A stretch of 64,000 nucleotides of DNA from Mytilus californianus (Eukaryota). The notes below the pieces were generated by a model. That model was not told the DNA's origin. It did not search any database and saw nothing but the letters and a program-made list of their open reading frames with translations. Both the position numbers and the translations under genes were made by a program. Location of the stretch: positions 17,546,001 through 17,610,000 of the forward strand of contig NW_026262734.1 in assembly GCF_021869535.1 (NCBI RefSeq). Reading direction: 5' to 3'. Positions 1 through 64,000 of this stretch are shown in pieces. The first letter of the stretch is position 1, and each line of letters opens with the position of its first letter.

Positions 1-535
1 AAAACCTACCCTTTTTTTTGTGTGGATCCTTGTGGTACAATTTCACAAAGATCCATAGACTTACACTCAAGTTATTGTCCAGAAACCAGAAAATCCTAGT
101 TTTTTGGTCCCTTTCTTGCCTTAATATCTAAACGGTTTAAGCCATAACTCCTAAAATCAATCCCAACCTTCCCTTTGAGATATGGAACTTTGTGGTACAA
201 TTTCATAGAGATGCATACACTTATACACAAGTTGTTGTCCTGGAACAAGAAAACTGCTTGTTTTTTTTTTGCCCCTTTTTTGCCCCTAATTCCTAAACAG
301 TTAGAACAATAACCCCCAATGTCAATCCCAACCTTCCTGTTGTGATATGGAACCTTGTGGTACAATTTCATAGAGATGCATACACTTATACACAAGCTGT
401 TGTCCTGGAACAAGAAAAATGCTAGAGTTTAATACACTTAATCTCAAGTTATTGTCTGGAAACCAAATGTCTTCCTACGACGACGACATCGCCATACCAT
501 TATACGGCCGCAAAATTGTGCGGTCGTATAAAAAA
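1..535 (-). mobile_element. Helentron-associated (HINE/CvA-pearl-like) non-autonomous element, 5' part, with ~160-bp internal tandem units
   Basis: The minus strand starts with a T-run, then hairpin TATACGGCCGCA/TGCGGTCGTATA (501-530) and a (GTC)n tract. Three copies of a unit containing TTGTGGTACAATTTCA...ATTGTCC lie at ~26, ~183 and ~349. Same layout as 4657-5491. Confidence 0.7.
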
Positions 536-912
536 ACCTATCTAAGTTAATTAATTAATACTCTACGTAAAATGAACAAAAGAAAATAGGAATTGTAGTC
601 TAGATTATATTTCCTGATTACGGATAAGCTTCTGTAAGTGTTTTCTAAAATTCATTGAAACCGTTGTAATTTTTAGTTGTATGCATATACTTACTTTTTT
701 ATTATTTGCTGTGAAGACGAAAACAAATAAAAGGAATCCAACACAGTTCTTCATCTGGAAAAAAATTTAAATAACATTTATCTGAAATATGATTGATATT
801 TGAGTAAAATGAAACTCCTGAGCATATGTGTTAGACATCGGAATCGAAACCAGTATAACTTTAAATAACTTAAACCGTGGTATAAATATAATCCCAATAT
901 ATCTCCGTTTAC

Positions 913-969
913 CTGATATTGCCGGTAGCGTACTGAAGATTTCATTCCATCTACCGTCAATCACGGTAG
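913..969 (-). CDS. Candidate isolated 57-nt symmetric phase-1 exon (TVIDGRWNEIFSTLPAIS), gene unknown
   Basis: Acceptor TTCTTTGTCAATCGTTTCAG| and donor CAG|GTAAAC; only the phase-1 frame is open. No partner exon identified. Confidence 0.35.
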
Positions 970-1192
970 CTGAAACGATTGACAAAGAAATGCATCAAGA
1001 TGTTTCGTAAAGGTTTGAAATTATAATCTAAAAAAAATCCGCATACGTTAGCTTCAACTCGCAAAAACCAAACATATAATTACTTGATGATCTATCATAA
1101 CTATAATTTTCGTTCTTGGAATCTAGAAATAATACAAACATGGATACAGAAAACTTAATTATATAACAAACATTAATGATGTATTTACACTT

Positions 1193-1800
1193 AATCCATT
1201 TGATGTTTGTGTGCAGTGATTGCTATTTTTGTCTTAGATACATGATATTTTTTATTAGTTGTTATTGGCTTTGAACTAGCTGTCAGTAACTGAGAGTACT
1301 CTCATATCTGTTCTTTGTGTCTTTGTCGTTGTGAGGGATGTATAAATACCCTGCCAGGTCCGGTCTGTGTTTTTGTTATATGTTTTTTCTGCTTTGTATC
1401 GGTCTGATGAGTTAAGCCCTTACCAACTGATTTTTATAGTTTTTTCTTATGTTGTACTGTTACACTACTGTCCCATGCAAGGGGAGGATTTGCGCCTTCA
1501 AACATGCGTAACCCCGCCACATTCTTTATGTGCCTGTCCCAAGTCAGGAGCCAGTAGTTCAATGGTTGTCGTTGGTTCATGTCTGTCTTATTTGTTTTTT
1601 GTAAATTGTTTTGTTATAAATAAGGCCGTTATTTTTCTGAATTAAATTGTTTTATTTTTTTTTCATAGCCGACTATATGGAATGTGTTTTTCTCCATGTT
1701 GAAGGCCGTAATGTTGCTTATAATTGCTTACATCCACTTCATTTGAACTTTGGTGGAGAGTTGTCTCATAGGCAATCATACCACATCTCCTTATTTTTAA
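1193..1800 (-). repeat. Abundant SINE-like interspersed repeat
   Basis: Similar to 30665-31460 and to the reverse complement of 49767-50008 and 19070-19215; carries the core GTGCCTGTCCCAAGTCAGGA. Confidence 0.75.
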
Positions 1801-2702
1801 ATTAAAAGCCAACCTGTTCATGCATGTCGTGATGTATAACTATGTTGTACAAAAATATGTTATAAAATGTAGGAGTGCATTACATCCATTTAATTTGGCC
1901 TCTGTTATATAAACACCGAAATAACGCGGTGTAATGTCAGTATTAAATGACAGGGCAGTGCGTAACAAAAAATACCCCAACATAATATACTGCAGTTTTC
2001 AGACAAAAGCAAAGTAACATAGAAACTCGTATGATGTAATTTGACTTGTATTTCAGTGTAATTAAACCACTTAGTCACTAGGAGACGATAAGGAACATTT
2101 AGGATATGTATGCTATAAAACAAATCCGAATTTTGTTCTGGTTTGTTTGGAAATATGATCCATTTCAGGCTTACTTATCTCTACAAATGTCTTCGTTCGC
2201 GTTTCTCAAAACTGATATCAAATAAAGGACTTTCGATTACTTGAACCGATATTGGTTATTATTTTTCTGCTATGTTTTCATCAGAAACAACTTTAAGTAA
2301 AAGGAAAAGAAAATACCGTGTTTTTCCCACAATGACTTAAATGGTTAGGTTTTTCAGTCCATAAAAGTAACATTACATTATTTTGTGAATAAAATATACA
2401 TCTGAAGTTAATGAATCTAAATTGTAAAGAAAGCCATCTACATTGGAATAAAATAAACAACCCTTTTTCCAAATGTCGGAAATATGTCAAAGAGTGTTTA
2501 CCGTAAATCAATAACAAAAAGAAATAAGGGAACGAATCCCGACGGTTGCAAAAGATCGAGGTGGTAAAAGAGACGATGGGAAGTCGTAACACAAAGGTGG
2601 ACGATACTAGAAGTCAGCTCGTATTTATGAGCTTCAAATTACATCACTCGGGAACAGTGTTGGGTATCCGCCTATATAATATAAATAAGATATACAAATA
2701 TT

Positions 2703-2790
2703 TGTTTTTGTACTACGGTTGACAGAGTCGAGGGTATATAGGAAATATCATGTATGTCCGTCCATCTGTCCGTCCGTGCGTGCGTGATAC
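2703..2790 (+). mobile_element. 5' fragment of a HINE-like element
   Basis: T-run, degenerate hairpin ending GAGGGTATA, then GTCCGTCC-type microsatellite, as at 4657-4771. Confidence 0.4.
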
Positions 2791-4655
2791 TTTTGGTTTT
2801 TATATGATAAAAACAGAACCGCTTTTGAAGTTTGTTGATATTTTAAATTAAATATATTTCCATTAGCATATACAAAATTGTTATGAATTTTTCAAAATAA
2901 TGAAAAAGAGAAATCTAACTCTACTGTTATAACATGTATAATAATCTAAATGTTCTCATTAGTTATTATTGATATAAAGGACACATTAAGAAATGAAAGT
3001 TTATTCGAGAAAAAAATGTTAAGTGTCTGGTAGTTTCGTTTTCAGAATATTGATTCGACCAATCTAATATTGTTGTAGACGGATTGGAATTCCAAATTTA
3101 ATTGAACTATTTCACACATACAATACATTTATCTAACTTGAAAGATGACGTAGATACTTACCATACCTATATGGTTGCGCAGACTTACTTTGTCAACAAA
3201 ATATTTTTCTCTGTTAGCAGAACAAAGAAGTTCCTCGATATTTACTTCCTCTTTGAATACAGTCTTGTTATTTCATAATGATCTACATTTAAACATACTG
3301 GATAAGCGTTGTAAATTTAACCCTGATAATTAGTTATAAATAAATTTAACGCTACTAGTAGATTATTATCTAACAATATCTAATAGAAGAATAAATAACT
3401 TTTCAGAAATTTGTGTTCAAGATAAGAATAAACAAGTTTCTACTGTATGTACATGATGTAAACGATTTGTATATGTCTACCTATATATTGTTATCACAAA
3501 TCAATGATTCATGATTACCGTTTAATTTCTGTTAATTAGTTCTGAACAATACAAACTTTTAGAAAATAAGTTCATCGTATTTCTACTTCAATAGGTCATC
3601 ATAACATAAATTATATATTGAACATTTGGTGATTCATGTATACATGGTATATTATTACTATCGTCTGAACGAAGTTTGAAGATTTTTATTCTGAAAGCAA
3701 TTTGAGGCTTTTCATGTGTTTTGCTCATTAATCTTAATCATTATTCATCTGCCTTCTCTTTCGCTTTTGAACTTATCATTGACAGTATTTCAAACAGTAA
3801 ATCACATGCACTATAATTGTACAGTAAATGCGGGTTTGTTAAGGGGTAAATTTAGTAAAAAATCTCCCATTGACTTTAATGCAAATCAATGTCTTGAATT
3901 AAATTTATACATGATTTACCTTTAGAAATCAGAAGTTTTCATATATCATTCATTAAAGTATAAATGTAGCCCCATCTTTTGCAATAATATAAACATAGGG
4001 CCATGCGGCATTTTTGGGCATTCACATGGCCTTGTTTAGAAACACTGTAGATTCCTATACTGACCCCAATACCTTTCTACCCTGTAGTAAAAAAATTAAG
4101 TGAATTCAGCATTAATTTTTTAATTTTCTTTAACTCTATAGTTTTGATCCATCTATCAAAAAATGTTTTTTACAAACATTATCTACCAATCAGAAGAGCA
4201 CAGGACTTCAGTGTTAAACAGAAAGCTCTCCCCAAATGGGCGGTCCCTGATGAATTATATTTATTTACTTAATTTACCCATTAAGCAGTGCAAAATATTG
4301 TGCTTGAGTAAAATATGAAAACTTATACGTGACTATTTTTTATTGTTTAGTTTAAAATATAAAGTAAAGGATAACCTAAGATGTATATGCGACAGTATAC
4401 ATATTGTAAAAATATTTCTACGGTTAATTACTACATGTACTGAAAGGCAATATTGAGTTGATTGAAAATATAAGGGCTACAATGAATCTTGAAGTTACCT
4501 TGTTGTTCGGTAGTTACAGTACAGTACAAAATACAGTATCTTTGGCATATGCATAATTCAAACAAATTTACATGGGTTTTTGTTCTAATAGTTGCACGAT
4601 TGCTTTGTCTGTTTATTTTTTTTACTTTTAAGATACGGTCTAGATAGAGGTTATG

Positions 4656-4656
<1 letters not shown>

Positions 4657-4711
<55 letters not shown>

Positions 4712-5491
4712 CGTCTGTCCGTCCGTCTGTCCGTCCGTCCGTCCGTCCGTCCGTCCGTCAGTCCGTCAGTCCTATTTCTTGTCATCGCAACTCCTCTCAA
4801 ACCACACAACAGAATTTCACGAAATCTTTTTAGATAATAAGGACATACTATGTAGTTGTGCATATCGACAGGAAATTACGATTCAATTTTTTTTCTAGGA
4901 GTTACGCCCCTTTGAACTTATATACTTTAATGTACTACTGCAACAGATTGTCATCGCAACTCCTCTCAAACCACACAACAGAATTTCATGAAACCTTTTC
5001 AGATAATAAGGACATACTACGTAGACGTGTATATCGACAGGAAATTACGATTCAATTTTTTTTCCAGGAGTTACGCCCCTTCGAACTTATTTGCCCAATA
5101 TACTACTGCAACCTTTTGTCATCGCAACTCCTCTCAAACCACACAACGGAATTTCATGAAACCTTTTCAGATAATAAGGACATACTACGTAGATGTGCAT
5201 ATCGACAGGAAATAACGATTCAATTTTTTTTCCAGGAGTTACGCCCCTTTGAACTTATTTGCCCAATATGCTACTGCAACCTTTTGTGATCGCAACTCCT
5301 CTCAAACCACACAACAGAATTTCCTGAAACTGTGTAGATAATAAGGACATACTATGTAGATGTGCATATTGACAGGAAATTATGATTCAATTTTTTTTTC
5401 TGATACAATTTTTTTTTCTTACACTTATTTTATTTCTCCAATGACAATGTGGGGACGTGGGGTATGTGACCGCGCTCACTAAGGGTCTTTA
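4657..5491 (+). mobile_element. Complete HINE/CvA-pearl-like non-autonomous element with 168-bp tandem core
   Basis: 5' hairpin ATACCCCACGCAACGAGTTGCGGAGGGTAT (4661-4690); (GTCC)n at 4704-4771; tandem units starting at 4781, 4950, 5118 and 5286; subterminal inverted repeat CGTGGGGTAT (5456-5465); 3' palindrome GTGA-CCGCGC-TCAC; T-rich flanks. Confidence 0.8.
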
Positions 5492-7462
5492 ATTATGGCA
5501 TGTAAAATGATTTAACCCAACACAAGTAGGTGCCTGTACAAGCTCAGGTAATCTGGACAATCATTTGATCGTTGTGTTGTTGTTTATATTTCTGTATACG
5601 TATATTGCCTGAGTTGAACGAATTTGTTTGGTGTCTGTAATCCTGTCTATGTGATATCAATAAGTACCTAAATACTAAATTGCTTTTCGGCCAAAAAGGC
5701 TGGGAACAGCTTTGTCTATTTCGATTGTCCTTTCATTTTTAAAAGCTCTTATTGTCCGTAAATGATTGACAAATTTAACTTTAATTTGCTGCAAACAATG
5801 GTTTCATTATGGAAGATAACATTTTCGGACAAACATAATAGCTGCGAAAATGTAAAAAGTAAATAATAAATAGATAATAGATATACAAAGAAAATTCAAA
5901 GAAAATTCAAAGAAAACTACTGTTTTAAACAGAGAATAATTATTGCATTAAATATTAAACCATCTAATAGGATACATTCTACAGCAAATGTTCAGGTTTT
6001 ATTGGAGTTTAATATATGCTTGCTCCTTTTGTGAATAATAGTGAGCTTCCGTTCAAAGAGACACTTCATTAATCATTTAATTAACAGACTCCTGCTGTGT
6101 TTAAGTCTGACAACTTCAAAGTAGGACGTATACTGGTTTACCTTTGATCGCCCGTTAGTATCACACTTTTGCTGCATTTTTTCCTCAAAATTTAAATAAG
6201 AACTTCTTTATTTTAGTAGTAACGTTTCATATTTGTAAGCTTTACCGTGCGGCAAATTTTCAGGTGCGTCTCTAATCTACTTTCGACCTCCCTCAATCGT
6301 TTACTACTTTTAATATTTTTCACAGCAACCACAAATCAAAGATTTTTGGTATCTGGTATCAATCATTTATTTACATCGATAAGCTTAACCGTTCGACTTA
6401 TTCTTGTATATGTCATTAAATCTACTTCTGGGTGACTGCATACTTGAATATTCTTTAATTTTATGCATAAAACATGGTGCATTTTTATCAGTAATAACAA
6501 ATCATAACTTCTTGATATTTGATTGTGTTTAATATTGGTTAGTTACACTAAGGACATATATATGTGTTTTCTTTTTCCTAATTAATGATGTTAATTGATA
6601 TAAAATTTTCTTTCACTCAAACATGAGGGTGGGGGTATATCAATGAATAGTACCTCACATCTTGTTTGTAATGGCTTGATGTTTTGCAGTAAAAAACATT
6701 TTGGTTTGTGTAACTTTGTTTGATTTATTACAAAAAGAGGCGAACGATACCTAGGGGACATTTAAAATTTTAATTGTAATATTTATGTATTGAGAACCTG
6801 TCAATGAAAACAGTATCTTAATAACACCATTTGTTTAATATCGAAATTGTTTCTAAATCTAGGACACAAAAATAAAGATGTCACGATAAACATCAACAAA
6901 TAATTGGATATTTCATAGTTAGTCAGTTAAATTTGTATTATTTCATTTTGATATTTTTTTAGTAAATGATGAAGTATTTCATTATACATATGCATATTTG
7001 GTTTACTTAATGTTATCACAATGTATTATTGAATTATGCAAACTGAAAAGACGTCCTTCATGCACAATATAATACATAACAAATCTTTTTTACAGTCTCT
7101 CAACAACGGAACGGTTTTATATATAAATCTAAAGAATTCAATTAATTATTACGCCAAATAAGGTCAAAATATTTGTAAAAACTAATTAAACTTCAGAGAA
7201 AAACATATTCACAACATACATGTATATCCTGATCATGGTTTAATCACTTTGATGTATCTTTCTTAAATCATACGGAGAAAAAAAAAATACATTGCACATT
7301 TGTTAAGAACTTGATATTTAAATAATGAATTACAATTGTTTTCTCATGGGAATATTTTAATTGGTTTAACTGATGTTTTTGTGTCGTTTTTGTTTAAGTG
7401 TACTAAATTCGCCAGAACTGAAACTGTCTTTGCCTGCAACAGGTGTCAACATACATGTATAG

Positions 7463-7617
7463 TGGGGTTCGTGTTGCTCAGTCTTTAGTTTTCTATGTTG
7501 TGTTTTGTGTACTGTTGTTTGTCTGTTGGTCTTTTTCTTTTTTTAGCTATGACATTGTCAGTTTATTTTCGACTTATGAATTTAAATGTCCCTTTGGTAT
7601 CTTTCGCCTCTCTTTTA
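7463..7617 (+). repeat. 5' pseudo-LTR (copy of the element's own 3' end)
   Basis: GTGGGGTTCGTGTTGCTCAGTC...GGTATCTTTCGCCTCTCTTTT matches 10808-10958 in direct orientation. Confidence 0.8.
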
Positions 7618-7767
7618 GAACCACTGGGTCGATATATCTGCTGGTGGACATTTTGTCCCCGAGGACATTATCCGCCCAGTAGCATAATATGCATTAATGT
7701 ACGAAGATCAAACAGAATACAGGCTGGGACGTCGCCCAGTATAAAAAGGTCCGAAACAGACGTCACG

Positions 7768-10656
7768 ATGGACACGGTGTCGTCTGATATGGCAGGTGTC
7801 CCCTCGTCACCAGACATGACAAATATCCCTAACATGACACATTCAGATCATCATACTAATGACAACAGCAATAATCTACGTACGCAACCGTGTTCAATTA
7901 TTCTACAAGACATTTTGAATTTTAATGGCTCTGAACAACACTGTCTCATTACGAAATGTAAAACCAAAAACTGCAAAACCTGTAAAATTTTAATAACAGC
8001 TGCTCAATTCACTAGCAATTTAGCTATAAAGTCTTATTTTACCAGAATCTACGATGATCTGAATTGTAAATCAACAAAAGTCGTCTACGAATTAGAGTGT
8101 AACCTTTGCGGATTGGTATATGTCGGTGAAACAAAAGGAAGGCTAAATAAACGTATGTGCAGTCATAGATCAGACATCAACAACAACGATGACGACATTG
8201 GTTACCAGCATTTTAACCAGCCTGATCATTCAATATTTCTATGCAAGTTCGCATCATCGAAACAAATATACCACAGGACTAACAATCCTCATCTTGCAAC
8301 ACCTCTCCATAGACATAAAGACTACTACTGGATTCTACAATTGGGAACTGCGACACCATATGGTTGCAATGACAAAATTGATGGTATAGGTATTCGATCT
8401 AGTCCTTTCTGTAGCTCGGTGAATATGATGAACATTTTCAACTCTACTCCTCGACGTAGACGCAGTCATGGTCATCGTCATTTTACATCACCTACCCTCC
8501 ATGATGTCTCTATTAATGACCTGCTGCCATTTATACACAAGCCGTTAGTTATTCATCACATTCGCACCAAGCTTTTTTCGTTACCCCTTTCAAAACTTCA
8601 TTCTCTGTACCACTTATGTTTGGAAACCACTGTTACAAACCCTCATTCAAACCAATACAAACTTACAGCTATCATTTCGGATATTGCAGGTCACAGACGT
8701 TTCAAACCAATTCGCATTGGAAAAGATGAAAAGGAGAAAAGGTACTTTCTTAAACTTTCCTTTGCCAACAAAGGTCTCGATGCCATCAGCTTAGGCAATA
8801 TTCTTCATCATAAATCAGTTCACTCAAAATACCTCCCTATTTTAAAGATCAGTCTGCACCTATCATTTTTTATACCTAAAGCCAACCAATTGTAACTAAA
8901 ATTTTCAATTACAAACACGTGATGCAGGATCTCATTCAAGTCTAAACCTCCTGATTGCACCTGTGCTAGTTCCCCATTAATAATAATCCGGCTGGCCACG
9001 CTATTACTGGTGACCTAAACATTTGTCAATAACACTTCTCTGCGAAATGTGTTATCCAAAGACCCGAAATATCGTAAGCCTAAATCCATCAATTAGAAAC
9101 ACAACTTCAAAATACTGATGGATTCAGTCGATGATTACGACAGGCAATTGGTTAAACGCGAGAAAGAAGACGTATATACTCTTTCCGAATGGATCAAGGC
9201 TGTGAGGTCGTTGATACAAATCAGAATTAAGAAACTGAATGGGTCTGTGGATAACCATGCTACATCAATCTTTATAGACCCAAATGTTGCAAAACACTTG
9301 TCCTATTTCCATGACAAATATGTTGTTGTCACCGCAGATAAAACCCCAAACAATATCGTTTTTGTGTGTAAATAGCATAACATAAACTGCTTGATAAATG
9401 AATTAGGTACTGACAATTCACTTGGAAACTCAACATATACCCCACGGCACTTACCAAAGAGGAAATCCTGGATAATCATAGGTCTGTTCAATGTTCCTTT
9501 GGAATTTCAACCAAAGATGAAAAACTTGATCTCCCATTACTGTATTGGATACCTAAACTACATAAGTGTCCTTACAAACGACGTTATATATTACTGGGTC
9601 TTCCAAGTGCTCCACGAAACCTCTTTCTAAATTATTAACATCAATTTTTTTTAGCAAGGAAAGCCAAACTTCAAAGTTATTGTGAATCTACCTATTCTAG
9701 AGGTGGCGTGAATCAGATGTGGATACTAAAAAAATCCAAAGATCTTTTAGAGTACATCTTGCAATAGTATTAAAACATTTAACTTTTCTACATTTTACAC
9801 ATGTATTCCCTATTCCAAACTAAAAGACACATTGAAAGAGTTGGTCTTACTTTGTTTCATGAAAAAGAATGGCAAACGTAGATACAAGTATCTTGTCTTA
9901 GGGAGGGATAAATCCTATTTTGTAAAAAATCACTCTAATTCAAACAAAAAATTCTCTGAAAGTGACATTATCAAGATACTTGATTTCTTGATTGACGACA
10001 TATTTGTTACGTTTGGAGACATGTTTTTCAACAAACAATCGACATTCCTATGGGAACCAACTGTGTCCCTCGTCTTGCCGACTTATTCCTTTCTTCATAT
10101 GAGGCTGACTTCAAACAGGAACTTCTTAGGGAAAAAGAAAAGAAGTTAGCAGTAACCTTTAACTTTATTTTCCGCTATATAGACGATGTTCTCTCACTAA
10201 ATAATTCAAAATTTGGTGACTATGTTGAACGCATCTATCCCATTGAACTTGAGATAAAGGATACAACAGAAACAGTTAAGTATGCCTCATATCTTGACTA
10301 ACATCTAGAAATTGAAAATGAGGGTCGGTTGAAAGCAAAACTTCACGACAAAAAAGATGATTTCAGCTTCCCAGTTGTGAGCTTTTCATTGCTATGCTAT
10401 TGCTATTGCAACATTACAGCAGCGCCTGTGTACGGAGTATATATCTCCCAGTTGATACGATATTCCAGGGTTTGTATTTCTTATCTTGATTTCCTTGATA
10501 GAGGGTTGCTGCTCACAAGGAAGCTATTAAACTGAGAGTTCCAAGTGGTGAAGTTCAAATCATCCCTTCGTAAATTTTACGGACGCCATCACAGTTGGTT
10601 GACCGATTTTGAATATCCTTTTCACAGATAATAGCGGATAAGTTCCAAATGTCGTA
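7768..10656 (+). pseudogene. Disrupted EN-RT ORF of the Naiad-type element
   Basis: ATG at 7768 (MDTVSSDMAG). The ORF-track fragments (7495-8895, 9118-9375, 9832-10149, 10050-10301, 10329-10535) are successive pieces of one frameshifted or stopped ORF ending at TAA 10654-10656. Confidence 0.85.
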
Positions 10657-10807
10657 ACTACAATCTCGCCCCATTTTTCCGAATGTGACCTACCGAATTA
10701 GACTTATTACTCGGGTTTTACTAACATGAGCAACACGACGGGTGCAACATGTGGAGCAGAATCAGCTTACCCTTCCGGAGCACTTGAGATCACCCCCAGT
10801 TATTGGT

Positions 10808-10958
10808 GAGTTCGTGTTGCTCATTCTTTAGTTTTCTAAGTTGTTTTTTGTGAACTTTTGTTTGTCTGTTGGTCTTTTTCATTTTTATACATGGCGCTGT
10901 CAGTTTGTTTTCGACTTTTGAGTTTGAATGTCTCTTTGGTATCTTTCGCCTCTCTTTT
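10808..10958 (+). repeat. 3' terminal repeat of the Naiad-type element
   Basis: Direct repeat of 7463-7617. Confidence 0.8.
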
Positions 10959-11747
10959 AATCCGCATTGGTTTGCTAAATATTTATAAATGAATTAAACT
11001 TGTGATGTAGGCGAACACATTCAAAACTAAGTTAAATAGTATATAAAAAAAAAAAATACAAAATTTATAAAGTAAACTCAAAAAGGAGAAGTCCATAAAA
11101 ACCGACAAAACCAACCAACGGAACGAGTGAAAAAATAACCTGTCATTTTCCTGGTTTGGTACAGGCATTTCTTTTTTTGAAGTAAATGGTGAGTTAAACC
11201 AGATATTACAGCTAGCTGAACCTCCCACTTGTATGACCGTTGTTTAGTTCCGATAAATTGACAAAATTGGATAATATTTTGCATTAAGGTTAAATTAAAT
11301 GTATCATTCAGTTAAACAGACAGAATGATAGAAACAAATACATTTTCGGAAAAACAGGGCTGACGTATCAAGAGTGAAAAAGCGCCAATGAAATACTGAT
11401 TGATTATTTTAACAGTTAATGACATATCTTTACTCCAAACATTTTATTCTACCATTGATCGAGTAAGATACAATAGTAAATTAATGAATAAGCAAAGCGA
11501 CAGCTTTAAAATGTTGATGAGTTTGCTGTAACTGTCAAAATGTCGAATCGCACGACATACAGTTGTGCAACCATTTTTTAAATGAATAATTATTAGACTG
11601 AAGGTACACAACTATAAACATCATTGTCAATGATTTAAAAAAAAAGTGTTCTACCTGTTCATCGTCATCAGGGACTATTATTGTTGAGATTCTTTAAGAA
11701 AATCAGAGGACGACATGCAACATTAATTTATTGACAAAAGTAAAATC

Positions 11748-11887
11748 ATCAATGCTCTTCAACTTCGTACATTATTTGGTCTTTTTAACTTTTTTAATTC
11801 GAGCGTCACTGCTGAGTCATTTGTAGACGAAACGCACGTCTGGCATACAAAAATTGTAATCCCGGTATCTACGATACGTTTATTTGA
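11748..11887 (+). mobile_element. Retrozyme fragment (3' end of monomer)
   Basis: CAATGCTCTTCAACTTCGTAC... matches the monomers at 46.2-47.0 kb and 61.0-61.4 kb and includes a hammerhead. Confidence 0.75.
11803..11846 (+). ncRNA. Minimal hammerhead ribozyme, core mutated
   Basis: CGTCA-CTGCTGA-GTC ATTTGTA GAC-GAAA-CGCACG-TC-TGGCA. CUGAUGA is changed to CUGCUGA and the stem III palindrome is broken. Confidence 0.75.
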
Positions 11888-11949
11888 TAAATAATGTCTT
11901 AAAGCCAAATGAGCCACTTGTTGGCTATAAAAATGAATAATTAACCGGT

Positions 11950-11967
11950 GGGGGGGGGGGGGGGGGG
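11950..11967 (+). repeat. G18 homopolymer
   Basis: Run of 18 G in AT-rich DNA. Confidence 0.9.
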
Positions 11968-14304
11968 TTGAAACAAGTAATTAAGAATAAGAGACTGTCT
12001 TTTTCTTTTCTTATTTACATGCACAAGTATATTAAACTAGAAATAAATTACCCAGCTTTCGCTATTTCATGTACATGTTTAGTTCACAGTGAACGAGCTT
12101 TAGTTTCCAACGTTGGTATTAACGGTCATATTATATATGTTCATTTTTTGTTTTTTATGTTTGTACATGTTCCACAATGTTCCATGGTCACTTTTCAGTT
12201 TCTACAATGCCAATAATTCAGTGATAATTGTCCGCTTAGAAATTTGGTTTGTTTGTCAAATGGTTGCGCCTGATTGTTTATGCTTGTTTATGCTTATGTG
12301 TGCAATGAATAGTGCTTTCATTATATCATCAACTATGTGTTATCGTAGAGTAAACATTTTGTGTAAATCTCATACTGCATGATTGCTCGATGCATTCAAC
12401 TTTAAAAACGTTGTTAAGGGTTTTGTTAAACGTTTATATGGATTACAAAATGTGTTGAAGAAGTTAAAGTTCCGATAGTTTATAAGAGTGGGGAAATTTT
12501 ATCAAATAATTCAAAGATTGGGGAAATGTATAGTAGCTAGGAAACTACACTGGCAGAATATTACTGCTTGTAAATATAAAGGAAACAAAAGACCAATTGT
12601 GAGTTCTTTTTTATGATGACAGACGTCAGTTGACCAGGGTTTGACTAGAATTATACTGAAGCAAATGTCAAATCCCTGTTGAAATGGAAATCGATTCTCA
12701 GTGTCAATACGAATTGTTTCCTGAGATTACTTCGAAGATGTTTTGAATTTGTTTCATTTGTCCACTTTAAAAATAATGAATATATAATTGACGAAAACAT
12801 TTTTCATGAGTTAACCATGTTAATTGTAAATTGTAATTCAACACATTCAAGCAGTTGTTTGGTAGAAAATCTGAAAAGACGAATTTCTCAAACTTATAAT
12901 TTATAATTTGCAAGTGAAATTGAATATATTTTACTGTTGATGTCAACGTTTGTTTCAGAAATAAAGCTGAAGTTTTAAATTCTACCGCGGATGTTGCAAT
13001 TTACATTTCTGATAGTTTTGTTTTCATTGGTTTGAATCTCAAACTCTTGTATCCCATCTAGGTCCACCTTCATGGCATAGATTGCTCACCTGTCCTAATA
13101 AGAAATATAAAATTCATCAATATTAATTTTACATGATACATTTCACTAGTAACTGTTTTTACTACTGAAACGGTTATTTTAAACTGAACAACTCTTAAAT
13201 GCCTGAATTTACCGCAAGGAAAAATGTCAAGATCTTTTTCAGTTGTTCAGCACATGTTCAGTACACTAGCTATTGCGAGCGATTAAGTACAAGTCAGTAC
13301 TGGTTCAGGTTATTAAGAAAAAACGCCTTACACTAAATCCAGTAGTGTTAAGTACATTTTAGTACACGTCAGTTCATCGATAGAATCGTTGTCCAGTACT
13401 TTTCAGTGTATCAAAATAATATGAGGATTGCTTCCCTTTGATAATCAGAGGAATCGAAATTAAAAACAATAAATTAATGAACAATTATAGATAAAAAGAT
13501 AATTATAAAGAGACATAATGGAAAACTGGACTAGATACACGTTTTTGTTAACATGCGATTCATTTTTATAAATTGATAAACTGTTAAAATATTTGTATGG
13601 AAATAGCAATAACCAAATGAAATATCTGATAATTATTCTTTAATGGTTACGCAAACATAAGATATTGATGACTTAAATCGATTTCAGGAGTAGCTCATTT
13701 GTAAAGATTAGAATGGGGAAAAATCCTGATAGCTTTCGACCCCATGATTTCGCACCATTTGTCTTTTGAAAATTACTTGCTGTGTCCGATTGAAGTAATG
13801 TAAGTATTAGTCCGGCTGATTCATTCATATTTTTAGAAGAATTCTGGGTTTGATGATAAAAGCATGAAACTTTGCACAATTGTAGATATATATTTGGTAG
13901 TCAATTTAGGCTATGGACCCACTAAAAAATATCCAATATGGCGGCCATTGTCAAGATGTCTGCAAATCAGTCCAATTTCACCACCATGTTTAATTTAAAG
14001 CAAATAATATTCAAATCTTTTTTTTATAAAATGTAATCCAACGTTTCTAGTAAGTCATGACGTTATATTTGACTTTTCATTTTTTTTTTCAAAATGGCGG
14101 AAATTTCAAAATGGTCGCCAAAAACATATGAAAATGAACAAAACTAAGACAAGGATTTGCTGACATTACTTCTATCGAATCGCATTTTGCAGTTCGTACA
14201 ATATTCTAGGGATTGCTTGCAAGACAATCTAAACAACGATCCCATAAGTGAAAACATTCGAACGTTTTCAAGACGCCATCAGGATTCGTTTGATCGTTAA
14301 GTAT

Positions 14305-14560
14305 TATCTATGTCACACATGATAATAGATATGTTCTACTTCTCCTTGACATAATCCTTTCTTTTTCCACGATTGTGGTAACATCAAATGATCAATAAAA
14401 ACGACTAATCACAGAATTTCTACTTGCAATGAGTAACATAACGACTGCTACCAATTGGCCAGAAACTACGCACCCTTCCGGAACACCTGCGTTGACCTCT
14501 AGTTTTAATGAAAATGGACTCGTGTTGTTAATGCTTTCGATGTTGTTATTTGCTCTTTTT
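14305..14560 (+). mobile_element. Diverged Naiad-related 3'-end fragment
   Basis: CACCCTTCCGGAACACCTG and flanks resemble 10620-10830. Confidence 0.5.
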
Positions 14561-14819
14561 TTTCAATGTCTGTGTTATCAACCAGTGAACGTCTTGTGTA
14601 TCCATCTTACAGGAGTTTAAACCTTATTTCAATTCAAACGTTGACATTCGGTCAAGTTTTAGATAATTTACATGTACCAATGGTTTTTACGTGTTTTAAA
14701 TTTTGTTATTCTAAGGGTTAAAAAGAGAGATTTATAAATCCACTATTACTAGTATATGATATATGCTTACTTACTGGATATGACTCATCAATCTATTTAC
14801 ACAAGAGCACCTAGGCAAG

Positions 14820-15030
14820 TGTTACCTGTTGAACAGGAACTGCTGACCCTTCTTGAGCACCTGCAATCATCCCCGGTTTTAAGTGGGGTTGGTGTTGCTT
14901 AATATTTAGATTTTTGTTTAGAGATTTCTTGACTGCTGTTACTCGCTTTTGCGTTGTTTATCCACTTTCTTATCTGGTTTTGCTTTACTAATGATTGTTG
15001 AGTGCCTAAGTATCTTCTCCATCTTTTCTA
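14820..15030 (+). mobile_element. Naiad-related 3'-end fragment
   Basis: GAACAGGAACTGCTGACCCTTCTTGAGCACCTG...GTGGGGTTGGTGTTGCT resembles 10750-10958. Confidence 0.6.
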
Positions 15031-15539
15031 TCATCTAAACAACAACATATTTCCAAAACAGTTTTTAAAATAATTATCAAGGACAGCCCATTAGGTCTTT
15101 GTCCCAATCCCCGCTACATTTTAAACAGCACCGTACATAACAGCATTTTCCTTGCGCATTTGCATCTGTTTTATATCTGTCAACTACATTTTATTAGCTC
15201 ATTACAAACTGCTGATACCTTTGTGATAAATGTCCAATAGAGTATATGCCATCCACATTCACTCGAAGTAGCACTCTAGTTAAAGGCCGAAACATCCCCC
15301 TAAAGCTTTTACATGAATGTTACATTTTGAATGTTGTACGTTTGCCTTTAAACCGTTCCTGATATTGAACATCGTGTGGTTCATCTGATCACGTTATATT
15401 ATTTCAAAGGTGGATTGAAACTTGTATAATACCATGGCCATTTCTAGAAAAAAGACAAAACAATTAAATTATGTAGTTTTGTGATATTGATGGTCAATCT
15501 GATTGACCCACCTTCTCCTCTGTGTGTAATTGTACTCAT

Positions 15540-16110
15540 TGGATTGATCTACATTTACCATTTTCATATTCCTTTTTGCAACACATAATCTGTATAGATA
15601 AATCGCATAATATCTTGCATGGGTACTGAAAGCCATAATTTGGATGGAAAAATGTAACGGACCATTGATTAAGCAGTATAATGGAGTCTTTATACACCCA
15701 GAAGGACCATTCCCTTAATGATCTCACATCAACATGTCCAGTTCAATCTTTAATGTTACAGACCAGTTGTGGTTAAGTGGACTTTCAATTTCCCTCTTAT
15801 TACTCCATTCTTTGAATGTTACATAGTTCTTACTAGGGTCTCGTTTCTCAGTAAAATGTATGTCAGGATCTTTGCATAAGAGTGATAAGTACACTTACTG
15901 TAATCTCATGGAATGTCTTGTTCATGAGGCATGAGAGTTTCTAAAAAAGAACTACTGTTCATGAAGAACTATGTTTCCTTGATTTAACACTTGTTCAACC
16001 AGTGTTTTCTAACCAATCACATACGTTTCTCAACGACACTATTTCTATATGAAGACCTGAAACAAAACTATTCTTGGTTCTGCTAGAAACATGTATGCCC
16101 AGTTCCACTG
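15540..16110 (-). pseudogene. Decayed DNA-transposase fragment, probably Academ-like
   Basis: Frameshifted minus-strand translation gives GLHIEI..WLENTG*, SH.S*TRH, FKEW..KR..ESP..NW..TLKIEL, RSLREW.F.VY and HPNY, in the order of a widespread invertebrate transposase family. Superfamily assignment is from memory. Confidence 0.55.
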
Positions 16111-16903
16111 TTCCTATTTTGAAAAGCAAAAAAAAAAAAGAGTGATCACAAGTGATTATTGATCCATGTCTCGGAAAAAATTAACACATTGTTGGATTGT
16201 ATTCATGGAATGTCGAATCGTTGTGACAGGTTTGATCTCTTCTTGAAACATTGGTCGATGCGGACTGATATATAAAGGTGAATGACCATTTGTCTTGGCT
16301 CTGCATGCATGGAATGCTGTCCAAACATATTTAATGTTTTCATTATCATCTACTTCAAACCATCTGTGTTATCATTTTATTAACTTATTTATACCATGTA
16401 AGGATACAGTTGCACAATTAACTAATTATACCGATGGCATACATGTATTTCAGGTTAGACAATTGACAGAGTGCATGTCCATAAAACATTAATTATGAGA
16501 TGTAAGTATGAAACGGATGGTTATTTTTGGTTAGTATTAAGGATATATCTTATTTTATAGTAATATGTATAATAAGTTATAGCAATAATACGAACGCATA
16601 ATATATTTGTTGAAGTACCAGAGATTATGAGGGAAATGCATATATTTCAAAGCATAAGGTTATGACGAATTTGCCAATTAGATTAAGAAATTACTGATAT
16701 ATTAAAAGTGTCGTACTATTTAACGATTCTTTAGCCGTTCTTGTTGTTGTCAATATTGTCCACAGCTGCTGTTGTAAAACCACCAGAATTCGAGTGCTGA
16801 ATGTTTCATAGATAGAATCGTCTAGTACTATATAAAAATAGATAACTGGATCATTCAAAAACTGTACATTTGGTCATTTAGTACCTTCTGTTCTTGCCCT
16901 AGC

Positions 16904-16995
16904 ATCCAGTAGAAGGTCTATATGCATTAAGACATGGTTTTAGTTCAGTTCAAAACTAAAACCATGTCTTAATGCATATAGACCTTCTACTGGAT
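16904..16995. repeat. Perfect 42-bp inverted repeat with 8-nt spacer
   Basis: ATCCAGTAGAAGGTCTATATGCATTAAGACATGGTTTTAGTT (16904-16945), CAGTTCAA, exact reverse complement (16954-16995). Confidence 0.95.
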
Positions 16996-17294
16996 TATAT
17001 CATAATTGATATAAGTTTATAAGTTTTTAAAGTGATAACCAATTAGGTGCCAGTTGAATATCCAAATGCCGAAATGACTTTACATAGGTGCCGATTTGAC
17101 CAGGTGCGATAAAACTCTAATTTTATAAATTGTTTGACTAGGCATATTTAGTTGACTTATATATGGTCCAAATTGACTTTATAGACGGTCCTAGTTGACC
17201 TATTGATGGTCCGAGTTGTCTTCATAGACAGTCCGTCCGAGTTGTCTTTGTAGTAGATGGTCCGTGTTGTCTCCGGGCCGAGTGGTCTCGCACC

Positions 17295-18206
17295 CACCAA
17301 TTTATACTACTTAGCATTAAAATGCATCACACCAGATGATATATACTAATTAAACAAAAGCAACATTCTAATACATTCCATTTAGTCATTGCTCTGCTGA
17401 AGAATTTAAAAGCAATAAAATTTTTATTTATATAGGAATTTTAGTCTGTGTTGAAGGCCATACCGTGAACTGTACTGGTTGCAAACCTCAACAAATTTGG
17501 TCTCCGGTGGAAGTTTGTCTCATTGACAATCATACAAATTCTTATTTTTAGAAGATTTTGTAAATTGTAAAGTTGATGTGTTATATTCAATTACCACAGA
17601 CACTTTCTTGTCATGTTTTTAATTATAACTTTGTAATGATACTTGCAAATATAAAAGATTCAAGGAAAAAAACCCTTTTATTCTAAAAGTAAAAATATAA
17701 GTTTCATTGCGGTGCCATTATAATGCATGTACCATCATCTTCGGGATTCTCTTTTATTCTTATGCATGTTATGTTGCCATCATTTGAATCTTTCGATTCG
17801 CTGGCGTTGGTGCTTTGTGGTCTTGCACAGAGCACTTCAAACAAATCGGGAAAAGAATTGTCCAAATCACAGTCCACTGCTGTGTTTGGCAGAAAGGTCT
17901 TTGCCTGCTTTACCACTATAACTACAAGTATTCCACTCATGTCTTACGTTTAGAAATATATCACTATATTTGGCTATAATAACGTTGTGAATGTTGGATC
18001 TAGATCGTTTTTTTTTTTTATGTAAACGTGCCTGTAAGGCGTTACTTTCAAACGCACAACCGATTAAAATTTTGGTTACATACATTTAGAGACGGACGCG
18101 CGCGGCTCCGTACTGGACGCGGGTTTTCAAAAAAAGTACTTTTTTCTCGTCGACCTTTCACAACACGCGGGGGATCCGACGAAAGAGGTATTAATTTGGT
18201 TTGGCC
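17295..18206 (-). mobile_element. Partial inverted copy of the Harbinger-like MITE at 35050-37002
   Basis: Reverse complement aligns with 35050-36420; terminus ...TTGGCC at 18206 followed by TTA. Confidence 0.75.
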
Positions 18207-18229
18207 TTAAGAAAATTTTTCAGATGGTG

Positions 18230-18580
18230 TACCATAGCTTGCGTTTTCTTGGATTGATTTACTGACAACTGTATATAATCGATGGAATTTGTGAACATAA
18301 AACACCATTCAATTCAAAAATAAGTCCCATAAATCTTTACCGAGTTGTTTGACTTTAACCTTCAGATAAAATACCAGACATTTTTAAATGTCATGCAGTA
18401 TACGTAGCTAAAGTATGATTAGACAGAATTACTACAAACTTTGAACTGTTGTGTGTTATGCAAATGTACTCTTTTGGTTATGAAAATTTTCATTTTAAAG
18501 ATATGGAACTTTCCTAATTAAAATACTTTTAAGTATAAGCGTATCCTCATGCATAATTTACTACAGACCCAGTTTCAAAC
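18230..18580 (+). repeat. Partial copy of the HINE-like host sequence at 34.8-35.05 kb and 37.0 kb
   Basis: GTGAACATAAAACACCATTCAATT, GACTTTAACCTTCAGATAAAAT, GTAGCTAAAGTATG and GTATCCTCATGCAT are shared in direct orientation. Confidence 0.65.
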
Positions 18581-19069
18581 GCGGAATGTTAGACATTATG
18601 TTAAAGAGCATGCCGGTACTTTATGGGACAATATTTAAATTTGTTGTTGATGAATATTTCTTTTATAAATAAAAAAGACAACGCAAGTTATTCACAATGT
18701 CTGCTTGGATGATAAACGGCAAAGAAGGAAAGGGATTTGATTATGAGATATTTATAAGTTAGCAAAACATGTGGTTTATCTTTATTCTTTCATTGTGCAA
18801 ATATGAACTAAGTTGTGTTTCTCTTTGAATACTTTTGCTCGAAATAATGGAAGTGTAGATGATTTTATGAATCAATAATATAAAACATTACAGTTTTTTA
18901 TTTACACATAATATTCAAATAAATTTTAAAAAGTGACAGTAACCCTGGATTTAAATAGAACATTTTGCAAGTACATTTTTGTTAAGGAATTACGTAAATG
19001 TGCTAATAATTAACCCTAAACTAAGATCAGCTATGAAGGTTTTTTTGCGCAATGATATTATATCAAACA

Positions 19070-19215
19070 AAAAAGGAGATGTGGTAAGAATGCTTATGAG
19101 ACAACTATCCACCAGAGACCAAATGAAGAGGATATAGGAAACTATAGGTGACCGTGCAGCTTTTTACAACTAGCAAAACTCATACCGTATATATATATAG
19201 TCAGTTATACAAAGC
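19070..19215 (+). repeat. SINE-like repeat fragment
   Basis: AAAAGGAGATGTGGTAAGAATGCTTATGAGACAACT matches 49767 onward. Confidence 0.7.
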
Positions 19216-19697
19216 TTTAACGTTATAATGAAAATAACACATGCTCATCCGAATCTATCAACCTTCAAATGGAACGCTTAAACCGAAACATTAGAAAGAC
19301 AAGTATGTATAAATATACAGAAACGTAAGAAGCTATATACAAAATGTGAAATATTTAAAATTAGTGAAAACATGGTTTAATTCATGGCAAAGAATATGAA
19401 GGAAAAAAAATATGACAGACAGCAATAGAAAAAAAAACAACCAGTAAATAACTGGCTCCCAAATAGTAGGAAAAAGGCATATCAAGGATGTGACGGAGTA
19501 AAACATTTTTGTGAGTGCTCAACCTACCGATAACGTGTGACAGTAGTGTAACAGAACAACATAAGAGAAACATGTAAAATCAGCTGGAAATGGCTTTACT
19601 CATTAGATTTTCACGAAGGACCAAAAACAACCTTTAAGAATAAGTTCATACAAAGGGTAAATGAGATCATATATATGTTCTTTCCCGGTAATAAGTT

Positions 19698-19917
19698 GTG
19701 TCCACATGTGGAGCAGGATCTGCTTACCCTTCCGGATCACCTGAGATCACCCTAAGTTTTTGGTGGGTTTCGTGTTGCTCAGCATTTAGTTTTCTATGCT
19801 GTATTTTGTGTACTATTGTTTGTCAGTTGATCTTTTTCTTTTTAAGCCATGGCGTTGTCAGCTTATTTTTCGTCTTATGAGTTTGAATGTCCCTCTGGTA
19901 TATTTCGTCTCTCATTT
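19698..19917 (+). mobile_element. Naiad 3'-end copy (5'-truncated)
   Basis: CCACATGTGGAGCAGGATCTGCTTACCCTTCCGGATCACCTGAGATCACC matches 10745-10958. Confidence 0.85.
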
Positions 19918-22900
19918 GCAGATGGTGATTGGATTTATAAACTTTTGTTAGAATGCATGTTTAAAATTACATACATTAATGTAGTAAAAAAATATGTAAT
20001 AGGGATTACCGTCAAGTTTTATTTTCAAAATCAGAACAAAAAAAAACTATATTAAAAGATAAAAAGACGACTAAAATTAAAACTGCCGTTTAAACACAAG
20101 AGCATGATGTAAAGAGTCATGAGTTTTTAAAAATTGAGCTGTAGTAGTGAACTATATATTTACTATTTGACTCGCTGTGGTGCGCATGACCTTGAATGTA
20201 GTTGAATGTATTAGTTCATTTTAAAGGACTTCCACAGTGTCGGCTGCTTTATCAGAAAAAGCTTTGCGAATACTTGAATTTTGTTTTTAAATCTTAGAAA
20301 TGGCGTATTACCTTCTCTTTTATTTATTTCTAAATTGTTTTCAAAATGTGATATGTGAATGTCAACAACATTAAGATATTTATTTAAATAGGATTCAAGC
20401 GGCTTTTTGACAGATTTCTCCCGATTATACAAATTTTAACAATAGGATGAACGCGAAAATTAAATATCCTGACCACACTCTTTCCTATTTATTGTCTCGA
20501 CGGTTGACGATATTTTGGTCCTTTTTTTAAGGAAAATTCACTCCCATGCATTATGCATTATGCACAGTTAAATTTCATTTATCAGATTATAAAAACAAAC
20601 AGTCCTCTTTTCGAATAAACTAATATTATTCGAACTTGCTATCCTCCTAAGCTTTTCAAACATTCAAATAGACCAGGAGATCACAAACGCTTTTTTCTGA
20701 AAATGTTTTGATAAAAGACTTGTTCTTTTTCATCAATTTAACGAGTTTATTTGCCAAGGCAGTGTCCGTTTTTTTTTAACATTCAGTTTAAATATCTCTT
20801 TGGAATCTTTAGCCTCTCTTTTATACACCGTTTATATGATTGACTTGTCAGAATTAACCAGACGAACGCCATTATTAAGCAAAGAAATTTTACCTATCGG
20901 AAACCAAATCAAATGTTATTTCACTAGACATGTTCTTGTTTAAAATGTTAGTTTTTTTTTTACTGCATATAAAGATGAACATATGTGGTACGATTGGCAA
21001 TGAGATAACTCCTCACCATAGTCCAAAATGACGTAGAACTTAATTTACTATAAAATTAAGCAACAGTAGTTTATCGATGTTCAAATCTTACAAATCCATT
21101 ACGATTACAAATCATGGTACAAAATTGAGGGAATCGCATGAACTACAAAAATTGCGAGACCGATGCGTCGACAGTCATTTCGTCTCCTGCTATGCTTGCA
21201 TCACCCGTCATGTGAAATTCACACTCAGTCTAAATATCACAATCTATAAACTACAATTCAAACGAAAATTCTGGTATTAAAAGATCGCATACGTGAGAAT
21301 ATGGAAAAAAGGACTTTTGCTTCTGTAAATAATGTTGACGTTATGTAAGTGAACAACAATAGTACTTAGTTCGGACACATTTATTTCCGTGCTGAATCTG
21401 TATATATTTGAGATAGTGACTTCATCTAATAGGCAGTCTGATTTTTCTGACCCAGCCGAAAACTGAATGACCATCACTTTAGAGGATTAATTGGACCTTC
21501 AGTACAAATTTATCATAGCTAAATTTACCAACAATTTTACAAAATCTTACAACTATGAATACCGTTTTTAGTAGGTACCTTATACCTAATTACAAGGATA
21601 GTTTGGCATACAAATGTGCAAGTAAAGCAGTCTATGTATTTAACTCAGACATGAACTATTTTGAACGTTAGAGTAGTTTTTACAACGTCCACCAAAACAG
21701 AACAAATGAGTTATTGATCAATATGCGGTGCCTTCGTGTAAAATAATGAATGGCGAAATGTCGGAAATAAGTCATAATGTAAGTTTGAATGCACATAATA
21801 TAATATCTCCGTTTTACAATTTGAATAAAAGATAAAATTACACAATTATATATGGGTTATTTTTTTGTTTATCAAGAATAAATTTGAATTTGTATTCGTA
21901 TTTAACAAAATGAGGTTTTGTTAATATATCATAGACACGTTTTCAACATTCAACAATTGCATGGCGTGTGTTCTATTGTATATATCTGGTAAAAGTTGAC
22001 ACACGTTTTATTAATTAAAAAAAAAAATGCAAATTGAATATCAATGTTCCTTCTGGTCTAATCTTGGCATTATTTAGAAGTATCTTTTATCACTCCTGTA
22101 AAAAGATAACATTGATTTTATCCAAGAAACGTAAAATATTGTGAATATGGTGATGACAGTTAATTATGTAGTTCTGCTTAATCAGATGTTTATCTTTGTC
22201 ATTAGATAGAACGCCTTACATACAGTGTAGAAAAGACAGCTAATTATTCGCAATTCGTAAGGCTTGATAAGTGGGGAGTTTGTTTTTGTAAAATATTTTT
22301 GAATGTATTAACTATTTTGAAAGCTCTGATACATGCATTAGAAGTCATAATCATGTGGATATTAACCACCAAGATAACTTCATACCTGTGCTACAGTAGT
22401 GTTATTACTATGAGTGGTTTATTGACATAGTAATTCGACTATACGTTTTGTGGAAGTCCATCTTCAGTAATGTAGATTTCCTGTCATTTTGCTAGCCAAA
22501 CCAGGTACTTCATATCTGAGAAACAGGCAATATATGCCCTCAATTTTATAATTCATTCATACTTTTTTGTATTATTCCAAATAATCAGTCAATATATGTT
22601 CGGTGGTTCACCTTTCATTTGATACCTAAATTACTAACATATATGCTACATAGTTTTATATTTACACCTGGAACTATTTTGTTTTAAATATGTTCTAATT
22701 TCCAGTATGTTGTTTTGACCGGGCCAATTTGGTGGTATTACATCTTAAAACATCTATCCGAATCATTTTGCAAAGAATTCCGCTCAAACTGATGCTAGTG
22801 GCCGTCTAAAAATTGCAGTGAAGTGAGAGGATTTATTTTGCTCCGTGTTGAAGGTCTCATTGTGACTTTGAGATGAAGAATAGCAATACAAGCGCTGTTC

Positions 22901-22919
22901 CTTTGTTTTTTTTGTGTAT

Positions 22920-22998
22920 TTATTTTCTCTGTAGATACTGATATGTAGATAGTGATATTGAGTCATGGATGGATACCTCATATCTTTTGTTTTTTTTT
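22920..22998 (-). CDS. Gene C candidate exon 5: cytoplasmic tail (R)KKNKRYEVSIHDSISLSTYQYLQRK*
   Basis: Acceptor TCAATCTTTAATAG| is in phase 2, matching the transmembrane-exon donor; basic juxtamembrane residues follow. Confidence 0.45.
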
Positions 22999-23170
22999 CT
23001 ATTAAAGATTGATCAGCACGAATCAATCCAATTGCAATGTTACATATTTTTCATTTACTTTTTTTGAAAGTTTTTTTTAATTTGTCTTATACTGCCGTTT
23101 CTTACATTCTCTTGTTCTCTTGAAATTATAATATTGGAAATATTATGTGTATGCATGAGTGCAGTATTAC

Positions 23171-23231
23171 CTGCAGTATATAATACATGCTGCCAAACTA
23201 ATCGGAATCAACAACAAAAGGAACAGCAAGT
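23171..23231 (-). CDS. Gene C exon 4: transmembrane helix (Y)LLFLLLLIPISLAACIIYC(R)
   Basis: Acceptor TATTGTTTTATTTGCAG|, donor CAG|GTAATA, 61 nt, phase 1 to 2. Confidence 0.8.
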
Positions 23232-23324
23232 CTGCAAATAAAACAATATAAAATACAACGAAACACACAATTAATTTCTAATTTCCTCTTAATTATTCTT
23301 AATTGTGTAAATATATATGACCAT

Positions 23325-23557
23325 AACCCGCTGCATTTGTTTGCCCCTGTCCTAAGTCAGAAACCTGATGTTCAGTGGTTGTCGTTTGTTGATGTGGTTC
23401 ATAAGTGTTTCAAGTTTCTCGTTTTTATACAGATTAGACCGTTGGTTTTCCTGTTTGAATGGTTTTACACTAGTAATTTTTGGGGCCCTTTATAGCTTGC
23501 TGTTCGGTGTGAGCCAAGGCTCCGTGTTGAAGGCCGTACCTTGACCTATAATGATTT
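23325..23557 (-). repeat. SINE-like repeat
   Basis: CCCCTGTCCTAAGTCAG core and GTGTTGAAGGCCGTACC, as in the other copies. Confidence 0.7.
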
Positions 23558-24588
23558 GTAAATGAAGTGTTAACTGGCTGTTTGTGTGTCACTTCTGGTA
23601 TATATTCGAGGCGAGATGTAAGGATAAAAACATACTATCTGTACCCTAAATACAACCAAGTCTGGTTGAGGCACATAACATTTGCAGCCAGAAGTAATTA
23701 CTCCGTACATACCAATGCACGAATATGGCTGTTTCCGTATTAGCAGGACAACGTCATTAGTTTAGCAAATACTGATTTATAGAATTTAGGCCAATTTGAG
23801 CATATCATATAACAGACAATTAGGCTAAGCAATATCTTCACTAACTCTTTTAAAAAAGCACTGCAAAAATACTAATTTTATTCCCTTAAAAACGAGACTC
23901 ATTCATGATTGAACAACCACATAATAAGTTAAACACAATTACAAAAAAACTATACAGATAAAGGAAAAGATGTTTTTCAAGAAATATATCTGTTCTAATT
24001 TTGTATTTGCTTTTTAAATTGTTATACTGTGAAACTCTCGCAAACACATACGATCAAGCCGTTACAGTCCAACAACACAGGGCTTTTAAAATGAATAAGG
24101 CTGACTAAAAAGGCTGACACAATAAATAATTGATTAGACTACAATGATCCATTTAATTATTTTCTTTTCTACATTGAAATTCTTTTCAACTTTGTTACGG
24201 TTCTTAGATGTGTCATTGGGTACTATTTAGTCCAACACCCGATATTTGACTTATTTGGAATGAGTGCATATGCTTTGTGTTTTTGTTATCTATTCTATAG
24301 ATATTTTACATAAAATACTTTAAATTTTTCTGCATTTATTTAAATGGTAGGTAGTTAAATGTATATTTTCAAATAGACTAATCGAAAGTAAAATTAATAT
24401 TTGGTAGGGATGATGCCTCAATTAGGTGCAGGTACCTGTCTCAAGTCATGACTTTCGTCAGTGGCTGTCTTATGTCATGGTATCATTTTCACGCACCGAT
24501 GCTATTCCATTCTTTGTTCCAATTTATAAACAAGAGATAATTGACCTCGAGTTGACATAAAATCAAAAAACTGTTGGACTAAACTTAC

Positions 24589-24888
24589 ATAGAAGATTAC
24601 TATTGTCGGTGTCAGGAGTGTGATCTTCAGTTGTGGGAGTTACCGATTCCACTGATGCTGTCGTCATTTCTATAACTGAACTTTTAGACAAGTACAACAA
24701 TGATGTAGCCCCAATGCCAACCGAAGTTGACTTATACAAAGAAGATGTTTGAAACTGAGATGTACTTATGGAAGATACTCCAGTTGCAGTGTAAATTAAA
24801 GTTGGTGTTGGACATAGGTTCAAGTCGGTAACACATTGCCCGTTATAACATCTGTGTAAGCCTTCCGGACACTGGTTTGGATCTGTAC
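24589..24888 (-). CDS. Gene C exon 3: half-LDLa CPEGLHRCYNGQCVTDLNLC plus Ser/Thr stalk
   Basis: Acceptor ACATTTTAG|, donor T|GTAAGT, 300 nt, phase 1-1. T+GT completes the sixth LDLa Cys. Confidence 0.9.
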
Positions 24889-25411
24889 CTAAAATGTACA
24901 CTAAAATGAGATGAGAAGAACAGGATTCCTATACAAAACCTAAAAAACTGAAAGTTTGCTTGTAGGAGCTTAGCTTTAAATATCTCCGTACTTCCTGAAT
25001 ATGCATACGATATATATTTGCCACTGAACATCTTATCAACCAAGCAATCTTTAATCTGTAGTTTGAAGAATTCAAACTTTTTGAGATATTATATTAAACA
25101 AATTCAAATTTCCAAAATGTCGCAGTTAAAAATGGACACTCTCGTATAACAAAATTGCTTTACATTTGCTAATACTAATAATAGGCGTATACAGAACTTT
25201 ATTTCTGAAAATATAATAGCCGTAGGTTTAAAATAACGGTCTAATACATCGGCTAATTAACCAAGAGTAATACTGAAAAGTTAGTACTAAGTCTTTTGAA
25301 ATAACAATTTCAAAGTGTTTAGTATAATCAATGTTGACTTGAATTTTCGGTTTCTTTTTGTTCTTGTTTCACGATTTCAATCCTTGCATTGTATTGCCCC
25401 GTTGCTTGTAT

Positions 25412-25559
25412 TGGGTTCGTGTTGCTCAGTCTTTAGTTTTCTATGTTGTGTTTTGTGTACTGTTGTTTGTATTTTGGTGTTTTTCTTTTTTGCCATGGCG
25501 TTGTCAGTTTATTTTTGACTTATGAGTTTTTAAGTCCTTATGGTATCTTTCGACTATCT
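25412..25559 (+). mobile_element. Naiad 3'-end copy
   Basis: GGGTTCGTGTTGCTCAGTCTTTAG...GGTATCTTTCG matches the pseudo-LTR. Confidence 0.85.
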
Positions 25560-26293
25560 GTACGTGTTTATTTATTTGTTTTTCTAAAAAAACATATTGT
25601 TTATATGCTCAAACCTGAACATTTGAAAAAATAGGATTGTTAAAATACATTGACACGTTAGGAGCTATCTTGCCGAAAGAGAAGAAAATAATAGAAAAAA
25701 TCATGAAAGTTCAACTTTGCATCAGGCAGTTTGAACCTTATTTTCTAGATAGTTTGTTAATTTTCGAAATGTAAGTTATAAATCATGTCAATACCACAGT
25801 AAAATATACTTAGCATTTAAATGAATAAACTGAAATCAATGTATGAAACAGAGCACTAGCTAGGAGGCCCTTTTCAAGCGTTCTATAAATATGTTGGCAT
25901 ATGATAGGGCCATTTTTGTGCCGTCTTTCTGCAGATAGTGTTCGTCATTAAAAGGGAAGCTGTTGTTCTTTAGCAGCTAATTCCAAAAGTGTAATCAGGC
26001 ATTCAGAAAACAATTTTCTATAAATAAGATGAAATAATGTCGTCAAAAGGTTTATTGGTGTGGCTTATAATAGAAGGGGAGCTACTAAGTTATATACAGA
26101 TACTTGTATTTTCTATTTTCCGCCAATGCCATATAGGGGAAGTCAATCTTATTGCAAAATTAAAACGATCACCGTTTGCTGCGTTTTGATTCATTTGTTT
26201 GGTTGTTTTTGGAGGGACTGTCACAAAAATAAGATTAAGTGCAGTATATCACAAACTTTGAAAAACTTATCTGGTTATAGTCACTTTACTTAC

Positions 26294-26408
26294 AGTTCAC
26301 TTCATCAGAACGATCTCCACAATCGAAGTTATCGTCGCACCTTTTCTCACTAGAAACACATTCTCCATTTGAACATTGAAACTGGCTTGAAGTACATGAA
26401 TCTACTGT
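26294..26408 (-). CDS. Gene C exon 2: LDL-receptor class A module
   Basis: [38 protein letters not shown](C); acceptor TTTTTTGTTTTGTCCCATAAAG|, donor T|GTAAGT, 115 nt, phase 0 to 1. Confidence 0.92.
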
Positions 26409-27082
26409 CTTTATGGGACAAAACAAAAAATAAAATACTAAGGCGAGGTGTACGTAAACGAACAGCAAATAAACGAGCTTTATAGTTGTGTTTATGTTAC
26501 ACACTAATGACATAAATAAAAGATGTGAGTAATACGTCAATGGGACCAAAACCAAACGACACAATAAAGCTAAAGATATCTTTAGCTTTAAATCGCCCTC
26601 AGTCTAAACACATGGGGAATAAATACCTAAGACAGAGTCGACTTACCCTTTCCTTCAAATTATCCACAGAACTAAAAAAATAAATACGATGTAATATAAA
26701 CAGCCACTGACTAAGTTGCTTTGCACTTGGTACAAGCTTATGAACATGTGGCGGGGTTAAACAAGGCATTGAGGTCTGAACTCTTCCAATTTTAAAGTGG
26801 ATTTGTGTCATAACGAACGGTACATATACACAAATGAAAGTGCAATACAAATCATTAAAGAGAAAACCTTACCTCTAGTTCTGTTGTGCTGATACAATAT
26901 GTTACTTTACACGTATTCAAGCAAAAACATTATAAACGTGGTTGATTTTCGACAATGACGATTGGAGTGCAGACAAATGAAAGAAACTTTTTTGTCTTAC
27001 GTCAAACTATAAATTATCGAATAGTTGTTACGCCGCATTACTTGCTATGTGCCTGTCCTTATTCAGGAAACTGCAATTTATT

Positions 27083-27240
27083 TAAGAATTGAATGCTTCT
27101 TTTTGTAAATTTATTGGGGTGTAAAAACGTTGGACGAAGTACATTTTGTATGAAGCGCGAAGCGCTGCATTCTAAAAATGTGCGCACGACCAACGCTTTT
27201 ACAACCCTATAAAATTACGAAAAGAAGCATTCAATACTTA
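27083..27240. mobile_element. Long-hairpin head of an interspersed repeat (Crypton-like, tentative)
   Basis: Imperfect 51-bp arms at 27083-27133 and 27190-27240 around a centre containing GAAGCGCGAAGCGC. Confidence 0.55.
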
Positions 27241-27862
27241 TTATTACATTTTTTTGCTAGGATCATAAAAACGCGATTTCTATCAAGTTTTTATTTTATT
27301 TACCTGAGAACTTTATTGTGGAAGCTCGTGTCATCGTGAATTTTACATTTCATTGTGAAAAGAAGGTTAATTTCATAATGACGTGAATTGCTGTTAGCCA
27401 ATCAAAACAACGTATTATAATGAAGCATACATGCAATTTAATTACTAGTTTGTTATGGATTGTCGTCTGTCATATTTGTTTCTTTTTTATTGTTTTGGCC
27501 GTTGTTTTTTGTTTTTTGTTTTTTGTTTTGTGTTTTTTTATCACGCTTAGAAGCTAACTATACTGTAAAGGTTTTGCTCATTATTGTAAATCGACGATGA
27601 CCTATAATTGTTTACATCAACAATCTTTGGTCAGTAATAGGTGCATTTTGTTTTGTAATCGTCTCTGAAAAACATAAACCGTCTTTTTATTTAAATAAAA
27701 AAAAACATGAATACCTTAGCTAAGACCATGATTCAATACAAATGATCAAGCTTATTTTTTCCTTAATAATCCTATAATCATATTTTGATAAAAACAAAAT
27801 ACAAAGGGCAGTTCCTTAAGACTTGTTATTTTTTAATCATAAATCCATATATATATTTAATA

Positions 27863-28100
27863 TATACACAAGTCAAAATTGAAAACAACGTTCAAACCTA
27901 TGATTGCGTTGGATAAAAACCGCAATTTTTATACGTGTGCATGTAAAACAAATTTCTTGGTAGAGGGGTCTAAATACAGCACAAACAACATTTTCCAAAA
28001 GACCAAAATAGTGAAAAAGTAAATTTTAACAAAACGCATTTGACTAACAGGTCGAACAACGGATGTTCTTAACCCTGCTGACTGCCATTGGCGATTGCAT
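27863..28100 (+). repeat. ~300-bp repeat, copy 1 (inverted relative to copies 2 and 3)
   Basis: Reverse complement of 28820-29057 and 29360-29596. Confidence 0.9.
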
Positions 28101-28745
28101 ATATTAAACGAGACAAATACCAGATCCTAATCTGCGTCGTTGCCTTCATATGATTGAGGTAGAATATGCACTAAAGGATAACTGATAAAGAGGACTTCCA
28201 AAACTAAGTTCAATTGGAATTGAATAAAGACCTTATTTATTAAAATGTCTTTGTAAAATGAGTGTGGCAAACTTTTAATGTATTGGCAAACAGAAAATGA
28301 CTACAGATATTTATGAATTGCTTACACGCTACAACTCAACATTATCAAGCTCCAGACCAAATATAAAAATATTTGCTTCAATAGAAGTCTAGAAAAGATT
28401 GATTTCAATATGTGACATTTAATGATGGACAAGAGTCCATGTCAGATGTTAAACTCTAACTCGTTTCGAGACCTTTTCAATGTATTCTTCTGGAGGAGAA
28501 AACTTCAAACTGTAACAAATGGTATAAACGGAGAAACAAATGTATATCAATATCAAATATGGAAGTACATTTAGATAAATGTTTAGAAAAAAAAAGTTGA
28601 AATTTAACACAATTAAATCATATTTATTGCACTATATGATGTTTAACAATTTACTTAGCTTACATCATTGGGCTAAGTTTCCTTGTGTATTATTTATTAG
28701 ATATCCAGGGAGAATATCTAATAATATATTTATATATATATATGT

Positions 28746-29057
28746 AAGTTTATTGTTTTCTGTTTGGTAATAAATTAATAATAAGATCTATTTTGTTACA
28801 TCTGGCGATCCGTTTATTTGGTAATCGCCAATGGCAGTCAGCAGGGTTTAAGAACATCAGTTGTTCGACCTGCTAGTCAAATGCGTTTTGTTAAAATATA
28901 TTTTTTGACTCATTTGGTCTTTTGGAAAATGTTGTTTGTGCTGTATTTAGACCCCTCAGCCAAGAAATTTGTTTTGCATGAACACGTATAAAAATTGCGG
29001 TTTTTATCCAACGCAATCATAGTTTTGAACGTAGTTTTCAATTTAGACTTGTTTATA
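28746..29057 (-). repeat. ~310-bp repeat, copy 2
   Basis: Near-identical direct repeat of 29285-29596 (offset 539). Confidence 0.9.
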
Positions 29058-29196
29058 TTTTTTCGTTTGGGCTTGTATCATATTTGCCTTCGGGTTTATA
29101 TGATCTATTCATCCTATTTAGACTCTTCCAAAATTCAAGAGTCTATCCTTAATTGAGGTAAATTATATGACCTTCCAAATACCGTTTCGATTCCTA

Positions 29197-29240
29197 ACAT
29201 CACTGAAGAGACATTAATTGTCGAAATCCGGATATGGTGT
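29197..29240 (+). ncRNA. Minimal type I hammerhead ribozyme, intact core
   Basis: Stem I ACATCA/TGGTGT; CTGAAGA; stem II GACA-TTAAT-TGTC; GAAA; palindromic stem III TCCGGA; cleavage triplet ending UA at 29233-29234. Confidence 0.85.
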
Positions 29241-29284
29241 ACAAAATTTTGCACCTCATGTTTGCGGTATACCATCTTTTCCGC

Positions 29285-29596
29285 AAGTTTATTGTTTTCT
29301 GTTTGGTAATAAATTAATAATAAGATCTATTTTGTTACATCTTGTGATCCGTTTATTTGGCAATCGCCAATTGCAGTCAGCAGGGTTTAAGAACATCAGT
29401 TGTTCGACCTGCTAGTCAAATGCATTTTGTTAAAATATACTTTTTCACTCATTTGGTCTTTTGGAAAATATTGTTTGTGCTGTATTTAGACCCCTCTACC
29501 AAGAAATTTGTTTTGCATGCACACGTATAAAAATTGCGGTTTTTATCCATCTAAATCATAGGTTTGAACGTTGTTTTCAATTTAGACTTGTTTATA
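29285..29596 (-). repeat. ~310-bp repeat, copy 3
   Basis: Direct repeat of 28746-29057. Confidence 0.9.
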
Positions 29597-30232
29597 TGCT
29601 AGTATTATACACTTTAACATAATACATAATACATAATATAAATAAACATAAATATAAATTGATTCAGACGATTTTTATGTCTGCTTACAAATCTGAAAAA
29701 ATAACGGTTCTACACCGTATGTGTAACTGGAATTTAATTATTCTTTTATAATTTGAAGGATTTATTTTTCAAACTTAATTGTTTGACAATGCTAATGGAA
29801 ATAAATATAAAGGGAAGTGTATATGATTATGTAAATTGCAAATCAAAAGGTCATTTTTTCAGCGATGCATTTTTGGCACCTCGTGGTCTATTATTTATAC
29901 ACGGAAAGTAGCATGCGTTGATTTGTCAAACATACGTACGCACTACAGGACATATATCAATTACAAGACACGATATGTTTATGTCTTTAATAACATTTTT
30001 CCGGTTTCAATATTTCTGATCGCATTTAATTTTATGATGTCGTTTATTTCCGTTTTGAAAATTTAGATAAATGTTATTCAAATTAAATAAAGTGAAATTG
30101 TGTTTCGAAGTAAAACAATAACAACGTTTGACTTCGTACAGGGATATGTGCATGGTGAAGAGTTGAAGAGTGAAAGTAGTATTTAGAAACAGGAATTTGT
30201 ACCTTACTAGGTCTTGTACTTCATATACTTAC

Positions 30233-30286
30233 ATATAAATGAAAGATGACAAAGAATGTGAAGCAACTTATGGCAGTAGTCTTCAT
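30233..30286 (-). CDS. Gene C exon 1: signal peptide MKTTAISCFTFFVIFHLY
   Basis: ATG at 30286, 18 mostly hydrophobic codons, donor TAT|GTAAGT in phase 0, matching the acceptor at 26408. Confidence 0.7.
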
Positions 30287-30664
30287 TACTTTTTTTTTGT
30301 ATTTTCATTTAATTCGCCTAAAATTAAAAACAAATGTGCAACGGTAAAATTAAATGTTCAATATTATTTTTACGTGTACCAGTAGAAACATGAATTAGAT
30401 ACCAAGTCTGTCAACCTTAAAAGTAACTGAGTAGAATGGTGAGAACATCTTAATGTTTACGGTGATCTAAACGTTGTTTACCGACCCCGGAGATGTAGAA
30501 ACGATCCGGGTAAACTTATCAAACCTTTAAATAAACTTATTCTAAAATGTTATTAATTCAACAATGTAGTTAGATCTTGGAATAATGTTTTTATTGGTAT
30601 AAATATTGATTTTGTTTTCAGTACGGTAAGACCACACTTATATTATTGAAATACACATATGCAC

Positions 30665-31460
30665 ATTCACGGTTCTACAATATGTCGATACCTATATTTT
30701 GGCATTTCACAAGGTCGTGTTTTCCACTGACTGTTCATGACGTCCTAACACAAAGTCCATTGTATGTTAGATGTGTACTGATTGATATTTTAGTCTTCGA
30801 TACATGATTTCTAATTAGTTGTTATTGGCTTTAAACTAGCTGTCGATCAGTATCTGCGAGTACTCTCAGATCTGTACCTTGTGTCTTTTTTGTTGCCACA
30901 TCCGGTCTGTTTTTTGTTAGATGTTTTGCTGCTTTTTATCGATCTGCAAGTTAAACCCTTTTCAACAGATTTGTATAATGTGTTCTTATGGTGTACCGTT
31001 ACATCACTGTCCCATGTTAAGGGGATGGTTTGGCGCCAGCAAACATGTTAACCCAGCCACATTCTAGATTAGCTTGTCCAATGTACAAGGAGACATGTAT
31101 TTCAGTGGTTTTTGTTTTTTTTTGTTGTTGTTGTTTTTTCTCATATTTGGTTTTCTTTTATTGTTTTGGATAGTTTTTTCTTGTGTGGTGCCGTTTCAAC
31201 ACTGTCCATGTAAGGGGGGGGAGGGTTTAAGCGCCTTTAAATATGTTTAACGCCGCCATATTCTTTATGTGCCTGTCCCAAGTCAGGACTCTGTATTGCA
31301 GTGGTTGTCGTTGGTTCATGTCTGTTATATTTCTTTTTCGTAAATTGTTTTGTTATAAATTAGGCTTTTTTTTGTCTTAATTGGATTGTTTCATATTTTT
31401 TTATATCGGGCCCTTTCTAGCCGATTATACGGTATGGTTTTTCTCATTGTTCTCCTTATT
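30665..31460 (-). repeat. Long copy of the SINE-like repeat
   Basis: Aligns with 1193-1800, with an internal partial duplication. Confidence 0.75.
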
Positions 31461-32321
31461 TTATAATGTGCCTGATCCATTTGTCTTTTTGAACAATAAA
31501 CTATGTTTAAACATAGTGAATGATGATACGGGATTTGATTAACTGTTATGCTTTTTTGGTTTTTAATCCAAAAAGAAAATCATATTGGTTGCGTCCAATG
31601 ACCAATAAAAAGAAATCAATATGCTAGGAAGCTTTGGTGTTAAACGTCCAGTGGCACATATTACATGCATATCAGGACGTGTTAATGTTAATGTGATATA
31701 CATTGTAAATATGAACACTGCTCCTAAATTATCGGACACGCTAAGCCGAATATTAACATGCTTGTTCACAAGATAACATCTCACAGGAAGACATGTCAAC
31801 CTAATCGGACACATAATTTCTGAGACGAATAGCCCAGCAAGTGTTTTTCGAACTAAGATACGTTTTCTCCAATACACACATACATGATATATACACGAAT
31901 AAACACTACATACATCTGACATAAACAAATTATGTTTTTTTCAGCTTGAAGATGTAAAGTTCTTATCCAGCAATTATAACAAATCGAGTGCATCTCATAT
32001 AGGAAAACATATAGAAACAAACACATCGATGTGCAATTGAGTAGTCAAGCTAGGAAATGATAAGCCGGTGAACAATAAGAAAGTTGAATGTTTTGCATCA
32101 AATTTAAAATACATCAGTCTCATAGTTACTGATGTGATACTATCACATTAAGCTCTTCATGTTAGCAGACACTTTTAATGTGCATGCGCTCTTCATCAAG
32201 GGAATAGCCAAAAAATGTTTAGGTAAATAACATAACGTTAAAAAGTATACCCGGACTACTCAATAAGAAATGCGAGCCTTTTTCAGTTGATTTTTATAGT
32301 TTGTACTTATGTTGATCTATT

Positions 32322-32377
32322 ACGAAACGCACGTATGGCGTACAACATTAGAATCCTGGTATCGCTGATGAATTTTG
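32322..32377 (+). mobile_element. 3' half of a hammerhead plus retrozyme tail, nested in a SINE-like repeat
   Basis: ACGAAACGCACGTATGGCGTACAACATTAGAATCCTGGTATCGCTGATGAATTT interrupts CTTATGTTG...TGTTACACTACTG. Confidence 0.6.
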
Positions 32378-32771
32378 TTACACTACTGACCCAGGTAAGG
32401 GAAGGGTTGAGTGCTAGCTGAAATTTTAAACACCTTGCATTCTGTATGCGCCTGTCCTAAGGCACGGACCTGTAATTCAGTGATTGTCATTCGCTAACGT
32501 TCGGTGTAAAGAAGGTGACAAATATAGTGCCTACCCATGTTTAAATGAGCATAGAGCATGACATGAAAGAATTTTTATAACATTGCGATATTTTGTCATA
32601 ACTTCATCGACAATGTCTGGCGCCAAATTAAATTTTCATTTTCTGGATGTTTTAAAATCTTTAATGTATATTATTAAGACTCTTTAATATCTAAATTCCA
32701 GTAGATTTTAACAAGTTATAGATTTTGTCCCTGTGAGTAAAAGAAATTCAAAGGAAAATAACGTTGTCCTT

Positions 32772-33325
32772 TGGAAACGGAAGATGTGTCTATGAGACAA
32801 TAACCCGACCAAAGAGCAGAAAATAGCCAAAGGCATGCACCAATGGGTCTTAAACGCAGCGAGAAAATCCCGCATCCGAAGGCGGGTTTCATCTGACCCC
32901 TTAACAATACTGTATACTAGTTCATCGGAATTGACGCCACACTAAACTCCGAAATATACAAATGAACAAACATATAAAAAGCCCACAATACAAACTAAAG
33001 GCCAGAGGATTATGACTTGGAAAAGGCGCTAACATGCGGCGGGGTTAAACATGTTTTTTGAGATCTATATCTCCCCCTTTACCTCAAGCAAATATGGAAT
33101 AAACAAACACATAGCAATATGCACAGTACAATTCAGTACAAAAGAAGTCCCGAGTCCGATGTTAGAATAGGTAACAGAAGAAACTAAGCAAAATGAAAAT
33201 GATCAACATAAATTAACAAAGGACTACTGGCCGTTTCTGTTATGCCAGCTCCAGACCTCAATTAAACTGATCGAAAAATTTGTCTTCTTCATCCACAATC
33301 CCTCCCGTTATGGGCTTAGTATACA
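32772..33325 (+). repeat. SINE-like repeat
   Basis: GAGACAATAACCCGACC...CATGCGGCGGGGTTAAACATG, shared with 35925-36100 and 62270-62360. Confidence 0.7.
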
Positions 33326-35049
33326 TGCCATACATTGCATACATGTCTTGTAATAGCCTAAAAGAGGTGAGCATGTGTATAGAAATTTTGGTCATTTGTA
33401 ATACAATAAAATGTGTCTCATGACAGAAGCCGCTTGGAACATGTTAATAAGTTACGAATATGAACCGTTCTGTGTACATGACTGATACCCTAAGCCACAT
33501 TTTGCAAGACTTTGGATTGTCTCGACCGGTGATCGTACCAATGACACCCCGTAGTCGAGTTGATGCCACTACGATAAAGATAGGATTACATTGCTACAGT
33601 TACAGATCCTGTAACATGTAAATTTATATTCAATATAAGCTAAGTTTGGGATACTGTACCAAACACAGCTTTGATTATTTGGTAGTAGCACCAGCCGTCA
33701 CACTTGTAAAACTAAAGTGTAACATACTTATCGGCGAATTCGGTTTGTTTTTCTTTTTTAATGTACATCTCAGCGCAATTTAAGATAGAAAAGAGTGGTA
33801 TTCCAAACATGCATTGTCAATACAAATGATACAACATCAAAGAAATAAAAATGTCTGCAGCTGAGAGTTCGTTTTCATGCGTTTGGTATCCCAAAGTGTA
33901 TTTTAAAAAGTGAGATAAAAACCCTTGAAGAACGTTACAAGATCACTGAACGCCTCCAGATCTTTTCACCATAACATGCAGGAAGTATTATAAAAAAAGT
34001 ATAAACACTTGAATGAAATATATGTATACTTAAAAGTAAACGTAAACAAATATTATTAATACTAAATGTAAAGTTTGGTTATCTTAGTGTGTACAATTTC
34101 TAAACTAATTGAAAAAAATAAGACGAGGTTTATTTTAGGTACATGTATTTGAATTTACTCTGCTCATTTCCAAAAAAAGTTATTTGTTAAATTGAAACAA
34201 AATACTTACAACTTAGCCGAAATTTCTCAAAATGAATGTTGTTTAAGAATTCCTCGCAAAACTATACTTGAAAGAAAAAAATATTATATTACTGATAAAG
34301 AAATACGCAATAATATAACTGGATTTTCCCAAAGGTACGTATTGAACTAAAAGATTAAAAATAGACTTTTATCTATTAAAATGTCCTTTCGGAAAACATT
34401 AAACGTAAACGAAAATAACACTGTCATTAATCTTATCTTTTATATTTCTGGCATAAATAAATCTATACCAAAATATTTAAATGATATCGTTGTATTGCGA
34501 GACATTGACAGTTAGTCAGACTGACATAGTAATTATACATTTATACGCTCGTCGAAGACCGGACGTTTTGTGATATACATATGTTCGTCCGATCGTCTGT
34601 CAATCAACACTTCGTACGATAACTTAACATGGTGTTAACAACATTAGGATTGACATATCGCACACTTCAAACTGTAACTCTAGTATGCCTGGATTGATTT
34701 CCTTAAAACTTAACAGTACTGTTGGAATTGATAAAAGGAAGCTTTCGTGCCATCTTTTCGGTTTTCTTTTTTTTTTCTCTTCCAGAGTTGCCTGACTTTA
34801 GTCACATGTTATACCATAACTTGAGTTTGCATGGAATGGTTTGCTGACGACTAAATGCAATTGTTGGAATTGGTGAACATAAAACACCATTCAATTGTAA
34901 AATATTTCCTTTTGTTCATTCAAGAGTTATTGGACTTTGACCTTCAGATAAAATGCAGGGCATTTCGTGAATGTCATGTAGTATATGTAGCTAAAGTATG
35001 CTTGGGTTGAATTACTACAAACCTTAAGCTGTCCTAATTTAAATACTTA

Positions 35050-37002
35050 GGCCACGCCCAATTATTACCTCGTTCGTCGGATTCCCCGCGTGCTGTGAAA
35101 GGTCAACCAGAAAAAAGTACTTTTTTTTAAAAACCCGCGTCTAGTATGGAGCCGCGCGCATCCGTCTCTAAATTTATGAAACAAAAATTTTAATCAGTTG
35201 TGCGTTTGAAAGTAACACCATACAGACACGGAAATTGACATTAAAAACGATCTAGATCTAACATTTACAACGTTGTTGTTACAATATTATTGCCAAATTT
35301 AGTATGAAAAGGAAATATGACAGCAATTTTTAGACCAGCTGCATTTACCATCCCTCAAAGTTCGTCAAACCAAAAACAAATAATATCCTCCTCTGCAGAT
35401 TCATACACGGTGAAGCCAATTTACCATCTGATCAACTGAAAAAAAAAACATCTAGGACAACCAAGAACATGCATTACGGTCAACATTTCCTGAGACTGCA
35501 AACAAAACCAGACTCATTAAAATTCTGCTTCATACCAAGCACAATTAAAGATTGGAACCTACTACTACCGGATATTTTCACCAAGATTCAAACAGCAGAA
35601 GAACCAGCTAAAACTTTCAGTGATATTGTAAGGGGAGTCCCACTTAAGTGAGTTACTTGACTCACGTGCAGTGTAGTAATATCCTTGAATGATTCACCGT
35701 ATACTTATCAAGATCAAATGACAAAGCAACGACGCCACCGAATTGAAAGATTTAAATTATGACAATATAACATGCATAAGAATGAAAGAGAATCCCAAAG
35801 CTGATGGTACATGAAATGGCGCCGCAAATGAAACTATTATATTGTTTACTTTTTTTTTATCTGTTTTAGAATAAAGGTTTTCCTTGAATTTCTATTTATA
35901 TTTGCTAGTATCATTACAAAGTTATATTAAGATAAAACTGAGAATGGAAATGGGGAATGTGTTAAAGAGACAGCAACCCAACCAAATAGCAGAAAACAGC
36001 TCAAGGCCACCAATGGGTCTTAAACACAACAAGAAAATCCCACACCCAGAGGCTGGCTTCAGCTGACCCCTCAACAATTATGTATACTAGTTAAAAGCAT
36101 GGAATTTGACAATAATTTTAATGTGGTAATTGAATTTAACACATTAATCCATCTTTACAATTTACAAAAATAAAATAAGATTTGTATGATTGTCAATGAG
36201 ACAACCTTCCACCAGAGACCAAATTTGTTGAGGTTTGCAACTAGTTAACGGTATGACCTTCAGCACAGAGCAATATCCACATGCATAGATATATAAATGT
36301 GAATGTCATTGAATTCTACAGGAAAGCAATGACTTAAGTGGAATGTATTGAAATGTTCCTTTTGTTTAGTAAGTATATAGCATCTGACTGGTTCATTTGA
36401 ATGGTATAAATTGGTGTGGGGTTTTTGAAGGACAGTCCTTTATTAATTGTCATCTTGTTGTATACACAAATAGTTATGGTTGTATATAAAAGCTTTATAC
36501 ATGCATTTATGATTTGCATACGTTCATTTAAAACAACATACTATGCATCAATTATACTTACATTAAACATGGATGCATGCCTGTTCAAAGCTGTTTCACT
36601 TTTTCATGTTCAGTAGGATCATATTTTTTTGATAAGACTACACAAAGTTGTAGGTTTTGCTACAAGTTGACCATTTTATACTTGGAAATTTTGTGAAAAG
36701 ATTAAACAAGGTGTCAGAGAACAAATTGAGAAGCAAAGTAGGATAATATAAGAACTAGGATATGAGATATATAAAATATCAAGCACCAAAACTATGTAAA
36801 TTTCTAATCGCTTGCTTGCTTAAAATTCTTTTCATAGATTTAAAAAAAAAAATATTTCAAAAATATTATCGCTCGCTAGTAAAAAATTATTTCGCCTGCC
36901 AAAAATCAAATTTCGAAAAAAAAAATTAAAAATTTTCGCTCTCTCGCTACCCTTTTTCAAAGGAAAGTTTCCGAAGAACAAGAAATTTTATTTGGTGTGG
37001 CC
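35050..37002 (+). mobile_element. PIF/Harbinger-like non-autonomous element
   Basis: Imperfect ~30-bp TIRs GGCCACGCCCAATT.../...ATTTGGTGTGGCC; TTA on both sides (35047-35049, 37003-37005); an uninterrupted host-like site is visible at ~18510-18550. Confidence 0.75.
35305..35717 (+). mobile_element. 5'-truncated LINE 3' end (CR1/L2/RTE-like)
   Basis: Decayed ORF2 C-terminus LPSLKVR...SRTT..H...QT.PDSLKFCFIPSTIKDWNLL; tail TCAAGATCAA. Confidence 0.65.
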
Positions 37003-37641
37003 TTATATGTATCCTCACGCATGTTTTTCTACAGAGCCATTTAATTTGTCTCGGATTACATGGCTTCGAAATAACCCATTTAGTTTTGAAACAATGTCAA
37101 TCTGCACAATTTTAGGCGTGTCATGCGCTCTTTGCTCAGCTGTTTAATTTTTATATATTTGCAGTTCAGACTAAATTACACATTTCTTTTTGTGCACTTT
37201 TTTAACTTACGTATTCTTTATCACGGTATCTCAAAAAAATAATAAAATGAAAAATAAAATAAATTGATAATCTACAAGCATTGGGCCAATTTCTGAACTT
37301 TTAAAGATAAACTATGTTAGTTAGAAGACAAACTAGGTAACATTTTGGGATTTAGTTTTGAGAGCACATACAAAAAAATTCAAACCTATTGACGAAACAT
37401 CTGTGTATTTATATACCTGACATTAATAGGAGAGTCTATGATGTACACAATTTAGGTATTATCCAGGTGTTCTTTTAATCAAACCAGGTATAAACAAAAC
37501 CAAATACTAACAAGTAAAAGTGCAAAAAAGGAAATGATCAACACCCCAACCGGAGAAGATGAGTTGCCGTTCATGGTATGTTAAGACTAACTAAGATAGC
37601 TCTCCAGAAAAATCGTTAATTAAAGGTAAACATAACTGAAA

Positions 37642-38976
37642 ATGGCTAATGATGTAGAAGCATTGTCTAGAAAAATGACAAATGATAGAATTAAGAGGTT
37701 GATTGAGGGCCTACGTGGTGTAGACGCAGAATATAGCAGTGAACTTAAAACTCAAAATCAAAACAAAGAAAAAATGGCGTCCTATAGTGAAGCACTGTCC
37801 GGAAAAAATAAAAACACAGAACAAAACAATGACAACGTAATCAATACAAATGATAGTCAACCCAACTCAACTTCAGCTTCAACTTCAAGTAATTTTGTAA
37901 AACCCATATTTCTAAAAGATAGTGACGTGCATGGTTCTATGAAACCGGAGCTGTCTATGTGGATAACCAATGTCGAAATTTATATAGCTGTCGGAGAAAA
38001 GGTCCCCGCGGAATGTATTAAAGGCATCCAACGCATTAGAGAAATGTGGCGTATCTACATGGATAATGAGGAAGACAAACTGTCGCTGTTAGTGCAAGGT
38101 ATAAACCTTCGTGGTAGGCAGGTCCCCTTGCATTCACAAAACCCTCATAATCCATCTAACTTATTACAACCTGATACGATACGCATAAAAGTGAAAAACG
38201 TTCTTCTCTCAGCGGATGATGGACAGATTCATCGTGCCTTAACTTTACAGGGGTGTAATATTCAGGCATTTTCTCGAGAAAGGCTCAGGATTGATGGAAA
38301 AGTAACAAATTGTGAAACAGGAGATAGGTTAGTGATCAGTAAATTACTTGAAAAACCCATTCCAAGAAATCTTCAGATTGGGAAGTACTTAGCAAGAATT
38401 TTTCATTCAGGTCAACCCGAGTTTCAGGGAAGAGCAAATTTAGTGAGCTACGAAGGTGTCAAAAAGTGTCACAAATGTCTCAAACCAGGTCATGTAATGT
38501 ACAATTGTCCAAATGATTGGGTTTGTAGGATATGTAACATAAGTGGACACAAAATGATAGACTGTCCAACAGAACTACAGACTCATAATGGCATGGAACA
38601 AGAAGTCAATGATAAACATGAAGAGACAAATACAGAACAAGTTTTAAACGAAAACAGCAAAGATGATGAACACACAGAGGTCAATGAAGATGAACCTGTA
38701 ACAGAAAAACAAAGTAAAACTAAAGAGAAGCATAACACAGGAAAATTGGGCTCTAAAAAAAGTGGATTGAAAACAAATGACGATAATGCTGTAAGGTCAC
38801 AGCAATCTCTTGACAAATTCATGAGAACTCCAAACAATCAGAGAAGTCTTGGTTCTAGGACTCATTGTCATATACACCTCCAACACCACCAGAGGCACTT
38901 CATGATAGAACAAGTGACAGTCATGGACCAAAGAAAGCAAAAGCAAAATAGTAATCAAGTGTGTTTAACATCATAA
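37642..38976 (+). CDS. L1/Tx1-clade ORF1-like nucleic-acid-binding protein (RRM-like region plus two CCHC knuckles); no ORF2 follows
   Basis: 444-aa open frame; CHKCLKPGHVMYNC and CRICNISGHKMIDC; acidic low-complexity C-terminus; probable 1-nt deletion near 38863. Confidence 0.8.
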   Translation: MANDVEALSRKMTNDRIKRLIEGLRGVDAEYSSELKTQNQNKEKMASYSEALSGKNKNTEQNNDNVINTNDSQPNSTSASTSSNFVKPIFLKDSDVHGSMKPELSMWITNVEIYIAVGEKVPAECIKGIQRIREMWRIYMDNEEDKLSLLVQGINLRGRQVPLHSQNPHNPSNLLQPDTIRIKVKNVLLSADDGQIHRALTLQGCNIQAFSRERLRIDGKVTNCETGDRLVISKLLEKPIPRNLQIGKYLARIFHSGQPEFQGRANLVSYEGVKKCHKCLKPGHVMYNCPNDWVCRICNISGHKMIDCPTELQTHNGMEQEVNDKHEETNTEQVLNENSKDDEHTEVNEDEPVTEKQSKTKEKHNTGKLGSKKSGLKTNDDNAVRSQQSLDKFMRTPNNQRSLGSRTHCHIHLQHHQRHFMIEQVTVMDQRKQKQNSNQVCLTS

Positions 38977-39799
38977 CAATCTTAAAGTCTTTTAAAATAT
39001 CACATTTTTTATCACACTAAAAATACTTTAAAAAATATAAACAATGATAATGCCTCAGCTCAAAAACAGAGTTCAAAATATGTTTATGTACCTCCAACAA
39101 TATAAAAGATTATTACTATGTAAATATATTAATTTTTATTGGTTTTTTTTTATTATCTGTGTGTCTTATTTTAGTATATACCATAACTAAAAAAAAAACA
39201 AAAAAAACTTTGAAAAGAAAAATGTTTAAGATCAAATGTAGAGTAAAAATGATTGATGAAACAAATTTAATGAGAAGTACAAGATTGATGTCCAAAATAT
39301 TATATGTTGTTGTATATAAAACGATAACCGTAAGATTGGTTATGAAAATGAACAAACTATGTCTTGTTGATATAGAGTATGTTAATTTTTTCAATTTTGT
39401 TGTTAACATCAAACAGCTGTTATACTGGTTTTCCCAAAGTTATTTTTAATTCTGTGTACATGGTATGCTATAAGTAGACTACAAAGAATCGAGTTTATCA
39501 AACTATGTATGCCTTTAAATCAGACATATAGGGAAAACATTTCCCCGTATTCCATTATTTTTACTACTGCAATGGTAAACTAAAGGTATATGTGATTTCA
39601 TTTAAAATATTTGTATTAAACGGGTTTTTACCAAATGTATTTATAGTAACACTCTATGAACACAAGAATACATGTAAATTAAAAAAAAACGATGATTGCA
39701 TGCGTGACGGTTGTACTTTCTATTTAGAGAAATACGAAAGAATATAAAATAATAGAACAATCAGAAGACTATTAAAAAAAGAGATCAAACTCGTCGGAA

Positions 39800-40235
39800 G
39801 GTAACCATCTCCTGCAATGCATGAGCCAAGCGTCCACGGATATCTTCAATTTGTTTTAGTTATCAATTTCTGCTTAGCATGCCATATTTCCGGAAAGGAA
39901 TAGGAACTGCATACCCTTCAGAAGCAATTAAGTTCACTTCTAAAGTTACGGGCGTTAGGGTTGCTTTGGTTTGTTTTCTGTTATACTTTTTGATATTCCT
40001 CAATGTCTGTTTTAAATAGAAATGTCATGGCGCATTTGGTTTATCTATAATGCAACATTGCCTGTAATAACGCATACGAAAATTGAATACCCAGTACAGT
40101 GAACAAAGATCCAGTTCTTCATTGTTGGTTTTAATTCAAAAGGAACACAAAACAGATAAAACAAGGACAATACAGATATAGCTTGTACTGCAGGGACAAC
40201 ATCATTTTTTGTCAAGGAGGTAGGAGAGATGTTCA
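39800..40235 (-). mobile_element. Internal and 3' fragments of an older Naiad-related element
   Basis: Minus-strand PTSLTK...SVLCSF*IKTNNEELDLCSLYW matches the decayed region at ~9440-9620; a 3'-UTR-like segment lies at 39800-39950. Confidence 0.55.
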
Positions 40236-42156
40236 TAAAAAAATGAGTCTATAATGATACATGAGTTCTTATTTTGATTTGTATTAACGTCATCACAACC
40301 TCAACCGAGTAAACAGATTATCTATCGCAAAGTATCTAAACAATCATAATATACAACACAACATAACCGCTGACGAGGTTCATTTCCCGACTTGAAATAG
40401 GCACACACTTGGATATCGGAGTTTATTTTATATAATTTCAAACATAGGATGTTGCATGATTGAACATTTAATAACAATCATTACATGAACAGTTTACATC
40501 TTTTTAATAACGGAATAACAGATAAGAAAACACAGATAAAAACAAAACTATACTGATAATATTATACCATATCAAAGAATGCTCACAGTTCATAAAAACA
40601 AGCTAGATATGAAATTATGCCGTCCGACGCTCTAATATTGGTGGCAATACTTCAAGAAGATTTCAGTCAGTAACTGTAGAACCGACGTCTTGCAATATTC
40701 AGACAATACAGCAAATAATGCATGACAGAAAAACCAAATAAAGTCGATCAAGTTTTCTTTCTAAGTGTAATTTGAACTTTTGAGTACTTATCTTTAAGAA
40801 AACTGACTAAATATCACAACAACAGTAAACATATAAAATGTATTATGACAGCAAAAAGTCATTAAACTAAAATGACTGAGTTTTGAAAGGGATGGAAAAT
40901 AATTAACAATGTAAAAGATGAATAAAAAACGTGTCTAGTAAAACGTTTTTAGAGGAAGAATTGTTCTGTACATAAGAGGACAATTGGGAAAACACATCTT
41001 GAACTAGCATACAATAATACAGAAAAAAAACTATAGTGTATGTATTCTTCCTCTTTGTATACTAAACATAAATTTCATCAGGAATATATGATTTATTCAA
41101 CGAACGTAACTTATCTGATACATTAAAGTCCATTTATAATTTCAATTATTTTATTGTTGCTGCATTTCCTGCATTTTCTTTTCTTTTTTTTTTTTGACTA
41201 TGTATTTATCCTTTCGTTTCCTGTTAAGAAAAAAGATAGGATAAGTTATTGAAAGAAAATGATCGTTCGTAAATAGACTCCAACATACAATACATCTCAG
41301 GTAAGTACATTTGGTTATTCATAATTTGAAAGTTTCTTTGTAATGTTTTGTTTACAATCTTTGAATCCTTTTGGTATCTTCTTTTATTACTCAAAGATTC
41401 GTCAAATATTTTTTACGATGTGTCATGATTTTAACTTACATTTTTCATAAATTACCATAATCTTGTATAATCTAACCGAAAGTGCGCTTTACAATACCTG
41501 TCTTTACATATTAAGGGTTTCTAAAAACAATTTGGAAAATAACTAAGCTACAATTGTACCAATATAATCAATATTTTCAACAAAGAGATCTTTACAGGCA
41601 ACATAACTGTACTTGATTATTACATGTATAAGAATAAAAATGAACTTAACATTTATTATACCTACACCTACATAATGCAACTCATTTTATTCAGGATTAA
41701 CAATCACAATTAAACCTTTGCTCTTAAAAATGTAAAAACCAAACCTTTATATTGATTGCTTGTGTTCTTCACCCGGTACAGATATAGTACTGTAAGCCAT
41801 GTTATATCCGGAAACATTAACATCGTAAATAATGAAAAACTAAGAGTCTCATAGTTACTAACCAAAGGCCTTAGATGTAGAATTCCCTAACCAATAAACT
41901 ATAAATAGATCTTCAGGTAACAAGTATATGCAGTTAAGGACAACGCTAAAAAAATTGGTTAGGGGAAGACCAGAGAGACCTTAACTGAATACTTTGTTGG
42001 AATGGACAAGCAATGTTGGTTCTGCAATTTTGAAATGCATTGAGAAATTTTGTACTATATAAACTAACGGTATTTTGTATTTTGGATACGCCTTTGATAA
42101 TTCATTGTCTAAAATGTCGTTTATATAGTATTCATTTATTTGTTGTTTACCTATAA

Positions 42157-43246
42157 AAACTAGAGGCTCTAAAGTGCCTGTGTCGCTCACCTAGGTCTAT
42201 GTGCATATTCAACAAAGGACACTCTCCAACATTGTAGACGAGAATATAATTCATGACAAAAATCTCTTTTTTGTTGATCTTGTATTGCTGATCCTTTTTT
42301 TCTGTTAAGTTTCCCTCTATCTTCTTTAGTTTTGCTCAAAACACAAAAGAGGTTAAAAAAAATTCCTCCTTTAAGGGCAATCACTCCTATAAAGAGTGAC
42401 AGTCTACTCACTATATCGGCAGAATTTGACTTGTTTGTAGTTCTTGCGTTGCAAATCATTTTTGCTAATTCAAGTTTCTATTCGTCAATATTAATTTTTA
42501 TCATATAAGGCAAAACGCAAAATAATTGGTTAAATTCATCATTAATGGGCAATAACTCCAAGAAGGAGTCGTTGGATGATTTCCTTCATTTGCCTTAATT
42601 GTATATCGTGTCTTGCTGATCATTTTTGCTTATTTAAGTTTCTATCTATCCATTATAATTTTTAAGATATGAGGCAAAAACGCAAAAAATTGGTAAAAAT
42701 CGTCATCAAAGGCCACTTACTCTTATAAGGAGTCGACTGACGATTTCGACTATGTTAGACTTATATGTAGAACTTGTCTTGCTGATCATTTTTGCATTTT
42801 AAAGTTTCTCTCTGTCTATTATAGTTTTCAAAATAATAGCCAAAAATGAAAAAAAGTGGTAAAATTTGTCATTTAAGGACACTAACTCCTATAAGAAGTC
42901 GTCTGATAGTTTTAACGTATATAAACAATTGGTAGAGCTCAACATTCTGAACATTTCGGCCACTGTCAGATTTTCTCTATTTATAACTGTTTTTAAATAA
43001 TGGATAAAACTTGCATTTTAACCCTATGTTCTATTTTTAGCCATGTCGGCCATCTTGGTTGGCAGGCGGAGTCATCGGACACAATTTTTAAAATATATAC
43101 CGCAATGATGATAGCGGCTAAGTTTGGTTAAATTTGGCCCAGTAGTTTAAGAGGATAAGATTCTTGTAAAACTTAACGACGACGGACGATGGAGGCCAAG
43201 TAATGAGGAAAGCTCACTTGGCCCTTTGTGCCAGGTGAACTAAAAA
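42157..43246 (-). mobile_element. HINE-like element with ~165-bp tandem core, in the intron after the gene B transmembrane exon
   Basis: 5' TTTTTAGTTCACCTGGCACAAAGGGCCAAGTGAGCT plus (GTC)n; units near 42509, 42673 and 42838; 3' GGTGAGCGA plus palindrome AGGCACTTTAGAGCCT. Confidence 0.8.
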
Positions 43247-43281
43247 TGAATCAGACCGATGCGGTTCTTCACATTATTTAC

Positions 43282-43369
43282 CTCATTCGTCGTTTCCTGT
43301 ACTTGGTCAAGTAGACTACTCCGATGCTAAAAACTATAACTGGCAACAACGCAAGGAACCATAAAAATT
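43282..43369 (-). CDS. Gene B exon 4: transmembrane helix (K)FLWFLALLPVIVFSIGVVYLT plus KYRKRRM(R)
   Basis: Acceptor TTTCTATATTTTTCAG|, donor AG|GTAAAT, 88 nt, phase 1 to 2. Confidence 0.85.
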
Positions 43370-43570
43370 CTGAAAAATATAGAAAGTAATACTTATTTAC
43401 AGGTAAGGTTTCGATAAGCCCAATATTGTTTTTCTTCTTGAACGGGTGAAAATTATCAAAGAGAAAAATTGCCCTCAATTTATAGATGATGGTCTCATAT
43501 GAAGATTGTATCTGAATGTCATCACTGGTGTTGTAAAAATGTATGTGTATGGAATATTGTTTTAACTTCA

Positions 43571-43918
43571 AGAGAGATGCGGATTATACCAAAGGATTAT
43601 TCAAACTCATAAGTCGAGGGCAAACTGACAACACCTTGGCAGAAAACCGATAAACGACCAAAGAGGAAACAATCTACACACCACAACATAGAAAGCTAAA
43701 GATTTAGGCACACGAACCCCACAAAAATCGAGTGTTTAGAAGGTTAAGCAGATCCTGCTGCATATGGGACCCCGCCGTGTTTCCCATGGAAGTACAGATT
43801 CGGTGATAAATCTAGTTTCGTGATGTCACATTCAAAGAAAGAGGACGGGATTGTAGTTATGACAATTGCAACATATTTGTCGTCAAACAGATAATCCATA
43901 CCGGTCAGCCAACTCGTG
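43571..43918 (-). mobile_element. Naiad 3'-end copy
   Basis: Reverse complement matches 10600-10958. Confidence 0.8.
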
Positions 43919-44108
43919 TTTCATAATGCATACCAATTTCTTTTTACATGTTTAACAAAAATACCAAAAAGGACTACATAATATTACATTCAGATATTAA
44001 AATATTTAATTAGTCGTGAATTTAATTTAAAGTTTGCATAGAATTTTCACATCATAAATATTAAAAAGAAATTTAAAGAAATAATAAAATAATGCCAAAT
44101 ATACTTAC

Positions 44109-44624
44109 TATAGGTATTTTCAGTATTATTTGGAACATGACCTCCATGATTGGGTGTTGTTACTAGTATTGATGATTCCGTTGGTTTTGTGACAGAACTT
44201 GTGATAGTATGATATGTGGTATTATTTCCTCGATTGTCGAATTTCATATATGAAGACGTCTGCCAATGAATTGTGCTTTTTGAAAACAGTATTGACACTG
44301 AGGATAAGTTGAATACTGATGACAGTGTCGGTTTATTATGCGGTGATAAGATGCCAAGGGTCTGTGCCGAATAATATTTTGAAGGCATGTGTTTAGTAAT
44401 AGTTGGCGATCCAGATATTTCTAAATCAGACGTTAATGAAGAATACAGTTGAGTATAACGAACGGTGGATGTTAAAGCTGATGTAGATGAAACATAAAAG
44501 TTTACTTCTCTTGATGGCGATATCTGAACTTCAGATGTTTGCACAGGACACATATTCTTGTTGGCAACACACATTCCAGTTTGACACCTATACCCACCTT
44601 CTGGACAATTAAGTGCGGCGTCAC
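44109..44624 (-). CDS. Gene B exon 3: half-LDLa CPEGGYRCQTGMCVANKNMC plus Ser/Thr stalk
   Basis: Acceptor AATTTATTTAAG|, donor A|GTAAGT, 516 nt, phase 1-1. T+GT completes the LDLa Cys. Confidence 0.9.
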
Positions 44625-45009
44625 CTTAAATAAATTATTAAGTAAATATATCAAAACAATGTAAATTTGTGTTATACGCACCATATTTTAGTAACAGAAT
44701 GTCAATTATCAAAACTACCTGTCAGATTCGGGAATATATTCGAAAAGGTAAAAACTCTCATTGTTATGCAAATGATACCTCGAGTACATAGAGAACGATA
44801 TAGGTTATAATTATAAAAAATAGGAAAAAGGCTAATCATACTATTATGCTAGATGTACTTTGCCTCTTCGCGCTCGTGCTATCTACATTTTGTAATTAGC
44901 ATCGTTTATCCAATGTTTAACCATATTATCAATTGTCAAATAGTATTTTCAAAGAAAAATCAAATTCAGACAAAATCTTACTATAAAAAAAAAACTTTTA
45001 TTTACTTAC

Positions 45010-45124
45010 AATTGATTTCATCAGACTTGTCTGCACATTCAAAGGACAAATCACACTTATTTATACTTGAAACACATTGTCCATTTGCACATTGAAATTG
45101 ACCTTCATTGCATGATTCTATTAT
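45010..45124 (-). CDS. Gene B exon 2: LDLa module (absent from the ORF track)
   Basis: IIESCNEGQFQCANGQCVSSINKCDLSFECADKSDEIN(C); acceptor TGTTTTATTTATATAG|, donor T|GTAAGT, 115 nt, phase 0 to 1, same length as the gene C exon. Confidence 0.92.
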
Positions 45125-46540
45125 CTATATAAATAAAACAGAAGAATACGAGTAGGCATGCTGAATTTCAAAGAAAATACATAAACGAAAATAGAAGAAA
45201 TTTGTTTAGAAAGTAACACTAAACTTACATATTTCTGAAGACCTAGAAAGTTTTATATACCAATATGTATGCATATACAACAACACCATGTCATGTGCAT
45301 GTAACAGTACAAAGTGGAGGTCACCAGGATCAATAATCCTGCTATTACAGATTGCAATTCTATTATTTACTAGTACAAATTGGGACATCCAAATTTGTAC
45401 TAGGAGGGTTATGGATTGTACTTAATTTCTAGTAGGATCCAATAAATTACTTAAATAATGATAAGTATGAAGCTGGTTTCTACTGGATTTTTTTAATCAT
45501 TTATTTGATTTACGCAACATGCTTAAGCACTTCATAAGCAGTAAGACAAAATAAATGATAATATAATGCCACTTTCAATACTTTATTATAAACAACATAT
45601 GGTAAAATACAAAAACATTCGTAATGTTTTTAATTTATGATAACACTTTTGTTTTTGGTATTTTATAAAGAAACAATTTTGACTTTACAAAATGACAAAG
45701 TTAAGTAACAGATTTTGCGTAGATTAACAAGATTGTCTTCTAGATATTAATTCTGAGACATTATTGAAAATATATTTTTTTTTATTTTGATAAATTTGTA
45801 TCAACAGACACCATTAACATAAACGAAATAATATTTATGTGCTAGACAGACAATCTTTAAAATACTTCCCACACAATTTTGATGTTGGTTAAGAATGTCC
45901 TCATAATTACTCACACACAATGTACCAATTTGCAGGTGTTTTCCCATATATAAGTATGTAATATTTGATCAATGTTTGATACTGTTAAATTAAATAAAGG
46001 TTGAAGGACTTTTAGAAAAAGGCTCTGCTGCTGAATACATTAGTTTGATTATATAAGTTTATTTCGTTACAAAGAAGAAAAAACAATATTTCTTTTATTC
46101 TGTCTTTTATTAATCATCTAATATAATTCAGGATCTTCCTAGTACAATCTGGACTTTTCAATTTCACTATTACTTATTGGAATTCAGATATTTTCTAGGA
46201 GGATTCCGGATTCTACAATCACGTCCGTATCAAAACAAGTCAAAACGGCCAAATAAAGTACGGAGTTAACGAGCATTGAAACCCAAAATTCTGAAAGGCT
46301 TTGCAAAATACAGCGTGTGCAATCTATTCCTTAATTAGATACTCTTTAGTATTTCGAAAAATTCAAACATTTGTAAACAGTTAATTTATTGATATGACCA
46401 TGTCAATGATAACTAATGAGAACACGGAAGTGATGACTACTGCGATGGAGATGACCTCCGGGAGAAAACATCAACCAGCAGTACAATCGACCCAATGGTT
46501 GTCAATAAACTTATCAAGATACCAAGCTTAACATTTTGTG

Positions 46541-46584
46541 GGCCAGACGCGCGTTTCGTCTACGAAATATTTGTCAGTGACACC
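46541..46584 (-). ncRNA. Minimal hammerhead, 5' core and stem II mutated
   Basis: GTGTCA-CTGACAA-ATATTTCGTAGAC-GAAA-CGCGCG-TC-TGGC. Confidence 0.7.
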
Positions 46585-46896
46585 CGAATCAAAAAATTAA
46601 AAAGAACAAATAATATACGAAGTTAAAGCGCATTGGGGACCGAATTCTCGAAAGGTTTTACGAAATATAGGTAAGGAAATCTATTCTTGGGGTAGAAATC
46701 CTTAGTATTTTGACAAATGCAAACATTTTCAAACAGTAATTTATAATTAAGACCATGCCAAGGATAGTTCATGTCAACACAGAAGTGATGGCTAATGGGC
46801 TTGTGATACCATCGGGGAGGAAACATCCACTAGCAGTGGCATCGACCAAGTGGTTGTTAATAAACTCATTATAGATACCAGGCTTAACATATTGCA

Positions 46897-46939
46897 CGTC
46901 GAAAGCGCGTTTTATCTATAAACGATTCATCAGTGATGC
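46897..46939 (-). ncRNA. Minimal hammerhead, GAAA changed to AAAA
   Basis: GCATCA-CTGATGA-ATC GTTTATA GAT-AAAA-CGCGCT-TTC. Confidence 0.65.
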
Positions 46940-47271
46940 CCGAATTAAAAGAGCTAAAAAGGCCAAATATATTGTCTGTGTTGAACCGCATACGATTTGA
47001 ATGTTTGTACATGTTGAATACACCTGGATATTCCATCCTTATTCTGAGTTCAATGTGCATTGCACTCATGTTTTTTTTATTTTTCATGAATGTTTCACTA
47101 ATTTTTCATGAATGTTTCACTAAAACATGTGCAAATTGAAGCAGCAGATACATGAGCGATTTCAGTTATCTTATCGGTAACAAATAAACAGTCTATTTTA
47201 ATAAATTGTTATTGGAGCTTTAAATCCTACTACCTTTCTAACGCGTATATTGGTCATTAAGTATGACTTAC

Positions 47272-47337
47272 TGTTGTACAATGTGATATAAGTATTGCCA
47301 AAGCAGATACAGAAAATACGTTTTGTGTCTTCATCAT
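47272..47337 (-). CDS. Gene B exon 1: signal peptide MMKTQNVFSVSALAILISHCTT
   Basis: ATG at 47337, 22 codons, donor ACA|GTAAGT in phase 0, matching the acceptor at 45124; MKT start as in gene C. Confidence 0.75.
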
Positions 47338-49766
47338 TCTAGTAATTTGTGCATTCTTCTTTTATCTAAAAGAAGACTTATATGCATTTGTTTTATAAAG
47401 TGTGTGTATTGTCTAGGACTATGACTTATAAACCGTGAGATCTTAGTTGTGCATGCTATAACTAGTTTATGTTGACTAATTGGCGAAACAAACTGACGTT
47501 TTGTTAAATAGAGGCATATTGTATTTTTATTTTGAAAAGATATTTAATTGTAACGACATGTACCAGATCCATTTTGTTTAGTTTCCCCTCTCGATTGAAA
47601 TTAATTGTATTTTTTCGTAAAAAATGAGAAGGTACGATAAGGCAATTTGTTTGTTCTATTAAGTTAGAAATTAAAAGACATATATAGAATAGAATCCACC
47701 AAATTTTCTAATGACTTTTATGTAAGTCTGTCAGATATAGATATATGTTTGACTTGTCGTATGAATCTTATATAATTAAAAAATATGGCATCAATGCAAA
47801 TCTGAAATGTCCATAAAAAATGGTCTCCTATTTGGATCTTTTCAAGGTATAAATATATGAATCAAAGGCTTTTACATTTTTTATGAGCAACACAATGGAT
47901 CATATCATATCATGCAATATAATTGTGTACATCCAACAAGTGTAGATCTTCTTATATAAAATATGAATTATGTTTTTTTGTTCATATACGTTTATCTTGT
48001 TTCTCAATAGACTAAATGCCACTCTAATAATGCGTAAACCAGCTTTTATATGTCTCAATATGATTAAAGAATGATAAATTTTGCTAAGGAATGACTCGAT
48101 TGTATTGAAAGTGATACAGGATTGTCTGCAAAATTGTACAAATAAAATATGTTAAAAAAAAAAAATAACTTACCTTTATGGAGGTTAAAATTGTATTTCG
48201 TCTCAGGTGATCTATAACTACTATCAATGCATCAATATGAAACTAATAATTGTTTAAACAGATTGGGAAACCCCCAAGATAACCACATTATTTCATGTAA
48301 ATAATTAGGTAGGTTATTAGACAATATCTATTCAACAGTTGTGATTTACCCTCTACGCTCAAATTAAAAAAATAAATAAGAAAAAAAAATACTTGATTAC
48401 CTGAAAAGCTACATAGAAAAACTATAACTGTTTACATAGGAATTTTTGTGTCGACGATTTCGGTCTCGCTTCGTTTGGAGTTGATGCAATTCCCTCAGCT
48501 TCTGTTTTATTTTATCTTGATTTGTCTTCCTAATTGATTTCGGAGATTAAAACAATATTGAACAATTGTTCATCTGGAATATTTTAGGTATAGTTTACAT
48601 TTCAAAGCCCAAAATAGTTATATGGGCATTGTTTTTCTCTTTTTTCCCCAGAAAATGCCGGTACCAGACGAAAACATGTGACAATTGTTTTTCCAGGCCT
48701 TCCATTGGTTGATATAGTCGACCGTTTGGTTTGATAGTTGTTATGGACTTCACCTGATTGAATTTACCTAGGAGTTCTGTATTTTCGTTTAATGCATTCA
48801 TTTAAAATTTGTTTCTTGTAAATTTCTATTCTATCTTATAAAGTTCGTAGGATAGATGATTGGGAAGCCTAGAAAAACAACTCTTATCGTTAGCTGATCG
48901 ACTTTATATATAAATATAAATACACGGTGTAAATGTACGTCAGACAGGGTCGACCTGATTTTGAACAGCGAACAATGCTAATTTTTCTAGTCAAGGTCCA
49001 TTTATTGAATACTATGATTTATTATATTAACTGTACTTTGTGTATAAAATGGTTGCATGTGTTCATATTCTTCTTGGAGAATTAAACTGACCTTAACCAC
49101 ATTTTCTTTCCACGAAAATTGTTAAACTCCGTTAACTTTCAAATGTGTGTCTTAAAGACGATTTAAACCAATTCTCTATAATACATGGTTAAACCGGGTA
49201 ATGATGTTGTAAACAAGATGAAAAACGGGGTCCTTCCATTTTGACATGACGTATTACTTGCCTTCCTTGCACAGTTATACAAAAATTTTGGCGCAAAGAG
49301 AGACTATTATAACCATCTCCATTCAATTGTCGTTCCTTTCGTGCGTTTAGTTCCTTACAATGCGCAGTTTAACGAAATTAAGCAAACTGCGCGATGTGTG
49401 GTCACTAACAATCGTTTTGCAATGCGTTTTCACTTATTACTCAATTGATTTACTGTTACTATAGTCGTGAAATATTGTACATTTCACAGGCGAAAATACA
49501 ATACGTTCTACAATTTGATGCATATAACACATAAGTATTTACCCTTTAATGGTCTTTTGTTGGTGGTCCATTACCGTACTGTTTTTTAGATATTTTCGCG
49601 TGGATCTTTTTTGTCGGAGTAGTTTGGACACAGTAAAGTGAGATGAAAAATCAACCTTTTTACTGCTCTATGTACAGTTCATAGTAACCATAGAAACCCT
49701 CAATTCATTGCATGTGAATATGGAAGAACTTTTGTTGTTACTTGATATCTCATTTATTCATTCAAA

Positions 49767-50008
49767 TATAAAAAAAAGATGTGGTATGATTGCCAATGAG
49801 ACAACTCCACAAGAGACCAAATGACACAGAAATTAACAACTATAGGTCTCCGTACGGCCTTCAACAATGAGCAAAGCCCATACCGCACAGTCAGCTATAA
49901 AGACCCCGAAATGACAATGTATAACAATTCAAACGGGAAAACTAACGGCCTAATATATGTACAAAAAATGAACGAAAAACAAATATGTAACACATAAACA
50001 AACGACAA
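49767..50008 (+). repeat. Well-preserved SINE-like repeat
   Basis: AAAAGATGTGGTATGATTGCCAATGAGACAACTCCAC...; same family as 1660-1800, 19070, 36175 and 57060. Confidence 0.8.
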
Positions 50009-52389
50009 ATGTCTATTAAAAATAAATAAAATTCCATGTTTAGTGTGTTTATTTTACCTGGATTAACGGGATACTGATCTATCATCAGTATGTTACATAG
50101 TACAGGTATGCTGTGTTCCTTCTGCTTACTTTATAAAATTTTCTTAAAATCTGCGGACACAAGTTCACTTCCGACTGTGTAATATTGCTGATTGCATATT
50201 TTCAGGCACAACCCAGCAAACACTTTTCAATTTCTAAGGTTACTCAACAAATTTATTGAGTTATTTTAATTCACATACTGCCTGTTATTTCGGAATAAAT
50301 TTCTTTTGTCAATGGAACAATCAAAGATATAGGCATATGCCAATGTTCAATTAATATTATTTTAGTTGTTGATCACGTCATAATTGGTTTGAGCTGTTTG
50401 CTATACGTCAATGAAGCAGTACCCAACGACACAAATAACCAAGCTTCTTGCAGAGCTCAACATATTGTTTCGCTTTTGCTTATTTGATTGCTTATATGGA
50501 TCAACACGGTTTTTAAACCTGAACCGTGAATATATGGTGCATTTATTTGATAATAGGTTGAAATTTACTGTTCATATAATGTTAAACTTTCCCTGTCATA
50601 ATTGCATTTTTCGATGAACAAATATATTCATATATCTTTATTACAAATATCTAAAACAATATTACATTTCGATGTATGACACATAAATTATTTAGTTTGC
50701 TTCATTCAAAGAGCTTTCATGATTATTTTCAAGGCATAATGATAATGATTATAATGATACTAATAAATCAGGTCCACATGAAGAGGAGTGGAAAAAGTCT
50801 CAGCTACATACTCATCAACAGACAAGTAATATAATGTAAGTATTAAAAGAGCCTACAAGCAGTTGTTAAATCAATTGATCATCAATCAAAAGTTGAATGT
50901 ATTTTATTTGTTGTCTTTGAAGGGTTTTCCCGAAATCTGAATAACACTCATTGTAAATTACAAATGAAATAAACAATATCATAATAATATCATTATTAAA
51001 AACGTAGCAAGTGGGTTGTACCCCCAACCTCTAGTAGTGGCATGGACACATGTATATCTAAACAAATGACCGACAGTATTATGACTTTGATATCGCTGCA
51101 AAACCCAAATTTCCTATATTTGAAGCTTTTAGAAAAAGAAACCGCAATTCTTTCATCTGAACACCTTTAATTATTTTTTTAAACGATTGTAGAGTATGCA
51201 TTAAGGTGAAAACATATTATCCAGCTTTGTCAACAAAATGTACGACGATCCTTGCTATACGTACGAAAGATTTAGATTGTTAATGTTCATTTACATTTAT
51301 TAATATCGTGTGGGACGGTCTGGTTTGCTCTACAGTACCACAACATGATGTTGTTAATCTGTTGTGTCTATCGTATTACACGAGGGTCAAATAATGTTTC
51401 CAAAGATTGTTCATGCCTTCCTTTGAATCAATTATTCTTGCATACATGATCTGTTCTTCTGAAAGAGTGAAACATTTTTGTTATTTATAAAAAATGTGTT
51501 TTCTTTGTAAAAGATGATTATTTAGTTCTATTTGTGTAATCTTAGTTTATGATGATTTTAAAGATAGATACATGTAACTGAAAATTTAAAAAAAATACTT
51601 GAAAGTACCAATGCATTAATTTTTCGATTCATTTATAACGTTATTTGTAAATTTTGATCAAAACCTACAATTCAAGGATAAACATACCTTAATGACAGAA
51701 GTTGTAACCAATAATTTATCAGTAGTTTATTTGATAATCTTGTACTTCTCGCCTAAAATAATAATAATAAAAAATTTCTTTATGCATAAGCATCAGTACA
51801 CAAAACAATGAGCTAGAGAATTTGAAATGATTTCAGATCAAATAACACAGAAAGATATGCCGCCAGCGACTAGTAGTTTTAATATAAAATGCACCCAAGA
51901 ACGTCAAAATGTGGTTAGATGGAATTTCCTAGTCCCGGGTTTGTAAGAAAGTAATAAGATTGGATGAGTAAAATGCATAGTGATTGCTTAGCTGTATGCA
52001 TATACTTTTGAAATTGCTAGAAAGGTATGGACATGACGTCCCTATCAATAGACCTTATATATTGTCCTTCCTAACTTCTCCATAAAATATTTTCGATAGT
52101 CATATTTTGTTCCTTTTTGTGTCCTATCCCTCTTTTATTGAACGTATTAACATTTCAAACTTATTTCAATTTCTAGACGATAATATACAGTTGTTGTTTT
52201 TGTCAATACTAAAAAAAAAACACGCGCGAGCGCGGCTTGAAGACTACTTGAAATGTTTATGGTAATACACAGCTTGTGTTCGTGTTTCTCAAACTGTTTT
52301 ATGCACTGATGCATTATGTTGATTGTTTTTATTAGTTTGTCAGTTCTTCTTCCATAGGAGTTTGAATGTCTAATTAGTAGCTTCTGTAT

Positions 52390-52780
52390 CGGTGTTACTC
52401 AGGTGCTCCTAGAACTGAGGAAATTACTCAGAGAAGAAGAAGACAACCTAGAACACTGATGATTAAAACATTTCTCAGTGGTGCTGGTTTGTAGTATTTC
52501 TTTTTTTTTTCGAAAGGTGCGAGTCAAGTTCTGTCTCTGTGTGAAACGGGTGCTCCTAAAACGGAGGAAATAACTCAGGGAAGAAGAACACAATCTAGAA
52601 CTCTCTGATGATTTAAAACATTTCTTCAGTGGTGCGAGTTTGTAGCTTTTTTTTTCTTGTTGTGCGAGTTCTGTCTCTGTGTGAAACGGGTGCTCCGAGA
52701 AAGGGGGAATTTACTAAGAGAAGAAGAAAACAATCTAATGATTAAACACATTTCTTTGAGTTTGTTATATTTCTTTTTTT
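52390..52780. repeat. Tandem repeat, ~140-147-bp unit, ~2.7 copies
   Basis: GGTGCTCC at 52402, 52549 and 52689, each followed by GGAAAT..CTCAG.GAAGAAGA. Confidence 0.8.
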
Positions 52781-53032
52781 TTTTTTGAGTGGTGCGAGTT
52801 TGATAAAGTGATGCAAGTTGTAATAATTAGTGAGAGTGTTTGAGTGGTGCGAATTGGCCGTGGGCCGAATTGTCGGGCAGTACGTCGACTGAGCATGCAC
52901 GAAAGCGTTCACGGATCGATAACCGTGTCCGAATTGGGATATTTTCTCAAAAATTGGCGTTTTCTGTGGAAAAAAGATTGTTTCAAAGACAAATTTAGGA
53001 AGTACAAAACATTACATTTATACGTCATATCA

Positions 53033-53109
<77 letters not shown>

Positions 53110-53309
53110 GTTCTGGGTCCAAAAATCTGCATACTTACCACATCAATAAAAATCAGTTGGAAAAAATTCTTTCTAAAAAAAGGTAAAGCAGTACAACCTA
53201 AAGTTTAAGATATTGAGTTATTGACTTTTCAGTCATAGCAAATGTGAATGTAGTACGTATTGGCATTTAAAAATGGAGACGGTTGGTTTTTTTCCCATCT
53301 TCTTGAAGT

Positions 53310-53600
53310 CACAGATAGAGACATTCAAAACTCTTTCAAAAATCAAAAAGAAACTCATACAGCCATAACCCGAAAGACAACGAAAAGACAAGAAATCCAA
53401 CAAAACAGCACATAAAAAAGCAAGACTGATCAATAAGAACCCTACCAAAATTTTGGGTGATATCACGTATCTAGAAAGTTACTTGTGGCACCTGTCATTT
53501 TGTTTATGATAAGTAAATACTAGGTGAAAGTTTCATTTCGTGATGTTACAATCGCGTAAGAGAGGAAGTATCATGCAGTTATGTCACAAGTAAGGAAAAG
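53310..53600 (-). mobile_element. Diverged Naiad-related 3'-end copy
   Basis: Reverse complement resembles 10640-10940 (GTGGCACCTGTC, AAGAACCCTACCAAAA). Confidence 0.5.
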
Positions 53601-53682
53601 AGTGCGGAAATGTGGTTACTACAATGTTTTCAACCCCTTCACGTTTGTATTGGGTTTTCGATTTTCAACTATTTTGCCTCGG

Positions 53683-53726
53683 GCATCACTGTACAGACAG
53701 TAATTGTCGAAATGCGCATCTGGTAC
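53683..53726 (+). ncRNA. Minimal hammerhead, 5' core mutated
   Basis: GCATCA-CTGTACA-GACA GTAAT TGTC-GAAA-TGCGCA-TC-TGGTAC. Confidence 0.7.
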
Positions 53727-54579
53727 AGTACAATTGGTACCGTTTAATTTATTGGAACAAACCATTAGAACTTATGTACAGCCATCTACTAAGGGGTTAG
53801 ACAAATACCAAGAAGTCTGTTTGTATGGTGGAAGAAGCTGAAATACTCGTTGAAAACCACCAGGTTTGCCAGATGAGAACAGATGAACCGAAGAAATGTC
53901 TGTAGATTGATCTCTTCGTCAAATTCGGGCCACCCAAACCATCCGAGGTCCCCAAGAACCAATTCAAGTTCCGACATAGGATCATAAGCACTGTAACCAT
54001 CGGTATTGACCACTAAGCCACACTTTACGAATTTTGAAAGAAATCAGACCAATTCGTTAAAAAAAAATAGCGATCCCTATTTATATGTTATTTTTTTCAT
54101 AGAATTGAATGATAGGTCTTGAACACTACTAATGGCGATTTTGAGACAGCACATTAATACTCTAATGTAATACAGCGATTTAAGAGCTTCGTAACAATGG
54201 CCTTATCGCCAAAATTGGCCTAAGACTAAACATGTTTTTAAAAAAATCGTACAACCTCAAAGTAACAACGTATATGCCATTTGTTTTATTACATCTCAAT
54301 TTCATCACATTTATAATACAAAAATCCTAAACCGCACTATAGAATATTAGATGCTGCACTGTTATTTTTTTTAGAAAGAAAGAAGACGTAGGAGGGACGT
54401 CATGTAGATATTTATCCTACGACAATAAAAAAACGCACATAGAGATCAGCATAAGTTTACCATAGGTCAAGCACCAAACCTCCCGAATCTATTAAAATAT
54501 TGATACGGAATGATTTTACAAAATACCGTTATAGCAACGGTACTTATTTTATGACACCGCGTTTCCACAATCACACATA

Positions 54580-55364
54580 CAGTGGCGATCACTTATAACC
54601 TCTCATCAAATCTGTCAGAATCTCTCAGGAGAACTGTTCTAGGGCAGTATGTAGAACTGTCATCCTGACACCTTTTAGACAGTTCTAGCTAGAACAGTTC
54701 TTACCTAGAACTGATTTGGTCAGTTCTACCTAGAACTGATCCTGACAGTTCTACACTAGAACAGTTTTAGACAGTTCTACCTAGAACTGACCAAATCTTT
54801 GGTCAGTTCTACGACTAGAACAGTTCTACGGCTAGAACAGTTCTACGATTAGAACTGATTTGGTCAGTTCTACGGCTAGAATTGATTTAGTCAGTTCTAT
54901 CCATAAACAGTTTTAAGAACTCTTTGTCTTAAATATAAATAAGTCAAAAGAATATAATATATATTAAAAAAGTCTCATCACAGCTCTGTTTTAACATTCA
55001 ATGACGTCATTTAGAACTGTTCTACAATCCTGACAGGTTTGGTCAGTTCTACGGCTAGAACAGTTTTAGACAGTTCTGTTAACAGTTCTACGGTTAGAAC
55101 TGATTAAGTCAGTTCTGCTGACAGTTCTACGGTTATAACTGATTTGGTCAGTTCTGTTGACAGTTCTACGACTAGAACTGATTTGGACAGTTCTACCTAG
55201 AACAGTTTTAGACAGTTCTACCCTAGAACTGATCCTGACAGTTCTACTTAGAACAGTTCAAGGGTAGAACTGTTCTAGGTATAACTGTTCTAGGACAGTT
55301 TAGAACAGTTCTATGACAGATTATTCTGACAGTTCTAATGAGAGGTTAGAAGTGATCTCCACTG
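54580..55364. mobile_element. Tc1/mariner-type MITE (785 bp) with palindromic minisatellite interior
   Basis: TA at 54578-54579 and 55365-55366; TIR CAGTGGCGATCACTTATAACCTCTCAT versus CAGTGGAGATCACTTCTAACCTCTCAT; interior made of TAGAAC(A/T)GTTCTA-derived blocks. Confidence 0.85.
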
Positions 55365-56380
55365 TATGTCCCCTTGGTTTCTTCTTCTATGAAAATCACA
55401 AACTTTATACAAACATTGAACCGCTTAAAACAAAAATTATGAATTAAATGATTGGCCATCAGACTCAATTCCTTGAACGACAAAATATTAAGATCTGATA
55501 ATCGACAAGATATAGTAATAACACGTGCCAGACATATAAATATTTGGCGACTGTGTGTAGACACAAGGATGTGCAATAAAAGTTTATTAAAGCACTAAAC
55601 TCTTCAATCCAGTGTTAAAGACAACAAAAACAAAAGTTCACGTAAAGCAGAGGTACGTGATTTCATATGAAACTGCTTGAAGTAACTCAAAACAACTTTA
55701 AAATGATTATGTCACTAAGCTGCTGAAATCTATATGATTTAGGCAATGGAACATCACCATCAAATATGGAAAATTAATGTGTCCAATTATAAAATAAACA
55801 AATGTGTAAGGACAAATGTACACACATCTGCGAAGCATGACCCTTTTAACATAAGGATGTTGATAGAGGAGAAACAACCCCAAATTATATAAGGAAAACA
55901 TACACATTCATGCAAAATTAGACAATAGAAAAATTAAAAATAAGCTAAATCAATTACTGTTTGACAGTCAAATAATCATGGGTCTGTTATAAGATTTCGA
56001 GAACTTTTGATTGGTTTGTTCCTGATATTCGAATATCAGATTGTTCTTGTAGAGAATTGATTAATTGAATCATTACAACGAACATATGACAAGACAGATT
56101 GGCTTAAAAATACTTTACCGTTAACTATTTACTGTTAAAACTGAACGTCCTATAGTATACACATTTTAGGGATTAACTTTAAACTAGGAAAATAACAAAA
56201 CATCATCTAAGTCTAATTTATGGTTGCAGGCGAAGTTTAAAAAATCGATGCAGTCGCTTGCAATCCGTTAACAATTCATGCGATGACCAAGATGGTTCAT
56301 CGTGACTTGTGTATTGGTGTTATGTTTACGAGTTTGGACATTAGTGAACTGATATTGTCTTAAATTCAGTTATACTTCAC

Positions 56381-56474
56381 CTCCTATATTTTCTGCAATT
56401 TTCTACAAATATCTTTCCCCAAACGGCAGTCAGGAAATACATGAGTAAAATGCCTGTGCACCAAATTATAACTT
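56381..56474 (-). CDS. Gene A exon 3: transmembrane helix (K)VIIWCTGILLMYFLTAVWG plus KIFVENCRKYR(R)
   Basis: Acceptor ATGATTTATTTACAG|, donor AG|GTGAAG, 94 nt, phase 1 to 2 like genes B and C. Confidence 0.7.
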
Positions 56475-56663
56475 CTGTAAATAAATCATTTAAGCATATA
56501 ACATACATTTTTGTCACTATCGGGAATATTTGGTCTGCTAATTTTTTTATTACATTCTTAAATGGACAGGACTACAAGGTAAATATACATTTTGATATAG
56601 AATCATCATATGTTACGTCGGGCACATTGCTAAGCCAAATTCCAAATACAATAAATATCTAGA

Positions 56664-56760
56664 AAAAAGAGGCAAAAGATACCAACGGGGCATTCAAACT
56701 CATAAGTCGAAAATAAACTGACAACGCCATGGCTAAAAAAGAAAAACAGTACACAAAACA
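56664..56760 (-). mobile_element. Naiad 3'-terminal fragment
   Basis: AAAAAGAGGCAAAAGATACCAACGGGGCATTCAAACTCATAAGTCG is the reverse complement of the pseudo-LTR end. Confidence 0.8.
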
Positions 56761-57249
56761 TCCAAGTTCCATCCATTTAAAAGTACACAAAACATAGAAG
56801 TTTCGTCCATTTAAAAGACAAAACTATCCGTATTTGAATGATGTCTATTTTGTATTTACTAGTACGCAGTGTATAGTGTATACTACGAATAATGATTTAA
56901 TAATTATATATGCACCTCCGTTTGATTTGTTGCTGTCATGTGAATCACAGCAGACTCACTAACTGCTCGACCAAATTCGTGGTATTGATACATATACAAA
57001 TATATGACTGCAAAACGTATATTAAAAATAAAAATTAGTTGTTAATAGATACATGTATAAGAAGATGTGGTATGAGTGCTAATGAGACAACTCTCCATCC
57101 AAGTCACAATTTGTAAAAATAAACCATTATAGGTAAGGCTTCTTCTGTAACCCACTAGCTCTAGAAAATCGGCTTTGTCAATTTAAATATGAATTGGTGA
57201 AGAAATATTTTTATTTTGGTGTTAACACCGCTTTTATTCTGTAATAGAA

Positions 57250-57583
57250 TATCTGTTTCACGATGGATATGTTCCAATTGTCGTAACCACAATCCATCAT
57301 CATTTTCCCGAATGTGATATACCGAATTAGACATATGACCGGGTTTGCACTTTCATGAGCAGCACGACGGCTGCCACATGTTGGACAGGATTTGCTGACC
57401 CTTCTGGAGCTCCTATGAATATCCCCGGTGTGTGGTGAGGTTCGTGTTGCTCAGTCTTTAGTGTTCTATGTTGTGTTTTGTATACTGTTGTTTGTCTTTT
57501 AGTCTTTTTGTTTTGACATGGCGTTGTCAGTTTGTTTTCGACTTATGAGTTTCAATGTCCCTTTAGTATCTTTTGCCTCTCTT
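57250..57583 (+). mobile_element. Naiad 3'-end copy
   Basis: Matches 10620-10958. Confidence 0.85.
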
Positions 57584-58108
57584 GTGTGAAAATATCTGGT
57601 GTGGTAAGTAATGCAATTCACAATCAGAGTTACATGGGAGATATACATAGATATATGTGTTGGTAAAACTCCTAAGGGTACAAATATCAGTAATTTGTTT
57701 ACATTACAATTAATCAAAAGATATGTGCATGGCAAGCGTATTAAACTAATGCATGTAAAGGTAGATATGTGTACGTGAGACCATATACAGCATTCTACAG
57801 AATATCGATACCAATCGACATCACAATGTGCACTGTGATTTGGTTTTTGTTCATTAGAAAAAAAGCTGTGATTATGTCAATAAGTATCTGGTGGAAAGTT
57901 GTCTTATTGGAAATTTTACCGCATCTTCCTATTTCTATATAAATATATTTAATAGGTGCACAGGGTGAAATTTTTCATAATGCAAACTATTTTGTCAACA
58001 CTACAAGCTGACCTGTCGATTTCCCTTTAAATGCTATGGTAATTGTTGGCAAAGACATTTTCAAAAACGTGTTTTGTTCCCTCTGAAATGGATGTTAATT
58101 ATACCTAC

Positions 58109-59143
58109 TGTAATAATTTTCATCAGGAAAATATCCCATTATTGTTGGTGTTTCTGTTGATAATGTTACCGGCGTTGGCGTCTTCAGCGTTGAAGGGAAC
58201 AAAGTTGATTTCGATATAGTGCGTTCGATATTTGACTCCGTTATGTCTCTGGTCATGTATTTTGACGTTGTTTCTGAAATAGTCTCTGTTATTGCTATCT
58301 GGTATGAAGGTTGCAGTACTGTACTGGGCGATTTGATTTGTTCTGACTTTAAAACTGCTGTGTGATACGTATACACATTTTGAAAGAATCGATGTGAAGT
58401 TTTTGTTTTCACTGATAACAATGTGGTCATGGGGTTCTTTGATCGTTTCACATTCAGAAACGAATAAACCAGATACAGGGCAGAGTAAGACAATTCAGAT
58501 TGTTTAAAACTTTTGGTTTTATCATCCATACTTGAATGGAAATGTGATCGATCGTATGAAAGTCCCATTATATACGACCTAGATGTTGTCTTCAGTGAAG
58601 ACTGAAGCTTCGTGCTATAGTTCACAGATTTTTCTCTTTCAAGTTTTAAAATAGATTGACTGTATGAAGTTTTCATTTGAGAACTTGACGAAGGCATGTT
58701 GAATTCTGAAGCTGTCGAATTCAAAAACATTATGGTGGAAGGGGTTTCTTTACTAAACGGTTTCACTATCTTTGTGGAATGGATTATTGCTACTCCATTT
58801 ACAGTTGTGTCGTTAATTTGTATTACAGATGTAGATATAGTTTCTTCTATAATATCTGATGCAGTTGACTTTGCGTATGTTAAGATTATATTATCAATTG
58901 TACTGGAAATTTGCGTTTCCTTTGACAGTGTATATGAATGTATTAGGTTGTCGCTTGACGTTGGCTTTATATTTAACAATAACTTGTCTTGACTAGCGTG
59001 TTCTGCAGTCGTAAAATATGTTTGAATATTTCTTGATGATAACTGAACTTCGGATTGAGGTGTATAACAGTCACTATATTTGGGAGCGCAGTTTCCTGCC
59101 TTGCATTTCACCAACCCCTCCGGACATGGTGCAGTAATTGTGC
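58109..59143 (-). CDS. Gene A exon 2: half-LDLa CPEGLVKCKAGNCAPKYSDC plus long Ser/Thr mucin stalk
   Basis: Acceptor TCTTCTTTATAACAG|; T+GC completes the LDLa Cys; donor A|GTAGGT; 1035 nt, phase 1-1, open throughout. Confidence 0.85.
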
Positions 59144-59385
59144 CTGTTATAAAGAAGATTCATGTTTAAGCCTGGAGTCATTTAAATGCATTAAAACCGA
59201 ATTGATTTAGCTATATTGATAGAAAAAGGCCAAATAAGCTTTTAGTTTCAGTTTATGCGGCAATAAAAGTAGACGACAGAGAGTTTTGATTTATAGTTGA
59301 CATACAATTAAGCAATTAAATATTGTAATGCCAAACAAATTATTTTACAACAACCTCATTGTGAAAGGCTCGCTTTTGACACTGT

Positions 59386-59745
59386 AAATAAAGGCAACTG
59401 TAGTATACCGCTTTTCAATATTCATAAATCGATTAAGCGAAAACAAATCCGGGTCACAAACTAAAACCGAGGGAAACACATCAACTATAAGATGAAAACA
59501 ACGGAACAACAGAAACACTGAACTGCAACAAAAACAAACGCCAACATACATAGACACGGATTACTTGATAACAACTGCCATATTCCTGACTTGGTACATG
59601 ACATTTTAAGAAAAAAATGGTGGGTTGAACCTGGTTTTATGGCTAGCCAAACCTCCCGCTTATATGGCAATGTTAAAAATACCGTTAAAATGACAACATT
59701 ACGTGACAGGAATACAGTACAAATAAACGCAAGAACACTCAGGAC
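59386..59745 (+). repeat. Interspersed repeat sharing the CCTGACTTGG core
   Basis: AATAAAGGCAACTGTAGTATACCGC...CCTGACTTGGTACA...AACCTCCCGCTT; related to 11080-11240. Confidence 0.65.
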
Positions 59746-60494
59746 AGAGAAACACATAAATAAATAATATAATAGTACATTACAACATGTTAACCACAGA
59801 ATAACAACGGACACCTCCCATGAATCCACAACAGCACACCAGAACACTGTTTGTCTTTGTTTCCTATATGATTTTGAAATTATCAATTTTGTTATGTTTT
59901 GGGTTTCCAAAACAATTAGGTTACAACACCCTTCACGAAATTTGTTTTTTAAAACTCACTTCTCGTGTTCATTGGTCTTTTTATTTTTTTCTTGTCGATT
60001 TTACATTTTTATTTGGATGAACTGTAATAGAACATAACATATGATTTCTTCGTGTTAAATAAACTTTTTGGAGGTCGCTTTAACATGTTCCTTACTCGGA
60101 AATCGACTACTTGTACTAGACAATGACGATGGAATGGTGCATTTATAACAAGATTCTGCTTGATAACCTGTTACTTATTCATTTTTGAATATATTGCATC
60201 TTAATGTTGTCTATCCCGTTAACGCTTCATGTTCCAGAGAATACAAAAAATAAATATGATTGGTCCTTAGTTACTGCCTTCTGGAATATTAAATCTCTTA
60301 ATATTATTTGAGGTTGTTATCGGTTATTTAAAGCAACATACACTGCACCTATGATAATTTTCTGTCCAATAACTTGCGGATCCCCTTGGACCATCTTACA
60401 TTGTTCAATATCTAACGAAATATCTACACATTGTTTACAAATTAGTATATATTAATAAATATGCTGTGTTATAACATCTGATACATGAACTTAC

Positions 60495-60651
60495 AATTCA
60501 CTTCATCAGATCTGTCTTCACAATCAAAATCGTTATTGCATATCAATGTTAAGGAAACACATTGTCCACTTGTACACTGAAATTGATCATCATTACAGGA
60601 TTCTACTGCTAATATATACAAAAGCAACGAAAAGGAGTTGTACCTTTTCAT
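60495..60651 (-). CDS. Gene A exon 1: putative leader MKRYNSFSLLLYILA plus LDLa module
   Basis: VESCNDDQFQCTSGQCVSLTLICNNDFDCEDRSDEVN(C); donor T|GTAAGT. The LDLa part is firm; the 5' boundary (ATG 60651 versus acceptors at 60608, 60605 or 60602) is uncertain. Confidence 0.85.
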
Positions 60652-61047
60652 GTGAACTAAAAATAGATAACCTGAAAGAAAATAATGTAATTTGTTACAT
60701 GTACTAATGATAAAAAATCTTCAAATCATATTTCTATAAACAGTACACTTCAAATGTTGCTCTGCCTTTACATGTTTTCATGTATTAGCTTGACATTAAA
60801 TTCCTTATTTTTTTCTGTTTCGAATACTTCATACAAAAAGATAAGGTTTCTTACAATTGAGGTGAACTATTGATAACATTATTTTCATACCTTTCAAAAT
60901 GTTTGCTCTGCATAGTTTTCACCGCCGCACGTAAATATACTTTAGGAATATTCTTGTTCAGTTTTTATGTATGTTTTTAGCATTATGAGTTAACATATTG
61001 CGCGTCAGTATATCAGCAGATAGTTCATTTTCTGTATGAAACAATAA

Positions 61048-61385
61048 AAACTCATCGAAGTTGAAGAGCACTGCAAGCAAAAATTCCAAAAAGTTGTGCA
61101 AAATACGACTAAGACCATCTGTGCATGGCAATAGAAAACTTAAGTGTGTCGAGCAATCAAAAATTTTATCAACAGAAAATTTATGAAAAACACCATAGTT
61201 ATGATATTTCAGTGCTGATTACTGGGCTGGTGATCTCCTCGGGGATAAAACGTCTACCAGCAGTGGATTCGATCCAGTGGGTGTAAAAACTCATCAAAGA
61301 TACCAGGCTTATATTTTGTTACATCAGACGCGTGTTTTGTCTGCATACGACTCATCGGTAACGATCGAATCAAAAGTTAGGTCAA
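61048..61385 (-). mobile_element. Retrozyme monomer
   Basis: Hammerhead followed by CCACTGGATCGAATCCACTGCTGG...CCCCGAGG...CACCAGCCCAGT and ending TGCTCTTCAACTTCG; aligns with the 46-kb units. Confidence 0.85.
61322..61363 (-). ncRNA. Minimal hammerhead, two core mutations
   Basis: CGTTA-CCGATGA-GTC GTATGCA GAC-AAAA-CACGCG-TC-TGATG. Confidence 0.7.
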
Positions 61386-63561
61386 AATCAAACACTTAGA
61401 TAAAGAGAATTGCATTGAAAAAGACGTAATATAATGGCATCAGTGCACATAACATGTATTTCTAGTTTAAAATAAATTGATAGACTCTTACCATAAGACA
61501 AGGAAGCCAATATTTTACAATGAGGAATAAATTTAACAGAAGGGCTAGACTGGATAGACTAGAGTAGGCAAACACTTTGAAAATTGTACATGTAGTTTGA
61601 CTGATCATGAGGGAAGTAAAACAATCTTTTCGGCTGATTGAAAATGTTTATTAACTGAACATTTACAAGCACTGTTACATCTGAAATTAGTTATTGAGCA
61701 CTGGTCACTGAGCAGAGAGTACTGTCGGGAACTGGCTAATACCATCATCTTTATTAAAATTACGTAAACGTATGGTATGATACTAAGTTCATGGAGGATG
61801 AAACGTGTTCTAAAATATTTTTCAACAGGCGCACTATATTTATAAAAATATGCGAAACACTCGGAGCATCAAAATCATGCAAGTACCGGAGTAATTGCAA
61901 TTAGGTGAATGCTACTGAAATTGATATATTAGATTTACTGGATGCATAGTGTAGTAACAGTATTTAAAATATCATTTTGAATATCTGAAAAGAATATCTT
62001 AATACTTAATTTAACTCTTAAAAGTATGTAACATGTTTATGCCTTGACATTTCGAATAAATGTAACTATTCTATTTATAGCTAAGTGAATACTTTATAAC
62101 TATAATGGGATCAAAGAACTGTAAATAAGAGGCGTTAGTAGTTTCCTGGTGATCGAATCTTATTTATCTATTACGAAATACAAATAAAAATAAAAAACAA
62201 AATTTGAGGGAAGTACATTTTCCCCAAAGAGAGCGAGACCGGGATGGGCTACAGGGTAAGCATCGCCAGCTATACATAAAATTGAGAATGGAAATGGGGA
62301 ATGTGTCAAAGAGACAACAACCCGACCAAAGAGCAGAAAACAGCCGAAGGCAACCTAGCCACGGGAATCCACACTCAGTAAAAATTTCGCAATCGGGAAT
62401 TGGACATAATTTGTAAATATTAAAGATCAAACATTCAAATTCTACGCACGGAATTGATAAAGTGTTGTTTAATTTAAAATGTTTTGGTATCTGATATAAA
62501 CATATGTTTAAGACCAGGAAAACATGTCGTTATTGGGTTGAGATTCAGATAGCGTATTTGTCAAGTAATACGTGATGGTGACCGTAAAATATACCCTAGT
62601 GCGTTTTCAATCGTTCTTCATTATAAATCTGTTGGAGCACCACCACTTAATGAAATCTCTCAAGTGAGCAAATACACGAACGGACAATATTAATTGAGAT
62701 TGGTAAACGTCATACGAGAAGACTAAGGGTATGTAACTGTTAAGAAATGTACAGTGACAATTGTAAAGGTGAAAACATCACGTTTGATATACGTTCTAGT
62801 TTGTATTAGTCCATCTGTGTCCATTTAAAAGAAACGATCAAGAAATTGAAGCAAACTCATTAGTTTTGGTAGTATCCTTTATCTCAAGTTCACTGGGATA
62901 ATATATGAGATGCAAGCACGCACTGAAATATGAGTATAAAATAGTAAATTATTAGTATCGTTTGACATATAAAAGATGAGAAAAAGAAAATCCTAACTCT
63001 TCTTGATACCAAGGTTTCATAGTTATCCTTAAAGCAACTTTTATAGGTTATAGATATTTATTTCATATCGGTTAAGAATTAGCTTCTCTTATTGGATATC
63101 AAGTGGCACATGACATTCTTTATTCTTTAGAAAAATAATCCATCGGTCTTTAACAGAACCAGAAAACCGGTCGTTCACGGACTTTAACATGTTAATGACC
63201 AGTGGGTCATGGTTTCTCTGTTTAGAGTGATGTCTCTTTAATAAAACGCAATCGCGATTCAGACGTTTGGACCATTGCTAAACTGGAAGGCACGTCTGCT
63301 ACAGACAACTCAAATGATCGTAGAGCCGAAGCTGATAGAGACAAACTACGCAGCAACAAGAATTATAAGATAATAGAAAACTTTATTTTGTATTCATAAA
63401 CTGAAAAATTGCACTTAAATGAATGGCAGTGACTTATAATTATCACTATGACTGGTCTTCACTCTTTCCTATAGAAATCGTACAATAACTCGAGTTTGCT
63501 TTGAACAATTTGAATTTATGAGAATTATTAAAATATGGTTCCTCAATGAAATAATCATGAC

Positions 63562-63736
63562 AGTTATTGAAGAACTGGTCATTATCGTGATATATGGACT
63601 GCCCACATGACAGTGGTATTGACTAAGACAGCGATAATGACTGAGTCTTAGGCGAGGTCATTATCGCTGTCGCAGTCAATGCTACTATCCTGTGGGCAGT
63701 CCATATATCACGATAATAACCAGCTCTTCAATAACT
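63562..63736. mobile_element. Long imperfect hairpin element (80-bp arms; Crypton-like, tentative)
   Basis: Arms 63562-63641 and 63657-63736 (e.g. GTGATATATGGACTGCCCACA/TGTGGGCAGTCCATATATCAC) around TGAGTCTTAGGCGAG. Confidence 0.65.
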
Positions 63737-64000
63737 ATTATATAAATCTATAACTATTTTCATGATTATCAACTACTGTTTTACTAGCAGAGAAAAGGTC
63801 CTCAGAATTATGTGAACCTTTCTTCTCTGATGGGGTGTGTTTTAGAGTAAGACAATAAACAAATTCCAAAGATCTATCAGAGTTAATACATTCTTCTCCT
63901 GTCGTATATATGAAGTTATAATTACAGTTATCTTATCTATCTTCACGAGTTTTAGTCTTTCAACTCTATCAACTCAGGAAAAACTGACAAAAATAGTTTT

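What the first reader, a model, noticed from the sequence alone, without database searches (positions are those of the whole stretch)
22920..60651. Hidden tandem family of three divergent LDLa / half-LDLa / mucin single-pass receptor genes
Seen: three minus-strand exon sets share one architecture with matching phases: signal (0), 115-nt LDLa exon (0-1), Cys4 + Ser/Thr exon (1-1), transmembrane exon (1-2). In all three the sixth LDLa Cys is rebuilt across the splice junction (T|GT or T|GC). Several exons are invisible to the ORF track. Established: LDLa modules bind Ca2+ through the D-C-x-D-x-S-D-E motif, and small receptors with one or two LDLa modules (CD320/Tva type) act as ligand-uptake or virus receptors. 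Inference: this is a lineage-specific, fast-diverging cell-surface family (immune recognition, gamete or adhesion role, or pathogen receptor) with no gene name I can assign.
Basis: partly seen in the sequence, partly recalled or inferred. Interest (0 to 1): 0.8.

Follow-up and report, generated by a model that had tools for sequence, protein, structure and literature searches.

The report
Mussel LDLa–stalk membrane receptor gene cluster
Three neighbouring California-mussel genes each encode a small cell-surface protein that holds one calcium-dependent LDL-receptor-type binding module on a sugar-rich stalk; the genes are real, are already annotated as "uncharacterized", belong to a mussel-only family that changes quickly, and have no known function.

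Summary
The window is Mytilus californianus (GCA_021869535.1, JAKFGE010000008.1). Its minus strand carries three separate genes:
- C: LOC127712677, 439 aa
- B: LOC127712678, 284 aa
- A: LOC127712681, 183 aa

The sixth LDLa Cys is split T|GT (A, B) or T|GC (C).

- In C the signal and the LDLa module share one exon.
- Each gene has one more tiny tail exon, so A's coding sequence ends at 22074, not 22920.

Assembled contigs from two runs (their kind, RNA, is only the tool's guess) are spliced exactly at C's predicted junctions and do not run into gene B. The Cys4 module is the first half of a second LDLa repeat (hhalign probability 91%).

Relatives of the non-LDLa part are nearly all Mytilus: at least 7 subtypes in five species. 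Against M. coruscus orthologues, dN/dS is about 0.5 to 1 or higher, yet all ten Cys and the Ca2+-cage residues are invariant.

The most likely reading is a type I membrane protein that captures ligands through Ca2+. The actual function is untested.

This is a new variant of a known kind and of moderate interest. The scan had noted the half-LDLa module on this same stretch (s1-335454).

The parts
60495..60651 (-). Gene C (LOC127712677) exon 1: start codon, signal peptide and LDLa module in one 157-nt exon; ends in phase 1 inside the sixth Cys codon (T|GC)
   Evidence: Pfam LDLa E 2e-10. Exact match to P0013. Spliced to exon 2 in contigs of runs X1 and X3.
58109..59143 (-). Gene C exon 2: Cys4 half-LDLa module, 320-aa Ser/Thr-rich stalk and juxtamembrane motif; phase 1-1
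   Evidence: Joints 59142/3|60494/5 and 56474|58109 in X1 and X3.
56381..56474 (-). Gene C exon 3: transmembrane segment and basic stop-transfer residues; phase 1-2
   Evidence: Joined to exon 2 in X1 and X3 contigs. The same exon is in M. galloprovincialis P0003.
51719..51752 (-). Gene C exon 4: 34-nt cytoplasmic tail end and stop codon
47272..47337 (-). Gene B (LOC127712678) exon 1: signal peptide, phase 0-0
   Evidence: Exact match to P0006.
45010..45124 (-). Gene B exon 2: 115-nt LDLa exon, phase 0-1 (T|GT)
   Evidence: Pfam LDLa E 1e-8.
44109..44624 (-). Gene B exon 3: Cys4 half-LDLa module and 147-aa Ser/Thr stalk, phase 1-1
   Evidence: 100% identical to P0006..
43282..43369 (-). Gene B exon 4: transmembrane segment and start of the polybasic tail, phase 1-2
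   Evidence: Conserved in M. coruscus.
41151..41220 (-). Gene B exon 5: lysine-rich cytoplasmic tail and stop codon
30233..30286 (-). Gene A (LOC127712681) exon 1: signal peptide, phase 0-0
   Evidence: Exact match to P0015.
26294..26408 (-). Gene A exon 2: 115-nt LDLa exon, phase 0-1 (T|GT)
   Evidence: Pfam LDLa E 1e-10.
24589..24888 (-). Gene A exon 3: Cys4 half-LDLa module and 75-aa Ser/Thr stalk, phase 1-1
   Evidence: Pfam LDLa positions 2-22, below threshold.
23171..23231 (-). Gene A exon 4: 61-nt transmembrane exon, phase 1-2
22074..22095 (-). Gene A exon 5: 22-nt tail end and stop codon

Best explanation
These are three separately transcribed tandem paralogues of a Mytilus-restricted family of small type I membrane glycoproteins.

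Each protein has these parts, in order:
- a cleavable signal peptide
- one complete Ca2+-binding LDLa module
- a four-Cys remnant of a second LDLa repeat (its N-terminal hairpin only), after a 5-7 residue linker
- an unstructured Ser/Thr-rich stalk of 75 to 320 residues, presumably O-glycosylated
- a conserved juxtamembrane motif
- one transmembrane helix
- a short basic tail

Inferred mechanism: the stalk holds the LDLa tip away from the membrane. The LDLa acidic/aromatic pocket is fully conserved and would bind lysine or arginine side chains of an unknown extracellular ligand in a Ca2+-dependent way. The ligand could be a host protein, a microbe or a virus. The tails have no NPxY motif, so uptake, if it occurs, is not of the classic LDLR type.

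Apart from the structural residues, the ectodomain changes at close to the neutral rate and is highly polymorphic.

Shown: gene structure, splicing of C, domain homology, taxonomic restriction, substitution pattern. Inferred: signal cleavage, glycosylation, Ca2+ and ligand binding, and the biological role.
For: - Pfam LDLa scores above threshold in all three genes.
- The RefSeq proteins are rebuilt exactly from the window.
- Spliced contigs join C exons 1-2-3 in two samples. One continues 550 nt past the TM exon without reaching gene B.
- The Cys4 module equals LDLa positions 2-22 (hhalign probability 91%, E 1e-6). LDLa plus Cys4 aligns collinearly with LRP2 repeat 1 plus half of repeat 2.
- In 19 family members all 10 Cys, two Phe and the D-x-S-D-E residues are invariant.
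- AF2 gives a signal helix, a low-confidence stalk (pLDDT 25-30) and a TM helix. It shows the same hairpin-plus-turn pattern twice in the tip.
- Fold hits are tandem LDLa pairs.
- Basic residues follow each TM segment.
- C, B and A lie in the same order in M. coruscus, with every exon conserved.
- A profile of exon 3 plus TM finds 16 proteins among 1.84 billion representatives. Of these, 14 look like family members, those with a source name are all Mytilus, and they cover five species.
Against:
- The runs with spliced C contigs are labelled RNA only by guess, though a spliced contig implies RNA. Raw RNA reads of one run (X21) show no coverage of C.
- dN/dS near 1 would also fit relaxed constraint or decay.
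- Structure models have low confidence (pLDDT 44 and 62).
- No tool for signal peptides or glycosylation was available.
- A RefSeq 'LRP2-like' gene with several isoforms spans the whole cluster on the same strand. Some long-range splicing between family members therefore cannot be excluded.
Confidence: 0.6

Rival explanations
1. Cassette or long-range splicing locus. The phase-compatible LDLa exons (all ending in phase 1) and stalk exons (all phase 1-1) of neighbouring paralogues are mixed by splicing across genes. The cluster would then behave partly as one complex transcription unit, not three independent genes.
For: - RefSeq has an 'LRP2-like' gene on the same strand that runs over both ends of every locus fetched, more than 70 kb. 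Its longest product is 234 aa and genes C, B and A lie inside it.
- Its isoform X4 (P0025, 208 aa) joins a D-type signal/LDLa to a stalk exon that is not in the window.
- The paralogue D stalk exon just upstream of the window carries an in-frame stop.
Against: - The only joints seen on gene C are its own canonical ones.
- RefSeq gives A, B and C their own start codons, signals, TM exons and stops.
- The M. galloprovincialis A-type gene stands alone with no overlapping model within 10 kb on either side.
- The spanning model could be an annotation-pipeline chain between similar paralogues.
Confidence: 0.1
2. Decaying duplicates. The genes are recent, functionally redundant copies drifting towards pseudogenes, and the near-neutral substitution rate reflects loss of function.
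For: - Pooled dN/dS against M. coruscus is about 0.9. It is 1.0 in the stalks and 0.8 in LDLa plus Cys4, and B has 3 synonymous against 20 non-synonymous changes.
- dN (0.03-0.05) is close to the intron mismatch rate (5-6%).
- Paralogue D has a frameshift and stop.
Against: - Paralogues are only about 50% identical, yet they keep open frames, all splice sites, all 10 Cys and the Ca2+ cage in at least two species.
- Subtypes A, C and D each have members in both the californianus/coruscus species and the edulis-complex species.
- C is expressed and correctly spliced.
Confidence: 0.15
3. One long multi-LDLa receptor gene (LRP-like) whose internal 'signal' and 'TM' exons are skipped.
For: M. coruscus gene models fuse B and A into one 421-aa 'LRP2' protein (P0014).
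Against: - P0014 skips B's TM and tail exons, although both are conserved in M. coruscus DNA.
- M. californianus RefSeq splits the genes.
- In X1 and X3 the C TM exon is spliced in, and X3 continues into 550 nt of further sequence.
- Pfam finds no EGF or YWTD domains.
Confidence: 0.03

Closest known systems
Tva (avian sarcoma/leukosis virus subgroup A receptor) and LDLRAD-type small LDLa membrane proteins
   Same: A small type I membrane protein whose ectodomain is essentially one LDLa module on a short stalk, with a short tail. LDLa modules of this kind are repeatedly used as virus or ligand receptors. Solved complexes with LDLRAD3 and VLDLR appear among the sequence and fold hits.
   Different: - No orthology is seen; the relatives found are all Mytilus.
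- There is an extra four-Cys half-LDLa module.
- The Ser/Thr stalk is much longer in B and C.
- There are several tandem paralogues.
- No ligand is known.
CD320 (transcobalamin receptor)
   Same: A signal peptide, an LDLa module, a Cys-containing linker region, a second LDLa-derived element, a TM segment and a short tail. CD320 appears among the PDB hits (E 1.5e-6; fold rank 20).
   Different: - CD320 has two complete Ca2+-binding LDLa modules. Here the second lacks Cys5, Cys6 and the whole acidic cage.
- Sequence similarity is lower than to LRP2, VLDLR or LDLR repeats and is confined to the LDLa module.
Tandem LDLa repeats of LRP2/megalin, VLDLR and LDLR
   Same: These are the best sequence and fold matches. 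LDLa plus Cys4 aligns collinearly with LRP2 repeat 1 plus the first half of repeat 2, including the linker length. The Ca2+-cage motif and the aromatic residue are conserved.
   Different: There are no EGF-precursor or YWTD propeller domains, no NPxY tail and no repeat cluster, and the proteins are only 183-439 aa long.
Membrane sialomucins (CD43, CD164, PSGL-1 type)
   Same: A Ser/Thr-rich (31-40%) extracellular stalk that AF2 models only at very low confidence (pLDDT 25-30), a single TM segment and a basic juxtamembrane tail.
   Different: The stalk is proline-poor (4-6%), has no tandem repeats, and its O-glycosylation is untested. The tip is an LDLa module.

Membership tests
LDLa domain (Pfam PF00057) | Profile score above the curated gathering threshold | tested here: met
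   42, 35.7 and 41.1 bits against a cutoff of 24.1 for A, B and C.
LDLa domain (Pfam PF00057) | Six Cys with canonical spacing, plus the acidic Ca2+ cage (D-x-S-D-E) and an aromatic residue | tested here: met
   These residues are invariant in 19 family sequences. In B and in some other members (P0001, P0022, P0028, P0034) the acidic residue just before Cys5 is Glu instead of Asp. In C the sixth Cys is completed across the splice site as T|GC.
Second (half) LDLa module | Homology to LDLa Cys1-Cys4 without Cys5, Cys6 or the Ca2+ cage | tested here: met
   Pfam matches positions 2-22 of 37 with E 0.002-0.1 in 4 of 6 sequences. hhalign gives probability 91%, E 1e-6. The Cys spacing is the same, C-x6-C-x4-C-x6-C. 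The region aligns to LRP2 repeat 2.
Core LDL receptor family (LDLR, VLDLR, LRP) | EGF-precursor homology with YWTD propeller, and an NPxY tail motif | tested here: not met
   Pfam finds no domain other than LDLa. The tails lack NPxY.
CD320 | Two complete Ca2+-binding LDLa modules, and specific sequence kinship | tested here: not met
   The second module is truncated. CD320 ranks below LRP2, VLDLR and LDLR in both searches and matches only the LDLa module.
Tva | A single LDLa module on a membrane anchor, and orthology to avian or mammalian Tva | tested here: inconclusive
   The architecture is similar. No Tva entry appears among the 60 listed PDB matches of 63 found. Only Mytilus relatives were found. 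Orthology is very unlikely but was not tested with a Tva sequence.
Mucin domain | Pro/Thr/Ser-rich tandem repeats carrying dense O-glycans | tested here: not met
   Ser+Thr is 31-40% but Pro only 4-6%. No tandem repeats are found in the stalk exons of B and C. Glycosylation cannot be tested here.
Type I single-pass membrane protein | An N-terminal signal, one hydrophobic helix and a positive-inside tail | tested here: met
   Hydrophobic N-termini and 18-23 residue TM segments followed by Lys/Arg. AF2 gives helices at 6-20 and 152-178 in A. No SignalP or TMHMM tool was available.

The most novel reading that the evidence does not exclude
The family is a polymorphic, rapidly evolving set of LDLa 'bait' receptors engaged in an arms race with a pathogen or a gamete ligand. 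On this reading the identical exon phases let LDLa tips and stalk/anchor cassettes of neighbouring paralogues be recombined by long-range splicing or exon shuffling.

Hints:
- The RefSeq gene that spans the cluster.
- An expressed allele of C that differs from the reference at 18 of 178 positions in exon 1. Of the 11 codons changed by the 13 listed differences, 9 change the amino acid, and about half of the listed sites carry the M. coruscus base.
Probability: 0.12. Interest if true: 0.75.

Novelty: new variant of a known kind. Interest (0 to 1): 0.42.

Why it matters
Small LDLa-tipped membrane proteins are used in vertebrates as nutrient receptors and as entry receptors for several viruses. 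A mussel-only family of at least seven subtypes now has a defined architecture, a defined gene structure and evidence of fast change at non-structural sites. That makes it a concrete candidate set for studies of recognition at the mussel cell surface, whether immunity, symbionts, pathogens or gametes.

The work also documents a half-LDLa unit with two presumed disulfides that is conserved as a module in its own right.

In practical terms, the M. coruscus 'LRP2' models are fusions, and the RefSeq 'LRP2-like' model that spans the cluster needs checking.

Tried and rejected
- **Full-length structure.** The AF2 model of protein A was poor (pLDDT 44), so no fold search was run on it. The tip-only model (pLDDT 62) gave only low-TM matches to tandem LDLa pairs.
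- **Fourth family exon downstream.** A scan of window 1-22074 for phase 1-2 hydrophobic exons gave nothing convincing. tblastn found no further LDLa exon in the window.
- **The 234-aa spanning product.** It could not be retrieved. Isoform X4 is not on record by exact look-up.
- **M. galloprovincialis P0003 locus.** Not on record.
- **Literature.** Three searches found nothing on this family.
- **Rfam.** The whole window gave no hit at gathering thresholds.
- **Orthology of the 46%-identical proteins.** I first took the M. edulis and M. galloprovincialis C-type proteins as fast-diverged orthologues. M. coruscus also has a second C-like gene of that type (P0007), so they may be paralogues. The rate argument now rests only on the syntenic californianus-coruscus pairs.
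- No typed or joined spliced model was sent to any search tool. Searches used exon references or stored protein ids. Exons were joined only inside local scripts, to compare with the stored RefSeq proteins and to count substitutions.


Full report
**Identity of the window**

Exon-wise protein searches identified the source. The stalk exon of the middle gene is 100% identical to XP_052075227.1 of Mytilus californianus. The stalk exon of the upstream gene is 92% identical to a M. coruscus protein. Its own product, XP_052075226.1, sits in the same 90% cluster. Exact look-ups place all three genes on GCA_021869535.1 contig JAKFGE010000008.1, and window coordinate = record coordinate minus 17,546,000. 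The window has no N runs.

**Check of the observation**

A motif scan finds exactly three LDLa-like stretches in the 64 kb, all on the minus strand. Pfam confirms each above its gathering score. Reading the sequence gave acceptors, donors and phases for the following Cys4/stalk and transmembrane exons.

With the first and last exons located through the RefSeq proteins, the concatenated exons reproduce P0015 (A, 183 aa), P0006 (B, 284 aa) and P0013 (C, 439 aa) exactly. All introns are GT-AG. Phases are 0 | 0-1 | 1-1 | 1-2 | 2-0. The LDLa exon is 115 nt in A and B. In C the equivalent 115 nt are fused to the signal in a 157-nt first exon. The sixth Cys codon is split T|GT, T|GT and T|GC.

**Transcription and gene boundaries**

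One read-laying run was allowed, and I used it on gene C (54900-60899). In two samples of one study, single contigs (1384 and 1710 nt) cover 56380-56474, 58109-59142 and 60494-60671. Their joints skip exactly the two predicted introns; CT..AC on the plus strand is GT..AG on the minus strand. The X3 contig continues 550 nt beyond the TM exon, which fits the tail exon plus a 3' UTR. Neither contig enters gene B.

The runs are labelled RNA only by guess, but spliced contigs imply RNA. Raw reads of another RNA run (X21) gave nothing on C's exons, so expression is not ubiquitous or is low. Genes A and B were not tested with reads. They rest on the RefSeq models and on conservation of every exon, in the same order C-B-A, on one M. 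coruscus contig.

The M. coruscus model P0014 fuses B and A and skips B's TM and tail exons, although both are conserved in the DNA. It is a model artefact, not evidence for a multi-LDLa gene.

**The Cys4 module**

It has the same spacing as LDLa Cys1-Cys4 (C-x6-C-x4-C-x6-C) and the same x-G-x-C-[VI] core. Evidence that it is half of an LDLa repeat:
- Pfam matches it to LDLa positions 2-22, below threshold, in 4 of 6 sequences.
- Profile-profile comparison with the family's own LDLa modules gives probability 91%, E 1e-6.
- Against solved structures, LDLa plus Cys4 aligns collinearly with LRP2 repeat 1 plus the first half of repeat 2.
- The tip model repeats the hairpin-plus-turn pattern twice (low confidence).

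The module is thus the N-terminal half of a second LDLa repeat that has lost Cys5, Cys6 and the Ca2+ cage. Similar half units occur as tandem repeats in two unrelated proteins, one from a Ca. Magnetoovum MAG. That suggests the half can fold on its own.

**The rest of the protein**

- The stalks (75, 147 and 320 aa) are 31-40% Ser+Thr, 4-6% Pro and Cys-free.
- The stalk exons of B and C have no tandem repeats.
- AF2 models A's stalk only at very low confidence, pLDDT 25-30.
- A juxtamembrane motif (T-P ... [HY]-x-P-[DN] ... N-x-[YL]) is shared by the paralogues.
- Each TM segment is followed by basic residues. The tails are short (8 to about 30 aa) and have no NPxY.

**Family and distribution**

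A word-seeded profile search found only Mytilus proteins plus generic LDLa hits. A profile of exon 3 plus TM, leaving LDLa out so that giant LRPs would not swamp the list, was scored against 1.84 billion representatives. It returned 16 proteins. Fourteen look like family members, those that carry a source name are all Mytilus, and they cover californianus, coruscus, galloprovincialis, edulis and trossulus. RefSeq names them 'uncharacterized', 'LDL receptor-like' or 'LRP2-like'.

A tree of the 69-aa tip shows at least 7 subtypes. A-, C- and D-types each have members in both the californianus/coruscus species and the edulis-complex species. All 10 Cys, two Phe and D-x-S-D-E are invariant in 19 sequences. 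No paper on the family was found.

**Rate of change, against the syntenic M. coruscus orthologues**

| Comparison | dN/dS |
|---|---|
| Gene A | 0.54 |
| Gene C | 0.89 |
| Gene B, exons 1-4 | about 2 (3 synonymous, 20 non-synonymous) |
| Stalks, pooled | 1.02 |
| LDLa plus Cys4, pooled | 0.80 |

Intron mismatch is about 5-6%. Counts are small, and none of these values demonstrates positive selection.

The X1 transcript allele of C differs from the reference at 18 of 178 positions in exon 1. The 13 listed differences change 11 codons, and 9 of those change the amino acid. About half of the listed variant sites carry the M. coruscus base, so part of the 'divergence' is shared polymorphism. The paralogues A, B and C are about 50% identical in the tip.

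The picture is strong conservation of the structural skeleton and near-neutral, highly polymorphic change elsewhere.

**Context outside the finding**

A fourth paralogue's stalk exon lies just upstream of the window (L004:664-931). It carries an in-frame stop. A RefSeq 'LRP2-like' gene on the same strand spans the whole cluster. Its longest product is 234 aa and its isoform X4 is P0025. None of P0025's exons lie in the window. Whether this reflects real long-range splicing or a pipeline chain between similar paralogues could not be tested. I keep it as a low-probability rival.

**Verdict**

- The structural interpretation is supported.
- The functional suggestions are untested.
- The genes are already annotated but uncharacterized.
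- The family is best described as a Mytilus-specific variant of the small LDLa-tipped membrane receptor theme.

**Method notes**

Exon references and stored protein ids were used instead.

Noticed in passing
L004:664-931 (about 5.7-6.0 kb beyond the window's right end, minus strand): This is the stalk exon of a fourth tandem paralogue (D-type), 63% identical to gene A's. It is 268 nt long, so it does not keep the phase, and it has an in-frame TAG 12 nt before the donor. D-type relatives in other Mytilus (P0017) read the homologous TM exon in a different frame from gene A.
   Followed up: partly
whole window, minus strand (gene range beyond both ends): A RefSeq 'low-density lipoprotein receptor-related protein 2-like' gene has its longest product at 234 aa and isoform X4 as XP_052075235.1 (208 aa). 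It spans more than 70 kb and encloses genes C, B and A. None of isoform X4's exons are in the window.
   Followed up: partly
window 56500-57700 and 59300-59900 (introns of gene C): High-copy repeats reach depths of thousands to hundreds of thousands in the laid runs, on both strands. They show many 'goes back' joints and loose ends near 57056-57134. Rfam gives no hit at gathering thresholds.
   Followed up: partly
window 37642-38976 (+): A 444-aa ORF with CCHC zinc knuckles, gag-like and probably a retroelement remnant, lies between genes B and A.
   Followed up: no
P0027/P0036 (Ca. Magnetoovum MAG) and P0021 (ENA metagenome): These proteins are built from tandem copies of a four-Cys unit that Pfam matches to the first 25 positions of LDLa. 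This is a half-LDLa repeat outside animals.
   Followed up: partly
L005 and L001 (M. coruscus CACVKT020000281.1): Published M. coruscus gene models here are fusions. P0014 joins B to A and skips B's conserved TM and tail exons. P0007 joins a GPCR to a second C-like gene on another contig.
   Followed up: yes
window 60494-60671 (gene C exon 1): The expressed allele in run X1 differs from the reference at 18 of 178 positions, about 10%. The 13 listed differences change 11 codons, 9 of them amino-acid changes. Seven of the 13 listed sites carry the M. coruscus base.
   Followed up: partly
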